In this document: positions 1 through 64,000 of the stretch, in pieces
Position numbering within the stretch: the stretch's first letter is position 1
How the letters are laid out: every line of letters begins with the position of its first letter
From: an uncultured virus (IMG/VR IMGVR_UViG_3300025121_000020)
Taxonomy: Duplodnaviria > Heunggongvirae > Uroviricota > Caudoviricetes
Reading direction: 5' to 3' (one strand)
Length of the DNA: 64,000 nt
IMG/VR virus record: IMGVR_UViG_3300025121_000020
Made by a program: the position numbers and the translations under genes
Notes under the pieces: model-generated
Database searches by the model: none
Seen by the model: the letters and a program-made list of their open reading frames with translations, nothing else
Told to the model about the DNA's origin: nothing

Positions 1-126
1 CGCCTTGGGCTCCGCCTTGGGCTCCGCCTTGGGCTCCGCCTTGGGCTCCGCCTTGGGCTCCGCCTTGGGCTCCGCCTTGGGCTCCGCCTTGGGCTCCGCC
101 TTGGGCTCCGCCTTGGGCTCCGCCTT
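1..126. repeat. 12-nt perfect tandem repeat (CGCCTTGGGCTC x10.5, cut by window edge) encoding AEPK
   Basis: Directly visible; in frame with the minus-strand ORF starting at 2313. Confidence 0.97.
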
Positions 127-2313
127 GAGGGGTTCGATTCGATCGATAAATTGCCTTGGCATGCCCCCGGTACCTATCCTTCCGTTTGGATAGTGGATCA
201 GTGTCTTCACGTAACCAGGTTTAACTTCTGTGAACTCTACGTCTTGGGAAACTCCTTCTTTTGAGTACAATCGATGCGTTGGTCCTGTCGACCCTGTGAT
301 TGTTTGTTGCTCATTGTAGTGCTTTGGCGCTACTTGAGACATGAGTTTCACCAACTGGTTTGCGTCTATCTCAGGTCGCAGACCCCTATCAATAACGAAC
401 TGACTATAAACAGAATCCAATCCCCTCGCTTTGTAATCGGCTGCGAGGTCTGCGGCGGAAGCATATCTACGAGACACTGCGCTCGTGACTTTTACGCCCG
501 AAGATACTGGAAGGTTGCTCCACTCATCCGCAGGTTTCTCCTCTTTTTTCTCGGCAGGTTTACGATCTACCAGATCATGAATCGCCTCTACTTCCTTCCC
601 TCCTACACGAAAAGTATGCTGCGAACCGCTAAGGCGACGCATCTCTAGGTATGTGCCGTTGTTCTCCACATTCACAACTTCAGCATTGTAGGATGGTGCA
701 CCAAACTGCCCCTTAACGCGGACCTTCGATCCAAAGTAGCGCTGCCGATCCTCATACGACACATCCCCAAACGGCTTCTCGCTCGGCACAAAGTCCTTGA
801 CTGCGTTTCCAGTAGGGGTCTCCTCCTCTTTCTCTTTCTCAGGCTTCCATCCCTCCGAGATCATACGCTTGTTCTCATCGTCCAGATCTTTCGCAGAGAA
901 CCCGGTCTTGCGCGCGACGGGGCCGAACATATCGGATCGGTACTCTCCCAACTGCTGTGCGGCTTTGTGCAGAGATTCCGGAGTGGAGCCCTCTTTGGTA
1001 TGGTACGCCTCGAGCGCCTTACGGATGGCGGGATTGCTCTCGAGGGACGTGATAGGAACGGTGCGGGACGTCGCCAGCACGCTCTTCGCGTACTCGATCT
1101 CCGGCTTCGTTTTCAGCAGGTACGACGTTCCTTCCCCCTCGTTCTCCAGAGTCAATGTCGGTATCACCCCCTTCTTTCCCGTCACGGCCTTGACGTGTCC
1201 CCCCGCGATGATCTTGTCGATGAATTCCTTATTCGACATCACCTTCCCGTCGTGGGTCACCTTCTGGTGCTCCAGAGCCCGCACGTTGTTGTCGTGCGCG
1301 CGCTTCTTGCTCCACTCCTCACTCTTCGCGCGCTCCGCCGCGTCGGCTTCTGCAGCCGCCCGGACTCCCTCTTCCCCCACGTGCTTTTGGAGACCCGCCT
1401 CCGTGGACGCTCCGGTCTTTCCCAGCGGGATCCCCGTTTCCTCTTCGAAGAACTTGCGCGACAGGGGGTTCCCGGAGTGCATGTGTTCCGCGAGTGCCTT
1501 GATGTCCTTGCTGCGAATGTGCCCTTCGAGCTTCCCCGCGTGCTTGAGTGCCTTGTGCATCGCGTCGGACTCGACGTGCTCCCCCACCCTGTCCGGCTCC
1601 TGCCCATCCGCGCGGTACTGCTTCACCCAGGAAGACGCGAGTCTGTCAGCGTAGGCTTTCGCGTGGTCTGAGAGGTTCGCCCGCATGCCCGGGATCTCTT
1701 CCAGGCGTCGCGCATGTTCTTTAGCCTCCGCCTCGTTCGCGCGCTTCACCTCTTCGCGGTGTTTCTCTTCCATCCTACGCGTCTGGCGTGCCTGAAGTTC
1801 CTTCGCGGCGGGGTGTTCCGCGTGGAGTGCGCGCAGCTCACCTGTCTGCAGATCGCTTCGCTTGTTTTTCTCCCACTCCAGATCGTTCGCTTCCTCATAC
1901 AAGCGCCGGATCTCGGCCTGGTGTGCTGCCAGCTTCTCAGGCTTGCGGGGCTTCGGTCCCACCTCGAGCGCGCGTGCGTCCTCACGCAATTTACCGGACC
2001 GCTGGCGCATATCTTCCATGGCGGGTCCGTGGGAGTCCTTGATGCGCTTGTCGTGGGACTCGAGTTCGATTTGGAGATCTTCATCGCTGCGATCCGGGTG
2101 ACCCCCTATCTTTTTTTCCCACTCTCGCTTCTTCGCCGCGTCCTGGGTACCCTCGTGGATCTTTCGCATCACTTCCAGGGGCATAGGTTTCGCCGGAGCC
2201 CCGTGACCGTCCACGATGGACCCGATCTTTCCGTCCACAATCGGGACGTGCTTACGGTCTTCTCCCTCTCCGAGGGTGACCCACTTTTCGACGCCGGGAA
2301 AATCTTGTGCCAT
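1..2313 (-). CDS. Large putative head-internal/cargo protein, type-B leader (3'-truncated by window edge, >770 aa; absent from ORF track)
   Basis: ATG at 2313 reads MAQDFPGVEKWVTLGEGEDRKHVPIVDGKIGSIVDGHGAPAKPMPLEVMRKIHEGTQDAAKKREWE, near-identical to the internal module of 2382..7304. The frame appears open to position 1, where it encodes (AEPK)n. Confidence 0.85.
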   Translation of the reverse strand, partial: MAQDFPGVEKWVTLGEGEDRKHVPIVDGKIGSIVDGHGAPAKPMPLEVMRKIHEGTQDAAKKREWEKKIGGHPDRSDEDLQIELESHDKRIKDSHGPAMEDMRQRSGKLREDARALEVGPKPRKPEKLAAHQAEIRRLYEEANDLEWEKNKRSDLQTGELRALHAEHPAAKELQARQTRRMEEKHREEVKRANEAEAKEHARRLEEIPGMRANLSDHAKAYADRLASSWVKQYRADGQEPDRVGEHVESDAMHKALKHAGKLEGHIRSKDIKALAEHMHSGNPLSRKFFEEETGIPLGKTGASTEAGLQKHVGEEGVRAAAEADAAERAKSEEWSKKRAHDNNVRALEHQKVTHDGKVMSNKEFIDKIIAGGHVKAVTGKKGVIPTLTLENEGEGTSYLLKTKPEIEYAKSVLATSRTVPITSLESNPAIRKALEAYHTKEGSTPESLHKAAQQLGEYRSDMFGPVARKTGFSAKDLDDENKRMISEGWKPEKEKEEETPTGNAVKDFVPSEKPFGDVSYEDRQRYFGSKVRVKGQFGAPSYNAEVVNVENNGTYLEMRRLSGSQHTFRVGGKEVEAIHDLVDRKPAEKKEEKPADEWSNLPVSSGVKVTSAVSRRYASAADLAADYKARGLDSVYSQFVIDRGLRPEIDANQLVKLMSQVAPKHYNEQQTITGSTGPTHRLYSKEGVSQDVEFTEVKPGYVKTLIHYPNGRIGTGGMPRQFIDRIEPLKAEPKAEPKAEPKAEPKAEPKAEPKAEPKAEPKAEPKAEPKA

Positions 2314-2331
2314 TGCTTCACCTTCTCTAGG

Positions 2332-2395
2332 TTACGGTGCCTTACGGTGCCTTACGGTGCCTTACGGTGCCTTACGGTGCCTTACGGTGCCTTAC
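2332..2395. repeat. 10-nt tandem repeat TTACGGTGCC x6.4
   Basis: Directly visible; multiplies the last codons and TAA stop of 2382..7304. Confidence 0.97.
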
Positions 2396-5300
2396 CTAAC
2401 TCTACGTCATCCGGGTGCTCCCAGCTCATGGCGGCCTTCACCGCACGCACTGGCTTCTCCCCGTGCTTCCCTATCTCTTCGGACTGGTCTTTCAGCGACC
2501 AGTCTACCCCCGTCCCCAGCAGCGCGGCTGTTACCTGCTTCCCCTGCGTAGCTGACGCCACTTCCGCAATTCGGGATCCAGTGGGAATGTGCGTCACTAT
2601 GTACCCGGTGTTCCGCGACGCGGCGAACTTCTGCCTGGAAGGGTCATCAGGGTGAGTCTTGTGTACGAGGAAGTGCTCGCCGAAGACTGTTCCCTCTCGC
2701 TCCCCTACTGCGTCCCCGTCGGCACCTCGAAGGGTCGCCTTGCCCTTCTTCCCCTTCATCCCCTCCACCTTCGCGTCGAGCGCCGCGTGCCACTCCCGGG
2801 CCTTATTCTGCCGTCGCTCAGCTTCCACCCGCCGATCTTCCTCCGCCTGTTGAGCTGCGGCTCTCTGCTGGCGGAGCTTTTCCGCGCGCGCCGCAGCGTG
2901 CGGGTGCGTGAAGGTGGTTCCTGCGCCGTGCCTCTCGACGTAGCGCTCTATCGCCTCCTCCGGCGTCTCCTTGTACCCGGACAGAGTAGTTTCCCACGCG
3001 TCGTTGGACCCCTTCGGCCGGAAGTACGTCCCGTGCAGAACGCGACCGTCCTCTTGGTGCGCGGCCTTGACGGCGATCTCGTCCCCGTGCTCGTCGGTAC
3101 CGATCGGCGTGTGGGGGGCCAGGTCAAAGCGCTTCTTTTCGTCGCGGTCGAAGATGGTCTTGCGTAGGCTCTCACTCACTCCCAGATTATCAGGGTGGAA
3201 GGATGTCGCCGGCGCTCCCGATGCGACTGCATCCTGCATGAGTTTCGCATGCTCCTGAACCCACTCCCGGCGGACCTTGGGCCAGCTCCCCATCGTCTCG
3301 TGGTACTCCTTCGCCTTTCGGGCGTTGAGCCAGGCGTCTCGGTCGATGGACTGGACGGGGAGATCTGCGGGAGGGGTGCTCAGCTCTCTCAGGCGGGAGT
3401 CGATCGCGTGGAGGCGGTTGTAGGCCTGCCCTACGTCGACTTTGCGCATAGATTCTGCTTCCCCTGGTCTGGAGTTTTTTACGTGCCACCCGGGACCTGT
3501 GACGTTCTCCCCCATTTGATCCAGTTTATCCGCTGTCATCCCCCGCAGGGATCGAAGCGTCCCCACGTCCGTCATCTTCGCGATCTTCTCTTCATCTGGG
3601 TGCCTGTACTTCTTCAGTTCCTCTGGCACTTCCCAGAGCGGCCCAGAGTCTCGTTTCGCGATCAGATGCTTCGCGAACTCGATCCCAGTGGCCCCGATGT
3701 CCTTTTCCGACAACTGCGTACCGCCCAGCGTGGTCAGCTTTTGGTGCGAGTCGACGCCCTCTACCCAGCGCCCACGTACCTGCATGTGGTACGTCTTGCC
3801 CGTCGGCTCCTCCACTCTCGCCCCCTGCTTCACCATGTCCTTGATGTGCTCGCGTATCGCGTTGTTATTTCCGTCGACCATGGTGTACTTGTCGAGGTGC
3901 CCTACGGCGCGCGCCCTCTGGAGGGGAGACATCTTCTCGTCAAATCCGCTCAGATCTTCGCGTGCCCTCCTGTCCTTCTCTTCCAGCTCGAGCGTCTCCA
4001 GGCGCGCCTTTAGATCCCGCACGTGGTTCGCAGCTCGGGAATCATCGAGCTCCTTCTCTCGGTCGATCTCTGAGACGGGGAGGATCTGGTGAGACTTCGA
4101 CCCGTCCGTTGAGACGAAGAACGACAGCGGGCTCTCCGGAGTCATTCTGCTGGCACGCTCGATCTTGCGTGTCGCGATGTTCCCGGCCGTGGCGGTCTTC
4201 CAGGTCGACCCCACCGTGAGCCCTCCGGGGGATGTGGGTACTTTGTACTCGTCCATGACGTGCTTCGGCACTTCTTTCCCCTCCGCTATGGCTTGGTCCA
4301 CGTGGTAACGGTGCTCCGCGGTCTTCGAGATCGCCCTGCCCGCCGCGCGGACCTTCTTGTCCAGTTCCTGGTAAGTGTCGACGTCACTCGACAGTTCCTT
4401 GTCGCGACCGTACTTGCGCACGTGCTCGAGCGCGTCGTCTGCAGAACCGCGAAGGTGCTCCGACATGTACTTCCGGTACGCAGGGTGCTTCTGGACCTTC
4501 GCCAGCAAGTCATCCCGTTCGCGCTCCATCTGGCGCACGCCCATATCTTCGTACATCTGGTCGCCGTGCGGGTGGGATTTTACCCCGGTCTGCCCGTACA
4601 CGGTGGAAGACTTCTCCCAGGGCTGCAGGTCCTCGTGCAAGACGCGGGTGAAGGCGTCGTCTGCCTCCCGCGATACTTCAGAGTAGCGCGGGTGGGATGG
4701 GTCGACCCCGACGGCTGCGAGCACGTTATCCTTGACGTTGTCCGCGCTAGAACTGCCGTAGCGACCTATGGTCAGGCGGCGCTTCTGGGTCTCGGAACGA
4801 ATCCTGTCTGCTAAGGTAACCCCTTCCGGATGAGCGGCGACTCGCTCCCCCCACTCCGCCTTCTTCTTGGCGTCCACAGTCCCCTCGTGGATCTTACGCA
4901 TCACCTCGAGCGGCATAGGACGAGCCGGTGCACCGTGCCCGTCCACGATGGATCCGATCTTTCCGTCCACGATCGGAACGTGCTTTGCTTCGTCACCATG
5001 ACCGAGGGTGACCCATCGTTCGACACCGGGAATCTCACCCTTCGCCAGCTCCCGTAGCTTCTGGCTTCCCATAGCAGGGATCTGCTTCTTGTTGTCCTCA
5101 CGCTCGAGGATGTGACGCCCGGCTTTGTCGATACCGCGGTAATAGACGCGGTGGCCGGTAGGGGTCTCGTAGAGGGCGTTGAGTCTGGCGGTGGAGGCGG
5201 TGGGGGGAGGTTGGGTCTCCTTCGGCGTCTCCTTCGGCGTCTCCTTCGGCGTCTCCTTCGGCGCAGGTATTTTTAGACCCGGATAATCCTTCAATACATC

Positions 5301-7304
5301 CTCCGGAACAGGTTTCCCTTGCTCTAGCGCCGCAGCAACTTGGCTCCGATGCGTTTGCCGCACTTCCCGCCCGTGCTCAGGTATCGACGTGCTCTTCTCT
5401 CTGCGTGGAGCGTACCACTTCTTTGAGGGTAACTGCATCGTTGGTTCACGTTCGAATCCACCACGTGAGCGCATGATAGGCGGCGCAAGGTGATCTAGTG
5501 CTTCCGGAGTAGCGGCGGACTTGATGGCGGCTGCGTGTTCGGCTTTGGTCATCTGCCAAGCAGGCTTCGCCTCAGCAGGCTTCGCCTCAGCAGGCTTCGC
5601 CGGCTCCTCAACGCTCTTTTCCGCATGCTCCAGGGCGTACCCGATGTCTCCCACCGATGCCGAGTTGCTCAGCCAGTCACTGGGGGCATTCATGTCCTTT
5701 TGAATGCTCTCGGACAGTGCTTCCCAGTGCGGGTGTTTTTGTAACCTTTCTAGCGAACTCTCCCAGTTGATCCCCCATTTCACCCTCTCCCCTTGCGCCG
5801 CCATGAGCCCGCGCTTCGCATCGTCCTCAGAGTCAAAGTGGTGTAGGGCCATACCTGACGCTACGTGCGTCACCGTCCACCTTCCTTCGTCCAGACTCGG
5901 GTGCACGGCCAGCCCTTTGAAGACTTGCGCCGGCTTGGATACCTTTCCGTCCTTCCCGACAACATCGATTGCCTTACTCGCCCACGGAACACGCTTGACC
6001 AGCGCGTCCCACCCCGGCAGGTACTTCTGCTGCCTCTCGTACCCGTTCCGGAGAGAGTAGTGCAGGTTATCTGGAAGACGGCGCATTTTTGCGGCTACGT
6101 CTTCAGGGATGCCCGCGAACTTCTCGTCAGTCTCTGCTGGATACAGGCTCTTCGCCACCATGCGGCGCACGCGCTCATCCTGTTGCCTCACATTCCGGAT
6201 CATGCTGCGCAGTTGATCGGGAGGTAGGGCGTCTATCGCGGCTGGTCCTCCATTCGGACCGTGGCGCTTGAGCGCCTCAGCGTTCCCATTCGTGAGAACG
6301 TCGCCCACGTCGAACGGTAGCGCGTCTTCTTTGAGCCCAGACTTTTCCACCGTCCGCTCGAGCGCGTTGTAGGCGAGGGCGTACTCCTCTTTCAGAGCGG
6401 AGTGGGAGGCGTCCTTGGGGGGAGAAGAGAATTTGTTGTAGATGTCACGATCTGATGGAGAGAAGTAGGCACGCTGTCCGGAGTCGGTAGTGGTGCCTGG
6501 TAACCCCTCCGGGTGCTTCCTCGCGTAAGCTCTCCAGTCCACTTCGAGCGCTAGGCGCCCCGTGCCCTGTTGACGTGGAAGGCCAATCCCTTTCATGATG
6601 TCCCACTGTAGCCCTTGCTCTTTTTGAACGGTAGGGTTGCTCTGGTACGGGCCGCGCACTATACGCACGTGGCTGAGATACTCCAGGGGAGAGCGTGGAA
6701 GAGACGCTCCTATCGATTTTGAGTACCGATCCACCATCTTCTTGAGTTCTGCGAACGCAGGGTGTCCTTCTATCGCGGGGAAGACCTTGTCCTTGTACGC
6801 GTCTATGACCTGTTGTGTGCTCATCCCCTTCGTCGGGTCAATGTACTCGCGCGACACCTTTGGCTGCTCTTCCACCGCCGGTCCCATCCACGTCCACTCC
6901 CTGTGCAATCTCGGTGTCTTCCGCCACTGGTGGAAGATCTTCTGCGGCACCTCCCCCTCGGCAGACGCGATCACACCGTCCCCCTCGTAATGGTGGAAGG
7001 TGGTCTTCTTTCCCCCCACCTCGTGCGTTGACCCATGTTCCGGACGGAGGCCACCCTCGAGCGCCGCGACGACGTGCTGGAGGTGCGTCTTGGAGTCGGG
7101 GTGCTCGGAGATGCGCTTCTCCCATTCTCGCTTCTTCGCTGCGTCCACAGTCCCCTCGTGGATCTTCCGCATCACCTCGAGCGGGGGAGGCGCCGTGTGC
7201 CCACCAACGATCTTCCCGCCCTCTTCGTGCCCACCAAAGATCGGGATCACCTTTCGGTCTTCACCTTCGCCCAGGGTCCGGAATCGCACAGTTTCTTCGG
7301 GCAT
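2382..7304 (-). CDS. 1640-aa polyvalent-type putative head-internal protein with two type-B leader modules
   Basis: Long ORF with AGGAG SD. The leader module occurs at the N-terminus and again near aa 760. Also two 'H..V..A...GK.VP..V..Y' modules, a duplicated 'VTH..[ST]G' module, and KETP and AEAKP repeats. Confidence 0.85.
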   Translation of the reverse strand: MPEETVRFRTLGEGEDRKVIPIFGGHEEGGKIVGGHTAPPPLEVMRKIHEGTVDAAKKREWEKRISEHPDSKTHLQHVVAALEGGLRPEHGSTHEVGGKKTTFHHYEGDGVIASAEGEVPQKIFHQWRKTPRLHREWTWMGPAVEEQPKVSREYIDPTKGMSTQQVIDAYKDKVFPAIEGHPAFAELKKMVDRYSKSIGASLPRSPLEYLSHVRIVRGPYQSNPTVQKEQGLQWDIMKGIGLPRQQGTGRLALEVDWRAYARKHPEGLPGTTTDSGQRAYFSPSDRDIYNKFSSPPKDASHSALKEEYALAYNALERTVEKSGLKEDALPFDVGDVLTNGNAEALKRHGPNGGPAAIDALPPDQLRSMIRNVRQQDERVRRMVAKSLYPAETDEKFAGIPEDVAAKMRRLPDNLHYSLRNGYERQQKYLPGWDALVKRVPWASKAIDVVGKDGKVSKPAQVFKGLAVHPSLDEGRWTVTHVASGMALHHFDSEDDAKRGLMAAQGERVKWGINWESSLERLQKHPHWEALSESIQKDMNAPSDWLSNSASVGDIGYALEHAEKSVEEPAKPAEAKPAEAKPAWQMTKAEHAAAIKSAATPEALDHLAPPIMRSRGGFEREPTMQLPSKKWYAPRREKSTSIPEHGREVRQTHRSQVAAALEQGKPVPEDVLKDYPGLKIPAPKETPKETPKETPKETQPPPTASTARLNALYETPTGHRVYYRGIDKAGRHILEREDNKKQIPAMGSQKLRELAKGEIPGVERWVTLGHGDEAKHVPIVDGKIGSIVDGHGAPARPMPLEVMRKIHEGTVDAKKKAEWGERVAAHPEGVTLADRIRSETQKRRLTIGRYGSSSADNVKDNVLAAVGVDPSHPRYSEVSREADDAFTRVLHEDLQPWEKSSTVYGQTGVKSHPHGDQMYEDMGVRQMERERDDLLAKVQKHPAYRKYMSEHLRGSADDALEHVRKYGRDKELSSDVDTYQELDKKVRAAGRAISKTAEHRYHVDQAIAEGKEVPKHVMDEYKVPTSPGGLTVGSTWKTATAGNIATRKIERASRMTPESPLSFFVSTDGSKSHQILPVSEIDREKELDDSRAANHVRDLKARLETLELEEKDRRAREDLSGFDEKMSPLQRARAVGHLDKYTMVDGNNNAIREHIKDMVKQGARVEEPTGKTYHMQVRGRWVEGVDSHQKLTTLGGTQLSEKDIGATGIEFAKHLIAKRDSGPLWEVPEELKKYRHPDEEKIAKMTDVGTLRSLRGMTADKLDQMGENVTGPGWHVKNSRPGEAESMRKVDVGQAYNRLHAIDSRLRELSTPPADLPVQSIDRDAWLNARKAKEYHETMGSWPKVRREWVQEHAKLMQDAVASGAPATSFHPDNLGVSESLRKTIFDRDEKKRFDLAPHTPIGTDEHGDEIAVKAAHQEDGRVLHGTYFRPKGSNDAWETTLSGYKETPEEAIERYVERHGAGTTFTHPHAAARAEKLRQQRAAAQQAEEDRRVEAERRQNKAREWHAALDAKVEGMKGKKGKATLRGADGDAVGEREGTVFGEHFLVHKTHPDDPSRQKFAASRNTGYIVTHIPTGSRIAEVASATQGKQVTAALLGTGVDWSLKDQSEEIGKHGEKPVRAVKAAMSWEHPDDVELGKAP
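5215..5262. repeat. 12-nt x4 in-frame repeat (KETP)
   Basis: GTCTCCTTCGGC x4. Confidence 0.95.
5559..5601. repeat. 15-nt x~3 in-frame repeat (AEAKP)
   Basis: AGCAGGCTTCGCCTC repeated. Confidence 0.9.
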
Positions 7305-7369
7305 GGGATGCGCTCCTAAGTTGAGGTACGTGGTTCAGGTTTTCAGCTTACACGAGTGGCGGGGATAAG

Positions 7370-7558
7370 TCAACGCCTGAGCTTGACGAGTCGGCCGGAG
7401 ACGCGGCGGTGCCTGCGCTTCTCGCGCGGAGGTTGTCCAGGTACGCGCACCCACGTAACCCCGTTATTGGTACTGGTGTAGCACGCGCGGTCCGTCAGCA
7501 CATACAGTTTAGGTGGCACAGCTCCCTGCGGGTTGGCGTCAAGTATTTCTATGCGCAT
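7370..7558 (-). CDS. Small basic protein (62 aa)
   Basis: AGGA SD; C-terminal EKRRHRRVSGRLVKLRR shared with the adjacent gene. Confidence 0.7.
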   Translation of the reverse strand: MRIEILDANPQGAVPPKLYVLTDRACYTSTNNGVTWVRVPGQPPREKRRHRRVSGRLVKLRR

Positions 7559-7566
7559 GGCACATC

Positions 7567-7740
7567 CTAGCGTTTGAGTTTGACGAGTCTGCCAGAGATG
7601 CGACGGTGCTTGCGTTTCTCCGGTAAGGGACGGAGGACCCTCCAGCGCTGCGTCACCCAGACGAACGTGCTCGCGCTGCTCACCGTACTCACGCGTAAAG
7701 TCGAACTCGTAATGTCCGACTGCTGTGCGGATACTTTCAC
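7567..7740 (-). CDS. Small basic protein (57 aa), paralogous tail to 7370..7558
   Basis: GTG start overlaps the upstream stop (GTGA); ends EKRKHRRISGRLVKLKR. Confidence 0.65.
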   Translation of the reverse strand: MKVSAQQSDITSSTLRVSTVSSASTFVWVTQRWRVLRPLPEKRKHRRISGRLVKLKR

Positions 7741-8972
7741 AGCTTCACCAGATACCCAGTCGTCGCCCCCGTCTCTCCGAACAGCCCCCAGGTATCCCCT
7801 CCCACCCAAGGTCCCGCCACCGCATTCGCCGAGTCATTCCCCAGCGCTCCAAACACAGTCTTATCCGAGAGGACACCATCCCAACTATACGTTGCCACCG
7901 TCGCTTGTTCCTGATACGCAAAGTCCATCTCGTATCCAACCGCGCGTGCCGTCCCGTTTAAGACGGTGACTCCGGAGTATCCGTCGTCCAGCTCTGTCCC
8001 GGACCGCGCGGACCAAGTCAGGTTACCCTCCCCGTCAAATCCCGCCGCGAAGGCGTCGCTGTACGCGGTTCCGTCCGCGGGGGCGTAGGTGGTACCGACC
8101 AGCACCCCGCCCGCCGTTACCGCGCTGGGGAAATCGTCTGCCTCCGTCCCAAACTGGGTGACGTTGACAACGTCCAGCTCGCTGGTTAGCACGGCCAACC
8201 ACCCGTCGTACTCCCCGAACGCCTCCTCTCCCAGCGTGCCATTTGTGTTTCCCGTGACGAAAACGCGGCCATCCTCTCGAACCGATACCCCCGTCCCGCG
8301 AGTGTGCGCGCCGGCCGAGAAGTGCACTGAGCGTATCAGGACCCCATCTACGGAGTACCAACTGAGGACGGCCCCGGCGTCGTCTTGGCCCACCGCGTAG
8401 ATTCCATCCTGCGATGCGGCGACTCCCGCGACTCTCGCCACCGATACCGACCACACGATGCTTCCGGCGTCAATGCGCGTCAGGGATTCCGTTCCCCCGG
8501 CGTACACTGACGCCCCCAACAGGGCCAGACCCTTCACGGCATCCGAAAGCTGGACGCTCCACTCATCCAGCCCGTAGCACGTGACGAAGGCATCTCCCGC
8601 CGCGCACACGCGCTCGGAGTCCGCGGCTACTGCGTCGACCACACCCTCTACTTGCCAGCCCGGGTCGTCCGTCAGCCCGTCGCAGTCGTTGTCCGCACCG
8701 TCTTGGACGTCGTACGCTCCGGAATTGGTGGCTGGATTGCTGTCGTCGCAATCCCCGTAGCAGGGGGTGTACTCGTCGCCGTCGAAGTCGAGCCCGTCGT
8801 CCGGGACGTCGTCGCAGTCGTTGTCGACGTGGTCGCAGACTTCTGCGGCGTCTGGATAGATGGAGGGATTCCCGTCGTCACAGTCCTGATCGTCTGGGAA
8901 GCCGTCCCCGTCGGAGTCGGGCTGACAGGTGGGGGAGAGAAGTAAGAGACTGAGTAGTAAGGAACGGAACAT
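7737..8972 (-). CDS. Secreted/lipoprotein with Asp/Cys metal-binding (MopE-like) repeats and beta-propeller-like C-terminus
   Basis: Hydrophobic signal ending in Cys (MFRSLLLSLLLLSPTC); two DCDD.NP......D..DNDCD repeats; 'VFVTGNT.G.L...YDGW' and 'QFGT..DD' propeller-type repeats; GGAGG SD. Confidence 0.8.
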   Translation of the reverse strand: MFRSLLLSLLLLSPTCQPDSDGDGFPDDQDCDDGNPSIYPDAAEVCDHVDNDCDDVPDDGLDFDGDEYTPCYGDCDDSNPATNSGAYDVQDGADNDCDGLTDDPGWQVEGVVDAVAADSERVCAAGDAFVTCYGLDEWSVQLSDAVKGLALLGASVYAGGTESLTRIDAGSIVWSVSVARVAGVAASQDGIYAVGQDDAGAVLSWYSVDGVLIRSVHFSAGAHTRGTGVSVREDGRVFVTGNTNGTLGEEAFGEYDGWLAVLTSELDVVNVTQFGTEADDFPSAVTAGGVLVGTTYAPADGTAYSDAFAAGFDGEGNLTWSARSGTELDDGYSGVTVLNGTARAVGYEMDFAYQEQATVATYSWDGVLSDKTVFGALGNDSANAVAGPWVGGDTWGLFGETGATTGYLVKL

Positions 8973-9030
8973 AGGTACCTCCAGTTGTTAAGATAAGTAC
9001 GAAACGTACATACTGAGCTACTGAGCAATA

Positions 9031-9228
9031 TCAAACCGGGGCTGTCTGTTGCGCACGTACCCATTCCTCTGCCACGAACCTGCACGCGTCCGCGAGGTTC
9101 GCCTTGCTCTGCTCTCGGTACGCCTTGATCCGCAACGTCACCTCGCGCGGACATGTGCAGTAATGCCCAGCACGCAGCGAATCGAGCCACTTCTTCTCGC
9201 TGCACGCGGGGCACATCTCCCTGAACAC
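9031..9228 (-). CDS. Small Cys-containing hypothetical protein
   Basis: GGAG SD from the tnpB 3' end; CxxC...CxC. Confidence 0.55.
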   Translation of the reverse strand: MFREMCPACSEKKWLDSLRAGHYCTCPREVTLRIKAYREQSKANLADACRFVAEEWVRAQQTAPV

Positions 9229-9240
9229 GTACCCGTTCTC

Positions 9241-10485
9241 CTAAACCAACCCAACCGAGGACAACCCCCGATCAGCGTTAAGTTCCTGCTTCACAGACGG
9301 CAGTTTCATCTGGATCTCACAATCCGGATCAGCGCTTCCATCTCCACAGGCTGACACCGTCGAACTAACGGCCAAATTTCTCAAATTAACTGCGGCGTTC
9401 ACATCACGATCATGCGTGACTCCACAAGCTTGACAAGTCCATCTTCGAACGGACAACGGCATCTCTCCGCAAACACCCCCACATGCGGAACACATCTTAC
9501 TCGAGGGGAACCAACGGTCTGCTCGAATGACGCGAACCCCGCGCCAACGCGCCTTATACTCGATCTGACGGTGAAATTCCGCCAATGACACATCCGACAA
9601 CGCTTTCGCCAAATGTGAATTTCGCACCATACCGGCAATGTTTAACGTCTCCAATACCACAGTTCCACAATTCTTGGTTATCGAGTTGCTCGCTTGATGA
9701 AGAGCGTTCTTACGCACGTTACTGACCCGATAGTGCAGCACCGCGACTCGTGCAATCGCTTTTTTTCGGTTACGCGATCCCTTTACCTTTCGACTAACCG
9801 AGCGCTGTAAACGACGAAGGCGAACTTCAGCACTTCGTAACGCCCGAGGATTCTCGAAAATCTCCGCATCACTTGTAATCGCAAGACTTGCAATGCCGAC
9901 GTCTACCCCAACAACACGAGAACTGGTGACGCACGGATTCTGCGCCTCCTGCTCGACTTGAAGGGATACAAACCAACGTCCAGCACACGCGGAGACAGTA
10001 GCGGACAAAATCTTTACACCAGTCTCAGGTAGATACCCGTGTTCTTTGCATCGAAGCTTGCCAAGCCGGGGGAGCTGGACATGCTTTTCGCCTACACGAA
10101 TCGCGCCTGTCAATGTAAAACTCCCGATTCCTCGTTTGCGCGACTTGAATTTTGGAAAGCCTTTGACCTTTGCGTTGCCCTTGCACCTCCGAAAGAAGTG
10201 TTGAAACGCCTTATCAAGGTTCCGAAGAGCTTCCTGCGGCGCAGCTTTAGACACTTCATACATCCAGGGAACACCGCCTTGCTCAACAGCCGTCTTCTTG
10301 AGAGCATTCAACTCTCGGTGAAGATCGATAGCTGATGGACTCTTACCTGTCTCTTCGTACGCAGCGATCTTACGCCGTAGGCCAAAGTTGTATGCCCAAC
10401 GAGCTGCACCTGCGTGCTGAAGTAACGCAGTGCGCTGAACGTCGTTAGGATCCAACTCGGTCTTGTAGGCACGAATAAGTTTCAC
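9241..10485 (-). CDS. tnpB: TnpB RNA-guided endonuclease (IS200/IS605/IS607 superfamily), no tnpA
   Basis: N-terminal HTH (RAYKTELDPN...ARWAYN), 'GFPKFKS', RuvC-I VGVDVG, RuvC-II VLETL, Zn ribbon SSKMCSACG...WTCQACG, RuvC-III HDRDVNAA. Confidence 0.95.
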   Translation of the reverse strand: MKLIRAYKTELDPNDVQRTALLQHAGAARWAYNFGLRRKIAAYEETGKSPSAIDLHRELNALKKTAVEQGGVPWMYEVSKAAPQEALRNLDKAFQHFFRRCKGNAKVKGFPKFKSRKRGIGSFTLTGAIRVGEKHVQLPRLGKLRCKEHGYLPETGVKILSATVSACAGRWFVSLQVEQEAQNPCVTSSRVVGVDVGIASLAITSDAEIFENPRALRSAEVRLRRLQRSVSRKVKGSRNRKKAIARVAVLHYRVSNVRKNALHQASNSITKNCGTVVLETLNIAGMVRNSHLAKALSDVSLAEFHRQIEYKARWRGVRVIRADRWFPSSKMCSACGGVCGEMPLSVRRWTCQACGVTHDRDVNAAVNLRNLAVSSTVSACGDGSADPDCEIQMKLPSVKQELNADRGLSSVGLV

Positions 10486-10530
10486 TTTATGTCCTCGGAC
10501 GCAGCGGCTAGAGGTAGTTTTTAGGTACTG

Positions 10531-10788
10531 TCAACAACCCCGCACGATCTTGAACACGTCAGCCAGCACCACCTGTTCGGGAGGATTCCCCGATCTCTCC
10601 AGCCTTCCCTCCACGTAGACGACGCTGCCATACTTCGCGGCTAGGACCGTGGACACATTTTGCACGGCGTGGCACACCAGCGCGTCCCCCCTCTCAGTGG
10701 CGCTCACATCGAATCGCAGCTTCCCCGTGTTGGTGGATACCCTGCTCTTCAGAACGCCTACTAAGATGACTTTGTTGATGCCTCTCAT
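10531..10788 (-). CDS. Short SSB-like OB-fold protein
   Basis: MRGINKVILVG...GSVVYVEGRL motifs; no acidic tail. Confidence 0.7.
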   Translation of the reverse strand: MRGINKVILVGVLKSRVSTNTGKLRFDVSATERGDALVCHAVQNVSTVLAAKYGSVVYVEGRLERSGNPPEQVVLADVFKIVRGC

Positions 10789-10813
10789 GCGTCACCCCTC
10801 AACACGTCCCACC

Positions 10814-11119
10814 CTACTGGGAAGGGAAAGCCCACTCGCTCGACGGGAACGCAGCGATCTGGTGCACGCGAGTAGTGCCCGCTTCTGTCTGAAGTCTGAG
10901 CAGGGCGTCTTCCCCTGCCAGAAACTCGACTACGCCGATGCCCTCCCAGTGCCACATGGGCCACTGCCCCTTCCCCGTCCCGAACCACTCCAGTTTCGGC
11001 TCTCGAGGTATATAGGCAGCCCCCAGATCGGTCATGTACTGCAATACCTCGTCGAATGCCATGGTATTCTTCGCAGCGATCCGTACTAAGCGATCGGTCC
11101 ATTTTTCAGTTATAGTCAC
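10814..11119 (-). CDS. Hypothetical protein
   Basis: GGAG SD, GTGA-coupled start, co-oriented with neighbours. Confidence 0.6.
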   Translation of the reverse strand: MTITEKWTDRLVRIAAKNTMAFDEVLQYMTDLGAAYIPREPKLEWFGTGKGQWPMWHWEGIGVVEFLAGEDALLRLQTEAGTTRVHQIAAFPSSEWAFPSQ

Positions 11120-11283
11120 TGCCTCTCCTCCTTTTTCGCATCGCGTTTTTCCAGTTGCTGGCGTCTCTCTGGTGACAGGCGGTACAGCAAGCCGTCCGCA
11201 TCGAAAATCGCCCTATGAATCGTGGGGGTATCCCCTGTTGCGTTGGCTTTCTAGATAGCGCGCTTCGCTTGTGCTTTCGTCAC
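11116..11283 (-). pseudogene. 55-codon gene interrupted by an in-frame TAG
   Basis: GTGA-coupled at both ends; reads MTKAQAKRAI*KANATGDTPTIHRAIFDADGLLYRLSPERRQQLEKRDAKKEERQ* with TAG at 11251-11253. Confidence 0.6.
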
Positions 11284-11483
11284 TGCCCATCCTCCCACGG
11301 TATCATCTGGACACCTGTTTTCACCAGCACGCGACCGGGTGTGTCAAGTGTTGGATCCGGGACGTTCAGCGTCACGTGACCGCTCGCGTTGATCGTGAAG
11401 CGAAACCCAGCTCTCTCAGCTTCAAGGAACGCCTCGATGAACTTGAGAGCAATCCTATCCGGCGTTAGGGTACCCCTTGTCAT
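11280..11483 (-). CDS. Hypothetical protein
   Basis: Co-oriented 67-aa ORF in tightly packed operon. Confidence 0.6.
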   Translation of the reverse strand: MTRGTLTPDRIALKFIEAFLEAERAGFRFTINASGHVTLNVPDPTLDTPGRVLVKTGVQMIPWEDGQ

Positions 11484-11493
11484 TTAGACACCT

Positions 11494-12138
11494 TCAAACA
11501 TCCACGCACACCAGCGTCAAGTTATCCCGCATCTCCCCCTCCCTTCCCACAAAATACTCTCGCATCTCCGTCTCGGGCATCGCCAGTACCTCCCTCAGCC
11601 CCTCCGGCACCGCCGCCGGGTGCTTGATGTCCTTCGGATTCCATTCTCGCGGGAACAAGTCCTCGAGCCCGTCCGTCGCCAGTACCACCCTATCCCCTGG
11701 CTTTACGTCCAGCTCCGTCACGAAGATATGATCGCGCGTGCGTGCGTCCGCTCCCAGACACGCTATGAGCCTGTTTTCACCTATGCGGTGCAACGGGGTG
11801 AGCTGCCGGACGGTGCCCCCGCTCACCAGGTACGCGGCGGAGTCCCCCAGGTGCGCGATGCTGGCGTGCCCGTCGTAGACCCGCATCGCGGTCACGGTGC
11901 ACCCCGGCGGACGCTCCCAGGGGAGGCGGAGGTCCTGAATCTGGTCGTCGGCCACCTGAGCGGCGAGCTTCCAGTCATGCGCGCAATGGGTGAAAACATC
12001 CACCGCTACGCGACTGGCCTCTTCTCCTCTGGCATGACCGCCCATCCCGTCGGAGACGACGAAGACGTTGTCGGAGACGAGGAAGGAATCTTCCTGGGTG
12101 TCGCGACGGCCGAGGTACTGGATGATGAATGAGTTCAT
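11494..12138 (-). CDS. PP2C-family Ser/Thr protein phosphatase
   Basis: RDTQEDS, VSDGMGGH..GE.AS, AHLGDS.AY, LATDGL, DNLTLV motifs. Confidence 0.92.
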   Translation of the reverse strand: MNSFIIQYLGRRDTQEDSFLVSDNVFVVSDGMGGHARGEEASRVAVDVFTHCAHDWKLAAQVADDQIQDLRLPWERPPGCTVTAMRVYDGHASIAHLGDSAAYLVSGGTVRQLTPLHRIGENRLIACLGADARTRDHIFVTELDVKPGDRVVLATDGLEDLFPREWNPKDIKHPAAVPEGLREVLAMPETEMREYFVGREGEMRDNLTLVCVDV

Positions 12139-12177
12139 ACTATCCTTTTTACCCTTGCCAAAATGTCAGCGGGGAGT

Positions 12178-12384
12178 TTATTGCGAACCGATCCGGTAGA
12201 CCCCCAATCCGCCGCACAGGCTGCAGACGCTCCTATATTTGAGACATCTCTCCACTACATTCGAACCACCACCACCGCAGAGATCACAATCCGGAGTGAA
12301 TTTCAGGGTGTCCCGGATAATGCTGCGGTAGTTATGCCTGCTAATGCGTAGCTCATCGCTTTCCTTACACAGTGAGTCTGTCAA
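12178..12384 (-). CDS. Small CxxC-CxxC Zn-finger protein
   Basis: RHNYRSIIRDTLKFTPDCDLCGG...VCSLCGG; paralog of 13282..13554. Confidence 0.6.
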   Translation of the reverse strand: MTDSLCKESDELRISRHNYRSIIRDTLKFTPDCDLCGGGGSNVVERCLKYRSVCSLCGGLGVYRIGSQ

Positions 12385-13059
12385 TAGTATCCTCGAGAAA
12401 CGCTACCGTCTCATCCAGGTACCGACGCCTCAGATACGCTACAGCGGCGTCAATATTCTCACCATCCCACACGGGGACACCCCACCGCTCCTGTACGTCT
12501 TCTACCGCTAAACCCTTCCACCGCTCCGCGTACTGTTCCAGAGTTCCCACGTGAGCCACGGGACTCGGATCCTCCGTAAAGTATCGGAGCCAGTACGCCA
12601 TGTGCTCGCGTGCGGCGTCACGCCAGCTCGGCTCGATGCACGCAGGATCGACGTGCCATAGCACAGAATGCCTGCGTGCAAAGTTCGGGTAAGGATGCTC
12701 CGAATGGGGCAATTTTCCAGCGCTGCAGATGTGCCACCCGGGGCCGGGAGACTTACCTGCAAAGCTCTTAGCGCACGCTCTGGAGTACCACGCCGCCCCG
12801 ATGAATTGCTTTGCCGCGTACTCGACGGGTTGTGTACACCTGAACACCCCGTCGTCCCCGCGTGTCCCAAGCACCAGATCCACTCCCCCTGCGCTCTCCC
12901 ACTCCAGCCCGTTACCGTCTCCCACTCCAGCCCGTTACCGTTCACCACAAAGCAGTGGTGCGCCACCTGAAAGACGGAATCTTCCAGACTCTTGCGCGCG
13001 AACAGCGCGGGATAGCGGGCGGTCAGGTTCTCGCAGAACTCAGACCATGTCGGATTCAT
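12365..13059 (-). pseudogene. Hypothetical gene frameshifted by a 23-nt tandem duplication
   Basis: TCTCCCACTCCAGCCCGTTACCG at 12895-12917 and 12918-12940; GNGLEWE appears in both ORF halves; deleting one copy gives one 223-aa ORF. Confidence 0.8.
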
Positions 13060-13281
13060 TCTCTACCCACTTTTCCACGAAGGGAGTGAATGCCTGGCCG
13101 TCGTGGATCACTTTGACATCATCGCAGTATGCACTACCGTACAGAGAGTTCCAGTCAGACGCCACCAGCGCGACGAAGAAGGCCGTTTTGCCCGTCATGC
13201 TGTTCTTGAATTGGGCCAACCCTTGTTCTCCGGCCTCCTCGAAGCAGTCGAGGGCCAGTTTTGGATCAGTAAATGTTGCCA

Positions 13282-13554
13282 TTACGGCATCCCCTCTACC
13301 CTTGCCAACATGTTGGCAGGAAGCTTGTTTCGAATCGGTCCGGCAGAACGCTGCCCACCGCACACGCTGCAAACGTCCCCATATCCGGAGCCCCTCCCTG
13401 AAAATCCCGAACCACCGCAAAGATCACAATCCGGAGTGAATTCCAGGAGGTCACGGATAATGCTGCGATAGCTATGCCTGATAATGAATACCACGGCGAC
13501 CAGCAGGCACACTATCGAGCATAAGAAGACAATCCAGTCGGATGCGTAGCTCAC
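13282..13554 (-). CDS. Membrane-anchored CxxC-CxxC Zn-finger protein
   Basis: GTGA-coupled start; hydrophobic segment, then RHSYRSIIRDLLEFTPDCDLCGG...VCSVCGG. Confidence 0.6.
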   Translation of the reverse strand: MSYASDWIVFLCSIVCLLVAVVFIIRHSYRSIIRDLLEFTPDCDLCGGSGFSGRGSGYGDVCSVCGGQRSAGPIRNKLPANMLARVEGMP

Positions 13555-14577
13555 CTTCGCCTCCACTCTGTTGCACCGCTTGCAACCAGCTTGTGGTAGG
13601 CGTGGTAGGACATGTTCACCCACGCCGCGGCGAACCACAGCCACCACACTCGGTACAGACGTGCCGTCCCCAGCGGCAGGTTGCAGTACCCAGAATGACG
13701 CTGGAAAGGCTTGTTGCACTCCAAGATTAGCATTTTCTCCTCACCAATTCCTCTCCCTTCGGCGTCAACCGGAAAGGGTCTAGTGTTACCAGTCCCCTGC
13801 GTTGCAGCCCGTTTATCGTGCCCCAAAAACCGCCAGCTTGAGATCTTCCGCTTACTCTGGCGCCAGGATCTCTGCCATCTCTCAAGTCCTTCAGGACGCG
13901 CCACATCGTTTCAGTAAGTCGCACTTAAGCTCCTCCTCGATCTTCTTGCATCTCTCCACTCCTAGATAACCCGTCCCCCGACATTCGCTCCCCACAAATA
14001 AGGCGCACCCGAAGCGATAGGTCAGGTTGAATTCAACCCAGACGGGGGCGGTCTCAGGCGTCCTGAGTTCAACGACGCGGTCCCCGTTGTTGTAGACTCT
14101 GGTGCACTTAATCATGCGATCTTCGCGTCCGCGCGCTGCATGCCGTTTCTATACGAAGAGCACCATCTCTTACTCTCGCGAAACGCGTGTCGCGTAGTAG
14201 TGCGCTCGAGCGCACGATACGAGTACAGACTTACCTCTGGAAAATCGACATCGAACGTCCAGATTTCTTCTCGGAGAGGTGTACTGTGGACGATTTCTAG
14301 CACTTTCGCCTCCTCAGCTTGAGATCCCCGCCGTTCTTCGCGCACAATGCGCGACTCCCGTCGCACTGGGACCACACGCGGCCACAGGCGCAGAAGGGCT
14401 CTGGTTTCTGCGAATCCATCGCCTGCTTCTTGCGGCAGGTGTGGCAGATGGGGTCCCGATCAATCTCTGGGAGCGTCTCTTTCTGCCGGGTGACGTCCCA
14501 GCCGCAGCCGGGGCAAGTCCAGACATCCTGGAATTTACCTGTGAAAGTGGGATGGGGAGATTTTCGAAGTTGAATCA

Positions 14578-15099
14578 TCAAGCCGATTCTCCGTATTTCG
14601 CCTGAAGCTTAGCCAGCATTGCCAGCTCAGCTTCTTTTTGTTTCTGCGCTTGCGCAATTCTGGCGGATTCTTTCTTGCGCACCAATTCTGCCGCTGCCTC
14701 TTGCTCGGCGGCTTCCTTCTCAGCCTGCCATCTGGGTAGGTCGTAGATCGCCCATTCCGGTATCTTGGTCCGCCGCGTGCTGTATTCAGGGTGGCACGAG
14801 CACGCTGAGTTCCACTTCTCCCTGACATCTACCACGATACCGCCGTCGTTCTCGGAGAAATCGAGGTCGACGATGGTGTGCTCGATGTAGCGATCTAAAA
14901 TTTGCACTAAATCCCCGGTGGACCCCTCGTCAGTCAACAACCGACAGAGAACCGCCAATTCCAACAGCCGGTTATCGTCCGTTTCGTCGAAGCACGCAGT
15001 TCCGGCGTCGTCGAAGCACGCAGTTCCGGTGTCTTCATAGACCTTCGAATCGACGTCCTTGACAAGGTCGACAAGGCGTTTCCACGTAACAATCCTCAT
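14578..15099 (-). CDS. Hypothetical protein with coiled-coil C-terminus
   Basis: Likely ATG (MRIVTWKR) after GAGGGAG; short in-frame duplication (GTACFD x2). Confidence 0.65.
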   Translation of the reverse strand: MRIVTWKRLVDLVKDVDSKVYEDTGTACFDDAGTACFDETDDNRLLELAVLCRLLTDEGSTGDLVQILDRYIEHTIVDLDFSENDGGIVVDVREKWNSACSCHPEYSTRRTKIPEWAIYDLPRWQAEKEAAEQEAAAELVRKKESARIAQAQKQKEAELAMLAKLQAKYGESA

Positions 15100-15977
15100 C
15101 GCGTCTCCCTCTTCTTCCGGCACGCTTGACAAAACGGGTCCCGCTCGATCTCTTCGAGCGCCTCCCCCTGTCTGGGAACATCCCAACCGCAACCGGGGCA
15201 CGTCCATACTTCGTCGGTACCGAGGGTGCGGGGCTTCATCCCTTCCCTTCGACAGATGGTCCAGGGTTCAAGATGAGAGACACTTCCATCACCAGCGCCT
15301 CGAGCCTCGAAATGCGTGCCTTCAAGGCTTCCAGCTCGGCCTTGACCCTGCGGAGGGCTGGAGTATCCATTTCGGATCCTTTCTCAGCCGCACTGCACGC
15401 CAACGGGCGAGCGTGCACCGTGAAGTATTTCCCGCACCCCTCGCAGTGCCGCAGAAGCTCTGCGGTGTGAGGGTTCGCCTCCGTTGCAGGAGAGTACACC
15501 GAAGCGGGATAAAAGTGCGTAGCCTCTGGAGTATTCACTTTACTACCAAAGAAAGACGAGACACGGGTTTCCCCGCCTCCCACCTTTCCGCGATTCGTGC
15601 TGATCTCTGCGCTTTCGTCCGGTAAGTCTCTCGACACCCAGGACACCAGTGCGCGCTCGTGCACCACGCCAGCACACCAAAGTAACCACCGCACCCGTCG
15701 CAATACCTCATCACATCGGGACCATGCCGTCCTGGCTCCTTTGTGGCGGAGCCACGGTATCCGCCTGTTGGGGAGTACGTGCGCAACTCCCCCGCGTGGT
15801 CCCTACGTGTCAATTGAAACGTAGGGTGCACGGTCGTTTGTACCCTTACCTTTTGCAAAGACTTCTCAATACTCGGAGCCCGCGCCCCTCTGAACTGACT
15901 GCACGTTCCAGGACAAGGCTGCAAGTGGTGTGGTGATAGACCGTGTGCGCAACCTACGCTTACGGAGTAGACGCACT

Positions 15978-16448
15978 TCATAGCTGCAACCTCTCCCGCA
16001 TCGCGTTCATCACCTCTTCCGGGATCGGAGTATACTCGTAGTCCACCGGCACCGAGAAGGTACTCCCCGAACGCTCAGCTACGACCTGCAACCCCGCCGC
16101 GATGGCTTCCTCGAGCGTGGCTCCGCGCTGCGTGAAGCGTCCGCCCCCTCCCATGTTCTCCGTCGAGCGGCAGATTGTGGTGTACCCATAGATAGATGTT
16201 CCCAGATCTGGGAAGAAATACTCGCCCGCATGTTTGCTCTGCACCCGGCACAGGGCGTCGTCTCGCTGCATCCAGCCCACGGCCGCGCATGCTGCGTCGA
16301 TCTCGGCCCGGTAGGCGGAGTCGTCGCCAAAGACGATCCAATCGGACGGCCAGCGAGCATCCCCGCGCGACACTTTGTGAGCGGGAGGAGCGATATCGAG
16401 TAGCTGGAGAATACGCGGGACAGAACCGATTTGAAGTTCTTTTTTCAC
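15978..16448 (-). CDS. Hypothetical protein, first gene of a small-gene operon
   Basis: GAGGAG SD; lies downstream of the promoter at 16523..16551. Confidence 0.65.
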   Translation of the reverse strand: MKKELQIGSVPRILQLLDIAPPAHKVSRGDARWPSDWIVFGDDSAYRAEIDAACAAVGWMQRDDALCRVQSKHAGEYFFPDLGTSIYGYTTICRSTENMGGGGRFTQRGATLEEAIAAGLQVVAERSGSTFSVPVDYEYTPIPEEVMNAMRERLQL

Positions 16449-16460
16449 GGGGTGACTCCT

Positions 16461-16504
16461 CTGAGTGCCTCTCCTGAGTGCCTCTCCTGAGTGCCTCTCC
16501 TGAG
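16461..16504. repeat. 13-nt tandem repeat CTGAGTGCCTCTC x3.4 in a 5' leader
   Basis: Directly visible; each minus-strand unit contains AGGAG. Confidence 0.93.
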
Positions 16505-16522
16505 CGAAGGTAACTGAAGAGG

Positions 16523-16551
16523 AGGATACTTGAAGGCGTGATAGAAGTCAA
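16523..16551 (-). promoter_or_regulatory. Sigma70-like promoter
   Basis: TTGACT-N17-TATCCT preceded by a CTTAAAAAA tract. Confidence 0.7.
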
Positions 16552-16579
16552 GAAGATTTTTTAAGGTTAGGTACTATTT

Positions 16580-19500
16580 TCAATTCGATCTCATGAACCG
16601 TTCTGTTGCCTCGGCAGACTCTTTTTTCTTCCGAGCGTCTTCGGCTGTCACATGAGCCTTCAACCGGTCGGCGATGGGGTGCGATGTAGACAGTAACTTG
16701 TCGCGAGCGTCCTTTGCTGCCGTTTTGGTGGCGATGTGCTGGGCTTTTCTGGCCTCAAACCCCGGAGTCCGGAACAGGTGCTCGTCTTCTGTCCCCGCAT
16801 ACCGCGAATCGAAGGTGGACGGGCTCTGGTGTTTCTCAGCCGCTTGATGCGCAGCGTGCGCTTCCTGCCACTCGGGAGGCATTGCCTTCTCGGATTCCAC
16901 CCTGCTGGCGTCCCAGAGCGCCTCATATTTTTTGGTCGGGAATCCGTAAAGCTTACCCTTGACTCCCTGGGGCTGCACCATCTGGTAATCCACGCCCCCG
17001 CTGTATCGGTGTTCGCCCGTGAGCGTAGCGTGCTGCCCGTTCACCGTGGCGGTTACTGAGCGTTGGAGCGTCCCCACGTTCTCATCCGGTACAAACGCGT
17101 GCCTGACGTGGAGCGCAACTTTGTCCCCCTGAGAACCTACGTGCTCTGCGGTCTGGTGGCCGAGGGCGTTGTAGTCTGTGAGGGGTTGTGTTGGCGCGGG
17201 CGGTATCGCTACCCCACCGGTTCGGGGCGTACCCTGCTGGACGGTGACGGGGTCTGTGGCTTTGGGAAGCAATCCCATATTTTCGGCTACCTGTGATGCC
17301 GGCAGAACGCCTGTATACTGAGACAGGGATTGCAGGCTTTGCTCCGTTTCTCCTTCTACCAAAGCCTGGGCATCCTTTTCTCGCTTCCACGCAACGATCT
17401 CTTTGCCCCGTTCTTCTGGCGTTTGATCCCGTCGCCGGTGACCTTCTTTCACCGCAGCGGCGATTCGTGGTAGGTCCATTTCAAGTGAGGCGATTTCGTC
17501 CGGGGTCAATCTCCCCAACTCTGTTCTGGGATCTTGTGCCCATCCAACGAGATTCACCCGGGGGGCCGCCCGCCACTCGCGAAGTTGACGTTTGCTGAAT
17601 GTATCTTCCGCGGGCTGGACTTTGGCTGGATGCGTGTCCGGATCTGTGGCGGAAAAAGTATCTTTTATCATCTTGTCCTCCTGTACAGGTTCACCTCCTG
17701 TCTTAACAGAAGAACCTTCCGGAGTCAAGGATTTTTTCTTAAAATCCTCATCACGTTTTTGTACTATCCCACGCATCCTCCCCAGTGGGGACGGGTCCTC
17801 CCCTCTCTCCAATCTCTTCCTCTCCTCCGCGCTGCGAACCGGCTTTCCCTCCCCGTCCACCCATCCATACTCGTCATCTCGCTTGTACGTCCTGTCCCCG
17901 AACTTCCGCTCCCTGACCATCTCCGGGTAGTCTGCCAACACCTCCGGCGACACATCTTTTCCCGCCGCCAGCGCCGCCCGCACGGCGTCGCGGTGCTGCT
18001 GCCCCGCCACCGGTGCCAGATGCGACGGTACGGCGCCGTCTAGGGCTGCCAGGCGACCGTGCTTATAGGTGATGTACGTCTGTCGCGGTACCGTTGCCGG
18101 ATCCGCCAGTCGCTCGCGGAGCATCTTTGCCCCTGCCAGGGCATGCTCGAGGTGACGCGGTGTGGCTCCCTCGAGCGAGCGCTTCGCCCATGGTCCGGCT
18201 TTGTCGAGTCGCGCCTCTGGTGAGGATTCCCGCAGGGTCTCTTTCTCTCGCGCGTGGTGCGACAGCTTGCGCATCGTCTCGAGCGCCTCGGGGATGCCTG
18301 TGTGCTTCTTGAAGGCGGGGTCATTCCAAGGACGGGAATAATCCCCACCGCGCTCCCCGGTGTGGTGCTCGGCGACCTCGCGCAGGATGCGCTCGTGGAG
18401 CGCGGTGTCCTGGACGGGGTGGTCCGCGTCCTGCTCTGCCGTGATGGGGAAGACCTTGCCTTCCGCTTTGTTGGTGCGCCAGCCGACGATCTTGTCGTTG
18501 GGGACGCGATGATCGCCCTTGAGCATATCCCGTGATACGTTCCGCAACTCATCCAGGAACTCCCCCCTCAAGAAGTCGTCCGCCAGCGTCTCGCGCAGTT
18601 TGTCCACCGGCATCGCGACTACCCCACCGAACAGCATCGGCCCGCTCGCGTCGTATTGCGCCAGGTAGCGCGCCCTGGCCTCCTCCGGACTCCAGCAGCC
18701 GAGGAATGTCTTGGGCTCGTCGAACGCGCCGTGCTCGTCTAGTTGTCGGACCGTGTAGGAATCCGGGGCGTCTGGTTCGTCGTGAACGACGTACGCGTCC
18801 CACTTGTCGCCCGTGTTGTCGACCGCCCCCAACCCGTGCACTTCCCCGTAGTGAGCGTGCATGAGCGTCGACCAGGGCTTCCCGTCCGGGGCAATACCAG
18901 AGCGGTGGGACCCGCGGGGGTTCTCTACCGCGACAGGGATGCCCTGGTAGCGAATTATGCCCGTGAAAGGGTGATCGCGGCGGTTGAAGCCCGTGTAGGG
19001 GAGGACGGGTACCTCACGTGTGCCCTTGCGCATGGGCATCGAGTACGCTCGGAATAGATCGGCTTGCTCCTTCTCTGTGCCGCCGACTTCTCGAGCGACG
19101 TGCTTCCCTCGCAGACGGGACGCATCGCCGCCATACTTCAGTGCCAGTGCCCGCATCTTTGCCAACCTTCCCTTCCCTCTGACATCCGCAGCATCCTCGA
19201 GGATGCTGTCCTTGTACTCATCCACGGCGTTCAAGACGACCTTCGTCGCGGCCTCCCTGTTCAGTCCCAGCTCATGAGACGCCTCTCGTATGGTGTTGTC
19301 CTGGTGGTTCAAAACGTAGTCATCATAAGGAATACCGTCGATCTCTCCAGATTGGTCCGGTGCCGTCTCTAAGTCGTGCCACTGAGCCACGGCGTCCCGG
19401 AGGGAGGGTGACCAGCGGCCAAGGGCATCGCATGCCTCGTCGGGATTGAAGCCCTTATAGGTACCATCGGTTGTACCGTGCAACGGTAGGTCAACTTTCG

Positions 19501-20989
19501 GTAAGTCAGAACGCTGAATGAGTCGTCCCGGACCTTTTTTGCGATGCTCGAATGAATCTAGGTCCAGCTCATTCAATGCTTTGAGAATCGCATTCCCAGC
19601 AGCAACGTTTTGTCGTGGGGTCATCTGCTCGACAATTTCTGCAATTGTTCTTGCACTTGCTCCGTTTTGGTCCAGTGCCTTCATCGCTACAAACGTCGTG
19701 GTGTCTGGTGCCACGTGAATCGCTCCCTTGTGCATAGCAGAGCTATGCTCTCCTAGCACGCTCTTCCAGTCCCGCATCGGCTCGAACCCCGCCACGCTCA
19801 CGTGCTTCGGGTGCACGCGGACCTCCCCCTGCTCGCTCTTGTTGCCACTTCTCGTAGCCAGCGCCGCCTCATCCAGGTAAGGGTGGTTGTACACTCCAGA
19901 TACCCTACTTGGGTGCGCGTACTTCAAGCTGTCGTGGTGCAGCCCTTTACCTACTCCCGCGACTACCTCCCCCCGTTCTGGGTCAACCAGCGCGTCTACG
20001 TTTGCATGCGCCCGGACCACTCCGATCTCGTCCGGGTCGATGGGCTTCGCCAACCCGCTGATGATCCAGGGTACGCGAAAGCGGTTCTCCGCCTCCGGTT
20101 GCACGCCGTGCGACGACGCCACCGCGTTGATCCGCTCCCTGACCTGCCTGGCGTACTCTTCGGGGTGATTGGCATCGAATCGACGGACATTCTCCCGCTG
20201 ATAGTTCGTCGCCTTCGGCATCCAGTGCTTGTCGAACCAGGCTACCACCTTCGGGTCCGCGTGCGCTTCGTTCAACGCAGCCAGCGCCGCTGCGATAATC
20301 TTCGCCCCTTCTGGACTCTCAGTAAACGAGACGGTATCCTCCGGACCCCCTCCCAGCACCTCACTCCTAGACTGCTCGCGGGACTTGAGCCCGGTGCGCA
20401 GGATGCTGGACCCTGCCGCCGTCGCGTGATACAGCGGTCCCGGCAGCGCCCCGCCCGCGGCCCAGCGCTCCGCGTGTTCCGACCGCGCCGCCACGGCACC
20501 GGGATGGGTGGCCTCCGCCCGTTGGCGAGAGTCCTGGACGTGCTGCGTCTTGTGCGCGACGTCGCGATCGCGCGCCACCTGGTCTGCCCGGTCCTTCTCT
20601 TCATATGCAGCGCGCCCGAGGTCGCCGTAGGAATCAAAGACGTCTGACATGCTCGCGACGTCTTTGATTCCAGCTAATTTTTCCGCATTGTCCGAGAGCC
20701 AGGTTGAGACGCGCTTCCGGCCCTCCGCCTCCCCCAGGTGCTGGGAGACGCCGTCGTGCAGGGCGTCAACGGCATCCGCGTGGGTGGTCTTCCCCGCGCG
20801 GTACTCCGCGTGCGTCAGGGCGTGGTTCAGGTCGAAGGAGAGCGTAACCTCCTTCCGCGGGGAGGGGGAGCCCTGGTCGCGGATCCACGCGTCGTATGCA
20901 CCGCTGCCGGATAGGTGAGCGGCTTGCTCGGCTACGGTGGACCACTTGCCGTGGGCGTCGCGCTTCTCAGGGGTGACGTCAGGCTTCAC
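16580..20989 (-). CDS. 1469-aa polyvalent protein: ART-like domain + inorganic pyrophosphatase (InPase) + leader-like module
   Basis: Likely GTG at 20989 (GGAG SD, GTGA overlap). ART-like LYHAT...GL...VSFT...EQGEV. InPase VENPRGS.RSG..PDGK.W...YG...D..D.Y...FDE.K.FLG. Internal MLKG-RVP..IVGWRT module. Confidence 0.85.
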   Translation of the reverse strand: MKPDVTPEKRDAHGKWSTVAEQAAHLSGSGAYDAWIRDQGSPSPRKEVTLSFDLNHALTHAEYRAGKTTHADAVDALHDGVSQHLGEAEGRKRVSTWLSDNAEKLAGIKDVASMSDVFDSYGDLGRAAYEEKDRADQVARDRDVAHKTQHVQDSRQRAEATHPGAVAARSEHAERWAAGGALPGPLYHATAAGSSILRTGLKSREQSRSEVLGGGPEDTVSFTESPEGAKIIAAALAALNEAHADPKVVAWFDKHWMPKATNYQRENVRRFDANHPEEYARQVRERINAVASSHGVQPEAENRFRVPWIISGLAKPIDPDEIGVVRAHANVDALVDPERGEVVAGVGKGLHHDSLKYAHPSRVSGVYNHPYLDEAALATRSGNKSEQGEVRVHPKHVSVAGFEPMRDWKSVLGEHSSAMHKGAIHVAPDTTTFVAMKALDQNGASARTIAEIVEQMTPRQNVAAGNAILKALNELDLDSFEHRKKGPGRLIQRSDLPKVDLPLHGTTDGTYKGFNPDEACDALGRWSPSLRDAVAQWHDLETAPDQSGEIDGIPYDDYVLNHQDNTIREASHELGLNREAATKVVLNAVDEYKDSILEDAADVRGKGRLAKMRALALKYGGDASRLRGKHVAREVGGTEKEQADLFRAYSMPMRKGTREVPVLPYTGFNRRDHPFTGIIRYQGIPVAVENPRGSHRSGIAPDGKPWSTLMHAHYGEVHGLGAVDNTGDKWDAYVVHDEPDAPDSYTVRQLDEHGAFDEPKTFLGCWSPEEARARYLAQYDASGPMLFGGVVAMPVDKLRETLADDFLRGEFLDELRNVSRDMLKGDHRVPNDKIVGWRTNKAEGKVFPITAEQDADHPVQDTALHERILREVAEHHTGERGGDYSRPWNDPAFKKHTGIPEALETMRKLSHHAREKETLRESSPEARLDKAGPWAKRSLEGATPRHLEHALAGAKMLRERLADPATVPRQTYITYKHGRLAALDGAVPSHLAPVAGQQHRDAVRAALAAGKDVSPEVLADYPEMVRERKFGDRTYKRDDEYGWVDGEGKPVRSAEERKRLERGEDPSPLGRMRGIVQKRDEDFKKKSLTPEGSSVKTGGEPVQEDKMIKDTFSATDPDTHPAKVQPAEDTFSKRQLREWRAAPRVNLVGWAQDPRTELGRLTPDEIASLEMDLPRIAAAVKEGHRRRDQTPEERGKEIVAWKREKDAQALVEGETEQSLQSLSQYTGVLPASQVAENMGLLPKATDPVTVQQGTPRTGGVAIPPAPTQPLTDYNALGHQTAEHVGSQGDKVALHVRHAFVPDENVGTLQRSVTATVNGQHATLTGEHRYSGGVDYQMVQPQGVKGKLYGFPTKKYEALWDASRVESEKAMPPEWQEAHAAHQAAEKHQSPSTFDSRYAGTEDEHLFRTPGFEARKAQHIATKTAAKDARDKLLSTSHPIADRLKAHVTAEDARKKKESAEATERFMRSN

Positions 20990-21528
20990 GGGTGTACTCC
21001 CTGCATGGCATCGGCACACTTGATGCACTCTGGGGTGTTGTCGTCACGGTCAAACCCCTTCTCCGCCGCCCTGTCCGCGACGATGCCTCGCATTCGCAGC
21101 ATCGCTCGCGTCAGCTTCGGCTCTCCGTTCTCTCCTCCGAACAATATCTCTCGCATCACTTCGTCAAACTCCGGATACGCGTTCCGAGCGTACTCAATCA
21201 GCATCACGAAGTGCTCGATCTCTTCCTTCTTGTTGTGGGCCAGGATCTCGGCAAGATCCGTGTCCTTCGTCCGAACTATTCGGAGCGCGTACTGGTTGAC
21301 CGCGTCTAGCTCCTCCCGCATGCTCTCGAGCACGCGGGATATGTCCTTCACGTGCTCTGGGACGTCTTCAGACCAGGCGTCGGCGGCGCCTTTGAGCATC
21401 TCGTGGGCGGCAGTTAGTGCACACTCCCCCATCGATCGCTCGAGAACTTCACGGTGCTTCGGTGTGCCGGAACAGGTGGAGCCCCCTTTCAGCATCTCTT
21501 CTATGGTAGATCTCTTGAGCACTATCAT
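20986..21528 (-). CDS. Encapsulated-ferritin (EncFtn/Flp)-like protein with MIVLKRSTIEEMLKG leader
   Basis: EELDAVNQY...LAHNKKEEIEH matches the EncFtn pattern (EExxAxxxY...HNxxEExEH). The leader differs by one residue from that of 30119..32569. Confidence 0.82.
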   Translation of the reverse strand: MIVLKRSTIEEMLKGGSTCSGTPKHREVLERSMGECALTAAHEMLKGAADAWSEDVPEHVKDISRVLESMREELDAVNQYALRIVRTKDTDLAEILAHNKKEEIEHFVMLIEYARNAYPEFDEVMREILFGGENGEPKLTRAMLRMRGIVADRAAEKGFDRDDNTPECIKCADAMQGVHP

Positions 21529-21607
21529 CTCGTGATCCCCTTCGGTAGGTAGACTTTCTCTCCAGAATACCGCGCTCATCTGAATATCGCAATGTATTCC
21601 AGCACTG

Positions 21608-21637
21608 TTGACACCGTCAACCCTCTTCTGCTATCCT
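21608..21637 (+). promoter_or_regulatory. Sigma70-like promoter (divergent from EncFtn-like gene)
   Basis: TTGACA-N18-TATCCT with TGn extension. Confidence 0.6.
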
Positions 21638-21689
21638 GTGCGCATGAAACGCAACCCACACGACGCACGAAATCATCGAAGACGCCCTC

Positions 21690-21968
21690 GTGCGGACGAA
21701 GGGCAACCGACAGCAAGCGTGCGAGATCTTAGGGTGCGACAGGGTCTTCCTCTGGAGAGCTGTGAAGCGCTTCGGGACGACCGCGACGTGGGTGGGGGGA
21801 ACACCCGATCCGAGCAAGACGACCCTCTGGTGGCGGGACGACCGCGCGTATCCGGTGGAATGCCACACCACGATCGGGGGGTACTTCGTCTTCAGCTTGC
21901 CTACTCTCACCCGGGCTGCGTGCCGTAGGGAATGCGTGCACCCGTTATCCCCTCGTACTTTTTCTTAA
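21690..21968 (+). CDS. Fis-type HTH protein (start uncertain, possibly frameshifted)
   Basis: IEDALVRTKGNRQQACEILG...LWR..KRFG Fis-like HTH; similarity extends upstream of the GTG. Confidence 0.6.
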   Translation: MRTKGNRQQACEILGCDRVFLWRAVKRFGTTATWVGGTPDPSKTTLWWRDDRAYPVECHTTIGGYFVFSLPTLTRAACRRECVHPLSPRTFS

Positions 21969-21976
21969 AAAATACT

Positions 21977-22005
21977 TTGACATTCGTTCAAAACAGATTT
22001 ATAGT
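21977..22005 (+). promoter_or_regulatory. Strong sigma70-like promoter
   Basis: TTGACA-N17-TATAGT preceded by CTTAAAAAA. Confidence 0.8.
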
Positions 22006-22037
22006 GCCTCTTGTAACCTTTCACAAGGAGAGAGCAC

Positions 22038-22388
22038 ATGCGCGGTATCAACAAGGTCATCCTTCTCGGCACGGCAGGCAATAAAGCCCCTTCAGATGGT
22101 GGCGTCCTTCTGACGCTGTCTTCCACCCGGACGTTTCTCGACTCGATGGGCGAGCGACAAGAGGAAATCGAGCACCACCGGATCCTGTTCCGCGGACGCC
22201 TCTCCCACATCGTCGGAGAGTATATCGAGCGCGGGCGCTACCTCTATGTAGAGGGGCGCCTGCAGTCGACAACGCAAACCCTGCCCGACGGAACGGAGTA
22301 CACTGACACGGTGGTCCTGGCGGACACCGTGCAGTTGCTCAGTGATGGGAAGAAGGGGACACATGCGAGACCTTCACCGCCCGCGTAG
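22038..22388 (+). CDS. ssb: Single-stranded DNA-binding protein-like
   Basis: MRGINKVILLG...EHHRI.F.G.L..IVGEY..RG..LYVEGRLQ; AAGGAG SD; lacks the acidic DDDIPF-type tail. Confidence 0.8.
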   Translation: MRGINKVILLGTAGNKAPSDGGVLLTLSSTRTFLDSMGERQEEIEHHRILFRGRLSHIVGEYIERGRYLYVEGRLQSTTQTLPDGTEYTDTVVLADTVQLLSDGKKGTHARPSPPA

Positions 22389-22516
22389 ACGGACGCGTGT
22401 GCAAATATGTGCAGTATGACTACCGTGGCGCGGATGGGAAGCTCTTTTCCACCGTCGCGAGTAAACTGGAAACGTGTCGCGCTCGACGCGATGCCTGGTT
22501 GGTGAAATCGTCATGA
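22367..22516 (+). CDS. DUF3873-like small protein or remnant (not in ORF track)
   Basis: ETFTARVDGRVCKYVQYDYRGADGKLFSTVASKLETCRARRDAWL resembles the QYDYR..DG.LFS.V...L..CR..RD.WL family as I recall it; only in-frame start is GTG 22397. Confidence 0.5.
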   Translation, partial: ETFTARVDGRVCKYVQYDYRGADGKLFSTVASKLETCRARRDAWLVKSS

Positions 22517-23163
22517 AGTGCACTCACAAAGGGCGCCAGGAAGACGGAACGTGGTGCGTATCTGCGGAGCGCTGCCCCGTCTTATACCCCTCCTCTTTCA
22601 TTCCGCCGAAAGAGGTAGTAGACGCGATCTCGAAGACAGACGGGACACCCGCAGCAGTATGCGCCGCCTGCCCGGACTACTACACAGCGCTCGAAGTGGT
22701 GCGGTCAGCGTTTCACGCGGGGCTGACGGGGAAGGTGCTGGACTGGCGAAACTACGTGAGGGAGGAGTAGTAATGAGTACCGTACCCCTGAGCGTATCCG
22801 GAACCATCTTGGCGCGCGACGAGTACGCGCTCCCCTATCACGAGGTATCTTCTCCCGCGACGGAAGAGTGCGTCTCCTGGGTACGCGATCAACGCGCCGC
22901 TGCATACCTCGTGGACGACTCGCACGCTCTGGCATCCGTCCTGCTGACCTTCGCGGACGGTAGCACGCTGGAGGTGTCCACATGAGCCTCGCAACAGAAC
23001 TCGTCACCCTGCTGCTACACTACATAGTGCCCCCTCCCGAAGAGATCCGGAGGCTGCACGTGGCCTTGTCACCGGACATGTTCGACGCCGCTTACGCGTA
23101 CTATGCGCTTTCTGGATACGAGCGCAACCTGATCTCTTTTGCAGACTTCATAGAGGTAGCACC

Positions 23164-23721
23164 TTGAACGTCTTCCTCCTCGATTCCGACCCCCTTCTGT
23201 CCGCCTCCTACCTTGTGGACGACCACGTCGCGTTCGTCACAACCGTTCCGGGCCGTGCCCCGATCCGCTCCTGCAAGATGGCGATCGAGGCCTGCCAGCT
23301 CCTCTCATCCGCTCACTGGTTCCCCGCTCGCACCGCCGCAGACCTCCCCCGCGAGCGCTGGCCCGCACCCTACCTCCCGACCCCCCCGAACCACCCTTGG
23401 GCAGTCGCCGTGCGCTCATCCCGGCATGCGTACCACCTCGTCCGGGAACACGCTCAGGCACTGCTGCTCGAGCACGAGCACCGTACCGGACGCGTCATGG
23501 AGAGCGTTCAGGCTGCGCTAGACCGCCTCTGGGAGCCACCAGAATGGCTCGAGTCCCGGGGCTGGCGTGTCCCTGTTTGTCGAGCGGGGATTGAGACGCT
23601 GTACGTGTCTGGAGTGGGGGAGGCGGTCCCGCTCTACCGCGCGTATTATGCGGAAGAGAAAGTCAAGAAGATGCCAAGGTTCACGAGACGGGTAGTGCCG
23701 TCATGGGCTGGGGAAGTATGA
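23164..23721 (+). CDS. Pyrimidine-dimer DNA glycosylase/endonuclease V-like protein
   Basis: MNVF.LD.DP..SA....D.HV...KM..E..QLLS.AH...Y.PT..NHP...YR.YY..EK signature. Confidence 0.8.
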   Translation: MNVFLLDSDPLLSASYLVDDHVAFVTTVPGRAPIRSCKMAIEACQLLSSAHWFPARTAADLPRERWPAPYLPTPPNHPWAVAVRSSRHAYHLVREHAQALLLEHEHRTGRVMESVQAALDRLWEPPEWLESRGWRVPVCRAGIETLYVSGVGEAVPLYRAYYAEEKVKKMPRFTRRVVPSWAGEV

Positions 23722-23790
23722 CACCTAAGCGATGACTGAGGAACAGTTCGCCGATTGCGAGTCCTGTCTGCAAAACTTCTTGAAGGTTTT

Positions 23791-24744
23791 ATGCTGGAAA
23801 ACATAGGGTTTTACACGCTGAGTGATGAGCGCGCGCGAACATCTTCTGCGTCGTCTCCGTTGGTCCGCTGCGAATTGATCCTGACAGGACGCTGCAATTT
23901 CCGTTGCCCGTACTGCCGGACGGTTGGCGGGCGTGACATGAGCACGCGGTGGGCTGCAGAAACGCTTGCCCTGTGGATTAAGCACGGCCTTCGTAACGTG
24001 CGGTTTTCTGGCGGGGAACCGACGTTACACGCAGGACTGCTTGACCTTGTGGTGCAAGCAAAAGCTGGGGGGGTTGAGCGCATCGCAATCAGTACGAACG
24101 GTTCCGCAGACCTGGAACTGTACCGTACTTTGATTGCCGTCGGCGCGAACGATTTCTCTATTTCGCTTGATGCTTGTTGCGCAGAGGACGGCGACCGCAT
24201 GGCAGGTGGGCGAAAGGGCGCATTCAAGCGCGTTGAGAACGCCGTGCGGGAACTGTCCATGCAAACTTACACTACGGTTGGCGTGGTGCTGACTGCCGAT
24301 AACCAGGTGCATGCGGAGGAAATTATCCGATTCGCTGACACGCTCGGGGTGCATGACATCCGCGTGATTCCCGCTGCACAGCACGGAACGGGGCTGCCTG
24401 CGCTGAGCGTGTCCGATGTTTTGCGCGCGAAGTACCCGATCCTGAATTACCGTCTCGGAAAATTCGAGCGCGGTGAACAAGTGCGAGGTCTAAGTGCTGG
24501 AGACCCGGCACGATGCGGCATTGTGCTCGACGACATGGCTGTGATGGGCGATCGGCATTACCCGTGCATCATTTACATGAGGGAGGGGGGAGAGCCGATA
24601 GGTAAGGTCGGGGACGTGATGCGCGAGGAACGAGAGCAATGGTCACTGACGCATGATTGTTTGGCGGACCCGATTTGCTCACGAAATTGTCTGGATGTGT
24701 GCCGGGACTACAATGTAGCCTGGCTGAGTAGCCTGGCTGAGTAG
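23791..24744 (+). CDS. Radical SAM protein (MoaA/PqqE-like core)
   Basis: CNFRCPYC, FSGGEPTL, ISTNGS, ISLD; Cys-rich C-terminus. ATG 23791 is the likely start. Confidence 0.9.
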   Translation: MLENIGFYTLSDERARTSSASSPLVRCELILTGRCNFRCPYCRTVGGRDMSTRWAAETLALWIKHGLRNVRFSGGEPTLHAGLLDLVVQAKAGGVERIAISTNGSADLELYRTLIAVGANDFSISLDACCAEDGDRMAGGRKGAFKRVENAVRELSMQTYTTVGVVLTADNQVHAEEIIRFADTLGVHDIRVIPAAQHGTGLPALSVSDVLRAKYPILNYRLGKFERGEQVRGLSAGDPARCGIVLDDMAVMGDRHYPCIIYMREGGEPIGKVGDVMREEREQWSLTHDCLADPICSRNCLDVCRDYNVAWLSSLAE

Positions 24745-24760
24745 CCTGGCTGAGTAGCCT
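24715..24760. repeat. 13-nt tandem repeat GTAGCCTGGCTGA x3.5 spanning the radical SAM stop
   Basis: Directly visible. Confidence 0.93.
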
Positions 24761-24782
24761 TATCCCCAGAGGTACCGGTACT

Positions 24783-27700
24783 ATGTTCACCCTTCCCCCC
24801 TCCCTCCCCCTGGGAGGCCCCACCGCACGCTACCACCACAATGTCGAGGCCCTGCGCGTGTTGAAGGCCTTACGCGACCGCTCCGCCGCGCCTGGAGGTG
24901 CCACGGATCTCGAGCGGGGTGCCCTCTGCCTCTACTCCGGCTGGGGGGACTCCGCCGTTCTGAAACTCGCCCGCCGCTTCGAGCCCTATGTCGGCCGCTG
25001 GTACAACCCCTCCGAAGACGTCGCCCCCCTGGTCACGGACGAGCAGTGGCAGGGAATACTCGCCTCCTCCGTCAACGCCCACTACACCTCTCTCGACATA
25101 ATCCGCGCCATCTGGGGTGGTGTCTCCCTGCTCGGTTTAGCGTCTCGTGATGCGCTCCGCATACTCGAGCCCTCCGCCGGCATCGGGCACTTCCTCGGTG
25201 CCGCTCCTGACTGGGTTCGAACCCAGGCAGAGCGCCCCGTCTTAGTAGAGCTGGACCCGCTGTCGGCGGAGATCTGCTCTTACCTCTACCCCGAAGCCGA
25301 GACGATCTGTTCCGGATTCGAGCGTACCTACCGCCATCCCCGGGGGGAGCGGACGCTATCCGGCTGGTTCGACCTATGCGTCTCGAACGTACCCTTCGGA
25401 AAGATCAAGGTCGCGGACCCGGGCATGCACCCCCGCGCCGCGACGGAATCCCTGCACAACTACTTCATCTCCCGCATGCTCGAGCTGACACGTCCGGGTG
25501 GGTACACAGTTGCCATCACGTCCCGCTACACGCTGGACGGGACCACTTCGGCGCCCGTCTGCCGCCGCGCGTGGGCACAGCACGCGCGGCTCGAGCTGGC
25601 CGTGCGTCTCCCCTGCGATACCTTCCGCATGAATGCCGGAACGGACGTGGTAACGGACGTCCTTTTCCTGCGAAAGCTGCACGAGGGAGAGAGTGGCAAC
25701 GGTGACGAGTGGGAGGGTACGGAGGAGCGAGAGATTTGCAGCGAAAAGAAGGAGAACGCGTACGTCCTACCCGACAGCACCGTGTCGCATTACGGCGCGT
25801 ATGGCGCGACCTGGCAGGAAATAACCGTCTCGTGCTCGGTAAATATCCCCACGTCGCGGTGGTATGCCCGGCACCCTGACTGCGTGATGGGGGTAGAGAC
25901 ACTGACCGGTTCGATGTACGCCAATAGGGGACGCTACGGAGACTTGACACCGGAGGCACAGGCTGCGGATCTGAAGTCAATGGATCGGTCCACGCGGTAC
26001 TCCCGCCGAAACTCCTACGAAGAAGAGTCTCGGCGAATGGAAGTCAGCCGCTACAACGTCGACTCGGGGCCGATGGCGCTGACTGAGCGGATGATCGAGA
26101 CGTTTCAGCGCTACTTGCGCCCTGCTGCGCAAGAAGTCTCTGCGCCAGAGCTACAAGTGCGTCCCGCCGCGCTCCCCAGCGCAGTCACCTTCGCGCCCAA
26201 AGACCCCGTACAGGAGGCCTGGTGGCTCGTCTATCGCACCGCGAAGCAAGTCATCAAGCTCCAGGTAGAGCGCTGCACGGACGACGAGCTGTCGCAGGCA
26301 CAGTCCGTCCTGTCCGGCGCGTACGACGTCGCGACCGCGCGGTCCGGGAAAGCCACTGCCGCCGGCACGGCGAAGGCCTTCCGCGATCGCCCCGACATCC
26401 ACTCCTTCTTACTGGCGCTCGAGCGCTCGGACGGCTCAAGGGAAGCGATCTTCACCCGGCGCACAATCTTCCCGGAAGCCACCCCAATCACGTCCACGGA
26501 TCCGGTAGACGCACTCTACTGCTGTCTGGACGCGTTGGGACGCGTTGATGCGAGTTGGATCGCTCGCGCCTGCGGGATCTCAGCGCTCGAAGCGGTAGAG
26601 AGACTCGGAAACCGCGTCTACCGCGACCCGGAGACGGGGGCCTGGGTGGTGCGAGAAGAGTACCTGAGCGGGAACGTGCGGCGCAAGCTGCGCACCGCAC
26701 GAGCGCACGCGATGCGGGATCCTTCCTACAACCGGAACGTGATAGCGCTCGAGACCGTGCAGCCGAAGGACCTTGGGCCGGAAGACGTTTCCGTTTCGCT
26801 GAAGTCTCCCTGGGTTCCGGAGCAATACCTGACCGCATTCGTCTTGTGCTTGATCGACGCCGCGCCCAACGCCAGCATCCGCCTCGTCCATCAGGTGGCC
26901 GGGTCGTGGGTGCTCGAGTGGTCATCTGCGCACGAAGACTACCGCACGGCCCGAAAGTGGCGCACGGACCGCGCCGCGCTCGGGTGGCTGCTGCAGTGCG
27001 GGATGGATGGAAGGACCCCGCTGGTATACGACGACGTGGAGGACACATTCGAGGGGGGCGGGAAGCGAAAGAGGCGTGTGCTGAACCAGGAACAGAGCGT
27101 CCTGGCACAGGCGAAGCTGGACGACATCCAGAAGGAGTATGTGAGGTGGCTGTGGGGCGGGAGGATAAAGCCGCAGGCGTTCACCGCAGCAGACGACGCG
27201 CGTCTCGACGATACCGGCGAGTTTTCCCCACAAAGGGCATTCGTTGACACCGATGTGTTGGAGAGAGTCAAAGACCTCCTGGACGCCTACAACGACCGCT
27301 TCAACTGCTTCGTCGAGCGCCGCTGGGACGGCTCGTTCTTGACCTTCCCCGGCATGAACAGCGAGATTACGCTTCGCAAGCTCCAGACGGACGGTGTGGC
27401 CCGCGTGCTCTTCGCGGACCGCAAGAACCACCCGGCCTACATCTGGGCTACGGGGGATGGCAAGACCTACGGCTCGATCGCCGCGGCAGAGAAGCGCCTG
27501 CAACTCGGGCTGACGCGGAAAGTGCTGATAACGGTACCTCGGCACCTGATCTCACAGTGGGCGGACGACTACCGCCGCCTGTTCCCCGGGCGAGCAGACC
27601 AGATTCTATGCGCGGGGAAAGACTCGCTCACCAAGAAGGAAAGAGGCGTATTCCTCTCCCGCGCGGCGACGGGGGATTACCGGGTGGTGATCTTGTCTCA

Positions 27701-29936
27701 CACGCAGCTCAAGGCGCTACCGGTCCGCGACGAGACCTTCGAGATCGTGGTGCGCGAGCAGCTAGCACAGCTCGAGGCGGAGATCGAAGACCAGGAGTCC
27801 CTGGACGACGCGCGAACGAGCATCCCATTGAAGCGCCTGCAGGCGATGAAGAAGAGCCTGGAAGCGCGTCTTACTGACCGCAAGGAGCGAACCGCGAAGG
27901 ATTCGAGCTGGACCGTGACGTTCGAGGAGCTGGGCTTCGACCTGCTGATCGGAGACGAGGCGCAGGTGTGGAAGAACCTGCAGCTCGTCACCCGGATGGG
28001 GAGCGTGAACGGGATCCGAACCGGCTCGAGCCAGATTAGCCTGGATTTCCTCGTCAAGCTCCGATACCTGCACCGGCAGGGGGGACTGAGCCTACTGGCG
28101 ACGGCCACACCTATTGCGAACTCCCTCGCGGAGGCGTTCGTCTTCGCCTCGTACCAGCAGCACGAGACGCTGAGAGAGCAGGGAATCGAGACGCCGGACG
28201 CGTTCTTCGGAGCGTTCACGAAGACGTATTCAAGCGTAGAGCTGGAACCGTCCTGCGCCGCGTACCGTGTGGTGAGCAGGCTCGAGTTCGGGAACATCCC
28301 GGAGCTGGTCTGGCTGCTCAGACAGTCCTGGCACACCAGCAAGCCGGGGGACGCGGGGCTCACCCTCCCCACACTCGCCACCGGGCAGGAGATCGTCTCT
28401 CAGACTCTCGGCTCAGGAGACCTGAAAGCGTACATCGACGCCATCGCGGACCGCGTGACGCAAATTCGCAGTGGAAACGTAGAGCCGACAGAAGACAACA
28501 TGCTCAAAGTGTGCAGCGACGGGCGCTGGGCCAGCCTGGTCAATGGCCCGCCGGACGGGACCATCCGAGACACGAAGCTCGATCGCGTGGTCGAGAACGT
28601 GCTCCGACACTACCGCGAGACGGAGGCGGAGAGGGGAGCGCAGCTCGTATTTTGCGACCTTGGGACGCCGACGGGGGAGCGTGCAGCGGAGCCTGACTCA
28701 GACTCATCCAGCGACAGGCCTGTGGATACAGTCCTGACCGGGGGAGCGCAGGTAGAACAGGCCCGCGTGTACGAGTACGTGCGCCAGGGGCTCGAGCGGG
28801 CAGGTATACCGCGCCACGAGATAGAATTCTTGCAGGACCACCCGGAACCCAAAGAACTGTACCGGCGAGTGAACGCCGGCGAGTGCCGCGTGCTGATGGG
28901 GAGTGCTCCGACCGGCATGAACGTGCAGGAACGCCTGATCGCCTTGCACCACATCGACCCGGTCTGGAGGCCGGATTGGAAAACGCAGCGAGACGGGCGG
29001 ATCGTCCGGCAGGGGAACCGGTACGGGACGGTGTACATCTACCTCTACCTGACCGAAGGTTCATTCGATGCATACATGTGGGGACTCGTCAAGTCAAAAC
29101 TTCGGGTGATCGAGCAGGTGACCTACGGTGACCCAACGGTGAGAAGAATCGACGGCGACGTGGGGGACATCGTGCTCCGAGCGAGCGAGATCCAAGCAAT
29201 AGCGTCCGGGAACCCCAAGGTATTGATCTTCGTCGGGGTCCAGAACGAGCTGACGAAATTGAGTGCGCTGCGGAACGAGTACGAGCGGAACAAAGTGCGG
29301 ATGCGCTTCCGGAAAAACTGGATTCCGCAGGAGGTGACGAGAAAAGAGAAGGCGATAGCGGGGCACAAGCGGGCAGCGGGGATAAACAAACCGGACCCGT
29401 GGCACGTCCGGATCCTGGGGAGGGACTACGACAAGAAGAGGGAGGCGGGAGAGGTGCTGTTCTCCCTGGTCAGTGGGCTGAGCGACACCCCAGTAAAGGT
29501 TGGGGAGTACGCGGGCTTCACGCTGTCCCTATCTGCGTGGGGGACACGTGCTGACTTGCGAGCGCATTTGCCGGGGTGCGAAACCGTTTACTCGTGCGCG
29601 CTGTCTACAGCTCAAGGCGTCTGGACAGCGCTGGATAACGCTATTGAGGGGGCAGCCAGGTGGATTGAAAAACTCGAGCGGGAAATAGGGGACATGCGGC
29701 GGGACGCGGCGGCCATCGAGCGGGAGCTGCCGGTAGGATGGGACAGGGCAGGGGAGTATGCGCGGGCGTACTGGCGATACAAAGAACTGGCTGAAGAGCT
29801 GGCGGGAGTGGGGGTGGGAGTGAGTGAGTTTCAGGCACCGGAGGGAGGGGTGGCGTTTCCTGCGGAGAAGATCCAAGTGGAGAGGGGGACAGTGGGGGGG
29901 CCGGAGGGGCAATTGTTACTGTTTGAGGCGGCGTGA
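24783..29936 (+). CDS. DarB-like N6-adenine methyltransferase-SNF2 helicase fusion
   Basis: YSGWG, NAHYT, LEPSAGIG, SNVPFG, EEYLSGNVR.KL, TGDGKT, DEAQ, ATATPIANS, QLVFCDLGTP, QRDGRIVRQGN. Confidence 0.92.
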   Translation: MFTLPPSLPLGGPTARYHHNVEALRVLKALRDRSAAPGGATDLERGALCLYSGWGDSAVLKLARRFEPYVGRWYNPSEDVAPLVTDEQWQGILASSVNAHYTSLDIIRAIWGGVSLLGLASRDALRILEPSAGIGHFLGAAPDWVRTQAERPVLVELDPLSAEICSYLYPEAETICSGFERTYRHPRGERTLSGWFDLCVSNVPFGKIKVADPGMHPRAATESLHNYFISRMLELTRPGGYTVAITSRYTLDGTTSAPVCRRAWAQHARLELAVRLPCDTFRMNAGTDVVTDVLFLRKLHEGESGNGDEWEGTEEREICSEKKENAYVLPDSTVSHYGAYGATWQEITVSCSVNIPTSRWYARHPDCVMGVETLTGSMYANRGRYGDLTPEAQAADLKSMDRSTRYSRRNSYEEESRRMEVSRYNVDSGPMALTERMIETFQRYLRPAAQEVSAPELQVRPAALPSAVTFAPKDPVQEAWWLVYRTAKQVIKLQVERCTDDELSQAQSVLSGAYDVATARSGKATAAGTAKAFRDRPDIHSFLLALERSDGSREAIFTRRTIFPEATPITSTDPVDALYCCLDALGRVDASWIARACGISALEAVERLGNRVYRDPETGAWVVREEYLSGNVRRKLRTARAHAMRDPSYNRNVIALETVQPKDLGPEDVSVSLKSPWVPEQYLTAFVLCLIDAAPNASIRLVHQVAGSWVLEWSSAHEDYRTARKWRTDRAALGWLLQCGMDGRTPLVYDDVEDTFEGGGKRKRRVLNQEQSVLAQAKLDDIQKEYVRWLWGGRIKPQAFTAADDARLDDTGEFSPQRAFVDTDVLERVKDLLDAYNDRFNCFVERRWDGSFLTFPGMNSEITLRKLQTDGVARVLFADRKNHPAYIWATGDGKTYGSIAAAEKRLQLGLTRKVLITVPRHLISQWADDYRRLFPGRADQILCAGKDSLTKKERGVFLSRAATGDYRVVILSHTQLKALPVRDETFEIVVREQLAQLEAEIEDQESLDDARTSIPLKRLQAMKKSLEARLTDRKERTAKDSSWTVTFEELGFDLLIGDEAQVWKNLQLVTRMGSVNGIRTGSSQISLDFLVKLRYLHRQGGLSLLATATPIANSLAEAFVFASYQQHETLREQGIETPDAFFGAFTKTYSSVELEPSCAAYRVVSRLEFGNIPELVWLLRQSWHTSKPGDAGLTLPTLATGQEIVSQTLGSGDLKAYIDAIADRVTQIRSGNVEPTEDNMLKVCSDGRWASLVNGPPDGTIRDTKLDRVVENVLRHYRETEAERGAQLVFCDLGTPTGERAAEPDSDSSSDRPVDTVLTGGAQVEQARVYEYVRQGLERAGIPRHEIEFLQDHPEPKELYRRVNAGECRVLMGSAPTGMNVQERLIALHHIDPVWRPDWKTQRDGRIVRQGNRYGTVYIYLYLTEGSFDAYMWGLVKSKLRVIEQVTYGDPTVRRIDGDVGDIVLRASEIQAIASGNPKVLIFVGVQNELTKLSALRNEYERNKVRMRFRKNWIPQEVTRKEKAIAGHKRAAGINKPDPWHVRILGRDYDKKREAGEVLFSLVSGLSDTPVKVGEYAGFTLSLSAWGTRADLRAHLPGCETVYSCALSTAQGVWTALDNAIEGAARWIEKLEREIGDMRRDAAAIERELPVGWDRAGEYARAYWRYKELAEELAGVGVGVSEFQAPEGGVAFPAEKIQVERGTVGGPEGQLLLFEAA

Positions 29937-30122
29937 ACGGATCCACCGCATCTTCCCAAACCTCTCGCGTGCCTTTAACTCTCGCAAATGCGTCAACAGA
30001 TCTTCAGCAGAAGGCCTCTCTTGCTTCTTCATCTCAAACTCGTATTCCGGATCTCCCGGGTGCACATCCTTCCAACCCTCAAAAATGATCCCGTCTTTTT
30101 CAAACGAAAATTTTGCCTTCAT
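29916..30122 (-). CDS. Small protein (68 aa) translationally coupled to the metallopeptidase-bearing gene
   Basis: ATG (MKAKFSFEK) overlaps the TGA of 30119..32569 as ATGA. Confidence 0.6.
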   Translation of the reverse strand: MKAKFSFEKDGIIFEGWKDVHPGDPEYEFEMKKQERPSAEDLLTHLRELKARERFGKMRWIRSRRLKQ

Positions 30123-32569
30123 AGCCGACCCCGTAACTTCTGCGCATACTTTTTCAACTCTGGATCCCGCGCCCCCGTACCAAGCCACCCCAAATATTTC
30201 TTTGAGGCTTCGACCCACGCATCATCCCTTACCCGACCCATGTTTACCTCAACCGAAGCCGCGTTACCCCATTCTGCGTGAGAATATTTGATCTCCTCCT
30301 CGACGTTTTCCTCAAAAACAGAGTCCGGGCGCGCTTTTTCCTCCTCTACAATTCCCTCCCAGATCTCAATCCTCCGTGCATCCCCCTCCTCCCGTACCTT
30401 GTCTAGGGATTCCTGTACACTCCGCATCGATCGATCGCGCATCTCTCGCAAAATTCTATCGCGAGCATCTGCGTGGTACTCTTCTGGTGTCATCTCGCTC
30501 GGACGCAATCCTTCCGGTTCCGGTCCGCCGTACTTGTGCAAATGTTCCTGCAGGAGCCGAACAAAGCGACTGTCGTACTCGCGTATCGTCGCCTCTCTTC
30601 CCTGTATCAGGAGATCTGCGAAACCCTGCGCGAGTAGTTCCTTCCGCCCGACCGCGTCCCCCTTTCCCGTCCTCTCGTAATAGGGTGACAACTTCTTTGC
30701 GTCGACCAGCCTGTCATGCGCCGCTATCAGCTCAGGGTGGTCGTCTAACCTCTGCAGGTCTCCTATCGCGTGGCCAATTTCGTGCGCCATCGTGACTTCG
30801 TACCCACTCTGCAACGCATTTGCCACGATCTCCCCATGACCGTAGCACCCTCCTACCTGATCCCACGACTCCCGCGTATCCCATGCCTCAGTAAGATGCT
30901 TCGCACCTTTGTAGTGCTGCATGTGATCCATATCCGTGAAGAGTTTATTCCCGATGTAGATCCCATTCAGCTCGCTATCGCGTAGGGCATGCAGTAGTTT
31001 AGGAGGGAACAGAGCTACCCCGGCTAAGTACCCCCTCATCGCCGGGCTATTCGGGTCATCCGCCTGTACACGGACCACTTTTTCCATTGCTGCTGCGTGC
31101 TCCGGATGCTCCTCTTTGAAGTAGTCCGGAACACCGGGAGGAATTTTCTCCTCATACTCCCTTCTCTTCCGCATCGCAACAACTATAGCCTGCTTTTCAG
31201 TCTTAGCCTCAGTCGCAGGAACCTCGGTGACCAGCGTTCCCCTCCCCGTCACGAACGAAACGACGTGCTTCTCATCCCCCATCTCGACCTTCGCCGAACG
31301 ACGCACGTCTTGCGCGGATCGATCCAAGAGATTCTTACTCGTCACCTCTTTAAGTTCATCAAAAACAGGAGAATCTCCGTACTTGCGGTAGACGTCATCA
31401 TCGCGATACAACTTGGCAGCGCTCATAACATCGAACTTTTCTCCGCGCTCGATGGCTTCGCTAACACTTTGAAACCAGGTAGGAGGGGACGGGTGCGCGG
31501 CCACATATTCCGCAAGTTCCGCTTTCTTTTCGCGGAGTTCTTTCTCCTGTTCCTCCATATACCCCAAGGGGTACTGCATGCGATACTTCGCCCAGTCCCC
31601 GTCCTCTATGTCTACTTTTCCGCGGACTACCCTGCGCGCTAAGTCCAAAATCTCGCTCTCACTCATCCTGCCTGCCGCGATGTCCTTACTCCACTTCGTA
31701 GGACGTTTCCCCTTCATGTAGGGAACGTCTTCGACCTTTCCTTCCACCCACCTGTCCCCCTCCACGCGCCCAGGAGTATACACGGGCCGTGTCTTGTCGG
31801 GGTGCTCTTCTGTTCCGTTTCGAATCGCCGCCGCCTTCCGCATCGTTTCGAGGATCAGTTGTCGGTCTCGGTGTACGTTACCTTCTGGGCTTTCCTGCCA
31901 CTTTTGTGCACTATCTATCGCGCTCGCGTCTTCCCGCTTCTTTCGCTCTTCGGGAAGGTTACTCACAAAATTTTCATGCTCCCACTTGTACACCTCCCAC
32001 GGCCTGGACATATCCGGACCCCCGCGTAACCTCCACTTCCCGCCGTCGACCTCTTCGAACTCCGGATCTGTGCGCAAGCTATACCCCGCGTTCTCCGGTT
32101 TGTCCAGAGCACGCGCACGATACGGTCTCTTTCCCTGCGTCCCGATCGCCTCTTCTTCCGTGATGGGTCTCCCGTAGTGCTGACGAGCGGCACGCCTGAC
32201 CTCGTTCATCACGTCTACTGTTTCAGGGGAGAGGTCCGCAGTTTTTGCGCGCTCTGCCCTCCTCTCCGCGATCGGGTCCTTCGAACTATCGGCTACCTTA
32301 GCCACGATTTCTCGGTGCTTCCGGAGGGCTTCCCCCGTCATCGATAACTTCTTGCCCTTGAGATCCTTGCTCCCCTCCCAGGAGGGATGCACCTCGTAAG
32401 AAATCTTCTTGTCCGTCACCTGAGTGTACCTAATCGGTACCCTGGCCCTGTGTTCGGCATCCGGCGCCGACGCGGCAGAGGGCATGGTGACCCAACCATC
32501 GATCTCAGAATCCGGAATGCGCGCCCCCTTGAGCATTTCTTCTACGGTAGATCTCTTGAGCACTATCAT
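30119..32569 (-). CDS. Type-A leader protein with HExxH zinc metallopeptidase
   Basis: MIVLKRSTVEEMLKG-ARIPDSEIDGWVTMPS leader; GGCYG...AHEIGH...KELLAQGF. Confidence 0.85.
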   Translation of the reverse strand: MIVLKRSTVEEMLKGARIPDSEIDGWVTMPSAASAPDAEHRARVPIRYTQVTDKKISYEVHPSWEGSKDLKGKKLSMTGEALRKHREIVAKVADSSKDPIAERRAERAKTADLSPETVDVMNEVRRAARQHYGRPITEEEAIGTQGKRPYRARALDKPENAGYSLRTDPEFEEVDGGKWRLRGGPDMSRPWEVYKWEHENFVSNLPEERKKREDASAIDSAQKWQESPEGNVHRDRQLILETMRKAAAIRNGTEEHPDKTRPVYTPGRVEGDRWVEGKVEDVPYMKGKRPTKWSKDIAAGRMSESEILDLARRVVRGKVDIEDGDWAKYRMQYPLGYMEEQEKELREKKAELAEYVAAHPSPPTWFQSVSEAIERGEKFDVMSAAKLYRDDDVYRKYGDSPVFDELKEVTSKNLLDRSAQDVRRSAKVEMGDEKHVVSFVTGRGTLVTEVPATEAKTEKQAIVVAMRKRREYEEKIPPGVPDYFKEEHPEHAAAMEKVVRVQADDPNSPAMRGYLAGVALFPPKLLHALRDSELNGIYIGNKLFTDMDHMQHYKGAKHLTEAWDTRESWDQVGGCYGHGEIVANALQSGYEVTMAHEIGHAIGDLQRLDDHPELIAAHDRLVDAKKLSPYYERTGKGDAVGRKELLAQGFADLLIQGREATIREYDSRFVRLLQEHLHKYGGPEPEGLRPSEMTPEEYHADARDRILREMRDRSMRSVQESLDKVREEGDARRIEIWEGIVEEEKARPDSVFEENVEEEIKYSHAEWGNAASVEVNMGRVRDDAWVEASKKYLGWLGTGARDPELKKYAQKLRGRL

Positions 32570-33693
32570 CCCGCGATCCTCTTCACTATTGCGTGGTACC
32601 TCTTGAACACATCGAGCATGCTCCCGCCGTTTCTCTTCACCAGGTACAGATTCGCGTCTCTCGCGTCCGCTGCCTCCTTCATCAGGACATCCCGCATTTC
32701 CAGATCCTGGAGTATACCATCAGACGCGTCTTCCAGCAGCTCCCACTGTGCGTCGACCTGATCCTGCGTCGTCCCGACCCAGGGAGACAACACGTCATCA
32801 GGATTATGCCCGTTATCTTTGACGAGCATCCTCACGTGAGAGATATCATCCTCCACTTGCCACTTCCCCGCCAGTCCCTCTTTCAATTTACCAACTTTCC
32901 CCAGATCGTACTGATGCGGAACACCGTCCTTGAGCCCCACCTGTATCTGGTCGTTCACGGCGTACCCAGCCGCATGCATCGCCTCCACGCCGGCGAGAAC
33001 GGCATGCAACTGGTCGGCGGACAACTTCGTCTTCGTGTCCAGGTGAGGCTGGATCTGAAACGCCTTGTCCCCGTGCACCCTCGTCTCGATTGGCAAGACC
33101 CCGGGTATCCCGATCCGGTGCATCTCGTTGTGCACGCGAGACTGTTCGAGCATGCGCTGCTGCGCGTCTCCCGGGCTGCGATGGTAGTCGTTCATTGGCT
33201 GGTAGGGGACGGTGGTGCTGACCTTGACCACGTGGTCGCCCACGCGGAAGGCGAGCCCGTCGTCGCCGCGCCCGAGGTACTCCCCCTCCCCGCGCAAAAC
33301 GGCGTTGACGCGAGGGTCTGCGCTATTCGGCGTCCCCGTCACACGACCGGAAAGATCGTCCACGAAGTGACGCATGGACTCGCGGGGCATGGACACGCCA
33401 CCTTCGGCGCGATCGGCGTAGTTGACTCGGATCCGATCCGGAGTGACCTCCGTGACGCGCATCGGGACGGGGGAGTGGTCCCGAGGGCTAGGGATAGAAA
33501 AGACCGTGTCGACTGTCCAACGGCCGTCGGAGTCGCGGGGCTCGGAGGAGTCGAAGCCCTTCTCGAGCGCGTGTGATCGCTCTCTGAGCCCCCTCACGGC
33601 CAACTGCGCCGTAGTCGGCATAACGGGGTCCTCCCCCTCCTGCGTCCCGTCCAGGATCGTCCCGTCCTCTAGCGTGATGCTGAATCGCCTCAT
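32566..33693 (-). CDS. Protein-kinase-like protein with KGF..PRD..GRW motif
   Basis: YLGRGDDGLAF Gly-loop, VVKV lysine, H..G...ND, YDLG (DFG-like); catalytic loop divergent. Confidence 0.65.
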   Translation of the reverse strand: MRRFSITLEDGTILDGTQEGEDPVMPTTAQLAVRGLRERSHALEKGFDSSEPRDSDGRWTVDTVFSIPSPRDHSPVPMRVTEVTPDRIRVNYADRAEGGVSMPRESMRHFVDDLSGRVTGTPNSADPRVNAVLRGEGEYLGRGDDGLAFRVGDHVVKVSTTVPYQPMNDYHRSPGDAQQRMLEQSRVHNEMHRIGIPGVLPIETRVHGDKAFQIQPHLDTKTKLSADQLHAVLAGVEAMHAAGYAVNDQIQVGLKDGVPHQYDLGKVGKLKEGLAGKWQVEDDISHVRMLVKDNGHNPDDVLSPWVGTTQDQVDAQWELLEDASDGILQDLEMRDVLMKEAADARDANLYLVKRNGGSMLDVFKRYHAIVKRIAG

Positions 33694-36600
33694 AGCCTAT
33701 GCCTCTTCCCGAACGCATCGGCGCGCTCGCTCAACTCAGGGTCTATCCCTAGCTCCCGGGTATACTTGATCCAGTCTCCCACGATCTTGCGGCTGTCTTC
33801 GCTGTCCAGCGCACTGGTCGGGTCCGTCTCCATGTCCGCGAGAGTGGCCCAGCTCTGGTGCATCTCCTTCAGGTAAGATTCCGCCTCATACTCGAAGCTC
33901 TCGGACTTCTTGGCACTACTCAGACTCTGCAGCGTGGTATTCACGTCTACGCGGAACGGGTGGAGATCCGCGTCCGACGCGCCGTCCTTCTCCCACCTGG
34001 CGAGTGATTTCTTTGCCTCCGCGAGGGACTTCGTAAGTGCGCGCACCTTCCTCTCGCGCAGCATTCGTGCCACGGTGCTTTTCCGCTCCGGAGTCGCGTA
34101 CTCCGCATAGTCGATGTCAGCGGGGGTGAGCGCAGGAACCGCCGGCCCACCGTGCTTCGCCAAGAACTCTCGCAGGAAGTGTACGAACTGCCTGTCGTAC
34201 ACGGAGGCTGCCTTCTTCGGCCCCCAGAGGAGCACGTCCTTGAACCCCTCCGCTAAGAGTTCCTTCCTACCGTCCCAGTCCCCTCCCCCGGTACGATGCA
34301 GATAGGGAACCAACTTCCCCTTCTTTGCCAGGCGGGTGTGCGCGTCAAGCAGCTCTTTCCGCCCGTTCAACCCCAGGAAGTGACCCACCGCGTGACCAAG
34401 CTCGTGGAGGATTGTATCCGACGTCGACTTACCGTCCCCGGCGTCGAACAGGTTATTCGCCACCGCTACATTCTGCGCAGGGGCGAACACCCCGTGGATG
34501 TCGTCGTAGGACGTCCGGGTGTCCCAGGGCTTCGGGACGAGCACTTCCCCGCGCAAGCGACTGAGGTGATCCAGGTCTGGCGTGAGCAGAGAACCTACGT
34601 GCACGCCGTTGAGCCCGTAGTCTCGAAGCGTCTTCAATAGCGGAGCCGGCACCTTCGCGAGTGCGTCCACCCCCTTCCGGATGGACTCCCCCTTGCTCTC
34701 CGCACCCTCTACCCGCAGCAGATCTCTCAGCGATTCAGCGTGCTCCGGATGCTCCTTTTCGAACCACTCCGGCACCGCAGCGGGCTTCTCGCTCTCTCGA
34801 GCTGCCATCTGTCGGCGCGCGACGTCGATAGCCTGATCTGGGGTAGCAACATCGGCATGCGGTACGACCTCCGTCCACGTCGAGTATGGGTTCCGGAACT
34901 CCACCCGGTAAGGCGCGTTAGCCTCCGTCGACGCCAGGACACTAACGGCGTCCTTACTCATCTCCAGCGGGTGCTTGGCGTGCTTCTCCAGGAACGCAGC
35001 CCACGACGGGCTGTCTTCGCTCCCTTTGAAGAAGTGCGGGTGCAGCCTCTTTCCCACTTCGGCGGAGAGGGGCTCCCCCCTCTTTATCGCCGCGTCAACC
35101 ATGTCGTCCCAGGACCCCGTCACCTCTGGGTGCTTCACAGCATGCCAGGCGTACTTCTTTCCCGCGTCGCGTAACGCTTCTGCTGAGCTATCCAGCTTGA
35201 GGAGCGCGTACTTCACATCCTGCTCGTATCCGCTGCGATCCAGCCACCCGGACGCCAGGTACATCCGGGCATCCGTCGCGACCTGACCCTGCGCAGCCTC
35301 GAGCCTTTCTGTAAGCTTCTGGCGCTTGCTCTCATCCTTCAGATCGGAGAACTGCTTCGACAACCTATTGTACGAAGCCAAGTGCTTCTCCACGTCAACA
35401 GACGGGTGCCTGTATTTAGCGTATAGGTATGCCAGGTCAAATTTGTAGTATATAGCTTCCCGTGCCTCTTCGTGGGCGTACCTAGCTGTGGACAGGGCGG
35501 ATCGAAGGTCCTCCCGCTCCTCTTCGTATGGGTCGTTGCGCTTGGCCGCGTGCCACTGGCTCTCTTTCAGCTCCCAGGGACGATCGCGCAGAGTCGGATC
35601 GCCCTTCACGCGCCAGTACCCTGGGGCGTCTGGATCCTGCTCGAAGCGATCGTCGTGCTCAACCCCAGACACATCCTGTGGTCTCGCCCTCCCTCCCTTC
35701 TTCCTGACAGCTACGATCAGAGCATTGTCCGGCACTCCTTCCAGAGCCTTCACGTGCCTGTCCGCATCCTCCTTCGCCACCTTGCTCTTAGTATTTTCCG
35801 CCACCTTCGCCGCGATCTCCCGGTGCTTCCGCAAACTCTCCCCTTCGAGCACAATCGAGTCCTTGTGGATGTCTCCGGACTCTGGGTGGAAACCGGGGTG
35901 AACCTCAGCTACCACCTTGTCCGCACTGACCGACTTGTACCGAATCGGCACCCGCGCACGGTGCTCCGCGTCCGGAGACGTCCCCTTCGACGGCATGGTG
36001 ATCCATCCGTCGATCTCTGAGTCTGGGACGCGCCCCTTGAGCATCTCCGCGTTGTACCGCACCACGAACTCTCGCTGTCCTGCGCGGTTACTCGCCCACA
36101 CGATGTCGGCGATCGGTACGTCTCGGCTCAGTATCGGCCACTGGTACTCTTTCCGAAGCCCGCTCTGCCCCCAGTGTTCAGCGAAGCGTCGACTCGACGT
36201 CCAGGACAGCGCAAAGGGCGTCTTTTCGTTCCCCTTGAGCGGCCTTTGCGCGCGGTACAGGTGTACGGTATCACCAAACTTCGCGCGTAACGCATCCCGC
36301 ACGGGTGTGAACGTTTTCTCGAGCTCGCGCTGCACATCTTCCGGCGGGTCGTACGTCAGCCCCACGTCGGGGCACATCAAACCGTACTCGGCGCCGGAGC
36401 CGTCCGCTTCGCACCCGAAGTGATTCTCGAGCCTCTGGGCCGCACCGAATGACAGGCTGCGATCAGCTTCCGCGACGATCCGCCCCACTTCCGAATCATT
36501 GAACGGATCCGCAGATGGGTCCCGCGCCCACTTACCTTTGCGGTCCCGGGTCTGCGCGGGGTCAAACCCCTTCTCCGCGTCCAGCTCGATCTCCTCCGGC

Positions 36601-37454
36601 TCATCCCCCATCAAGTCCCGCGCATCCTCATCCAGCTTGTACCCGTGCTCGTGCAGGAAGTCCCAGGCGTCGTCACGCTTCCCCTCCACGTCCAGGAGCC
36701 ACTTCCCGCTACCCGGCACGTGCTTCGCCCCCATCTTCTCCAGTGCTCGCGCCTGAGCGCTCCCGTGCTTTGCTGACACCGCGAGGTGCCCGTTCGAGAA
36801 GGTGGCAGTGCGGGCGAGCTTCGGATCTGACGCCTCCGTCTTGCGCGCCCCGGTCAAGAATTGGATGCGCTTGCTCTCCCTGGCTCGAGCCGCTTGGTCC
36901 TTCACGTTGCGCATCACGGACAGGGCGGACTTGAGCTGCTTGCGACGGTCGAGGGTGTAGGTGGCGCCCCAGGGAGTACGTGCAGTGACGTCGTTACCGT
37001 GGACGGACTGCATGTCGACCGGAACGGCGTGCTTCGGGTGGGAGTCGTCCCGGACGGAGATGAAGCCTTGGATGCCCTTGTCTGCCTGGCGGGTAGCGTG
37101 CTCACCAGCGTGCTCAGTAAACAAGTCCGCCTGCTGCGCATGCTCCGTATTCTGCCCCCCATACGGCCCCGCACTCCCTGGCACCACGTCCGTGCTCACA
37201 CTGTTGAAGGACTGCTGTCCCTTCTCTGCGGCGCGCTCGAACTGCTCATCGCTATACCCGTGCTTACTGAGCCAGGCCCTGGCGCGTTCCTCCGTCCACA
37301 ACCTGCGATCGAAGCGAACGGACTGGACGGAGGCATCGTCACCCTTGAAGCCAAGGATGAGAGAGACGCCGGGGGCCTTCGAACGCTGCGTGATGAAGCG
37401 ATCGAAGGTGTTGGGGTCACGCTGGCGTGCGGCGTGGAAGTTGGGGAATGGCAC
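33690..37454 (-). CDS. 1254-aa polyvalent protein: ART-like + internal type-A module + HExxH metallopeptidase
   Basis: HLYRAQ...LSWTSS..FA...QREFVV (R-S-E ART pattern); EMLKG-RVPDSEIDGWITMPS; LHELGH...KELLAEGF. C-terminal half is paralogous to 30119..32569. Confidence 0.85.
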   Translation of the reverse strand: MPFPNFHAARQRDPNTFDRFITQRSKAPGVSLILGFKGDDASVQSVRFDRRLWTEERARAWLSKHGYSDEQFERAAEKGQQSFNSVSTDVVPGSAGPYGGQNTEHAQQADLFTEHAGEHATRQADKGIQGFISVRDDSHPKHAVPVDMQSVHGNDVTARTPWGATYTLDRRKQLKSALSVMRNVKDQAARARESKRIQFLTGARKTEASDPKLARTATFSNGHLAVSAKHGSAQARALEKMGAKHVPGSGKWLLDVEGKRDDAWDFLHEHGYKLDEDARDLMGDEPEEIELDAEKGFDPAQTRDRKGKWARDPSADPFNDSEVGRIVAEADRSLSFGAAQRLENHFGCEADGSGAEYGLMCPDVGLTYDPPEDVQRELEKTFTPVRDALRAKFGDTVHLYRAQRPLKGNEKTPFALSWTSSRRFAEHWGQSGLRKEYQWPILSRDVPIADIVWASNRAGQREFVVRYNAEMLKGRVPDSEIDGWITMPSKGTSPDAEHRARVPIRYKSVSADKVVAEVHPGFHPESGDIHKDSIVLEGESLRKHREIAAKVAENTKSKVAKEDADRHVKALEGVPDNALIVAVRKKGGRARPQDVSGVEHDDRFEQDPDAPGYWRVKGDPTLRDRPWELKESQWHAAKRNDPYEEEREDLRSALSTARYAHEEAREAIYYKFDLAYLYAKYRHPSVDVEKHLASYNRLSKQFSDLKDESKRQKLTERLEAAQGQVATDARMYLASGWLDRSGYEQDVKYALLKLDSSAEALRDAGKKYAWHAVKHPEVTGSWDDMVDAAIKRGEPLSAEVGKRLHPHFFKGSEDSPSWAAFLEKHAKHPLEMSKDAVSVLASTEANAPYRVEFRNPYSTWTEVVPHADVATPDQAIDVARRQMAARESEKPAAVPEWFEKEHPEHAESLRDLLRVEGAESKGESIRKGVDALAKVPAPLLKTLRDYGLNGVHVGSLLTPDLDHLSRLRGEVLVPKPWDTRTSYDDIHGVFAPAQNVAVANNLFDAGDGKSTSDTILHELGHAVGHFLGLNGRKELLDAHTRLAKKGKLVPYLHRTGGGDWDGRKELLAEGFKDVLLWGPKKAASVYDRQFVHFLREFLAKHGGPAVPALTPADIDYAEYATPERKSTVARMLRERKVRALTKSLAEAKKSLARWEKDGASDADLHPFRVDVNTTLQSLSSAKKSESFEYEAESYLKEMHQSWATLADMETDPTSALDSEDSRKIVGDWIKYTRELGIDPELSERADAFGKRHRL

Positions 37455-37456
37455 GG

Positions 37457-39487
37457 TTACTCCTCGAGCTCAAAATAATGATGACGCGCATCGTACGCTG
37501 CGGTATACCCGCGCCGTTGCATCTCTTGTTTCAACTCCTCAGAGTGCCCACCTTGCGCAAATTGCGATACTGCACGCGGCGTAAAAATGAGCGTCTTTCC
37601 TTCCTCTTTCCACGTACCCCCTCCCCCTTTACTCTCCCCTGCAAATGTCTTCATAACACTTCGAGGAACAGCCTTAATTTTTGTCACAGTATCTTTGTCT
37701 TTCAATGGGTCTACAATGACCTGAAACGGGGCCACCTGCCCCGGTCGTTTCCGCATATTCATATACTGCTCAAACCTGGCTCGAGCTTTCTCAATAGGAT
37801 CTGTCCCCTCGTTCATACCTGGAAACTTCTCTTCATTCTCTCCTTCGCAGACCTTCCACCCATACCCACCTAGTTGCCGTGCCCAGTATACCTTGAGTTT
37901 GTACTCTTTTTTCAAATCTGGATCCAGAAACTTTCCCACAGTCCGCTCTTTGTGCCCATCCAGGTGCTCTCTGATCGTACCGGTCCTCCCCTTGCTCAAC
38001 GCTTCTCTCACCCTATCCGCCGTCGCTTTACCCCCCGGCCCCACCCTCTTCTCAAACTTCTCGGCTGCCTCGAGAATACCGGGTGCATTCCTGATCTGTT
38101 CTTCCGGTACCTGTTCCCCACGCGCCAACGCCTTCACCACTTCGTACGGATACTTGTCGCGGTCCGCGTCCGTCGGCCTGTCCATGAGCCAGATCGGGTA
38201 TCCGTTCTTCCCGGATATCGGGTACGTGTAGGATCCGTCTATCCCCTCCCCCTCTGTCGCGCGGTGCAACTCTTCCGTAAGGCTATCTTTTCTCTTCGCC
38301 AGGTTCCCGGCTTGCGCCTCCCTGGTCGTCGCTCGAGCTCGGGTCAAGTGCGTGTACTCTCCCCCCAAGCGCTGCCCGGACATATTCGCTCGATCGAGTT
38401 TTTGGTTGACGGCGTCTATCTCCTTCTTGATCGTCTCTACGCTCCGCGGCGGCGCCTTACTCGCCTCGAGGTACATGCCCCGCTTCCAGCCCTCCTTACC
38501 CAGACGATCCGCCTCTGCGACCGCCTCATCCCACCTGGTATTCTCTTCCGGAGTATTGCCGCGACCGTGCGCGAAGAGATTCTTGTTCTCATGATGACGC
38601 GCTAATAACTCCACGTCAGACAGGTCCTCCACGCGCGTCTGGCGCGTCTTATGCTTCACCAGGGCTTCGTGGATCTCCCTGTCCCCCACCTCTGGCAAGG
38701 CTGCATATTTGCTCTTCTTGCGCCAGAACGCGTCTCCCGCCACAGTCGTCTTCTCCCACTCCCCCACCTTGGTTCCATCTGGTAGCTCCGCGAGCGAGAG
38801 TATCAACTTGTTTCTCCGCGCCTGAGACGCGTCCCCTACGCGGGCTAGTGTCGTCGCGATAGATTCAGACTTTGCCGGGTCAGGATTCTCCGCGTGCGTC
38901 CCAACCCCCGCAGGCTGGTACTCCACCTTACCCCAATCCACCCGCACCGCCGTCATCTTGTCGGTGACGTCTTTGCCGAGCGCCCCCAGGGGCAACCCGT
39001 GCTCTCGAGCGAACCCCTCCCGCTGCCAGTAGGGAGTTTGCCGAGCAGCGGCATCGATGCTTGCGTGAGACGCGTGTACCTGACCGGGGGGCTCGAGCTT
39101 CTCTGCTCGACTATCCGCAATCTTCTTCGCGATACCTTTGCTCCCTTCCGCGATCTTCTTCGCCAACTCCCGATGCTTCTCAAGATTGGGACCTTCGAGT
39201 GTGAAGGTTTTCTTCTTCAGATCTGCAAGATTCTCCGCATCCGCTTTCTTCTCTGCCGAAGAGAGTACCCGCGGCTTACCCCCCTCGTAGGTTACGTGCC
39301 TTGCTGGGTCCCAATCCGGATGCACGCGATACTCGAGACGATCGGCGCCCACCTTCACGTGCTTGATTGGCACGCGGGAGCGATGCTCCGCATCTGGAGA
39401 GGACGCACTCGACGGCAGTGTGACCCAACCGTCAATACTCGCGTCTGGGATGAGACCCTTGAATGCTGCGCTAGATAACAGAATCAC
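37457..39487 (-). CDS. Type-A leader protein, payload unrecognised
   Basis: AFKG-LIPDASIDGWVTLPS leader; first ~190 aa closely match 39484..42993. Confidence 0.85.
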   Translation of the reverse strand: MILLSSAAFKGLIPDASIDGWVTLPSSASSPDAEHRSRVPIKHVKVGADRLEYRVHPDWDPARHVTYEGGKPRVLSSAEKKADAENLADLKKKTFTLEGPNLEKHRELAKKIAEGSKGIAKKIADSRAEKLEPPGQVHASHASIDAAARQTPYWQREGFAREHGLPLGALGKDVTDKMTAVRVDWGKVEYQPAGVGTHAENPDPAKSESIATTLARVGDASQARRNKLILSLAELPDGTKVGEWEKTTVAGDAFWRKKSKYAALPEVGDREIHEALVKHKTRQTRVEDLSDVELLARHHENKNLFAHGRGNTPEENTRWDEAVAEADRLGKEGWKRGMYLEASKAPPRSVETIKKEIDAVNQKLDRANMSGQRLGGEYTHLTRARATTREAQAGNLAKRKDSLTEELHRATEGEGIDGSYTYPISGKNGYPIWLMDRPTDADRDKYPYEVVKALARGEQVPEEQIRNAPGILEAAEKFEKRVGPGGKATADRVREALSKGRTGTIREHLDGHKERTVGKFLDPDLKKEYKLKVYWARQLGGYGWKVCEGENEEKFPGMNEGTDPIEKARARFEQYMNMRKRPGQVAPFQVIVDPLKDKDTVTKIKAVPRSVMKTFAGESKGGGGTWKEEGKTLIFTPRAVSQFAQGGHSEELKQEMQRRGYTAAYDARHHYFELEE

Positions 39488-42400
39488 TCCCCACCTCCGA
39501 CCGAAACCACATTGAAAACTCTCTTCCAGACGCCCTTCTGGAGTTCCTTAGTGCGCGCCAGACTTTCCACCAACCTGTCGATGGCCCCGTTGATGACCTT
39601 CCGCTCCGCACCCTGCGGATAAGGTTCCAACCCGTGCGCAGTACCACCGTCTCTCGTCTTCCGCGTGACGTTGTACAACCGCTGCGTGTCCACCACGAGG
39701 TAAGTATTCTTGCGCTTCGCAGCTTCGAGCTTATCCTCCGCCCAGGACTCGAACGCGCGTGCGAACATCTCGTGAGGCCTTACCCAATAGTCCCCCAAGA
39801 GTTCCGCATGCGTCGCGAATTTACTCGAGCCGCGGTGCTTCGTCTGTTGCTTTCTGGCCTCCTTGTACCGATCAGAGGCTTCCTGCCACTCCTTGCGTCG
39901 TGCAGCATGCTCTTCCGTTCCGCGGGGAGCCATTGCGTCCAGTTTTTGCGCATGCTCTACCTCAGAGTACGCCTGATTCGTGCGATTCTGCAACTCTTCC
40001 CGCAATTCCGCAGACGGCGTCTTTATCACGCGCATGACGTCTGCGAATGCCCTCTGGACATCGGGATGCACCTGTGCCGCAGTCTCCCCATGGGACGCGG
40101 CGGCCATGCGCCTCCACATCCCCTCAACCGCGAACGTCCCGCCAGACATCACGTGGTCCATGAAGTGCGCCCACTCGTGAGCCAGGGAACCCCCGCCTCG
40201 AGTGTGTGTCAGGTTGATAACGGCACGGTCTGGCTCGTAGTGCGCGCTCGCCCGCCCGCTCCCCCTAGCGCCAAACGCGATGGCGAGCTTCTTGCCGTGG
40301 GCGATCTGCGAAGGTTCGATTCCTACGAGGTCCGCGAGATCCGCCAGTGCTCCGTACGCGTGCTTCACGTGTGCAGCAGCATCTGCGTCATTCACCCAGT
40401 TACCGTACTCGATGCCCCGAAACCCAAAATAGTCAAACAACATATCACCAGCCACGGCGTCCCCCACCTCCGACGCCGCAACACTCACAGCTTCTGGGAT
40501 CTTCGGGCCACCTACGCGTTCAGGTATTCCCTCGCGTCTGGTCAGGACGAAAGGAGATTCCCTTTCTCCCCTCTCCTTCTTCTCGCGTTCTCCCCCTTCC
40601 CACTCCGGGTATGTCTTCTGCCAGTAGGCTTCATTCTTTTCCTTATCCGGGCTCCTCTCGTAATACCCCGCTCGAGACACCTCTTTACCAAACGCCGTAC
40701 CGTACCCACGCTCGACTACCCCCTCAAAAAAGCGTTTTCCCAGCACTGCGCTCTCAAGGCGCGGTCTATTCCGCTCAAGGGGATCTGCTACATCTTGACG
40801 AAGAACATCTTTACCGTTACGACTCCCAAGACGAAGACCTGCCGGCTCTAAGGAATGGTACCCCACGTGATATTCTTTCCCGTTCACGTGTATAAACCGC
40901 GCCCCACTGCCCCAGCTCGCCGGAAATCTCTTCTCTAGATCCGCAGCCATGGAATGCGTTATTTCAGTCTCACTCTGCCACTTCCCGCCATGCTCCTCGT
41001 CCCACTCTTGCAGAAAATCGTGAACATCTTTGACCGTCCGACACGTGTCCAGACCCTTCTTCAACTTGTCGATGCCGGAGACGTACAGTGCCCGCGCCTG
41101 CGGAGAATCCGCGGTCATCGTGACACCGGGGAAGGCGTCTTTCCAGGCTTTGACAAGTTCCCTGTCCGACCCTGACTTCAGAGACGGGATATTGGGCTTA
41201 CTCCCTACTGAGGCGAAGACCTGCCTCTTCAGCCACGACGCGGCGGGAGTGTCCCCGAAGTCCTTGTCTCGCTGGGGGTCGTGCTTGCCGAGGACCTTCT
41301 CCTTGGTGACGGTACTGAATGCCACTCCGGAGCCCGCCCGCTCTATCTCGTCGAGGTTACCCGCATGAACGTCAGCCCACTTGTCTTTGCGCGCGCCGCC
41401 GATCTTCTCGCCCACGTCTTGATAGAGGCGACGACCCGAGCGCTCGTCCGTGTCGACATCTTTAGGTGCGATTCGCCCCGCCCGCTGCTCCTCCACCCAC
41501 GCCTCCGCCTCTGCCATCGATTTGAACGATGGGGTATTGGGCAACTCAGGTTCTTTCGCCGCATTCTCCACGGAGATGCGCTTTGCTTCGACCAGGTGTC
41601 GCGCTTTTGCCAAACCCTCCGCTCCCTCAAGCTTTGCCAGCGTGTCGTCACTGCTATCGAGGAACTCCTGCGCTTCCTTTATCTGCTTCTTCAGCTTATC
41701 CGCCGTCATCTTTTCCGGAGTATTCGCAGGGTACCCACGCTTCGTGACGCCCTTCTTTTCCAGAGCGGCGTACTCGACCCGATCCTTCTCGAGCTGCTCA
41801 CTGATAACAGGTACCACCTTCTTGTGCGCGTCAATCAGCTTCTTGTGCTCGGCTTCGACATCGGGATCTTCCCTCCACGGCCCAGCTTTCACGCCTACTT
41901 GCCCCCGGTTGAACTTGTCCCAGGGCACGCGGACTTTTTCTCCGGTCCGGTGTGACATCACATCTACCCCGTCTGCGTCGGCCCCCGTCACGACACCTTC
42001 GGACCTCCCCTCCCCGTCACCATGATCGGCGAACTCCACGCTCATACCATCAGAGTAGCCATGATCTTTTTTCAGCTTAGCGAGACGATCCGGCTTGGGT
42101 CTCTCTTGTTTGGCTCGAGCCGCTTCTTCGACCTTTGCTTTTTCTAGCGCCAGAGCGCGGTGTTCGCGCCAACCGTCTGCGTCACCGGCATCCTCACGGC
42201 GATCGGCTTCGGCGTAGTGATCGGCGGAAGACCAGGTGCTGGTATCAGGTTCTACCTTCGGCTCTACCTTCGGCTCTACCTTCGGCTCTACCTTCGGCTC
42301 CACCTTCGGCTCTACCTTCGGCTCTACCTTCGGCTCTACCTTCGGCTCTACCTTCGGCTCTACCTTCGGCTCTACCTTCGGCTCTACCTTCGGCTCTACC

Positions 42401-42993
42401 TTCGGCTCTACCTTCGGCTCCACCGCTTCCTTCCCTCCCACCTTCCCCCAATCCACCCACACCGCCGTCATCTTATCCGTCGCCACCTTCCCCATCGCCT
42501 CCACGGGCAGTCCGTGCTTCTTGGCAAACTCCGCCCGCTTCCAGTAGGGGGTCTCTCTCGCCTCCTTGTCCACGCTTGCGTGGTCATCCCCCGGCTCGAG
42601 CTTCTTTACCCTCGCCTCCGCTATCTCCTTCGCCACCTTTCCCGTGCTCCCCTCTGCGATCTTCCGTGCCAGCTCCCGGTGCTTCTCCAGATCCGCGCCC
42701 TCGAGCGTGAACGTTTTCTTCTTCAGGTCGGCCAGGCTCTCTGCGTCCGCCCTCTTCTCCGCCGCAGATAAGACGCGCGGCTTGCCGTCTTCGTAAGCCA
42801 CGTGACGAGCGGGATCCCAGTCCGGATGAACGCGGTACTCTAACTTGCCCGCACCGACACTCACATGCTTGATCGGGACTCTGGACCGGTGTTCTGCGTT
42901 CGGCGCCGATCCACCCGACGGCAGAGTAATCCAACCGTCGATATTTGAGTCCGGAATGTAGCCTTTGAGTGCTTCGAGGGATAGGACTAGCAT
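39484..42993 (-). CDS. Type-A leader protein with LPD5-like motif, HExxH and LPD1-like domain
   Basis: DVGEKIGGARKD; FRGIEYGNWV, AFGARG.G.A.AHYEP..INLT...G.GSLAHEWAH; YW..PHEMFARAFE...YP.G.ER. Confidence 0.88.
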   Translation of the reverse strand: MLVLSLEALKGYIPDSNIDGWITLPSGGSAPNAEHRSRVPIKHVSVGAGKLEYRVHPDWDPARHVAYEDGKPRVLSAAEKRADAESLADLKKKTFTLEGADLEKHRELARKIAEGSTGKVAKEIAEARVKKLEPGDDHASVDKEARETPYWKRAEFAKKHGLPVEAMGKVATDKMTAVWVDWGKVGGKEAVEPKVEPKVEPKVEPKVEPKVEPKVEPKVEPKVEPKVEPKVEPKVEPKVEPKVEPKVEPDTSTWSSADHYAEADRREDAGDADGWREHRALALEKAKVEEAARAKQERPKPDRLAKLKKDHGYSDGMSVEFADHGDGEGRSEGVVTGADADGVDVMSHRTGEKVRVPWDKFNRGQVGVKAGPWREDPDVEAEHKKLIDAHKKVVPVISEQLEKDRVEYAALEKKGVTKRGYPANTPEKMTADKLKKQIKEAQEFLDSSDDTLAKLEGAEGLAKARHLVEAKRISVENAAKEPELPNTPSFKSMAEAEAWVEEQRAGRIAPKDVDTDERSGRRLYQDVGEKIGGARKDKWADVHAGNLDEIERAGSGVAFSTVTKEKVLGKHDPQRDKDFGDTPAASWLKRQVFASVGSKPNIPSLKSGSDRELVKAWKDAFPGVTMTADSPQARALYVSGIDKLKKGLDTCRTVKDVHDFLQEWDEEHGGKWQSETEITHSMAADLEKRFPASWGSGARFIHVNGKEYHVGYHSLEPAGLRLGSRNGKDVLRQDVADPLERNRPRLESAVLGKRFFEGVVERGYGTAFGKEVSRAGYYERSPDKEKNEAYWQKTYPEWEGGEREKKERGERESPFVLTRREGIPERVGGPKIPEAVSVAASEVGDAVAGDMLFDYFGFRGIEYGNWVNDADAAAHVKHAYGALADLADLVGIEPSQIAHGKKLAIAFGARGSGRASAHYEPDRAVINLTHTRGGGSLAHEWAHFMDHVMSGGTFAVEGMWRRMAAASHGETAAQVHPDVQRAFADVMRVIKTPSAELREELQNRTNQAYSEVEHAQKLDAMAPRGTEEHAARRKEWQEASDRYKEARKQQTKHRGSSKFATHAELLGDYWVRPHEMFARAFESWAEDKLEAAKRKNTYLVVDTQRLYNVTRKTRDGGTAHGLEPYPQGAERKVINGAIDRLVESLARTKELQKGVWKRVFNVVSVGGGE
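42251..42424. repeat. 12-nt in-frame tandem repeat x~14.5 encoding VEPK
   Basis: TCTACCTTCGGC units, with occasional TCCACC variant. Confidence 0.97.
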
Positions 42994-43178
42994 TTAGGGT
43001 ACCTCGCTGGAAAGAAAAGTAGTTGGTGCGATTGTACCTTAGAACGGATGGGTTTGTCTAGCGTGCCAACGGGTGGGATGACCAGTATCTTGAAAAGGTG
43101 GGCAGTGGCCGAGCTAACTATGCCGGAGCGCGACATGCTTTATACGGCTTACCCACCAGAGATACATAACTAACAAAA

Positions 43179-43537
43179 TGGTGGAGGCGTCGGGAGTTGA
43201 ACCCGAGTCTGAGATAACTCACATGAAAACTCTACGCGCGTAGCCCCTTACTCTGTCTCGGCTCGAGCGGCCAGCAGGGGCACTGCCCGTCTCAGCCACC
43301 CTGATATTTATCTCACCCGCCGGTCGTCATCAGGTGGACTACTTGCGGGCCAGGCTGATTGATTACGCCCGCCAGACCCCCCAGCCGGAGAGGTCTGACA
43401 AACGGCTTTACGCGGCCATCCTGGCCGGTTCAGCGTAGTGCGCGTTGTTGTTCGCGTCTATTGGTCGGCCCGTAGGTGGAGCCATACCTGCGCGCATTCC
43501 CACGATACTATTACCCCATCGAAACCACGTCGCCCCC
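43179..43537 (-). ncRNA. ssrA: tmRNA (one-piece, 359 nt), tag ANNNAHYAEPARMAA*
   Basis: 5' GGGGGCG pairs with 3' CGCCTCC-ACCA including the G3:U alanine determinant; T-arm GGTTCAACTCC; tag frame 43455..43408 follows UAGAC and ends in AA. Confidence 0.95.
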
Positions 43538-43629
43538 GAAGTGTTAAAATTGTGGCCCCGGCTACTACCAGAGCCTGCAATCCGGATTTCTACCGGCCCC
43601 CGGATGGGGATTCGTGCGAACGAAAGCAT

Positions 43630-44007
43630 TTAGAAGAACCGTGAGAAGCCCTTCATTACGTCTGCTACGCTCTCCAGCAGCTTCCGCCCCTGTTCCACGC
43701 GTTTCTCTGCTTGTAGACGCTTGGTATTCTCCCGCTTGGCGCGTGCTTCGGGAGAGTGGTACTTTGCGCGGGACTTGGCATTGCTTGTGCCCCGGAGCTG
43801 CTTTTCCAACATCTTCTTCTCTGCTTCCCGACTACACTCCTCAGAGCGTTGACGCTCCGACTCGTTGCTACACCCGAGGCACGGAAGGGCGTCTCCCGCA
43901 TTCCACTGCGTCATCGGAGTGAAACAGTCCTCACACGTCCACTCGTCACATTCCGGACAAGTGTACTCCGCCCCTTCCTTCTCACAATAGTGGCATACGT
44001 GCGTCAT
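43630..44007 (-). CDS. Cys-rich Zn-finger protein
   Basis: Four CxxC pairs; GGAGG SD; downstream of promoter 44036..44064. Confidence 0.7.
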   Translation of the reverse strand: MTHVCHYCEKEGAEYTCPECDEWTCEDCFTPMTQWNAGDALPCLGCSNESERQRSEECSREAEKKMLEKQLRGTSNAKSRAKYHSPEARAKRENTKRLQAEKRVEQGRKLLESVADVMKGFSRFF

Positions 44008-44035
44008 CGTCTACTTCCTCCCTGTTCAAAGGAAG

Positions 44036-44064
44036 ACATTACATCAAAGTAGCACAAATGTCAA
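44036..44064 (-). promoter_or_regulatory. Sigma70-like promoter upstream of Zn-finger gene and tmRNA
   Basis: TTGACA-N17-TAATGT preceded by CTTAAAAA. Confidence 0.6.
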
Positions 44065-44088
44065 CAACTCTTTTTAAGAAAGTGTACC

Positions 44089-47000
44089 CTACCGCGCCAA
44101 CGCTTTGACCCTATCCGATACCGGCCTCCCCCTCCTCTCCAGATACTTATCCGGATGCTCAACGCTGCTACCACGCTTCATATCCTCCCGCGCGTCGTTC
44201 CACGCCTCGAGGTCAGCTCTGGGAATGTCCTTCACCGGTACGCGCGTATCTGCCAACGCTTCCAGCGTCGCAGCTCGCACCCTCGCACCCGCGAGTGTAT
44301 CCGCCCCCACCCCCACATCCGGTAGCTCGTACTTCTTCTTTCCCTGCCTGGTGACTCGCTCTTGGATCCGCAGGTACTCCGGGTTCCTTTCCGCGTTCTC
44401 GTGCACCCACATTCCCCGCTTCGTCTCCGCCTTCACTTTCTCGTCCGGCACCCCAACCAGGTCACGCAATGCTCCCCCCGTTCCGAACTCTCCCACCTTC
44501 TCCAGAGCATCCGCCGCCCGCTCCCGGTCCGTCACGCGCTTCTCAGGCTGTGCCCCCTTGCGCACCAACTGGTGCGGCTTGCTCTTCATCGGCGACACCG
44601 CCCCCACGATCTGCTCTCCCTTCCAGATGACCGCCGGTCCGTCCATCCCCTGCGACGTCACGCGGTCCCCGTGCTGCATGACGCTCATGAACTGGTGCGC
44701 GGGAAACCGTGCCTGCGTACCAGCCTCAGTCTCGACGTGAACCACGGGTCCGGATTCCGAGTCAGCGCGCACCCCCATCACCTTCGACGGTTTCGAGGTC
44801 TCCGCGGCTTTCCGGATGTACTCCCCTATGCGCTGGTCACTGAACTGCGAATCCGCCGGACCGCGCCCCTTCGGCGCGTGCTTCACGAGCCGGATGTTCC
44901 GCCCGTCCGACCACCACTCCGCGTTGTTGGGGTGCGTGATCGTGTCGCCGACGCCGTGCCCCGCGTCGTGGTTGAATGTGTGCGGGGGGACGAGCTGCCG
45001 TGCGTTCTCGTTCTGGCGATCCTGAAGGGCCTTGCCAGAGGTGGGGGCGGTGGCCTTCTTGGCGGACTCGAGATCATGAAGACGATCCTTCGCCAGCACC
45101 TGCTGCTTGCCAACGTGGTACGCCGCGTGCCGGTGCATCGCCTCCCTCTCTTCGGGACGAACGGTCCACCTGTGCTCCCTGAGTGCCGTGGCTACGATCG
45201 CGTCAGGAGAGCGCGCCTTCCCCGCATCCCGCTTCTGCTGCCGAGCTATACGAAGATGCGTGTCGAGATTAAAGGGAGAGAGCTCACTCACACTCTCCTC
45301 TGAGAATGGTCCGTGCTCCTTTTGCGCCAGCTCCTCTATCTTCTTTCGGATCCCTTCCGGGATGCTGCCGGGTGCTGCCTCTACAGGCGCGTCCGATACA
45401 GGAGCGGGCTTCCGCAGTGCATCTTCCTGCTTGAGCCTGTTCTTCTCCCGCGCCTCCACGTCCAGGCGCTTCGCCGTCGCGCGGTCCGAATCTGAGGGAA
45501 CGCCGTTCTCTTCAGTCGCCTTCCTGTACATCGTCAGCACGTGACGCATCGCGTCATCCGCTTCACTTTCTCCCACTGCGGCGCCCGGTCCCGCCGTAGG
45601 GCTGGTGTGGTACAGCGGCGTCTTTTTGAACGCCTTCATCCACGCCTTGCTGCGCTCCTCTTGCTTCGAGTTGAACCCCCTTATCCAGTCCTTGAGCTTG
45701 CTCCCCTCCTCTCGCGCCACAGTCTCGGGATCTTCTCCAGTACCTATCCTCCCCGCTGCGATCTGCATCCTCCAATAGTGTTCTTGATCCCACACGTCGT
45801 ACGCGCTGCTGGCCGCGCGATGCGTCGACACGTCCCCCTGCTTCCCCCACTGACGAGCGTACTCGTACATCTTCTCCAGGGCAGGGTGATGTCGGTTCGC
45901 GCGCTCCACGAATACTTGATGCTGCCCCTTGGCGCGCTCGTAGTCCCTGTCGAGAGACTCCCTGTATGCTGCGCGCTTCTCCTTCACGACTTGCCCACCC
46001 GGAGACGTAGTAGCCCCGGGAAACGCTTTCTCTGCGGCGCGGAGATCGGACTCGAGCTCCGCCGTTCTTGAAGACTTGAAGGGATGAACCATGTGCGAGG
46101 CAACGCCGTCCCCCGTCACGTGCTGGTTCAAGAAAGACTGCAGGGTGAGCTTGGCCGGGTCCGACAGCCCAAGCCTGCGCATCTGCGCAGCGTACTTCTC
46201 AGGATCGAGATCTCCCCCGTCTTCGTATTCAGCATCGGTATAAGTAGCGTGCTGTCGGAGCTTCGACGCGTCCTGCTGGAGGGACTCCACGTCTCGTGAT
46301 ACCTCGGAAGAGGGGCGCTCCTTACGCAGCATCCCCACCGCGTGCGCGTGCACCTTCGCCAGATCCAGCGTGTTAAACGAGTGCCTCGAAGCCCACCCGC
46401 CCACGTCCCCGTATACCCCCCTGAACGCGTCGCGCTCCGCATCCCCGCGCGCCGCCGCCTCGGCCACCAACTCCTTCGCCTCCTCCGTGTTCCCCATCGC
46501 GCGTATCTTCTGGCGAAAGGGGTGACCGGTGTCGAGGTAAGCGTCAGTGAGCACGTCTCTAAACTCTTCCGGCGTCATGTTTGCCACGTGCTTCGCGTAC
46601 TCTTGCACGGTAGCGGGATCCGCAGTGGGCAGCCCGTGCTCGAGCGCCAGCTCCAGATGTCCGCGCATCACTTCGGGAGGTACCGGATCGCCACGCTCGA
46701 TCGCCTTCTTGACGTGCGATTCGTGCCTGCCTGCCAACGCGAGAAGTTCAGGTGTCGCTACCTGGAACTTCCAAGGCTCCTTCTTGTCCGCAGTCTGCGA
46801 TAAGGTGAAGGAGTGGTCGACGTCCCCAGACAGGGACTTGAAGCGCATCGTCACTGTGTGGCCAGAAGGGGAAACCTTCTCGACTTCGTACACCCCGCCG
46901 GGTGCGATGTCTTTGCCACTCTGCGAAGAAACGACCTTCATCCCGGGCTTCAACTCCGACCGATCGACGGTCTGGAGAGCCCCGATAGCATTCTTGACGT

Positions 47001-47562
47001 GGGCGCTGAATTGCTGCTCTGTCATCTGGTGGGGAGGTTTCCGAGAGTCCTGGATCTCCCGCATCTTCTCGAGGCCTCCTTTCTTCGGATAGAGCACACC
47101 ATCTTCATCCAAACGACGCACCAGTGCCTTGTACCTCTTCATATCCAGGTCTGGAGTGGTTTGCTTGAACTCTATGAGCTTCTGCATCCGATGCGTCCAC
47201 GCGTTCGGATCCTTTGCGTCATAATACGTCGCGAGTGCGCGCTCGAACACGATGCCGTCCAAAGGTATCTTCAACTCTTCGGAAATCGCTCGCAACTTTT
47301 CTTCCGAAGCAGGAGCCAGGTCTCGTCTGGAAGGCTCGCTCACTTGTGTCCCCAGCTTCCCCTCCCACGCAGCCTTCTTCTCCGGATCCCTCGTCCCCGC
47401 GTGGATCTTCTCCATCACATGTTTCGGCGGGTCTCCCCTCGGCACGCCCTTCCCGTCCTCTATGTGACCGATCTTCCCGTCCACGATCGGGATGTGCTTG
47501 ACGGTCTCCCCCTCTCCTACACTCACCCAACGGTCTACGTTCTCTAGTTTCGAGTCTGGCAT
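44089..47562 (-). CDS. 1157-aa type-B leader protein
   Basis: DRWVSVGEGETVKHIPIVDGKIG...VMEKIHAGTRD..KK..W; PHQMT and H..HV..AI.RG.PVP module. Confidence 0.85.
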   Translation of the reverse strand: MPDSKLENVDRWVSVGEGETVKHIPIVDGKIGHIEDGKGVPRGDPPKHVMEKIHAGTRDPEKKAAWEGKLGTQVSEPSRRDLAPASEEKLRAISEELKIPLDGIVFERALATYYDAKDPNAWTHRMQKLIEFKQTTPDLDMKRYKALVRRLDEDGVLYPKKGGLEKMREIQDSRKPPHQMTEQQFSAHVKNAIGALQTVDRSELKPGMKVVSSQSGKDIAPGGVYEVEKVSPSGHTVTMRFKSLSGDVDHSFTLSQTADKKEPWKFQVATPELLALAGRHESHVKKAIERGDPVPPEVMRGHLELALEHGLPTADPATVQEYAKHVANMTPEEFRDVLTDAYLDTGHPFRQKIRAMGNTEEAKELVAEAAARGDAERDAFRGVYGDVGGWASRHSFNTLDLAKVHAHAVGMLRKERPSSEVSRDVESLQQDASKLRQHATYTDAEYEDGGDLDPEKYAAQMRRLGLSDPAKLTLQSFLNQHVTGDGVASHMVHPFKSSRTAELESDLRAAEKAFPGATTSPGGQVVKEKRAAYRESLDRDYERAKGQHQVFVERANRHHPALEKMYEYARQWGKQGDVSTHRAASSAYDVWDQEHYWRMQIAAGRIGTGEDPETVAREEGSKLKDWIRGFNSKQEERSKAWMKAFKKTPLYHTSPTAGPGAAVGESEADDAMRHVLTMYRKATEENGVPSDSDRATAKRLDVEAREKNRLKQEDALRKPAPVSDAPVEAAPGSIPEGIRKKIEELAQKEHGPFSEESVSELSPFNLDTHLRIARQQKRDAGKARSPDAIVATALREHRWTVRPEEREAMHRHAAYHVGKQQVLAKDRLHDLESAKKATAPTSGKALQDRQNENARQLVPPHTFNHDAGHGVGDTITHPNNAEWWSDGRNIRLVKHAPKGRGPADSQFSDQRIGEYIRKAAETSKPSKVMGVRADSESGPVVHVETEAGTQARFPAHQFMSVMQHGDRVTSQGMDGPAVIWKGEQIVGAVSPMKSKPHQLVRKGAQPEKRVTDRERAADALEKVGEFGTGGALRDLVGVPDEKVKAETKRGMWVHENAERNPEYLRIQERVTRQGKKKYELPDVGVGADTLAGARVRAATLEALADTRVPVKDIPRADLEAWNDAREDMKRGSSVEHPDKYLERRGRPVSDRVKALAR

Positions 47563-47565
47563 TGG

Positions 47566-50500
47566 TTACCCGCCCTTCAACTTCTGCTGTCGCATAGCGG
47601 TGGCATGCTCACGCCTCGCCTCCGCTCGCTTCGGATGCGTGTGAACTTCCTGTTGTTCGCGCGCCACACTCGCCCCCTGGTTCCTGGCTTCCTCTACCTT
47701 GTCCACGGGCACCCTGTAACGCTTCGGGGCCTTGTACCCGTACGTCCCCAGGGGGGTGGCTCCATCCACTCTGAGGGTATTACGCCTCCCCTCCTTGTGG
47801 TTCATCACCACGTGAGAAGCTTCAGACTGCGCCTTCTTCGCGTACTCGTCCGCCGACATCGTGTGGAGGGGGACCCCGTCAGCCCCCACCATGTCCGGCG
47901 CACTTCGAAGCTTCTCGTTCTCTGCCGCGAACGCTCGCTGCATCTCACGATTACGCTCCGCTTCTGCCTCCCTATCCTTCTCTCGTCCGCGCTCCCGGTC
48001 TGCTGCCTCCTGCTTCTTCCTCTCGTACCGCTCCTTGTGCTGCTGCAACTCGGCCTTGTAGGCTTCCTTCCCCTCCGGAGTCCAGTCACGGACCACTTGT
48101 TGCCACTTTGCCGCGCGGATCTCCGGCAGCTCTTCTTTCGGTCTCGCCTCCTCAAATGCCCCAACGGCATTCGGGTGCGTCACCTTCACCGCGGCGTTGC
48201 CGGCATGCTTGCGGGCGAAAGCCTGCACGGCGTCTTCCTTCGACGGGTACCAGTGCTGCTTCTCCCCCGCGACTTCGTCGCCGTCGTCGTTCACCTCGAG
48301 CGGTGCACCCGGCTCCGGGTGCACCTCCCACTCGCCACCGCGCTCCCCCTGCGTCCGACGATGCACGGCATACTCTTTGCCTCCCAGACGGTGGTTGCGC
48401 CCCCGCATAGCCAGATCCACCTTCCTCGCCGGCCGTCCCCCTCCCCCGAACAAGCCGATCTGCCTCTCTTCCGGCACGGATTCTGAGCCGATCAGAGAGT
48501 GGTATTGCGGGTAGTCCTCTTCTCCCAGGTGCTTCGTCTTGAACTCGACGTGCCTCTTGACTTGTTGCTTCTCGAATTCTCCTTCCCGCTCCCGCAGTTC
48601 CGAGGGTGTCAGCTTCGACATCTCGACATCTGTCTCCCCGAACTCATCCGGACCAACGAGACCCGCCTCCATCATCCCGCGGTGGTACTTACCCGCCTCC
48701 TTCCCGAAGTCCTTCGCCGTGGCATGCTCGGCATCGTCTCGAGCTCGAGCGGTATCCTTCACCCCCCAGGCTGCCTTCACGGCACTGACGAAGTGCTCGG
48801 GGGAGTCGAAGTCTACGGCAGGGTCGCCTTCGTAGGCGTCCTCGAGCATAGCCTGCGCCTCGGACTCCGCCTCGTTCGCGTCAACGGCCGTAAACTCCCC
48901 CAGTGCCTTCGCGACCGCCTCATCCTGCCGCTTACTCCTCCTCTCCCCCATCTCCCGATCCAGTTTCGTCTTCTCCGAAGTCCCCTCGAGCGGGTTCCCT
49001 GTCGCCCTGTGGAACTCGTCATAGTACCCGTGCCCAGGGTGATTGGCATGATTCGGGTCGAAACGATTGTACGGCTTGTTCCCGGTGATCCCCTCGTGAG
49101 GCAGCGCCTTCACCTCGAACGTTCCGGACCGGATGGCTCTGTCAATCTCAGTCTTCTCCGCTCGAGTCGCCGGAGCGTACGACGCGAGATTTTTCCCCTG
49201 CGCAGGGTGCAAGCGGACGATCTCCCCGTTCTGCCACGCGTAGCGCCCGCCACCGTCAACGATCTGCCCCACTACCCGCCGCTGCGACGGGAAGGGGTCC
49301 GACTCTGATAGGCGCTGCCACTCGCCGAAGATGTCGTCGGAATCCTTACCGAGGGAAGGGACGCGGGCGCCGTACTCGTTGGTGTAGTCGTGGGCGTGGG
49401 CAGCTTGCTGCCAGGCATCGCCGGACTCCGTACGCTGCTGCTTTCTCTCATCCCTCCGTCTGTTTATTTCTTGCACTGCTGGGTGCTCGTTGTGCAGTCT
49501 CTCCATCTCCGCGTCCCTCGCCGCGCTCAGCTTCTCCGCTCGGTCCGCCAAATCCCCGCGGCGCTTCGGATCTGTGGTGGCGCTCGCGTAGTCCTGCAGT
49601 CTCCCGATGCGAGAGTTGAAATTGTTCTCCGCATTCGCCAGAGCGTTACCGTGCGCCCGATCGAGATCCTCACGTGACATAGACTTGGCGTCCCCCTGCA
49701 GAGGTCCTTCCGCGTAGTCCTGTCGGATCTGTTTCAGCATATCCGGAGCGCTTACCGCATGACTTGCGCGTAATTCAACTTCCTTCCAGTAATTCTCTGC
49801 CCGCTGCAACGCTGCGTGCTCGGCGCGATCCTTCTGGTGTATGAATTTCTTCGCCTCCCCGGTAAGCGGATCGTATTTTTTCCCGTCCACCAGGTCCTGC
49901 TTCGAGTACATCGCGCGTTCCCACCTGTCCTTCGCGTGAAGTCGCAGCCTCTCCATGGCCTCCGGGGAGCCCGCATGCTGCTCGAGCAACTCTTCGGGCA
50001 TCGCAGTTGGAGGCAGCAACTTGGAGTCAATTTCAGCCCCCGCCATACTCGCGGAGGGTTCGCGGTCACGCGCTGACCCGAAGCGATCGTGAAACGCGGA
50101 GCCCGCGCGCTCATACTCCCCGAGGTTCCGCATCCCGCTCTTGAAGTCCGGAGCACCAGGCGCGGGGAGCTCCCCCGCCCGCTTCAAGAAGTCCTTCCGA
50201 TCTTGGATGTCCTTCGCTCTTTTCCGATCCGCCAGCATCGCTTGGTGCGTCGCACGAATGCGCTTCTCACGCGCGGGAAGTGCAGTTTCGTACTTCTCGC
50301 CGCCAGGGAGGTGCGCCTTCGCCTCCTCTATCCGAGCAGCGATGCTACGTTCCTCTTGCGTCTCAGCACGCTTTCCGCGCTTCGCACGAAGCTTCTCGAG
50401 CTCCTGCGTGGCAGTATCTATGTACCCCTGCACGCGCGTCCCCTCAGACACGTGGTGCTTCTCGAGCTCTTGCTTCGTGTACTCGTCTTCGGACGGCTCG

Positions 50501-50931
50501 TGGGAGCTGCGTCCCGCGATCTTCCTCACAATCTCCTCATGCTTCTCCGGATCCGCATAGGTGATCTTCGAATCCTTCGTGAGGGGGATCACGTGCTTGT
50601 TTCCCTCCTCCCCCACCGTAATCCACCCTTTGATCTCACTCTCCGGGACGCGCTTCTCCCCTTTGAGCATCTCTGCTACCGTATCCGCGCGCAAGACCAC
50701 GTGAACGCCATCCGGGAGGCCCTTCTCTACCGGCACCACCTCCATGTGGCGAGAGGAGGGGTCGATCCAGTTCGGGACTGTCAGTCCCCCTGCGTGGAGA
50801 GCTGTCGCCACTGCCTGGCACACCTCCCGATACTCCGCGACCGACAGATTGGGACGGTTGAGCGGCGACTGGTACTGCGCCGCCATGTCCACGGCCTCAC
50901 TGGTGGTCATCTGCATAGTATCTCCGATCAA
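47566..50931 (-). CDS. 1121-aa protein with hybrid A/B leader
   Basis: EMLKG-EKRVPESEIKGWITVGEEGNKHVIPL...KHEEIVRKIA. Confidence 0.85.
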   Translation of the reverse strand: MIGDTMQMTTSEAVDMAAQYQSPLNRPNLSVAEYREVCQAVATALHAGGLTVPNWIDPSSRHMEVVPVEKGLPDGVHVVLRADTVAEMLKGEKRVPESEIKGWITVGEEGNKHVIPLTKDSKITYADPEKHEEIVRKIAGRSSHEPSEDEYTKQELEKHHVSEGTRVQGYIDTATQELEKLRAKRGKRAETQEERSIAARIEEAKAHLPGGEKYETALPAREKRIRATHQAMLADRKRAKDIQDRKDFLKRAGELPAPGAPDFKSGMRNLGEYERAGSAFHDRFGSARDREPSASMAGAEIDSKLLPPTAMPEELLEQHAGSPEAMERLRLHAKDRWERAMYSKQDLVDGKKYDPLTGEAKKFIHQKDRAEHAALQRAENYWKEVELRASHAVSAPDMLKQIRQDYAEGPLQGDAKSMSREDLDRAHGNALANAENNFNSRIGRLQDYASATTDPKRRGDLADRAEKLSAARDAEMERLHNEHPAVQEINRRRDERKQQRTESGDAWQQAAHAHDYTNEYGARVPSLGKDSDDIFGEWQRLSESDPFPSQRRVVGQIVDGGGRYAWQNGEIVRLHPAQGKNLASYAPATRAEKTEIDRAIRSGTFEVKALPHEGITGNKPYNRFDPNHANHPGHGYYDEFHRATGNPLEGTSEKTKLDREMGERRSKRQDEAVAKALGEFTAVDANEAESEAQAMLEDAYEGDPAVDFDSPEHFVSAVKAAWGVKDTARARDDAEHATAKDFGKEAGKYHRGMMEAGLVGPDEFGETDVEMSKLTPSELREREGEFEKQQVKRHVEFKTKHLGEEDYPQYHSLIGSESVPEERQIGLFGGGGRPARKVDLAMRGRNHRLGGKEYAVHRRTQGERGGEWEVHPEPGAPLEVNDDGDEVAGEKQHWYPSKEDAVQAFARKHAGNAAVKVTHPNAVGAFEEARPKEELPEIRAAKWQQVVRDWTPEGKEAYKAELQQHKERYERKKQEAADRERGREKDREAEAERNREMQRAFAAENEKLRSAPDMVGADGVPLHTMSADEYAKKAQSEASHVVMNHKEGRRNTLRVDGATPLGTYGYKAPKRYRVPVDKVEEARNQGASVAREQQEVHTHPKRAEARREHATAMRQQKLKGG

Positions 50932-53900
50932 AGTGTTTTCTCGAATTCCTTGAGCCTGGGTAGTAACGCCCTCAATTCTCTGACCTGGTCGTCCCCGCTC
51001 TCCTCTAACTGCTTCTCCTTACCGAGGAGAATCGCGTCTTCCGTGGCACGCTTTCGCGTGTGTAGATCCTCGATATGCGCATCCATAGGATCGTCCATAA
51101 GAGGCTTCATCATGAGCGTCTTATGTTGCTGTCCAGGACGATACACGCGCGCCGTTGCCTGGTCTTCAACTTTAGGGTTCCAGTGGCTCGAAAGGTGGAT
51201 TACTGCACTGGAATTCTTTTGCAGATTAAGTCCCAACCCACCGGCTCGAACGTTAATTAGCGCTACCGGAACTTCCCCCGCGTTGAACCCATCCTGAATC
51301 TTGTCGCGCTTCTTTTGTGGAGTATCCCCCGTGATCAACCCGAAGTGCTGCTCTCCCAGCCCCGCGTTGCCATCCTCGTCTTCCTTCATGAGCTCACGCT
51401 GCAACAATGGGAAGGCGCCGTTAAACTCGCAGAAAACGGCGATTCCCTGCCCCGGGTTCGACTTTAGGTGGTCGCGGATAGCCTGCGCTGCAGCTTCGAT
51501 CTTGGGCGCGGGTCCGGTATAATTTCGGTCGACCAACTCCGGAGAGATACCCACCTGCCGGAGGCGAAGAAGCGCAGTCAAGATATTCTTCTTCTGCTTC
51601 TTGTCGCTCGTGTCAACTCGGGCGGCCTCCGCGTCGAAGTCAATCGTGTCGTCAGCACCAGCCAACCTCTCGAGCGCAGTAGCGGTTTCATCACTCGGCG
51701 AACTGTTGATCGCATCTATCGCGTCCGCAACCGCCGCGCGATAGTAGGGACGCTGCTCGTTCGCGATGCTCAGTTTCGGCTTTTCCGTCACCAGTGGCGG
51801 TAAATGGATTCCCACTTCCGGATCGCGAAGCTTGCGCATGATGAAATAGGGCTTGAGCTGCTCGTGCAACTGCTCGAGATTTTTGGACCCCACGATGCGA
51901 TCGTGCCCCCCTACGCTCTTTCGGATCAGATAACGATCCTCGAACGTCTTCCGATCCCCGAGGACCGCCGGGTCAACGAGCTGCATGAGCCTGTAGGCTT
52001 CCCGCGGGTCGTTCGGGACCGGAGTAGCCGTGAGCAACTTGAAGTGCCCCTTGTTGAAGAACTGTCGCACAGCTCCGAAGCGCTTCCCCTTCACCACGCC
52101 GGAAGTCAATTCCTCCATCGCGTCGTCACCCCCGCTCTGGATCTGCGCCTTGAACTTTCGCCAGGTATCAGTCAACGTCCACTGCCTGTGGATCTTATCC
52201 TCCCGGTACATCTTTTTCCGAACTTCCGACGTCATCCCCGGTACCGCAGCCTCCCCACGGAACATGACGGAATCCGGCGCATTCTGGAGGAACGTTGCCT
52301 CCATCAGCGTCATCTTCGCCTTAACGGCAGAGGACCCCCCTTTGAGGGAGTGCGCCTCGTCAACGAACTTCGCGACCCGCTCGCCGCCGCACAACTCGCC
52401 GATGAGCGGTCCGTCCTCTTTCTGGATGATCATGGAGTCCGGCACGAGCAGGAAGTCGAACCCGTCCCTCTTCGCCTTCTCGTACACGGCGCGACGTTGT
52501 GCCGCAGTCCCGGCCCACTCCAGTATGCGCGCCTTGGGTGCGAATTTCTGGAGCTCGTCGCGCCAATTCTTGAGCAGGGAGGGTGGGTGTAAGATAGCGG
52601 AGCCATCTACTTCCCCGCGATGCTTGAGCAGAAGCGCAGCGTTGATTGTGCTTAAAGTTTTTCCCAGCCCCATCTCGTCAAAATCACTACAGCGTTTTGC
52701 TTCTGCCATAAAATTCACAGCTTGCGCCTGATATGGTCGAACTCCCGCCTGTTTTGCCGTTCCGGGGATAGGCTGACCGCTACTGTCTCGCTCATACGTC
52801 GTCGGATCGACGTGCTTCATCTTCGGGTCGAGCAAACCCCCTTCGAATTCTGGCATCATGTGCACAGTCGTGTCTCGCTTGGCACTCTCCATGCGATTCA
52901 CCGCAGCGGCACGATCGGCCTCCGCGCTCTCCCTCTTCTCTTTCCGTTCCCTCCAATCCTTGACCAGCGGAGACTCCTTGCCGTCTCGCTTCGCCGCCAG
53001 AAGTGCTGAGGCGATCTCAGCCATTCCGGGGGACTTCTCGCGCATCCCGGGGTCCGTCGCGTAGAATTCTATCGACCGTGGCTTCTCCTTCCAGAGATCC
53101 CCCCAAGTGACGTCAGCGTACTTGCTGGCTCCGCCGATCTTAACGTTGTCCCAGGGGGTCTCGAGTTCTTTTGTAAAGGCTTTCGGGGGCACTACCTCCT
53201 TCTTCATCACGACAGGCTCGATACCCTTCACGTGTGCGTCCAATACGGCTTTCGCCGCTTCCAACCTCTCCCCTTTGAAATCAGCGCTCGGCGTCGTCAT
53301 CCACTCCAGGTACCCAGGATTCGTCTTGGCAAGTTCCTTCCACGTTTTATCCCGATGCTGCCCGAACCCAACCTTCCTGTCATCCCACGGCGTACTGAAA
53401 ACTTTCTTCCCCTCCTTAGCCGCCTGTTCCCCTTCCTCCCTCTTCTCGACCTCCCTCCGCGCCTGTTCCTTGAACTTCTCCCTCGCGCTTTCTCCCACCT
53501 CCGGAAACTTCGCGCTGAGGTCATCGAACGCCTTCCGCTGCCCCTCCGTCTTGCCCGCCATGCTCTCCTGGAACAGCTCCTCAGCCCGGGCCTTGACCTT
53601 CTCGTTCGTCGCCCGCTGCTTCTCTGTTGCCTTTCCCACCGCATCCCTGACAGATGCCGACAGGGCAAACCCGTGCCGCTCTGCCCAATCCTCCAGACCT
53701 CCCAGGGGGTCCTCTCTGGACAAACCCCGCACCAGATCCGCCACGCTGCCGACGATCTTGCGCTTGCCCCCGTTCCACCGCGCTCCGAACGCCCCCCTCA
53801 CCTGGCTGTTTAGGTACTCGTCGTAGGGATAGTCGAACAGTACGGATCCGTCCTTCCCGATCGAGACGCCCTTGTGCCCGCGCTCCCCCTCCCCCTCCGG

Positions 53901-54602
53901 CATCTCGATGTCCGCGAGTGAGATGCCGTGCTGCTTCTTGTACTTCTTGAGCAGATACTTCGCTCGCTCCCAGTCCGACGGAGTCCAGTCCTCCTCCGGC
54001 GTGCTCGCCAGGTGCCCGCCGATGCCCTTGTCGCTCCCGTCCCACCCCACGTCATCCTTCTCGTTCGCGTGCCCGCCACTGGAGTCACGGTGGGCGTCTA
54101 TGTCGGAGAGGATGGATTGGGCGCTGTGCTTCTCGGGTGCGGGGGGTACTACCGCAGGCTCGAGCTTAGCCGCCCTCTTCTCCGCAACATCCTTCGCCAA
54201 CCCCGTGCTGTTTTCGGCCACCTTCCCCGCGATCTCCCGGTGCTTCGCAAGGGCGTCTCCCTCGAGCACAATCTCCTGATCCTTCAGGCGCTTCAAAGAC
54301 TCCTCGTGCTCCTTTAACTCAGCCTGAGTAGGATTAGCCTTCGAGTGACCTGGGTGCCAGTCGGGGTGGACGCGCGCGACGACGCGGTCTTTCCCCACCG
54401 ACACGTGCTTGATCGGTACGCGAGATCGGTGCGCCGCGTCTGGAGAGGAAGCACCCGACGGCATGGTGATCCAACCGTCGATATCAGCGTCTGGAATGAG
54501 GCCCTTGAGGGCATCTTGGGTAAGGTGAACGTGCACGGTGGCCTCCAACAGCAGGTAAGCGTGTCCTGCCGTGAGCGTGCCATATTTTTGTTGAGTAGTC
54601 AA
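50928..54602 (-). CDS. Type-A leader fused to SNF2-family helicase (start uncertain)
   Basis: ALKG-LIPDADIDGWITMPS; RPYQ, DEMGLGKT, VDEAH, LLTATP, GLGLNLQ, QATARVYRPGQ; HARP-like 'F.YPYD...GARWN' and 'FGQHR...PGYLEW' modules. Confidence 0.9.
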   Translation of the reverse strand: MTTQQKYGTLTAGHAYLLLEATVHVHLTQDALKGLIPDADIDGWITMPSGASSPDAAHRSRVPIKHVSVGKDRVVARVHPDWHPGHSKANPTQAELKEHEESLKRLKDQEIVLEGDALAKHREIAGKVAENSTGLAKDVAEKRAAKLEPAVVPPAPEKHSAQSILSDIDAHRDSSGGHANEKDDVGWDGSDKGIGGHLASTPEEDWTPSDWERAKYLLKKYKKQHGISLADIEMPEGEGERGHKGVSIGKDGSVLFDYPYDEYLNSQVRGAFGARWNGGKRKIVGSVADLVRGLSREDPLGGLEDWAERHGFALSASVRDAVGKATEKQRATNEKVKARAEELFQESMAGKTEGQRKAFDDLSAKFPEVGESAREKFKEQARREVEKREEGEQAAKEGKKVFSTPWDDRKVGFGQHRDKTWKELAKTNPGYLEWMTTPSADFKGERLEAAKAVLDAHVKGIEPVVMKKEVVPPKAFTKELETPWDNVKIGGASKYADVTWGDLWKEKPRSIEFYATDPGMREKSPGMAEIASALLAAKRDGKESPLVKDWRERKEKRESAEADRAAAVNRMESAKRDTTVHMMPEFEGGLLDPKMKHVDPTTYERDSSGQPIPGTAKQAGVRPYQAQAVNFMAEAKRCSDFDEMGLGKTLSTINAALLLKHRGEVDGSAILHPPSLLKNWRDELQKFAPKARILEWAGTAAQRRAVYEKAKRDGFDFLLVPDSMIIQKEDGPLIGELCGGERVAKFVDEAHSLKGGSSAVKAKMTLMEATFLQNAPDSVMFRGEAAVPGMTSEVRKKMYREDKIHRQWTLTDTWRKFKAQIQSGGDDAMEELTSGVVKGKRFGAVRQFFNKGHFKLLTATPVPNDPREAYRLMQLVDPAVLGDRKTFEDRYLIRKSVGGHDRIVGSKNLEQLHEQLKPYFIMRKLRDPEVGIHLPPLVTEKPKLSIANEQRPYYRAAVADAIDAINSSPSDETATALERLAGADDTIDFDAEAARVDTSDKKQKKNILTALLRLRQVGISPELVDRNYTGPAPKIEAAAQAIRDHLKSNPGQGIAVFCEFNGAFPLLQRELMKEDEDGNAGLGEQHFGLITGDTPQKKRDKIQDGFNAGEVPVALINVRAGGLGLNLQKNSSAVIHLSSHWNPKVEDQATARVYRPGQQHKTLMMKPLMDDPMDAHIEDLHTRKRATEDAILLGKEKQLEESGDDQVRELRALLPRLKEFEKTL

Positions 54603-54678
54603 GGCGCTACGCTTGAGCTCGAAATCAGCTCACCAGCTCCGTGCTGAGAGGATGCCTCAGAAAGGGAACATTCGTCAA

Positions 54679-55038
54679 CTACTTTTTTTCAACTTTCGTC
54701 ACTCTACGCGCCGACACCATGTACCATCCCCCTTCTTCCCCCTTCGTCATCTCCCGCGCCAGCCCCCGATGCACCGCGTCTCGCGGTATGCTCTTCCGCG
54801 AGAACTCCGCCACGATCTCCGGTATCCGCCTCCGCGCTTCCGCCTCAGACCGACACCCCCACCTCCACAGCACGGGGTCCCCCGGCACGCGCGCTGACAG
54901 TCCCTGCCCCTCGAGCACGAAGTGGTACACCTTACTCTTATCGAGACCTGCGGGACCACACGTCGGGCACGGTCCGGGGAGAATGGCCCCCCGCCCGCAG
55001 CGTCGGCAGTGCACGGCGTCAAAGACTACGCTCGTCAC
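54679..55038 (-). CDS. Hypothetical Zn-ribbon protein
   Basis: CxxC..CxxC; GTGA-coupled. Confidence 0.6.
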   Translation of the reverse strand: MTSVVFDAVHCRRCGRGAILPGPCPTCGPAGLDKSKVYHFVLEGQGLSARVPGDPVLWRWGCRSEAEARRRIPEIVAEFSRKSIPRDAVHRGLAREMTKGEEGGWYMVSARRVTKVEKK

Positions 55039-55436
55039 GGCGTCACCTTCTTACCCCACGTCAACCTGACCTGCACGGCGGCGCTACCGTCGTTTGACAG
55101 GTACAGGATCGTCCCCGAGGGGATGGCGATGTGCGAGTTAAGTTTGCCCTCGATCACGAGGCGGGTGACCCGCAGCGCCTGCGCACCCGTGGACCCGACC
55201 TTGACCAGAAACTCTTCCCCGTCCACTTCCTCGAGCGCCGCAAAGAAGCAATCGTTCGACAGGGTGATGGGGGTATCCACTGCCCCCACCGCGAGGGGGA
55301 TCACCTGGCCGAGGTCGTACCCGGCGGTGGCCTCGTAGCTCCGCTCGGTGGACAGGTTGACCACGGCGCTCTGCGCCCCGAGGTCTCGCGTAAAAGATAG
55401 GGTAAACCGCGTCGTCAGGCTAGGTGTGCTGCTCAT
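55035..55436 (-). CDS. Hypothetical, possibly structural protein
   Basis: ATGA-coupled in the portal operon. Confidence 0.65.
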   Translation of the reverse strand: MSSTPSLTTRFTLSFTRDLGAQSAVVNLSTERSYEATAGYDLGQVIPLAVGAVDTPITLSNDCFFAALEEVDGEEFLVKVGSTGAQALRVTRLVIEGKLNSHIAIPSGTILYLSNDGSAAVQVRLTWGKKVTP

Positions 55437-55825
55437 TGGTTATCCTCCCACCGTTGGACTACCGTGAAGGGATCTGTGCCCACGCCCGCGCCCGCGGTCA
55501 CGTCAACCAAGCGAAGCGCAGCGCAGTACCCGTGCACATCCTGCACTATCGGACCGCTGTTGCCGGTCAGCGCCCCCGTGTATCCGGTGGGCACGACTCC
55601 CTGCATCGCCTTCTTCGTCAGAGGATCGTACAGGTACAGCTCCACCTTATACGACGCTACCCACGCCGGAGGCTCGATCGTGTAGGTAGTGCGGGAGAAC
55701 GGAGACGGCCCGGCAAAGTCTCCGAGAGAAGCGGGGGCGTCGAAATCGTTCCCGCTCACGAACCCCGCCGGAGGATAGTATTCGATTGGGCGGGCATCGG
55801 ACGGATAACGGAAACCTAGATACAT
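55433..55825 (-). CDS. Hypothetical, possibly structural protein
   Basis: Immediately follows the portal-like gene. Confidence 0.65.
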   Translation of the reverse strand: MYLGFRYPSDARPIEYYPPAGFVSGNDFDAPASLGDFAGPSPFSRTTYTIEPPAWVASYKVELYLYDPLTKKAMQGVVPTGYTGALTGNSGPIVQDVHGYCAALRLVDVTAGAGVGTDPFTVVQRWEDNQ

Positions 55826-55832
55826 AGCTCAC

Positions 55833-57794
55833 CTATTGTTGCGCAACGTTTCTTTTTTCCTTTGCCTTGGCGACTAGTGCGCGGATGCGCGCCATGGGGT
55901 CAGGCTTGTCAGCCACAGGCTTGTCAGCCACAGCCTTGTCAGCCACAGCCTTGTCAGCCACAGCCTTGTCAGCCACAGCCTTGTCAGCCTGCCCCTCCGA
56001 CTGCTCTTGCTCGTCAGCCTGCTTACCCAGCCCCGGCACGTGATCCAGCGTCACAGGCCCCGCAGGCACTGGTTTCCCGTCCGGCCCCACCTGCGGCGGC
56101 CCGTCCTGCGCTCCCTTCTGCAGCCCCATGCAGAACTGCACGAGAGCCACCATGTCCTGCCGGATCGGGTAGTTGTACGGGTTCTCCCACCACTTCTTCC
56201 GGTCCGCATCACCGGCCTTTGCCAGCTCTTCCGGCGGCAGGTAGAACCCGTGCGGGGCTTCTCCCGCCTGCTCAACCAGTACCTGGTTCACGGGCCGGAA
56301 CTGCATCTCCTTACTCCAGAGCTCCACGACGCTCTGACGGTCCGGTCCGGGCAGCACCGGATACGCGCGCATGTCCGGGTGCACCGCGACGCGCACGAAG
56401 CGGCTGATGACCGCCGCCATGTGCTTCACATCGCGGACCGTTCCCTCTTCCCGCGCGAAACGGATCCGCATCTCCTCAGACGGTCCTGACAGTCGCGGAC
56501 CACTCGCGGATGGCACCGACCCGTTAATGATCTCCGGGTGTCTCCGGACGATCGCGCCGAACCCAGCGTCAACACGCTCGTCAAGCTTTCCGAACTCCGC
56601 GTCAGCCAGAGGAGGCTTCAGATCGACGGTCTTGATGTCTCCACCGTCTGCCACATGAACAACATGCGGCAACCCTGCCCGCTGGTAACCCTTCGTGGTC
56701 CGGAGATTCTGCAAGAACTCATTGAACCCCTCGTCGTCGTACCCCTCCCCGATCACCGCGATCAGCATCGACGCCCACGCGGCATCGGTAAATTTACGCC
56801 CGTGATAGTCCCAAATCGTCCAAGACATCGCGGCGAACTCCATGCCGAGCTGCAGGTAAGATGGGGGATGCCCAGCCCAGTTGATGTCAGTAGACGTCTG
56901 CATGGGCAGGACGATCAACACGCCGGGCTCCACGGCCCCGTCCACCTGCCCGTCGCGGTAGACCACCCACTCCGCTCGCGGGAGGTCCACAGACACCCTG
57001 TCACGCTTCCAGATCTCGTTGGCCAGTGCCTCAAGCTTTTCCGGATCCGTGATGTTCTGGAGGTTCCTGCCATCCGCCATCAACCCGTTCTTGCCCGTCC
57101 AGCGCCTGACCAGGTCCCAGGCAGGAATTACGACACCCGCGTCACCGGGGCGGCAACCGACGACCTTGTCTCCCTCCCGAAGGATCTCCAGTACCGGGCG
57201 ATTCAGGTCAAAAAAATCCCCGTACAAACCCTCGATCAACTGCTGGAAGCTCAGTGTCGGGGGAGACCTGTAGTCCCCCCCGTGCGGCTCGAGCAGGATC
57301 TCTTCTGCGATGCGAATGACCTTATCGAACCCCTCCGGGTCTGGATCGCCCCTGTTTCGATCCTTGTGCCCCAACCTGATGCCCATCTGGTCGGGGCGGT
57401 CCCTGCGGTTTCCTATCAGGAGTTCGCAACAGGCAGACACCTGCGACACGCACCCCTGCCGGTACTTGACCGCCACAGGACTCTTGCGCCCGTATTGCCG
57501 CAAGTGCGTGTCAGTGATCGGCTCCCGCCAGGCATTGCGCGTGACGCCCATCCCCCCGGCATCTGCCGTCATGTATCGCGGGGCAGAAGGGAGACGACCC
57601 ACGTAAGTGTTTCGAATGAACGAAGACTGCCGCAACCGCTCGATCTGCAAGAGCTGTGGGGTGGCGTCGGTGGCGATGGGGAGCCCGTGCTTGTCGGGCA
57701 CCAGACCGAGACGCTTGAAGTATGCGCGGTTCTCCGGAGGGATAGTCGTGTCCCACGCGTCGATCTTGACTGGCGCTGGCTTTCTTTTCTTCAT
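55833..57794 (-). CDS. Phage portal-like protein (653 aa)
   Basis: ATG 57794 (ATGA overlap). Portal-like succession: 'D.FDLN...EI.R..D...G..P.D...V', 'G.PPS.L.........Y....F', 'DAEF', 'PEIIN'; low-complexity tail. Confidence 0.72.
   Translation of the reverse strand: MKKRKPAPVKIDAWDTTIPPENRAYFKRLGLVPDKHGLPIATDATPQLLQIERLRQSSFIRNTYVGRLPSAPRYMTADAGGMGVTRNAWREPITDTHLRQYGRKSPVAVKYRQGCVSQVSACCELLIGNRRDRPDQMGIRLGHKDRNRGDPDPEGFDKVIRIAEEILLEPHGGDYRSPPTLSFQQLIEGLYGDFFDLNRPVLEILREGDKVVGCRPGDAGVVIPAWDLVRRWTGKNGLMADGRNLQNITDPEKLEALANEIWKRDRVSVDLPRAEWVVYRDGQVDGAVEPGVLIVLPMQTSTDINWAGHPPSYLQLGMEFAAMSWTIWDYHGRKFTDAAWASMLIAVIGEGYDDEGFNEFLQNLRTTKGYQRAGLPHVVHVADGGDIKTVDLKPPLADAEFGKLDERVDAGFGAIVRRHPEIINGSVPSASGPRLSGPSEEMRIRFAREEGTVRDVKHMAAVISRFVRVAVHPDMRAYPVLPGPDRQSVVELWSKEMQFRPVNQVLVEQAGEAPHGFYLPPEELAKAGDADRKKWWENPYNYPIRQDMVALVQFCMGLQKGAQDGPPQVGPDGKPVPAGPVTLDHVPGLGKQADEQEQSEGQADKAVADKAVADKAVADKAVADKPVADKPDPMARIRALVAKAKEKRNVAQQ
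55905..55989. repeat. 15-nt in-frame repeat x~6 (ADKAV/ADKPV) in portal tail
   Basis: CTTGTCAGCCACAG[C/G] units. Confidence 0.95.
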
Positions 57795-58279
57795 TTCGGA
57801 CTCACCAGCCTGACCTCCCGCTTGTACACGGCACCGCAAGCGAGGCACGTGACTTCCCCGTTCTGCCTCCCCACCCCGCCGCACCTGCACTTCTCACGCT
57901 CCGCGGAGAGTTCAGACGCGCACCTGTCGCAGAAAATCGCGTCGTCCGCGTGTCCAGGTACCCGCACCCTGCGCCTCTCCCTGAGCTGCGCATTAGTCTC
58001 GTCGGTCACGGTCTTCGCGCAGCATGCCTTACCGTAAAAAACGTTCTCCCGCGTCTCTGGGTCCACAGCCCACCCTCGCGTCACTTGGGACCGCCGGAGG
58101 GCCTGGATCCTCCCCGCGCGAGACGTCTTCTCGTAGACAGCCTCCACCGTGCGCTGGATCGGGTCGATGGGGTCCTCTACGAGCATCCAGCGCTCTTCCT
58201 GCCGAGGCTGAGAAGTCTGCCCTTCGGTAGGAAGATCGAGTGCGTGGTCGTAGAAGTGGCGGAGTACAAAGCTGTCCAT
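57791..58279 (-). CDS. Cys-rich hypothetical protein upstream of portal
   Basis: 162-aa ORF coupled to the portal start. Confidence 0.65.
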   Translation of the reverse strand: MDSFVLRHFYDHALDLPTEGQTSQPRQEERWMLVEDPIDPIQRTVEAVYEKTSRAGRIQALRRSQVTRGWAVDPETRENVFYGKACCAKTVTDETNAQLRERRRVRVPGHADDAIFCDRCASELSAEREKCRCGGVGRQNGEVTCLACGAVYKREVRLVSPK

Positions 58280-59120
58280 GCTTCACTCTGCCACAAGAGG
58301 AAGGGGTGCGTCAAGGGTTACTCAGCCTTGGGAGAGGTATTTGAGCGTAAATATCTGGAAGGAAGTGAGCTTAAGCTTGATCTCAACGCGTTGCCTTCGC
58401 GAAGCTATCCGAGATTGCACCCCCCTTCGCCACCCTCGCCCGCCTCCGCACATACCCCCTATCCCTCTTACCCCGCATAGGATGTGCCGCCCTGGCGCCG
58501 CTGGCATGCTCCGACGCAGCTCGAATCACTAGATCTTCCGCCGCGCTCAGGATAGCATCGGAGGCTTCACACAGCGAAATAGCACGCATCCCGACTATGA
58601 GCTGTCCCCGGGACCCGCGACGGAGATCTGGGTCTCGCAGAATAGCCGCCACGCTTGGGTAGGCAAGATCCGTGCGCACCGCGAGGTGAACGCGAAGGGT
58701 GACAGGGTTCTTGGTGTGATAGTAGAGGAGGTAGGTCAACGCATACTCCACTCATATCTCGTCTCGCTCCACTTCACGCCCCGTAACCACGCCCGGATCC
58801 TGCGCGCCAGTGACGCTTTCTCGCACACGAAGAATGCGATCTCTCCTTTCTCCAGCGTAGCGACAATGTGCTCGTCAGACACCACTTTTACTTTCTTCTC
58901 AGAAAGGATTGAGTAGACCGCCCGCACGTTGCTCTCTGCGTACGGTAGGGTTACCGTAGTTGCGTCGAATCGTTCGCTCGCTGCACATCCTTCCATCCTT
59001 CGTGATACACGTCGTACGTGTCGCATTCTTTCTCCCTCTCCCCCATACTCATGTACTGCGCAGAACGCCCTTTCGGGTATGTCTGCTTAGATTTCAACAC
59101 ACGTATGCCGTGCTTATTCT

Positions 59121-61490
59121 TCACTCGAACTGCCTCCTCACCTCTTCCCCCGCCCTCTCCGCCCCCACTTCACGCATCATGGCACTCAGGCCCCCATCGA
59201 ACACCTTCCACCCCCTCGTCCACAGCGGCCACACGTTCCAAACCGCGTGCTTACACTCCCTCACGTACCCCGCCGTTCCCCCCTTCTCCCTCCCGTCGTA
59301 GAGCGCGATCGTGCCCTCAGCGTTCCGCGCCACCCACTCGTTCCGCGCGCGCAGAACCCCCTCCCGATACGGACCGGAGCACACCACCTCGACGTGCTCC
59401 GCCTGGCGCAGCAACACCTCATACGCGACACGCGCGTGCTCAGGCCAGACAGCGTCATAGTCGTCGCAGGGGACCGCCGCCGTGAAAGGTATGCTCATCT
59501 TCACACACGCTCGCGCCACGGCTTGATCCCACCCAACGGCCATACCCGTCAGCACCTTTGATGGACGCGTCACGGCCAGAGCTTCCTCCGCCACGCGATC
59601 AAGCCCCACGTCCAGTATGCGGTGCCCGCTCACGGCCAGGACCTTCCCTGGCTTCTGCGCCCCACCGTAGAGTAGCGCCTCGAGCGCCGTCTCCCCCCCT
59701 TGCGCCGCGATCAAGAGTCGCGCGTTCGGACCGACCAACCGCCCCACCCGCACCAGATCGCGGGCGGACGGCGCTCCCACGCATACGACCCTGTCGCGCT
59801 CTTCAAGGAAACGGATCAGTATGTCGACATGACACGCCTCCCCCCTCCCGCAGTGGCACGCGATGCGCATGTCCCGCAGTTCGTCGAGGGCCGCGAGTAG
59901 CGCTGCCAACCTATCAGGCAAGACATTCAACTCCCCGCGAAGCCATGCCCCAAAGTTCCGCAGGGACTCCCCCCGCGTCTTTGTCTGGAAGTCTGCCGCA
60001 CTGTCCGCGAAGTGAGACCACGGGTTGCCGTACACGCTCGGACGCCCCGCATAAACGTCATAGGCGTCGCTCACGTGCACGCGCTTTGCCCTTGCCCTTG
60101 CTCCTGCCACCACACGCATCGCCGCGTGAGTATCCGCGCTCCCCACAGTCAGGACCACCTTGTGCGCCCCCGCCAGCTCGTGCGGTTCCCCGTACGCGAG
60201 TACCTCCGCAGTGTTCCGGTAGAGCCTGGCCTTCCCCGTCTCCACCGATCGGAATTGCAGGTTCCGTACTTCACCCCGCGCGTCCCGAAGCGGCGTCACC
60301 AGATCCGCGCCCTTCTCCCTCGCGTCGACGGTCGCCGGATCCCACCCACAATTTACCGCGTACGCAGACACGGCCTGCGGTACCGCGGCGGGTCCGTCTC
60401 CCTTCTCCGGGAGGAAAGAAAGAACGCACGCCTTCAAACCCTCCAGGTACTTGCGCACGCGTGGGGAGACGTCCTCCCACGCCAACCCCCCGCACCCGCA
60501 CCCCAACGCCGGTACGGCCACCGTGGCAACGTCCCTGCTACTTAGCAACTCCCGCAACGCCGCGAGGCCGCTGTCTACCCACTCCAAGCAGGACGGATCG
60601 CGCCAGTCGTCCTTAGTCGCGATGCCGACCCACCCGGCCTCCTCGCACACGATCGTTCCCGGGCGCGCGTCCCCGCGATCGCACGCGCGCTTGTACACGG
60701 CGAAGAACTCCGGGCACGCCTCCTTTACCTGGAGCGCGATGCCTGCCCCCATCACTCCGACGCAGTTCACCGCGACGACGCGGATGTCCGCAGGGGTAAG
60801 TAAGATGTCCCCCCTGACGCGCACGAACTGCTTGACTTCGCGAAGCGCCGCGCACTCCCCCCACACCGTCGACACGTTCTCTATCGTGGGTGCGGAGCCG
60901 TCCGCGTCGGGGGTGTCATCTACCTCTTCCCCGTCCTCCCTGCTCTCGGCCCACCCTGCGGGCGCGGGGATCTCCTTCCGCATCGCGTCTTCGAGGAAGG
61001 GCAACACGCCCTTCTGCCCCAGGACGGCCTCCGCGTAGTTCCCCGGACCCCCCGACGCCCCGCACAGCGCGTGCTTCCACCGCGACTTCCCCTTCTTGTC
61101 CACGTGGTGCTGCACGCCGTCCCGCCCGCACAGCGGGCAGGTAGAGTCACCTATCCCCAACGCTCGAGCCACGTTGAGCGTGTCCAGGGCAGCGTTCGCC
61201 GCGCTGACCGTGTCCCGCTTCTCTCGACGCAACTTCCCCATCTCCGGCCAGAGGCGGCGCGTCTTCCCCGTCCGCTCCCAGTACGACAGAAACGTGATCC
61301 AGCGGTCGTCGCTCAGCTCTGGGATTTCCATGTTGGTCTTGATTTCACGGTTGAACGCCTCCCAGAGGACGCGGTCGAATGGCGTGACTTCGAGGGCGGG
61401 AACGGAGACGCGGTCCTGCCAGCACCGGAGGAGCCAGCGGCAGCGATCTGCGGGACGAAGGGTGGAAGGGTACTCGACGGTGCCTGTCAT
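59121..61490 (-). CDS. Multidomain protein: Macro (DarG-like) + primase/TOPRIM-like remnant + DUF4326 + YspA/SLOG
   Basis: GDI....VNCVGVMGAGIA.Q.K...TK..WR.PS...VPALGCG.GGL.W; PLRD..G.V.NLQ.R; VYAGRPS.YGNP...CHC...CH.DIL; SGHR...GMAVGWD...RNEW......ALYDG..GGT. Confidence 0.88.
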   Translation of the reverse strand: MTGTVEYPSTLRPADRCRWLLRCWQDRVSVPALEVTPFDRVLWEAFNREIKTNMEIPELSDDRWITFLSYWERTGKTRRLWPEMGKLRREKRDTVSAANAALDTLNVARALGIGDSTCPLCGRDGVQHHVDKKGKSRWKHALCGASGGPGNYAEAVLGQKGVLPFLEDAMRKEIPAPAGWAESREDGEEVDDTPDADGSAPTIENVSTVWGECAALREVKQFVRVRGDILLTPADIRVVAVNCVGVMGAGIALQVKEACPEFFAVYKRACDRGDARPGTIVCEEAGWVGIATKDDWRDPSCLEWVDSGLAALRELLSSRDVATVAVPALGCGCGGLAWEDVSPRVRKYLEGLKACVLSFLPEKGDGPAAVPQAVSAYAVNCGWDPATVDAREKGADLVTPLRDARGEVRNLQFRSVETGKARLYRNTAEVLAYGEPHELAGAHKVVLTVGSADTHAAMRVVAGARARAKRVHVSDAYDVYAGRPSVYGNPWSHFADSAADFQTKTRGESLRNFGAWLRGELNVLPDRLAALLAALDELRDMRIACHCGRGEACHVDILIRFLEERDRVVCVGAPSARDLVRVGRLVGPNARLLIAAQGGETALEALLYGGAQKPGKVLAVSGHRILDVGLDRVAEEALAVTRPSKVLTGMAVGWDQAVARACVKMSIPFTAAVPCDDYDAVWPEHARVAYEVLLRQAEHVEVVCSGPYREGVLRARNEWVARNAEGTIALYDGREKGGTAGYVRECKHAVWNVWPLWTRGWKVFDGGLSAMMREVGAERAGEEVRRQFE

Positions 61491-62002
61491 TCTTCCTCCC
61501 CGAGCATGTAAATTCGCAGTATTTCCACTTCCGCGCCCCCACCCTCCTTCGCAAGAGGTATGAGAGGGATAAAGCCTTCTACTGCAGCGTCAATGACATC
61601 AGCCATGGCGTCAATCGCACTACCCCCCTTCACGTCTCCCGCACGTAAAGCACATGCAGCGGAGAAGCGAAAAATCTCTCTAATGACTAAAGCATCCGCC
61701 CTCCGCATCTCCCCCATCGCCACTAACCTTGTGGTCCGGATTGCGGCACAAAGCGGCCACATTTCTGGACAGTTACGCTTGAGCGACAATAGCACCCTTT
61801 CCGCAAACGCAGCAATAGCCATCAACCTGTCCACAAAAGATAGGCACCGCAACCCCGCCCATACCCGATGTCTCGCCGGAATAGCAAGGTCCAGCAGTTC
61901 GATGGGATTTTTACCCTCCCCAACAAGCGTCTTGACGTGTTCCTCCGTATACGTAGGGCACGGCTTCCAATCCATTATTTGCTCTACTGTAACTTTTCTC
62001 AC
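61487..62002 (-). CDS. Hypothetical protein
   Basis: Coupled at both ends in operon. Confidence 0.65.
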   Translation of the reverse strand: MRKVTVEQIMDWKPCPTYTEEHVKTLVGEGKNPIELLDLAIPARHRVWAGLRCLSFVDRLMAIAAFAERVLLSLKRNCPEMWPLCAAIRTTRLVAMGEMRRADALVIREIFRFSAACALRAGDVKGGSAIDAMADVIDAAVEGFIPLIPLAKEGGGAEVEILRIYMLGEEE

Positions 62003-62340
62003 TCCAGCATCTCCAACACTTCGGAGGACAAGCCTGTATCTTGATCGACCAAGTCGTCAATGTTCTCCTGATCCGCCCACCAGCGCTTCAGGATCAGAGT
62101 GCCCGCATCCTCATCCTCCTGATACACCTCGCTGTCTTCGTCGATTACGGACTGCGGAACCCACCTGGTCTTGCCGTTCGAGAAACGGACTAAGAGAGCG
62201 AGACGGGTCAGCTTGACGCCCACGCAATTCTCGTAAGAGGATGTTTCGTCGTGCTGAGAGAACGCTTCCTCATGTTGGGAAGAATCCTCGAACCAGTTCA
62301 AACCCATGCGGTATCCTTTCTCAGAGATCGGCAGATTCAC
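61999..62340 (-). CDS. Hypothetical acidic protein
   Basis: 'W.P.SVI..DSEV......GTL....W' small phage-type protein; start uncertain. Confidence 0.6.
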   Translation of the reverse strand: MNLPISEKGYRMGLNWFEDSSQHEEAFSQHDETSSYENCVGVKLTRLALLVRFSNGKTRWVPQSVIDEDSEVYQEDEDAGTLILKRWWADQENIDDLVDQDTGLSSEVLEMLE

Positions 62341-62837
62341 CGTGGACGGATCGTAACCATCGGAAAGTAAATCTGTGCATGACCGCCCCGAAAAATCGAG
62401 TCTCGTTTTTGTAAGTGTCCGTAAACAAAGAGCCCCTGACCCTGCTGTGACCCTTATCTATGCACAATTCTACTTGAGAAATAGGGGGCAATCTCCCGAT
62501 CTCTGTTTCTCTAAGTAGAACAGAGCAGCGCGGCGTACCCAGAAAAGCACCCTCACGCGCGCAAGAAACAGATCAAGAATTCGGAGTATGATAGCGCGCG
62601 TGAGGAGCTTACTCCCCCACTCTACCCACTCTTCCCTTCCCTCGTCAACACAATTGAGCATAATCATATTTATCTTTTTTTAAGAACTAGAACTCTCTCA
62701 CATATTTAAGATTCTGTCAACCAAAATCTTCTTCAGATACGCACTCTTCTGTGCGATACTCCAACTTGGAATAGCTTAACTCGCTCGTACGGGGCGTATA
62801 CCCCCGTTTCATTTCTGCCTGATGGAAAGGAATTCCC

Positions 62838-64000
62838 ATGTCCAGCGCTCTGACTGAATCACAGCAAGACTACCTCAACGGGGACGAGGGCGTTCCCTCT
62901 CCCTTCACAGGGGCCTACACGTCCCCGTTCCTCGGTGGATTCCGGTTCGGTGACCACCTCACCGCACTCCGGAATGACATCCTCAGCACGGGATTCGCCG
63001 CCGCCCGAAACGTCGAGACGCTCGCGGCAACGAAGGTCCTCGTGATCGCCGACAGCGCAATCCAGGTCCTGGATCCCGACGGCAGCACGCGCCTCGTGAC
63101 GCTGCCCGCCGAAGCGCTCGCGGTCGACCGATGGTTCATGGTCTACAACGCAGCAGGTGCACTCGGTGAGCTGCTCACAGTGCGCGACGATACGCCGACG
63201 AACATCCGCTCCCTGGACGCGGGAGAGTGGGGTATGTTCGCGTGCGATGGTACGACCTGGGTGCTCGCCGGGATGGGGCACGTCGACTTCGGCGCGCTCG
63301 GCATCAAGATGGACGCCTTCACACACTCCACCACCGCGACCGGCATCGACGGAGCGCTCGCGGACAACGTCGCGAATGCCTTCCGACTGCTCGAGGCCGC
63401 GACCGAGTTCTTCGCCGTGTCCACAGCCAACAGCGCCGAGCGCGTCCGCGTCGGAAAGCCCCTCGCACTGACCCTCGCGCAGAACGTGGAGACCCTCACG
63501 GGGGCCAAGGTCCTGGTCGCCACCGACTCCCAGAACCAGAAACTCGACCCGGGCGGCGCAAGTCGAAACGTCACCCTCCCCGCGGAAGCGACGTCAAGCG
63601 GCCTGTGGTACTGGATCTTCAATTCCGCCGACGTGCTGGGTGAACTGCTCACGGTGCGAGACGACACCCCCACCACCCTCGTCATCCTGGACGCGGGGGA
63701 GGGATGCCTGGTCAAGTGCAACGGCACCAACTGGCACTCGGTGCTCGAGACCTATCGGGACTTCGCCGCGCTCGGCATCAAAACCGATACCATCGACGAG
63801 TCGACCGCTGGCGCCGCGATCAGCCTGGTCAAGGCCCTCTGTCTGGCAGAAGGCACGGGCGTCAACCTCGAGACCCTCGCGGGTCCCAAGGTGCTAGTGA
63901 TCGCCGACGCGCAGTTCCAGGTTCTGGACCCTGACTCCGCCCCCCGCGTGCTCACCCTGCCCGCCGCGAAGACCGGGCTGTTCTACTGGGTCTTCAACAC
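62838..64000 (+). CDS. Structural fibre/decoration-like protein with >=3 repeated ~85-aa domains (3'-truncated; absent from ORF track)
   Basis: AAGGA SD, MSSALTESQQDYLNG...; repeats N[VL]ETL...KVLV..D...Q.LDP....R..TLPA......W/F...N....GELLTVRDD...LDAGE.....C.GT.W. Confidence 0.8.
   Translation, partial: MSSALTESQQDYLNGDEGVPSPFTGAYTSPFLGGFRFGDHLTALRNDILSTGFAAARNVETLAATKVLVIADSAIQVLDPDGSTRLVTLPAEALAVDRWFMVYNAAGALGELLTVRDDTPTNIRSLDAGEWGMFACDGTTWVLAGMGHVDFGALGIKMDAFTHSTTATGIDGALADNVANAFRLLEAATEFFAVSTANSAERVRVGKPLALTLAQNVETLTGAKVLVATDSQNQKLDPGGASRNVTLPAEATSSGLWYWIFNSADVLGELLTVRDDTPTTLVILDAGEGCLVKCNGTNWHSVLETYRDFAALGIKTDTIDESTAGAAISLVKALCLAEGTGVNLETLAGPKVLVIADAQFQVLDPDSAPRVLTLPAAKTGLFYWVFN

Follow-up and report, generated by a model that had tools for sequence, protein, structure and literature searches.

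A recurrent module at the unit starts of polyvalent-type proteins downstream of a portal-like gene in an uncultured tailed phage: a candidate head-cargo address

The idea that proteins may carry an address for the phage head has precedents in the targeting sequences of T4 and P1 and in the propeptides of giant phages. In T4 (the capsid targeting sequence of IPI-III and Alt) and in P1 (the DarB signal), an N-terminal element is common to unrelated head-internal proteins, as outlined in PMC9024508 and PMC5694885. The N-terminal 30 residues of P1 DarB suffice for the packaging of a reporter, whereas the Dar N-termini, according to that account, share no consensus (PMC9024508). In the giant phages phiKZ and SPN3US, several head proteins are described as sharing N-terminal regions of ~125 residues, and the number of paralogues of inner-head and ejection proteins differs between phages; in SPN3US gp53 and gp54, which carry propeptides of ~125 residues, the first 15 N-terminal residues are identical (PMC5694885). 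For phage-type polyvalent proteins, head packaging was proposed by Iyer, Burroughs, Anand, de Souza and Aravind (2017, J Bacteriol; PMC5512222), along a route that, as set out there, comprises head packaging, injection and processing by zincins.

Here, we analyse a 64,000-nt stretch of DNA from an uncultured virus (the window), in which 12 minus-strand ORFs, ~11,850 aa summed, lie downstream of a portal-like gene. This arsenal resembles the phage-type polyvalent proteins of PMC5512222, as they are described there, in stringing together unrelated effector domains (SNF2, zincin, LPD1, InPase), in having a DarB-like neighbour and in lying next to a portal-like gene. It differs from that description in that a module is shared at unit starts, and from the class in being spread over ~12 genes instead of one giant protein. 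T4 has a short leader that is removed at a fixed motif, and a 15-residue leader is common to two otherwise unrelated genes here; the window modules nevertheless have no sequence likeness to the T4 and P1 signals, are folded and 60 to 130 aa long, and also occur internally. In contrast to the P1 Dar N-termini as reported in PMC9024508, they have a plain consensus, and their packaging is a prediction. Compared with the inner-head families of phiKZ and SPN3US, the arsenal gave no PF12699 match and carries large enzyme payloads in place of 30-kDa body proteins; nor is the giant-phage cleavage motif S/A/G-x-E the conserved motif of the window modules.

The portal-side locus and its payloads

The features of the window are as follows (coordinates, strand, description).

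1..2313, minus: p2313, module B (DNA 2089-2313); the ORF leaves the window
2382..7304, minus: p7304, two units, each headed by module B (DNA 7095-7304 and 4830-5072)
16580..20989, minus: p21028 (the 20989 ORF), N-terminal RD..GKW motif, InPase, internal hybrid module (DNA 18344-18553)
20986..21528, minus: EncFtn-like gene, leader, second h-x-K-G, EncFtn domain (DNA 21139-21372)
24783..29936, plus: DarB-like methylase-helicase, 1717 aa (phrog_10089, E 3.8e-267)
30119..32569, minus: p32569, module A (DNA 32246-32569), then HEIGH peptidase
32566..33693, minus: p33693, 375 aa, EKGFD..RD..GRW motif near the N-terminus, without module
33690..37454, minus: p37454, N-terminal unit, internal module A (DNA 35736-36071), HELGH peptidase
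37457..39487, minus: p39487, module A (DNA 39086-39487), of which the AF2 model was made
39484..42993, minus: p42993, module A (DNA 42589-42993), (EPKV)n repeat, HEWAH zincin, LPD1
44089..47562, minus: p47562, module B (DNA 47338-47562)
47566..50931, minus: p50931, hybrid module (DNA 50497-50700)
50928..54602, minus: p54602, module A (DNA 54153-54539), then SNF2 helicase
54679..55825, minus: three small ORFs that separate the portal gene from the arsenal (55825-55433, 55436-55035, 55038-54679)
55833..57890, minus: portal-like gene (tblastn and profile against PDB)

All 12 ORFs are present at the starts that had been proposed in a sequence-only reading of this DNA. The arsenal genes are closely coupled through 4-nt overlaps; the probable start of the 20989 ORF is a GTG that shares the sequence GTGA with the stop codon of the ORF before it, and the 21528 start is an ATG inside ORF 21579-20986. 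The gene that the same reading had taken for a portal upstream of the arsenal was supported as portal-like by two routes: a profile of eight homologues matched PDB 8q7d ('Portal protein') over 281 residues (E 7.5e-8), and tblastn matched it to a gene annotated as portal in Morganella phage Mecenats66 (E 1e-8). It had no match in Pfam or PHROG, its AF2 model is poor (pLDDT 48), its true start probably lies near 57794, and the protein has ADKAV repeats at its C-terminus. The three small ORFs, of which 55038-54679 is Cys-rich, gave no match in family searches; for two of them, metagenome contig L001 encodes homologues (34% and 45% identity) in matching order, and this one contig keeps the gene order from portal through small ORFs to a module-A gene. 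Capsid, scaffold, protease and terminase genes were not recognised within the window. The window is best explained as belonging to the head-morphogenesis side of the genome of a large, uncultured tailed phage.

Signature domains of the polyvalent class are present as LPD1, InPase, SNF2 and the DarB-like gene, and as DarA_C in a relative (P0009); the DarB-like gene itself was not matched by the module profiles. At least two unrelated domains stand on one polypeptide in p42993 (zincin and LPD1) and in p21028 (InPase and further regions). The payload set consists of SNF2 with Helicase_C (preceded in p54602 by a 590-aa N-terminal part), LPD1 (6e-19), InPase (8e-26), three HExxH zincins and an EncFtn-like ferritin. 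Family searches thus agreed with the SNF2, LPD1, InPase and ferritin-like payloads that had been named from the sequence. The two metallopeptidases of that list became three HExxH proteins (p42993, whose HEWAH zincin is CLCA_X-like at 6.8e-31, p37454 and p32569), and the two ARTs and the kinase-like payload found no family in Pfam, PHROGs or NCBIfam, as was also the case for p33693 and for the payload of p50931. The statement that all payloads differ holds in part: p37454 and p32569 are paralogous over a common ~500-aa HExxH peptidase region (31% identity by BLASTP); p39487 and p42993 are 71% identical over 189 aa and have no relation beyond. MuF (PF04233) and portal domains are absent from the 12 window proteins, and PF12699 matched none of the 12 with a cut-off of E 0.01; eight of them and the portal-like ORF were scanned up to E 5 as well, again with no match.

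The module and its copies

BLASTP and profiles place 11 module copies in the window, five of type A, four of type B and two hybrids, distributed over the proteins as the sequence-only reading had them. Module A occupies residues 25-149 of p54602, 1-134 of p42993, 1-133 of p39487 and 1-115 of p32569, and is internal in p37454 (464-572), with E 1e-81 to 1e-21 between copies in an all-against-all comparison. Module B is found in p47562, in p2313 and twice in p7304 (residues 3-65 and, internally, 757-818), with E 1e-32 to 7e-7. The hybrids lie at residues 78-139 of p50931, reached by the A-only profile at E 0.0036 (935 six-frame ORFs), and internally at 834-886 of p21028. Eight of these copies stand at an ORF start or close to one and three are internal, so that the label of 'leader' first given to the modules is only partly right.

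A short amphipathic peptide ending in Lys-Gly is followed by a beta-hairpin (W-[IV]-T ... H-x-P-[IV]) and a helix (K-H-R-E-I-x-K-[IV]-A or V-M-x-K-I-H). The Lys-Gly peptide precedes the A copies, the hybrid copies and the internal B copy; the N-terminal B copies begin directly past the K-G position. A mini-copy of the hairpin (DNA 37005-37079) occurs with an EKGFD..RD..GKW motif in the N-terminal unit of p37454. A, B and hybrids may represent one module with hairpin loops of different lengths. No significant homology of A to B was seen with hhalign (probability 1% and 6%), and pairwise comparison gave E 0.049 for the hairpin and E 0.0066 for the helix, both colinear. The AF2 model of the module is a small beta-rich domain with helices that has no known fold match, its structural likenesses (SH3-, Tudor- and PH-like, Z <= 2.9) being at noise level. 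The charge of the module is near neutral and not basic, which, together with the lack of a known fold, gives no hint of a binding partner. Neither a match to a characterised domain nor a cellular-looking context, either of which had been named beforehand as telling against a packaging role, was found for the module.

Relatives and a short hairpin tag

The module family is very small, 14 representatives having turned up in 1.84 billion proteins; no cultured phage was found to carry the module, and the relatives are located on contigs of 44 to 185 kb. In all six single-module relatives, the module lies inside the first 12 residues. Three cases of gene splitting or fusion fall exactly at a module boundary: P0008, which begins at module A, corresponds to residues 471-1251 of p37454; P0009 begins where p7304 has its internal module, with DarA_C directly past it; and P0026 is a fusion of a p2313-like unit (73% identity, 650 aa) with another module-B unit. 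In P0005 and P0006, the module is all that matches the window, and the payloads are unrelated. P0014, from another source, conserves the order of InPase and module seen in p21028 and contains five internal window-type module stretches (A3 profile). The modules mark unit starts, and payloads are swapped behind the same module.

A shorter element is more widely spread. A back-translated pattern of the tag W-V-T-I-(N)-G-x-H-V-x-I gave 116 exact matches in IMG/VR and none in the reversed control, and the flanks of the tag are conserved though the pattern left them unspecified. A stop lies <50 aa upstream in 19 of 99 distinct contexts, in which the tag is therefore N-terminal. The tag also occurs at joints: in L123 it sits between a lambda-family portal domain (E 9e-81) and a Kinase-PolyVal domain, and in L120 a MuF protein and the protein next to it both have it. 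These two arrangements are a likeness to MuF- and portal-fused effectors, from which the window's own proteins differ in being without MuF or portal domain. Around the terminase and portal genes of L121, the tag recurs at residues 52-62 of five paralogous proteins. A K-G upstream of canonical tags was seen in 11 of 99 contexts, about as expected and not enriched.

By a weak link in sequence, the window modules look like loop-expanded versions of this tag. The tag profile found no window module (best E 0.96), and with the module-B profile the hits to tag contexts were no better than E 0.015 to 0.07 (~190 sequences). The two kinds of element meet in one protein, P0014, where the tag profile matches canonical tags at E 6e-7 and 4e-5 and window-type stretches are present as well.

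A head-cargo address and its alternatives

We rate it an even chance that the module is a head-cargo address or joint resembling the capsid targeting sequences of T4 and P1. The module would serve as a handle that recruits each unit to the assembling procapsid, by docking to a partner inside the head, for instance scaffold, portal or capsid lining; a unit docked inside the procapsid would then travel in the virion and be ejected along with the DNA. Units might be used singly or joined in strings, in which the Lys-Gly junction may be the cut point, with the head protease or the HExxH peptidases of three arsenal proteins as candidate cutters. Procapsid binding, packaging, cleavage and ejection are steps that we infer. 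The reusable packaging or ejection address of the sequence-only reading draws support from the occurrence of the same module on unrelated payloads, from its place at unit starts, from the portal context, from payloads of the polyvalent type and from the leader that the EncFtn-like gene has in common with p32569. Points against it are the DarB-like gene, which bears no module, the want of recognised capsid, scaffold, protease and terminase genes, the insignificant A-B homology, the weak link to the short tag, and K-G and h-x-K-G counts that show no enrichment upstream of canonical tags or outside the modules. Given the three internal copies in the window and the five internal stretches in P0014, a plain N-terminal address is too narrow: either a free N-terminus is not required, or processing has to be assumed.

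Processing could also be all that the module does. It would then be a joint only, a recognition element with a cut site at or near Lys-Gly at which a prohead protease, or the HExxH peptidases of the proteins themselves, divide polyvalent proteins into single effectors, and loading would be decided elsewhere. The exact coincidence of internal copies with gene boundaries of relatives is in keeping with this, as are the N-termini of module-B proteins that start just past K-G where the internal copy keeps the preceding peptide, the second h-x-K-G immediately ahead of the EncFtn domain, the HExxH in three proteins, and the proposal, in PMC5512222, that metallopeptidase domains process polyvalent proteins into units. 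We consider it unlikely all the same: a few residues suffice for a cut site and a conserved folded domain of 60 to 130 aa would be unneeded, most copies are N-terminal with nothing there to separate, K-G is no general feature of the canonical tag, and h-x-K-G, though conserved at module starts, shows no enrichment in the remainder of the 12 proteins (22 observed, 19.4 +/- 4.3 in shuffles). A role after injection, as an adaptor for a host factor or incoming DNA or as a means of holding an effector inactive, with no part in head loading, appears improbable. Diverse effectors are known to share one targeting domain in toxin systems, and the model's faint SH3-, Tudor- and PH-like likeness could point the same way; those likenesses do not rise above noise, however, a near-neutral module is not DNA-binding in character, and it would be left unexplained why the related tag is placed where portal and MuF proteins are joined.

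Two further readings dispense with a head address altogether. DNA repeats of families D2-D5 and D12 (63 to 89% identity) connect the module copies, and these, with the tight gene coupling, would suit neutral paralogy, in which the shared 5' parts are duplication remnants kept for recombination or translation start and have no protein function. Conservation of the protein, however, persists beyond similarity in DNA (K, G, W, T, P and H positions stay invariant in copies only 40 to 57% identical and in distant relatives), it extends to internal copies, and P0014 has the same arrangement from another source, which makes this quite improbable, slightly more so than the adaptor. Very improbable, finally, is a conjugative or otherwise non-viral element in which the module is a secretion or transfer signal. 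Conjugative elements also carry polyvalent proteins, P0014 has a RadC-like domain of a kind typical of such elements (both as stated in PMC5512222), and no capsid gene was recognised; against these stand the portal-like gene with its conserved neighbourhood, the phage type of the InPase and DarB-like domains, and a scan of the ORFs in which relaxase and type IV secretion families were not found.

That the modules and the short tag together make up one general, undescribed head-cargo code of tailed phages, encapsulin-type ferritin included, seems doubtful, if rather less so than the readings just discussed. Were it true, a portable handle would load any protein behind it into an HK97-type capsid, whether free-standing, strung in polyproteins or hung on portal or MuF proteins; ferritin loading would be a living case of enzyme cargo in a viral capsid, and a bridge would exist between phage heads and encapsulins. 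The HK97 fold is common to encapsulin shells and phage capsids. Like encapsulin cargo, one arsenal member has an EncFtn-type ferritin-like domain. Its putative address differs from the C-terminal encapsulin peptide in being N-terminal and of a kind belonging to the phage itself, and an encapsulin shell gene had no family match among the ORFs scanned. The protein matches Pfam PF22277 (1e-23), NCBIfam TIGR04535 (3.6e-21) and solved EncFtn chains (6.7e-15 to 1e-8; 3k6c 6.7e-15, 5n5f 1.7e-11), with which its EEL and EEIEH residues align; the E..ExxH that is kept is presumably the metal-binding site, on our assumed numbering of the catalytic residues. Its 15-residue leader (DNA 21484-21528) is the one shared with p32569, identical at 14 of 15 positions and encoded by the 61-nt repeat D12 (89% identity), and its C-terminus ends in an EKGFD motif.

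Layout of the arsenal and its shared modules

All 12 minus-strand ORFs ascribed to the arsenal by the sequence-only reading, about 11,850 aa in all, are present in the window (G+C content ~60%). Eight of them make up a compact block (54602-30119), in which neighbours overlap by 4 nt or are separated by a few bases. Its sole break is a 1.1-kb gap at 42994-44088, between p47562 and p42993 (arsenal proteins are named here by ORF start; p21028 is the ORF at 16580-20989). The only sizeable ORF in this gap encodes a 125-aa Cys-rich, zinc-ribbon-like protein (43630-44007, minus strand). A plus-strand block separates these eight from a coupled pair, p21028 and an EncFtn-like ORF. The mixed stretch beyond this pair encodes TnpB, PP2C and a MopE-repeat protein, and p7304 and then p2313, which extends past the window edge, come last.

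Genes following the arsenal block
~22500-29936, plus strand: block encoding a DNA-binding protein, a radical SAM enzyme and a DarB-like protein
24783-29936, plus strand: DarB-like methylase-helicase, 1717 aa, on the opposite strand to the arsenal and without a module
20986-21579, minus strand: EncFtn-type ferritin-like gene, E..ExxH kept

Because the DarB-like methylase-helicase lacks a module, it would need another signal if it were packaged. Within the mixed stretch, a TnpB/IS605 OrfB-type gene (9241-10485, minus strand; phrog_506, E 8e-116) lies between arsenal members, which suggests an insertion. Two direct repeats (12142-12346 and 13289-13486; 76 nt at 89% and 59 nt at 76% identity), ~1.14 kb apart, adjoin the PP2C-type phosphatase gene (11494-12138) and probably reflect a local gene duplication.

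Modules were detected by all-against-all BLASTP and by profile searches over all 935 six-frame ORFs. Eleven copies occur in ten proteins, most of them at or near the start, as expected of the proposed leaders, but three are internal. Module A is indeed found in five proteins, with N-terminal copies in p54602, p42993, p39487 and p32569, whereas that in p37454 is internal (residues 464-572); the last protein also has an extra mini-copy of the hairpin at residues 126-150. Module B likewise occurs in the three proteins named for it (p47562, p2313 and p7304), although p7304 has two copies (3-65 and 757-818), and both hybrids were recovered (p50931, 78-139; p21028, 834-886).

A joint alignment reveals one colinear plan in A, B and the hybrids: a short amphipathic peptide ending in K-G, then [IV]-P and W-[IV]-T, a variable-length loop, H-x-P-[IV], and a helix that reads K-H-R-E-I-x-K-[IV]-A in A and V-M-x-K-I-H in B. 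N-terminal B copies start right after the K-G position, and the internal B copy retains the preceding peptide. The modules are near neutral in charge. Comparison of A with B by hhalign gave probabilities of 1% and 6%; the hairpin and the helix each match weakly and separately, in colinear order, and the homology of A and B is not proven from their sequences. Both in the length of the loop and in the sequence of the helix, two relatives among representative proteins, P0010 and P0011, fall between A and B. The sequence E-K-G-F-D, followed after a few residues by R-D-x(2,3)-G-[KR]-W, makes up a second junction motif, seen in p37454, in p33693 and at the boundary between the EncFtn-like ORF and p21028. 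Cleavage at the K-G junction is possible, its position being the one point in favour. The payloads were also searched for a general cleavage code of h-x-K-G form, an idea then rejected, as the motif is not enriched outside the modules.

Several proposed payloads were borne out: SNF2 and Helicase_C in p54602, a HEWAH zincin with LPD1 in p42993, InPase in p21028 and an EncFtn-like domain in the ORF starting at 21528. The HExxH peptidases of p37454 and p32569 are paralogues (31% identity over 511 aa). Pfam, PHROGs and NCBIfam searches returned no family corresponding to the claimed ARTs or kinase-like payload; the payloads without an assigned family are those of p50931, p47562, p39487, p33693, p7304 and p2313.

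The EncFtn-like protein has a 70-aa N-terminal and a ~50-aa C-terminal extension. It carries a 15-residue leader without the full module, which it has in common with p32569 on a 61-nt repeat (89% identity); between the leader and the ferritin domain stand a K-H-R-E remnant and, immediately ahead of the domain, a second h-x-K-G. A tblastn search of INPHARED gave no match to this protein, and a word-based search gave no homologue. A frameshift joining its ORF to p21028 was considered and rejected: the two ORFs overlap as GTGA, which points to coupled genes rather than to one broken gene.

Units in relatives and the predicted fold

A profile of all 11 module copies was searched against 1.84 billion representative proteins, and 14 were retrieved at E <= 0.001. 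Four of these are exact window ORFs, two match window ORFs at 99.5% identity or more, one is a fragment 95.6% identical to p2313, and seven are more distant. The profile search proposed by the sequence-only reading did find the same module on new payloads. Scans of IMG/VR with A1, A2 and the portal gave no relatives, and tblastn of INPHARED with modules A and B gave none. A pattern scan of 185,579 species genomes yielded four stretches encoding a relative, which are assumed to be the window's own copies, and no further relatives.

The relatives divide and join the arsenal proteins at the modules. P0005 and P0006 have only module A in common with the window, and so carry new payloads. P0008 corresponds to residues 471-1251 of p37454 and has the module at its start; P0009 opens with the module that p7304 carries internally, and a DarA_C domain comes next; P0026 is a p2313-like unit fused to a second module-B unit; and P0014, a polyvalent protein of 2413 aa, has RadC-like and InPase domains, with five module-like stretches lying between domains. 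These gene splits and fusions indicate that the module marks where a unit starts, and that units exist singly or joined in strings.

An AF2 model of module A, built from 10 sequences (pLDDT 77.8, pTM 0.66), predicts a small sheet and, after it, three helices; within the sheet the W-[IV]-T and R-V-P-I strands pair with each other, and the loop between them is poorly defined. Foldseek searches of PDB and BFVD returned no match at E <= 0.001, a wide VIA-align search gave a best Z of 2.9, and the ESM Atlas provided no usable match; as modelled, module A resembles no solved or viral predicted structure.

A widespread short tag in phage proteins

P0014 also has short hairpins that read W-[IV]-T-[IM]-R-G-x-H-[IV]-L, a motif known from phage proteins. 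The canonical tag W-V-T-I-x-G-x-H-V-x-I was back-translated and run against IMG/VR, with the reversed pattern as control, and gave 116 exact matches against 0. The in-frame flanks are shared though the pattern does not specify them (acidic residues and G-[HRN] before, [DG]-[ED]-x-G after), and the fifth tag position is N in 62% of distinct 36-residue contexts. A stop lies <50 aa upstream in 19 of 99 distinct contexts, in several of which the tag begins between residues 3 and 9 of the ORF. K-G was considered as a general feature upstream of the canonical tag and rejected, not being general.

DNA around the tags was taken from four records, and three of the five stretches (L120, L121 and L123) were annotated with Pfam. 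In L123 the tag lies between a lambda-family portal domain (E 9e-81) and a Kinase-PolyVal domain. In L120 it lies in a MuF-containing protein, and in a neighbour of that protein it follows a P-R-D-x-x-G-R-W motif and K-G. Its presence at portal-payload and MuF joints makes the tag a good candidate for a general rule. L121 (IMG/VR record G002) encodes, at 3704-20000, five paralogues of ~300 to 450 aa with the tag at residues 52-62, which surround terminase and portal genes with a DUF2213 protein downstream; they make up an independent 'arsenal' built on the canonical tag.

No reported Pfam family covers the tag position in the four tag proteins of L120 and L123 or in P0014, and the four L121 tag proteins scanned have no Pfam match at all. 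The short tag seems not to have been described before: a full-text literature search returned no paper with the string WVTING, although a comparable motif might be listed in the supplements to the papers cited. For cultured phages, a short-context tblastn with the canonical tag was blank and a longer query gave a weak match outside the tag, for which short queries and the complexity filter may account. BLASTP of the tag-contig proteins against the 12 window proteins found nothing. The window modules are apparently tied to the widespread tag by motif resemblance, the modules being longer-looped, and by co-occurrence in P0014, a link that is statistically weak.

Portal context and a candidate role in head loading

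The ORF at 57890-55833 (minus strand) has no Pfam or PHROG match. It aligns at E 1e-8 with the annotated portal of Morganella phage Mecenats66, the gene for which adjoins that phage's terminase gene, and a profile of the ORF and seven homologues matches the solved portal chain 8q7d_p (E 7.5e-8, 281 residues). Its AF2 model (pLDDT 48) is too poor for a fold comparison, so that the portal-like assignment comes from sequence evidence. The genes for head structural proteins lie beyond the window. One portal homologue, P0016, is encoded on a contig of ~185 kb; the contigs with module-bearing relatives measure 158 kb (P0009), 127 kb (P0005) and 44 kb. The gene order recurs in a 2.7-kb metagenome contig (L001), which encodes a portal C-terminus (53% identity), homologues of two of the three small ORFs that separate the portal-like gene from the arsenal in the window, and then the start of a module-A gene. 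In place of window ORF 55825-55433 this contig has a CHAP/NlpC-P60-like hydrolase (571-1242, plus strand), a call made by eye from the sequence. A further metagenome contig, L002, was rejected as a relative, its match being spurious and off-frame.

In the best-supported account, in which we place about even confidence, the module is a putative head-cargo handle that opens each effector unit. Such a handle would act on proteins of the polyvalent class, to which the module-bearing proteins belong as that class is described in the available part of PMC5512222. Its analogues would be the T4 CTS and the N-terminal signal of P1 DarB, and it would resemble the propeptides of SPN3US head proteins, which are long and in part identical, as far as the accessible portions of these sources describe them (PMC9024508, PMC5694885, PMC12810830). 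The portion of PMC13669383 available puts forward the idea that enzymes could be carried as cargo in procapsids, and that there is an exchange of roles between encapsulins and phage capsids; an EncFtn-type ferritin with the phage's own leader bears on this idea.

Were the module a loading handle, one could read the head cargo of uncultured phages in their sequence and direct foreign proteins to the capsids of many phages. To our knowledge, this has so far been possible only for T4 and P1.

Short in-frame tandem repeats are present at 8-139, 42248-42430 and 55886-56004. A 12-nt unit encodes (EPKV)n in p42993, and p2313 has a similar repeat at its C-terminal end; a 15-nt unit encodes (ADKAV)n in the C-terminal tail of the portal-like protein. 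Upstream of the portal-like gene lies a 789-aa fusion of Macro, DUF4326 and SLOG/YpsA-like domains (59121-61490, minus strand). Divergent from the portal operon is an open-ended ORF (62838-63998, plus strand) with three internal repeats of ~130 to 150 aa (DNA repeat family D9) and a weak match to phrog_32934 (function unknown).

Follow-up and report, generated by a model that had tools for sequence, protein, structure and literature searches.

The internal proteins of phage T4 carry an N-terminal capsid targeting sequence that is cleaved by the prohead protease. The Dar/DdrB proteins of phage P1 are processed and packaged as well, and polyvalent proteins of the InPase type are considered to be virion-packaged and injected, according to the part of Iyer et al. 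2017 available to us (PMC5512222). EncFtn proteins that lack a shell form a recognised class, and EncFtn proteins assemble into decamers even without a targeting peptide, according to the accessible part of PMC11202242. We found no report of EncFtn within polyvalent proteins in the literature searched, and the words ferritin, encapsul*, rubrerythrin and iron are absent from the main text of Iyer et al. 2017, in the part of it available to us (PMC5512222). On balance, and with some reserve, we favour the reading that the EncFtn domain encoded on the minus strand at 20986..21528 of the window (the whole 64-kb stretch of DNA analysed) belongs, as a ferroxidase module, to a polyvalent arsenal that is packaged or injected, the element being most likely a large groundwater phage.

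The first-pass annotation had described this gene as encoding an EncFtn domain that retains ferroxidase-type residues in the motifs EELDAVNQY and HNKKEEIEH, and both descriptions proved sound. The frame is open for 180 aa from the ATG at 21528, and an alternative 197-aa frame of the same ORF, from the ATG at 21579, is likewise open. In a Pfam scan PF22277 (EncFtn-like) matched residues 53-130 of the 180-aa protein at E 9.2e-24 (83.5 bits, the cutoff being 27), spanning positions 6-83 of the 85 in the profile, and a phmmer search of PDB sequences returned EncFtn proteins only (3k6c at 5.5e-15, 5n5f at 1.4e-11, and also 7oe2 and 5da5). The AlphaFold model of the 180-aa protein has two long antiparallel helices (58-86 and 90-117) and a short third one (119-129), with a pLDDT of 92-98 in the core blocks, at about residues 61-120. 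Foldseek, the comparison proposed at first pass, aligned this model with EncFtn crystal chains at an rmsd of 1.1-1.4 Å over 77 columns and a target TM of about 0.8, a match to the EncFtn fold; the best viral structure match was weak (an archaeal filamentous virus protein, E 0.024). The features of the gene and its surroundings are as follows.

21591..21620, minus strand: candidate promoter of sigma-70-like type, TTGACG-18-TACATT, ahead of the EncFtn gene
21483..21543, minus strand: repeat copy 1, comprising GAAGGGGA (Shine-Dalgarno-like), the start codon and the leader codons
21484..21528, minus strand: leader, residues 1-15, MIVLKRSTIEEMLKG, with which the polyvalent N-terminal module opens
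21403..21483, minus strand: module remnant, residues 16-42, GSTCSG-TPKHREVLERS-MGECALTAAH, from alignment with the 987-aa allele
21388..21402, minus strand: second EMLKG boundary motif, residues 43-47, where similarity to the 987-aa allele resumes
21139..21372, minus strand: EncFtn-like half-ferritin domain, residues 53-130, from Pfam, PDB sequence matches and the model
20989..21138, minus strand: C-terminal tail, residues 131-180, with a predicted helix at 141-156, the half-linker EKGFD (21049-21063) and a Cys-containing end
21009..21052, minus strand: cassette site, 44 nt here and about 0.8 kb in other strains, where the NPEEARDASGKW...KVVDKT module makes the 434-aa allele
20986..20989, minus strand: GTGA overlap of the EncFtn stop codon with a possible GTG start of the next ORF
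16580..20989, minus strand: downstream giant ORF, with InPase (PF18823) at 690-815, from Pfam and PHROG, and then a copy of the MLKG...GWxT module at about residue 835

The motif residues coincide with invariant alignment columns: E72, E73, Y80, E103 and H106 (window-protein numbering) are the only ones invariant in an alignment of 61 sequences, and they include the ferroxidase residues E73, E103 and H106 as well as the conserved Tyr, Y80. These ligands align with E32, E62 and H65, the positions given in the titles of R. rubrum mutant structures. Against the NCBIfam model TIGR04535, 'encapsulin-associated ferritin-like protein', the protein scored 75.5 bits (cutoff 125) and against EncB_fam 40.1 bits (cutoff 90), and because its TIGR04535 score is under the cutoff we regard it as a divergent EncFtn. 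Among 14 EncFtn-bearing proteins there was none whose EncFtn part was covered by a PHROG family. Judged from its sequence, the ORF encodes an EncFtn-type di-iron ferroxidase domain that is intact, with the activity itself a prediction. The GC3 of the gene, 0.73, is like that of its neighbours. The promoter candidate is located in a divergent intergenic region that the EncFtn gene has in common with the SSB gene; as a consensus match only, it agrees at 9 of 12 positions, and the region has three such sites against 0.3 expected.

The near-identity first noted between the 15-aa leader and that of a second, 816-aa protein held at 41/45 nt and 14/15 residues (21484-21528 vs 32525-32569), the four nucleotide differences comprising three synonymous changes and one I to V. 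The full repeat extends over 61 nt (21483-21543 vs 32524-32584, 89% identical) and consists of the first 15 codons plus 16 upstream bases; the first 24 nt match exactly between the two copies and are found at no other place in the window (0.00 matches expected by chance, none in 100 shuffles). Besides the 816-aa ORF, the starts of a 676-aa and a 1169-aa ORF have this short N-terminal peptide in a looser form. The proposal that the leader is a free-standing cargo signal did not stand, as the leader is the first element of a module of about 130 aa that is found inside ORFs too. This module, whose opening element is hVLxxxxxE-MLKG, has seven further copies, in which K14, G15 and G25 are invariant, and it opens or punctuates seven other giant ORFs. 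The copies and the ORFs that carry them, together with the 375-aa ORF between two of these, are listed here.

32524..32584, minus strand: repeat copy 2, at the start of the 816-aa gene, with an ATGA overlap with the end of the 375-aa ORF
30119..32569, minus strand: 816-aa protein with the leader, the full N-terminal module and an HExxH zincin-like region
32566..33693, minus strand: 375-aa ORF, not assigned to any known family, carrying the linker EKGFDSSEPRDSDGRW
33690..37454, minus strand: 1254-aa polyvalent ORF; linker EKGFDPAQTRDRKGKW near residue 293, internal boundary ...VVRYNAEMLKGRVPDSEIDGW near 460, HELGH at 1017
35688..36077, minus strand: internal module copy in the 1254-aa ORF, by alignment
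39098..39487, minus strand: module at the start of the 676-aa ORF, by alignment
42604..42993, minus strand: module at the start of the 1169-aa ORF, which also has LPD1, by alignment
54126..54545, minus strand: module copy from residue 20 of the 1224-aa SNF2 helicase ORF, by alignment
50314..50703, minus strand: divergent module copy at residue 77 of the 1121-aa ORF, HVVLRADTVAEMLKG...GWITVGEEGNKHVIP
18170..18559, minus strand: divergent module copy in the InPase ORF, at residue 824

The leader element is thus not confined to N-termini but lies at residues ~460, ~824, 77 and 20 of four ORFs, and because the module is internal three or four times the element is not a simple N-terminal address. 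It may have survived in the EncFtn gene for no other reason than that the ribosome site and the start codon lie within it. The remnant that follows it, TPKHREVLERS, matches TPKHREILERI of the 987-aa allele, and the WxT...VFPI core of the module is absent. Neither the MLKG...GWxT module nor the EKGF(D/N)P...RDxxGKW linker belongs to a Pfam family in the window ORFs scanned. An acidic residue stands before MLKG, an arrangement that we take to resemble T4-type protease sites.

The window is a polyvalent-protein array, with InPase, a DarB-like methylase-helicase, LPD1, Macro-SLOG and putative zincin-like peptidases, and a complete tmRNA lies within it. Neighbouring ORFs join unrelated effector domains in one chain (Macro+DUF4326+YpsA-SLOG, methylase+helicase, and InPase with further modules), and a 1717-aa ORF matches PHROG 10089, 'DarB-like antirestriction', at E 3.8e-267. 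The 816-aa protein is paralogous to residues 470-1245 of the 1254-aa ORF; it has a single HExxH, at residue 596, no Pfam family, and a match to PHROG 4415, 'peptidase' (E 3e-7). For a zincin-like peptidase in the array, Pfam gave only a sub-threshold match (18.5 bits vs a cutoff of 27.4). Because the EncFtn stop overlaps the downstream GTG, translational coupling is suggested with the InPase ORF, which is 1482 aa from the GTG at 21028 or 1469 aa from the GTG at 20989. PHROG matches in the InPase region include the labels minor head protein and virion structural protein.

What do other strains carry in place of the 180-aa protein? The 987-aa allele, P0001, shares its upstream residues and leader with the window gene; an intact module start and DUF3560 follow, and after these comes the same EncFtn domain (95% identity to that of the window by BLASTP). 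P0001 keeps the rest of the module, which is deleted in the window gene. A 434-aa allele, P0154, found on six contigs, is extended by a further module at its C-terminus; in runs X12 and X14, contigs depart from the window at 21008 and 21053, and their loose ends encode the P0154 junctions. In an unrelated lineage, the 865-aa protein P0119 unites a homologue of the 375-aa ORF (45% identical to P0119 residues 3-277), EncFtn and InPase in one chain. For the EncFtn gene, several unrelated effector domains per chain occur only in P0001 (DUF3560+EncFtn) and P0119 (EncFtn+InPase), and the window allele has a single recognised domain. The first-pass picture of a leader swap, by which an encapsulin cargo had been re-addressed to a phage head, was right in its shared N-terminal element and its lack of an encapsulin peptide, but a better picture is that of EncFtn as one cassette among the modules of polyvalent proteins, which its 434-aa and 987-aa forms and the 865-aa EncFtn+InPase fusion demonstrate.

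If the EncFtn protein does belong to a polyvalent arsenal, the domain would have been recruited as an interchangeable module of giant multi-enzyme proteins, which a large mobile element would deliver to its host along with its own DNA. This element would most likely be a big tailed phage of groundwater bacteria that loads the polyvalent proteins into its particle; the stretch is present in 15 runs from six studies, every one a groundwater or soil metagenome. In this strain the domain would be supplied by a stand-alone 180-aa gene, first behind the promoter-like site and probably stop/start-coupled to the InPase protein of ~1,470 aa. The domain would pair via its ferroxidase interface and bind and oxidise Fe(II), and such oxidation could limit Fenton damage to the DNA of the element in iron-rich, redox-fluctuating groundwater. 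The MLKG element and EKGF(D/N)PxxxRDxxG(K/R)W would constitute the module-boundary code of the family, and these motifs, rather than being an encapsulin-type signal, may be handles for loading and/or for cleavage by the putative zincin-like peptidases of the array. Since the window shows no capsid, portal or terminase gene, phage identity, packaging or injection and proteolytic processing at the motifs are steps that we infer, as are the ferroxidase activity and its purpose. A bolder version, which we consider doubtful, is that a large tailed groundwater phage packs EncFtn into its DNA-filled head as one of many polyvalent cargo modules, all of them both addressed and trimmed by means of a common code of two motifs, x-E-MLKG and EKGF(D/N)PxxxRDxxGKW. 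If that were true, real virus capsids would carry the enzymatic cargo of their cellular look-alikes, and the encapsulin/EncFtn pairing and the internal proteins of phages would be two ends of one continuum.

Is the element a phage at all? Neither Pfam on 45 ORFs nor PHROGs on 43 ORFs revealed a capsid, portal, terminase, prohead protease or tail gene, 13 of the 43 matching some PHROG and none matching one of those virion-gene classes, and no delivery apparatus (MuF, portal or virion, or T4SS and relaxase) was recognised in the 64 kb, which belong to a contig of at least 158 kb. A combination of SSB and antirestriction genes would also be at home in the leading region of a plasmid. The domain could then be a polyvalent module of a conjugative megaplasmid or ICE, whose protein would travel with single-stranded DNA via type IV secretion and need no capsid, an alternative that we think unlikely. 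It would explain 64 kb without a recognised virion gene, and SSB, the DarB-like methylase-helicase, SNF2 and MPTase are common to both kinds of element, as far as the available part of PMC5512222 goes. Translation genes occur on some large putative plasmids, and tmRNAs are also reported from huge phages (Al-Shayeb et al.). The window was not found in IMG/VR, and its proteins had no occurrence there, in phage records or in the 185,579 species genomes searched, so that no relative with visible particle genes came to light. However, the ORFs scanned had no Pfam match to a relaxase, T4SS, primase or ArdC-N, and the head and virion labels in the InPase region also weigh against a plasmid. So do the InPase relatives of P0119 (41-48% identity), which lie on eight IMG/VR contigs; in two of five distinct InPase loci scanned, a major head protein or head-maturation-protease-like gene is 3-4 kb away. 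The IMG/VR phage contig L005 encodes a 350-aa protein composed of EncFtn (PF22277, E 2.5e-28), a coiled coil and a Gly-zipper, its gene standing between the large terminase and a head-maturation-protease-like gene. Two further contigs, L006 and L007, were likened to L005 by ORF layout, the domain scan being that of L005.

The lack of an encapsulin-loading peptide was evident on direct reading of the tail, ...EKGFDRDDNTPECIKCADAMQGVHP, which has no GSL-type motif. A strict pattern of our own for the motif picks out GSL-type tails in 24 of 154 stored relatives, the window protein not being one of them. The search for an encapsulin gene that had been suggested at the outset found none within the 64 kb, with no Pfam match to Linocin_M18 among 45 window ORFs and a best E of 0.85 in tblastn of an encapsulin part against the window. 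Could the protein simply be a shell-less EncFtn of the s-FLP type, an auxiliary product against cytoplasmic iron or peroxide stress that is neither packaged nor injected and whose leader has no addressing role? The top PDB sequence match is the shell-less NE0167 (3k6c), of a class that is recognised as such (PMC11202242, in its accessible part), the nearest tree neighbours (P0002, P0006 and P0011) have short tails without a targeting motif, and small stand-alone EncFtn-like genes lie among replication genes on the IMG/VR contigs L003 and L004. We nevertheless hold this to be quite improbable, for in the 987-aa and 865-aa proteins the domain is covalently joined to DUF3560 and InPase, respectively, stop/start coupling seems to link the gene to the InPase polyvalent ORF, and both boundary motifs of the polyvalent family are kept.

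The short 180-aa form is best explained by internal deletion: relative to P0001 the window gene has two internal deletions with module fragments remaining. It would be a further step to regard it as a decaying remnant of the 987-aa gene with no role, its leader identity the product of recent recombination between gene starts. The additional indel of 44 nt/0.8 kb at the tail fits such decay, as does the 89% identity of the 61-nt repeat, which is far higher than that among other paralogous starts, but the frame is intact with invariant catalytic residues, 12 of the 16 codons that hold the 17 listed strain substitutions differ synonymously only, and the exact protein occurs on 11 contigs, with the 434-aa form on six and runs from six studies, all of which makes this explanation very hard to credit. 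Highly improbable, too, is that the EncFtn fold is only a ring-forming oligomerisation scaffold for attached polyvalent modules, with iron chemistry irrelevant, since, despite decamers that form without a targeting peptide (PMC11202242, in its accessible part) and fusion to unrelated modules in P0001, P0119 and L005-L007, the metal ligands are all invariant in the window protein and the aligned fused forms, and the window allele has nothing attached to multimerise.

The arsenal module that we favour can be set beside several known systems. As with the internal proteins of T4 and the Dar/DdrB proteins of P1, a short N-terminal peptide is common to otherwise unrelated proteins of one element; unlike the T4 capsid targeting sequence, the leader element of the window recurs inside proteins, and the 64 kb showed neither a capsid gene nor one for a prohead protease. 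The polyvalent proteins of Iyer et al. 2017, in particular the phage type with InPase, likewise combine unrelated enzymatic domains in giant ORFs, along with zincin-like peptidases that have putative counterparts in the window (PMC5512222, in the part available to us), whereas no MuF, portal or T4SS anchor was recognised in the 64-kb window. In L005-L007 an EncFtn-like domain is likewise fused to other modules in a viral genome, adjoining an SNF2 helicase, but it is only 36-38% identical to the window protein, its partner modules are others, and its terminase/protease context is not visible in the window. Rru_A0973 of R. rubrum (5da5) and the EncFtn of H. ochraceum (5n5f), of the FLP-TP type, have the two-helix half-ferritin fold in common with the window protein (1.1-1.2 Å over 77 columns), with 36-40% identity and the same E/E/H ferroxidase ligands and Tyr. 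Unlike them, the window protein has no C-terminal targeting peptide and no encapsulin gene within 64 kb, lies under the TIGR04535 and EncB_fam cutoffs, and has a 52-residue N-terminal extension and a 50-residue tail that correspond to polyvalent-protein boundary motifs. NE0167 of Nitrosomonas europaea similarly has no targeting peptide and no obligatory shell, but it is a 95-aa cellular protein, whereas the window protein is part of a mobile-element polyvalent operon with alleles of 434 and 987 aa. In the fusion-FLP of Pyrococcus furiosus (5n5e), and in P0014 and P0047, EncFtn is likewise a covalently attached module; there its partner is an HK97-fold shell (Linocin_M18), whereas in the family of the window its partners are polyvalent effector modules.

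The minus-strand ORF at 20986..21528 is open and encodes 180 residues; starting instead at the ATG 21579, further upstream, gives a reading of 197 aa that is likewise open. The first-pass annotation had recognized in it a domain of the encapsulated-ferritin (EncFtn) type, and this assignment was well founded: residues 53-130 match the Pfam family PF22277, EncFtn-like (E 9.2e-24, 83.5 bits against a cutoff of 27), and phmmer against all PDB sequences returned 3k6c (5.5e-15), 5n5f (1.4e-11), 7oe2 and 5da5 with its mutants, all of them EncFtn, besides three weak non-EncFtn matches (E of at least 0.28). The AlphaFold model (61 aligned sequences; core pLDDT 92-98) agrees with EncFtn crystal chains to 1.1-1.4 Å over 77 columns. 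The ferroxidase-type residues read in the motifs EELDAVNQY and HNKKEEIEH are indeed kept: E72, E73, Y80, E103 and H106 (window-protein numbering) are the sole invariant columns among the 61 aligned sequences, and invariant residues align with the R. rubrum positions mutated in the structures titled E32A, E62A and H65A. The window ORF encodes an intact ferroxidase-type half-ferritin, and its product is EncFtn-like by fold and active site.

Is this protein, then, an encapsulin cargo? It scores 75.5 bits against the NCBIfam cutoff of 125 for encapsulin-associated ferritins; its tail, judged by the familiar targeting-peptide motif, carries no GSL-type loading peptide, as had been observed from the sequence; and no encapsulin gene is present in the 64-kb window. 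For these reasons we do not file it as encapsulin cargo. Two other accounts of the gene were rejected. A recent foreign acquisition is contradicted by its GC3 of 0.73, which is like that of its neighbours and unlike that of TnpB, and a frameshift fusion to the next ORF has a GTGA overlap as its sole support. The TnpB/OrfB gene itself, of the IS605 type (9241-10485, minus strand; Pfam OrfB_IS605 plus Cas12f1-like TNB), has a GC3 of 0.50 against 0.64-0.79 for its neighbours and is therefore probably a recent arrival.

The window (G+C 60.3%) is a string of giant ORFs, mostly on the minus strand and many of them stop/start-coupled. A promoter-like site precedes the EncFtn gene, which is the first in an operon-like run and is coupled to a polyvalent ORF. 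The features that characterize its surroundings are as follows.

Features of the gene neighbourhood
Directly downstream of the EncFtn gene: ORF with an InPase domain (Pfam)
Other window ORFs: LPD1; SNF2 helicase; Macro, DUF4326 and YpsA-SLOG together (Pfam)
Plus strand: 1717-aa ORF, PHROG 10089 "DarB-like antirestriction" (E 3.8e-267)
43179-43537, minus strand: complete tmRNA gene (Rfam RF00023, 128 bits), tag peptide ANNNAHYAEPARMAA

This repertoire is the one named polyvalent proteins, the giant multi-enzyme proteins of mobile elements, by Iyer et al. (2017; PMC5512222), who describe zincin-like peptidases as a means to cut such proteins into units. The 816-aa and 1254-aa paralogues in the window have one HExxH apiece, with a weak peptidase signal. 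Paralogous giant ORFs flank the tmRNA gene on both sides, within the polyvalent array, so the element carries its own tmRNA. The 789-aa ORF at 59121-61490 (minus strand) is a polyvalent protein for nucleotide/ADP-ribose processing, with Macro, DUF4326 and YpsA-type SLOG domains in one chain. Immediately upstream of the DarB-like methylase-helicase, at 23164-24744 (plus strand), are an ORF of PHROG 624, "DNA binding protein" (E 2e-23), and a radical SAM enzyme with no assignable subfamily. A second family of giant ORFs (1-2313, 2382-7304 and 44089-47562, minus strand) has no Pfam or PDB match and opens with (K/R)WV(T/S)(L/V)GEGE..KH(V/I)PI, a motif that recurs at residue ~757 of the 1640-aa ORF; a PDB sequence search with four giant ORFs (1640, 1157, 1121 and 685 aa) gave no match. 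In the 771-aa and 1169-aa ORFs, tandem repeats of 12 nt (GGCTCYRCCTTS) at 8-139 and 42212-42440 translate into a repeat of four residues rich in Pro/Glu/Ala/Lys, and a 15-nt tandem repeat lies inside the 685-aa ORF (55886-56004). Two direct-repeat pairs (76 nt at 89% and 59 nt at 76%), at 12142-12346 and 13289-13486, ~1.14 kb apart, bracket a short region adjoining a PP2C phosphatase gene.

The near-identity of the EncFtn leader (residues 1-15; 21484-21528) to the start of the 816-aa ORF (32525-32569) was confirmed: the two agree in 14 of 15 residues and in 41 of 45 nt, all but one of the four mismatches are synonymous, and the full repeat extends over 61 nt at 89%, taking in a Shine-Dalgarno-like stretch. 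Its first 24 nt are exact at both sites and absent elsewhere in the window, where none would be expected by chance. The leader element, hVLxxxxxE-MLKG, followed by xIPDxxIDGW(V/I)T..., was found at seven other window sites, where it opens a ~130-aa unit that we call the N-module: it begins the 816-, 676- and 1169-aa ORFs and lies at residues ~20, 77, 460 and 824 of the 1224-, 1121-, 1254- and 1482-aa ORFs, respectively. K14, G15 and G25 are invariant in nine aligned N-module sequences. The EncFtn gene keeps just the opening 15 residues of this module and the fragment TPKHREVLERS. The proposal that the leader is a cargo address in its own right is not supported: the leader is common to the start of the 816-aa protein, but the element also occurs internally, as part of the N-module. 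The module matches no Pfam family, its AlphaFold model has a mean pLDDT of 55, and a homologue search returned the window's own proteins only; none was found in species genomes, none in IMG/VR with the N-module alignment, and the ESM Atlas gave no usable match.

With HMMER run in full against 1.84 billion representatives, 298 matches were obtained at E <= 0.001; among the 150 listed, most are EncFtn proteins of 67-270 aa and four exceed 300 aa. One relative, P0014, is an EncFtn-encapsulin fusion. P0001 (987 aa) opens with the 17 upstream residues and the leader of the window gene, continues with an intact N-module start and DUF3560, and ends in the window protein's EncFtn domain and tail (95% identity by BLASTP over 78% of the window protein). 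P0119 (865 aa), of another lineage and found on a 126-kb contig, is one chain with a region homologous to the window's 375-aa ORF, EncFtn and InPase. The window protein's 90% cluster also contains P0154, a 434-aa form in which a ~268-aa module, opening with the full linker NPEEARDASGKW, takes the place of fourteen tail residues. When contigs of four public runs were aligned to the locus, those of runs X12 and X14 departed from the window at 21008 and 21053, with loose ends that encode P0154 junctions; no contig of the 987-aa form was seen in these four runs. The 180-aa form is found on 11 contigs and the P0154 form on 6, and the exact 180-aa protein occurs on contigs of up to 157,812 bp. Between the X12/X14 contigs and the window there are 17 listed substitutions within 21088-21256 and two more besides those listed; the 17 affect 16 codons, 12 with synonymous changes only, and thus the 180-aa and 434-aa forms appear to be under purifying selection. 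The EncFtn gene is exchangeable as a cassette.

The stretch is present in 15 sequencing runs (6 studies), each of them a groundwater or soil metagenome and none listed as RNA. Homologue searches with the 180-aa protein gave no match of near length and P0001 alone among longer proteins, and a metagenome scan with P0001 returned only a classical EncFtn-plus-encapsulin contig. A tree of 146 EncFtn domains, with too few columns, has the window protein, P0001 and P0154 on a long isolated branch and neither places P0119 nor points to an origin. No PHROG family covers the EncFtn part in the 14 proteins tested. In a 205-aa relative, P0005, the EncFtn domain is fused at its C-terminal side to a domain from PHROG 7595, a family of unknown function; this is a further link of EncFtn to a phage family.

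Other motifs recur at the junctions. EKGF(D/N)PxxxRDxxG(K/R)W lies in the window's 375-, 1254- and 1482-aa ORFs and in P0119 and P0154, and the end of the EncFtn protein carries its first half, EKGFD. KLAKGIDL and KLEKGIDL flank the EncFtn domain of P0119, and an xLxKG motif follows the InPase domain by no more than ~20 residues in both P0119 and the window 1482-aa ORF. We read the hVLxxxxxE-MLKG, EKGF(D/N)P... and xLxKG-type motifs as probable module boundaries. Might they be protease sites, loading handles or recombination joints? All three are candidates.

A major question is whether the element is a phage, which we consider probable. The PHROG families matched by the InPase region include some labelled "minor head protein" and "virion structural protein", and the InPase rule given by Iyer et al. 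(2017; PMC5512222), by which proteins of this type are considered packaged in virions and injected, counts toward a phage. Eight IMG/VR contigs (28-288 kb) bear InPase relatives of P0119 at 41-48% identity; the scan covered 33 ORFs at 5 of the loci, the ORF maps of the remaining 3 being identical. In one (L008) the InPase ORF is 2.7 kb away from a major head protein, and in another (L014) it is 4.2 kb away from a head-maturation-protease-like gene; a third (L009) has only an unnamed family that is elsewhere the companion of a head-maturation-protease-like gene, and two (L011 and L013) have no head or head-maturation-protease gene among the ORFs scanned. EncFtn-like genes occur on 6 IMG/VR contigs. 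On L005, the one scanned among three contigs of the same ORF layout (the others being L006 and L007), the EncFtn domain heads a 350-aa protein, followed by a coiled coil and glycine zipper; its gene has the large terminase on one side and a head-maturation-protease-like gene on the other, and is adjoined by an SNF2 helicase and other glycine-zipper proteins. The run at 3917-10304 of this contig, immediately following the large terminase, comprises a 483-aa protein with a terminal glycine-zipper 2TM, an alpha-amylase-like protein, the SNF2 helicase, the EncFtn protein, which bears the glycine-rich segment, and a glycine-zipper protein of 200 aa; it appears to be a group of internal or ejected proteins.

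The foremost alternative is that the element is conjugative rather than a phage. Among the window's ORFs (45 searched against Pfam, 43 against PHROGs) none was recognized as a capsid, portal, terminase, protease or tail gene, and this lack of a visible virion gene is evidence against a phage, as is the absence of the window's proteins from IMG/VR, phage records and species genomes: the 816-aa protein had no match in phage records, neither the 180-aa nor the 676-aa ORF had one in IMG/VR, the DarB-like ORF had a single 48% relative there (on a contig, L016, with no other gene common to the window), and the 375-aa/P0119 alignment had none in species genomes. A search of plasmid records gave one weak Nonomuraea match. 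The tmRNA leans toward a phage, as Al-Shayeb et al. report tmRNAs in huge phages; in the same account they note similar genes on some large putative plasmids. A second alternative, a cytoplasmic auxiliary gene, would accord with the shell-less 3k6c as best PDB sequence match; the fusion of the domain to other modules in P0001 and P0119, the coupling to the InPase ORF and the retained boundary motifs speak against it. A decaying remnant would fit the shortened N-module of the 180-aa form, and the mostly synonymous changes argue against it. The EncFtn fold as a pure oligomerisation scaffold sits poorly with the invariance of the metal ligands.

Most likely, the protein, or longer alleles once cut by the HExxH proteins, would enter the particle or travel with the DNA; the EncFtn domain would pair via the ferroxidase interface, as EncFtn does, and oxidise Fe(II); and in iron-rich groundwater the element's DNA might thereby be shielded from Fenton chemistry, whether inside the particle or during entry. 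The idea of an encapsulin cargo re-addressed to a true phage head survives in part, in its ferroxidase site and in the lack of a targeting peptide and of a window encapsulin, and not in the leader as an N-terminal-only address. Loading into particles would make this the first enzyme to occur both as encapsulin cargo and inside phage heads, would extend the known repertoire of injected phage proteins to iron and oxidative chemistry, and would turn two boundary motifs into a testable addressing/processing code for cargo engineering. Even on a modest reading, there is natural cassette exchange in polyvalent proteins, with one gene in three structural alleles in metagenomes.

How does this compare with what is known? 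In a fold search, nothing in BFVD reached E <= 0.001; the top-ranked entry, A0A140F3M3 (target TM 0.80, E 0.024), is an 87-aa "rubrerythrin diiron-binding domain" protein from Pyrobaculum filamentous virus 1 and suggests that an archaeal filamentous virus also encodes an EncFtn-like half-ferritin. In the literature searched we found neither EncFtn as a polyvalent-protein module of mobile elements, nor a paper joining ferritin-like and polyvalent proteins, nor one joining encapsulin, phage-encoded and ferritin; ferritin or iron terms are absent from the main text of Iyer et al. (2017; PMC5512222), and co-assembly of cargo-related proteins in procapsids is raised in a 2026 paper (PMC13669383) as speculation only. 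The classification in a 2024 review (PMC11202242) has four EncFtn classes, with a targeting peptide, shell-fused, shell-less and IMEF, none of them viral or polyvalent. The EncFtn-like ferroxidase is a cassette of polyvalent proteins, a fifth setting beside these four that did not turn up in the papers searched. By its sequence the window protein would work most like the shell-less class (3k6c), from which it differs by its polyvalent-protein setting. Set beside the familiar features of a T4-type capsid targeting sequence, the leader offers a partial analogy only, because its element also lies internally in window proteins.
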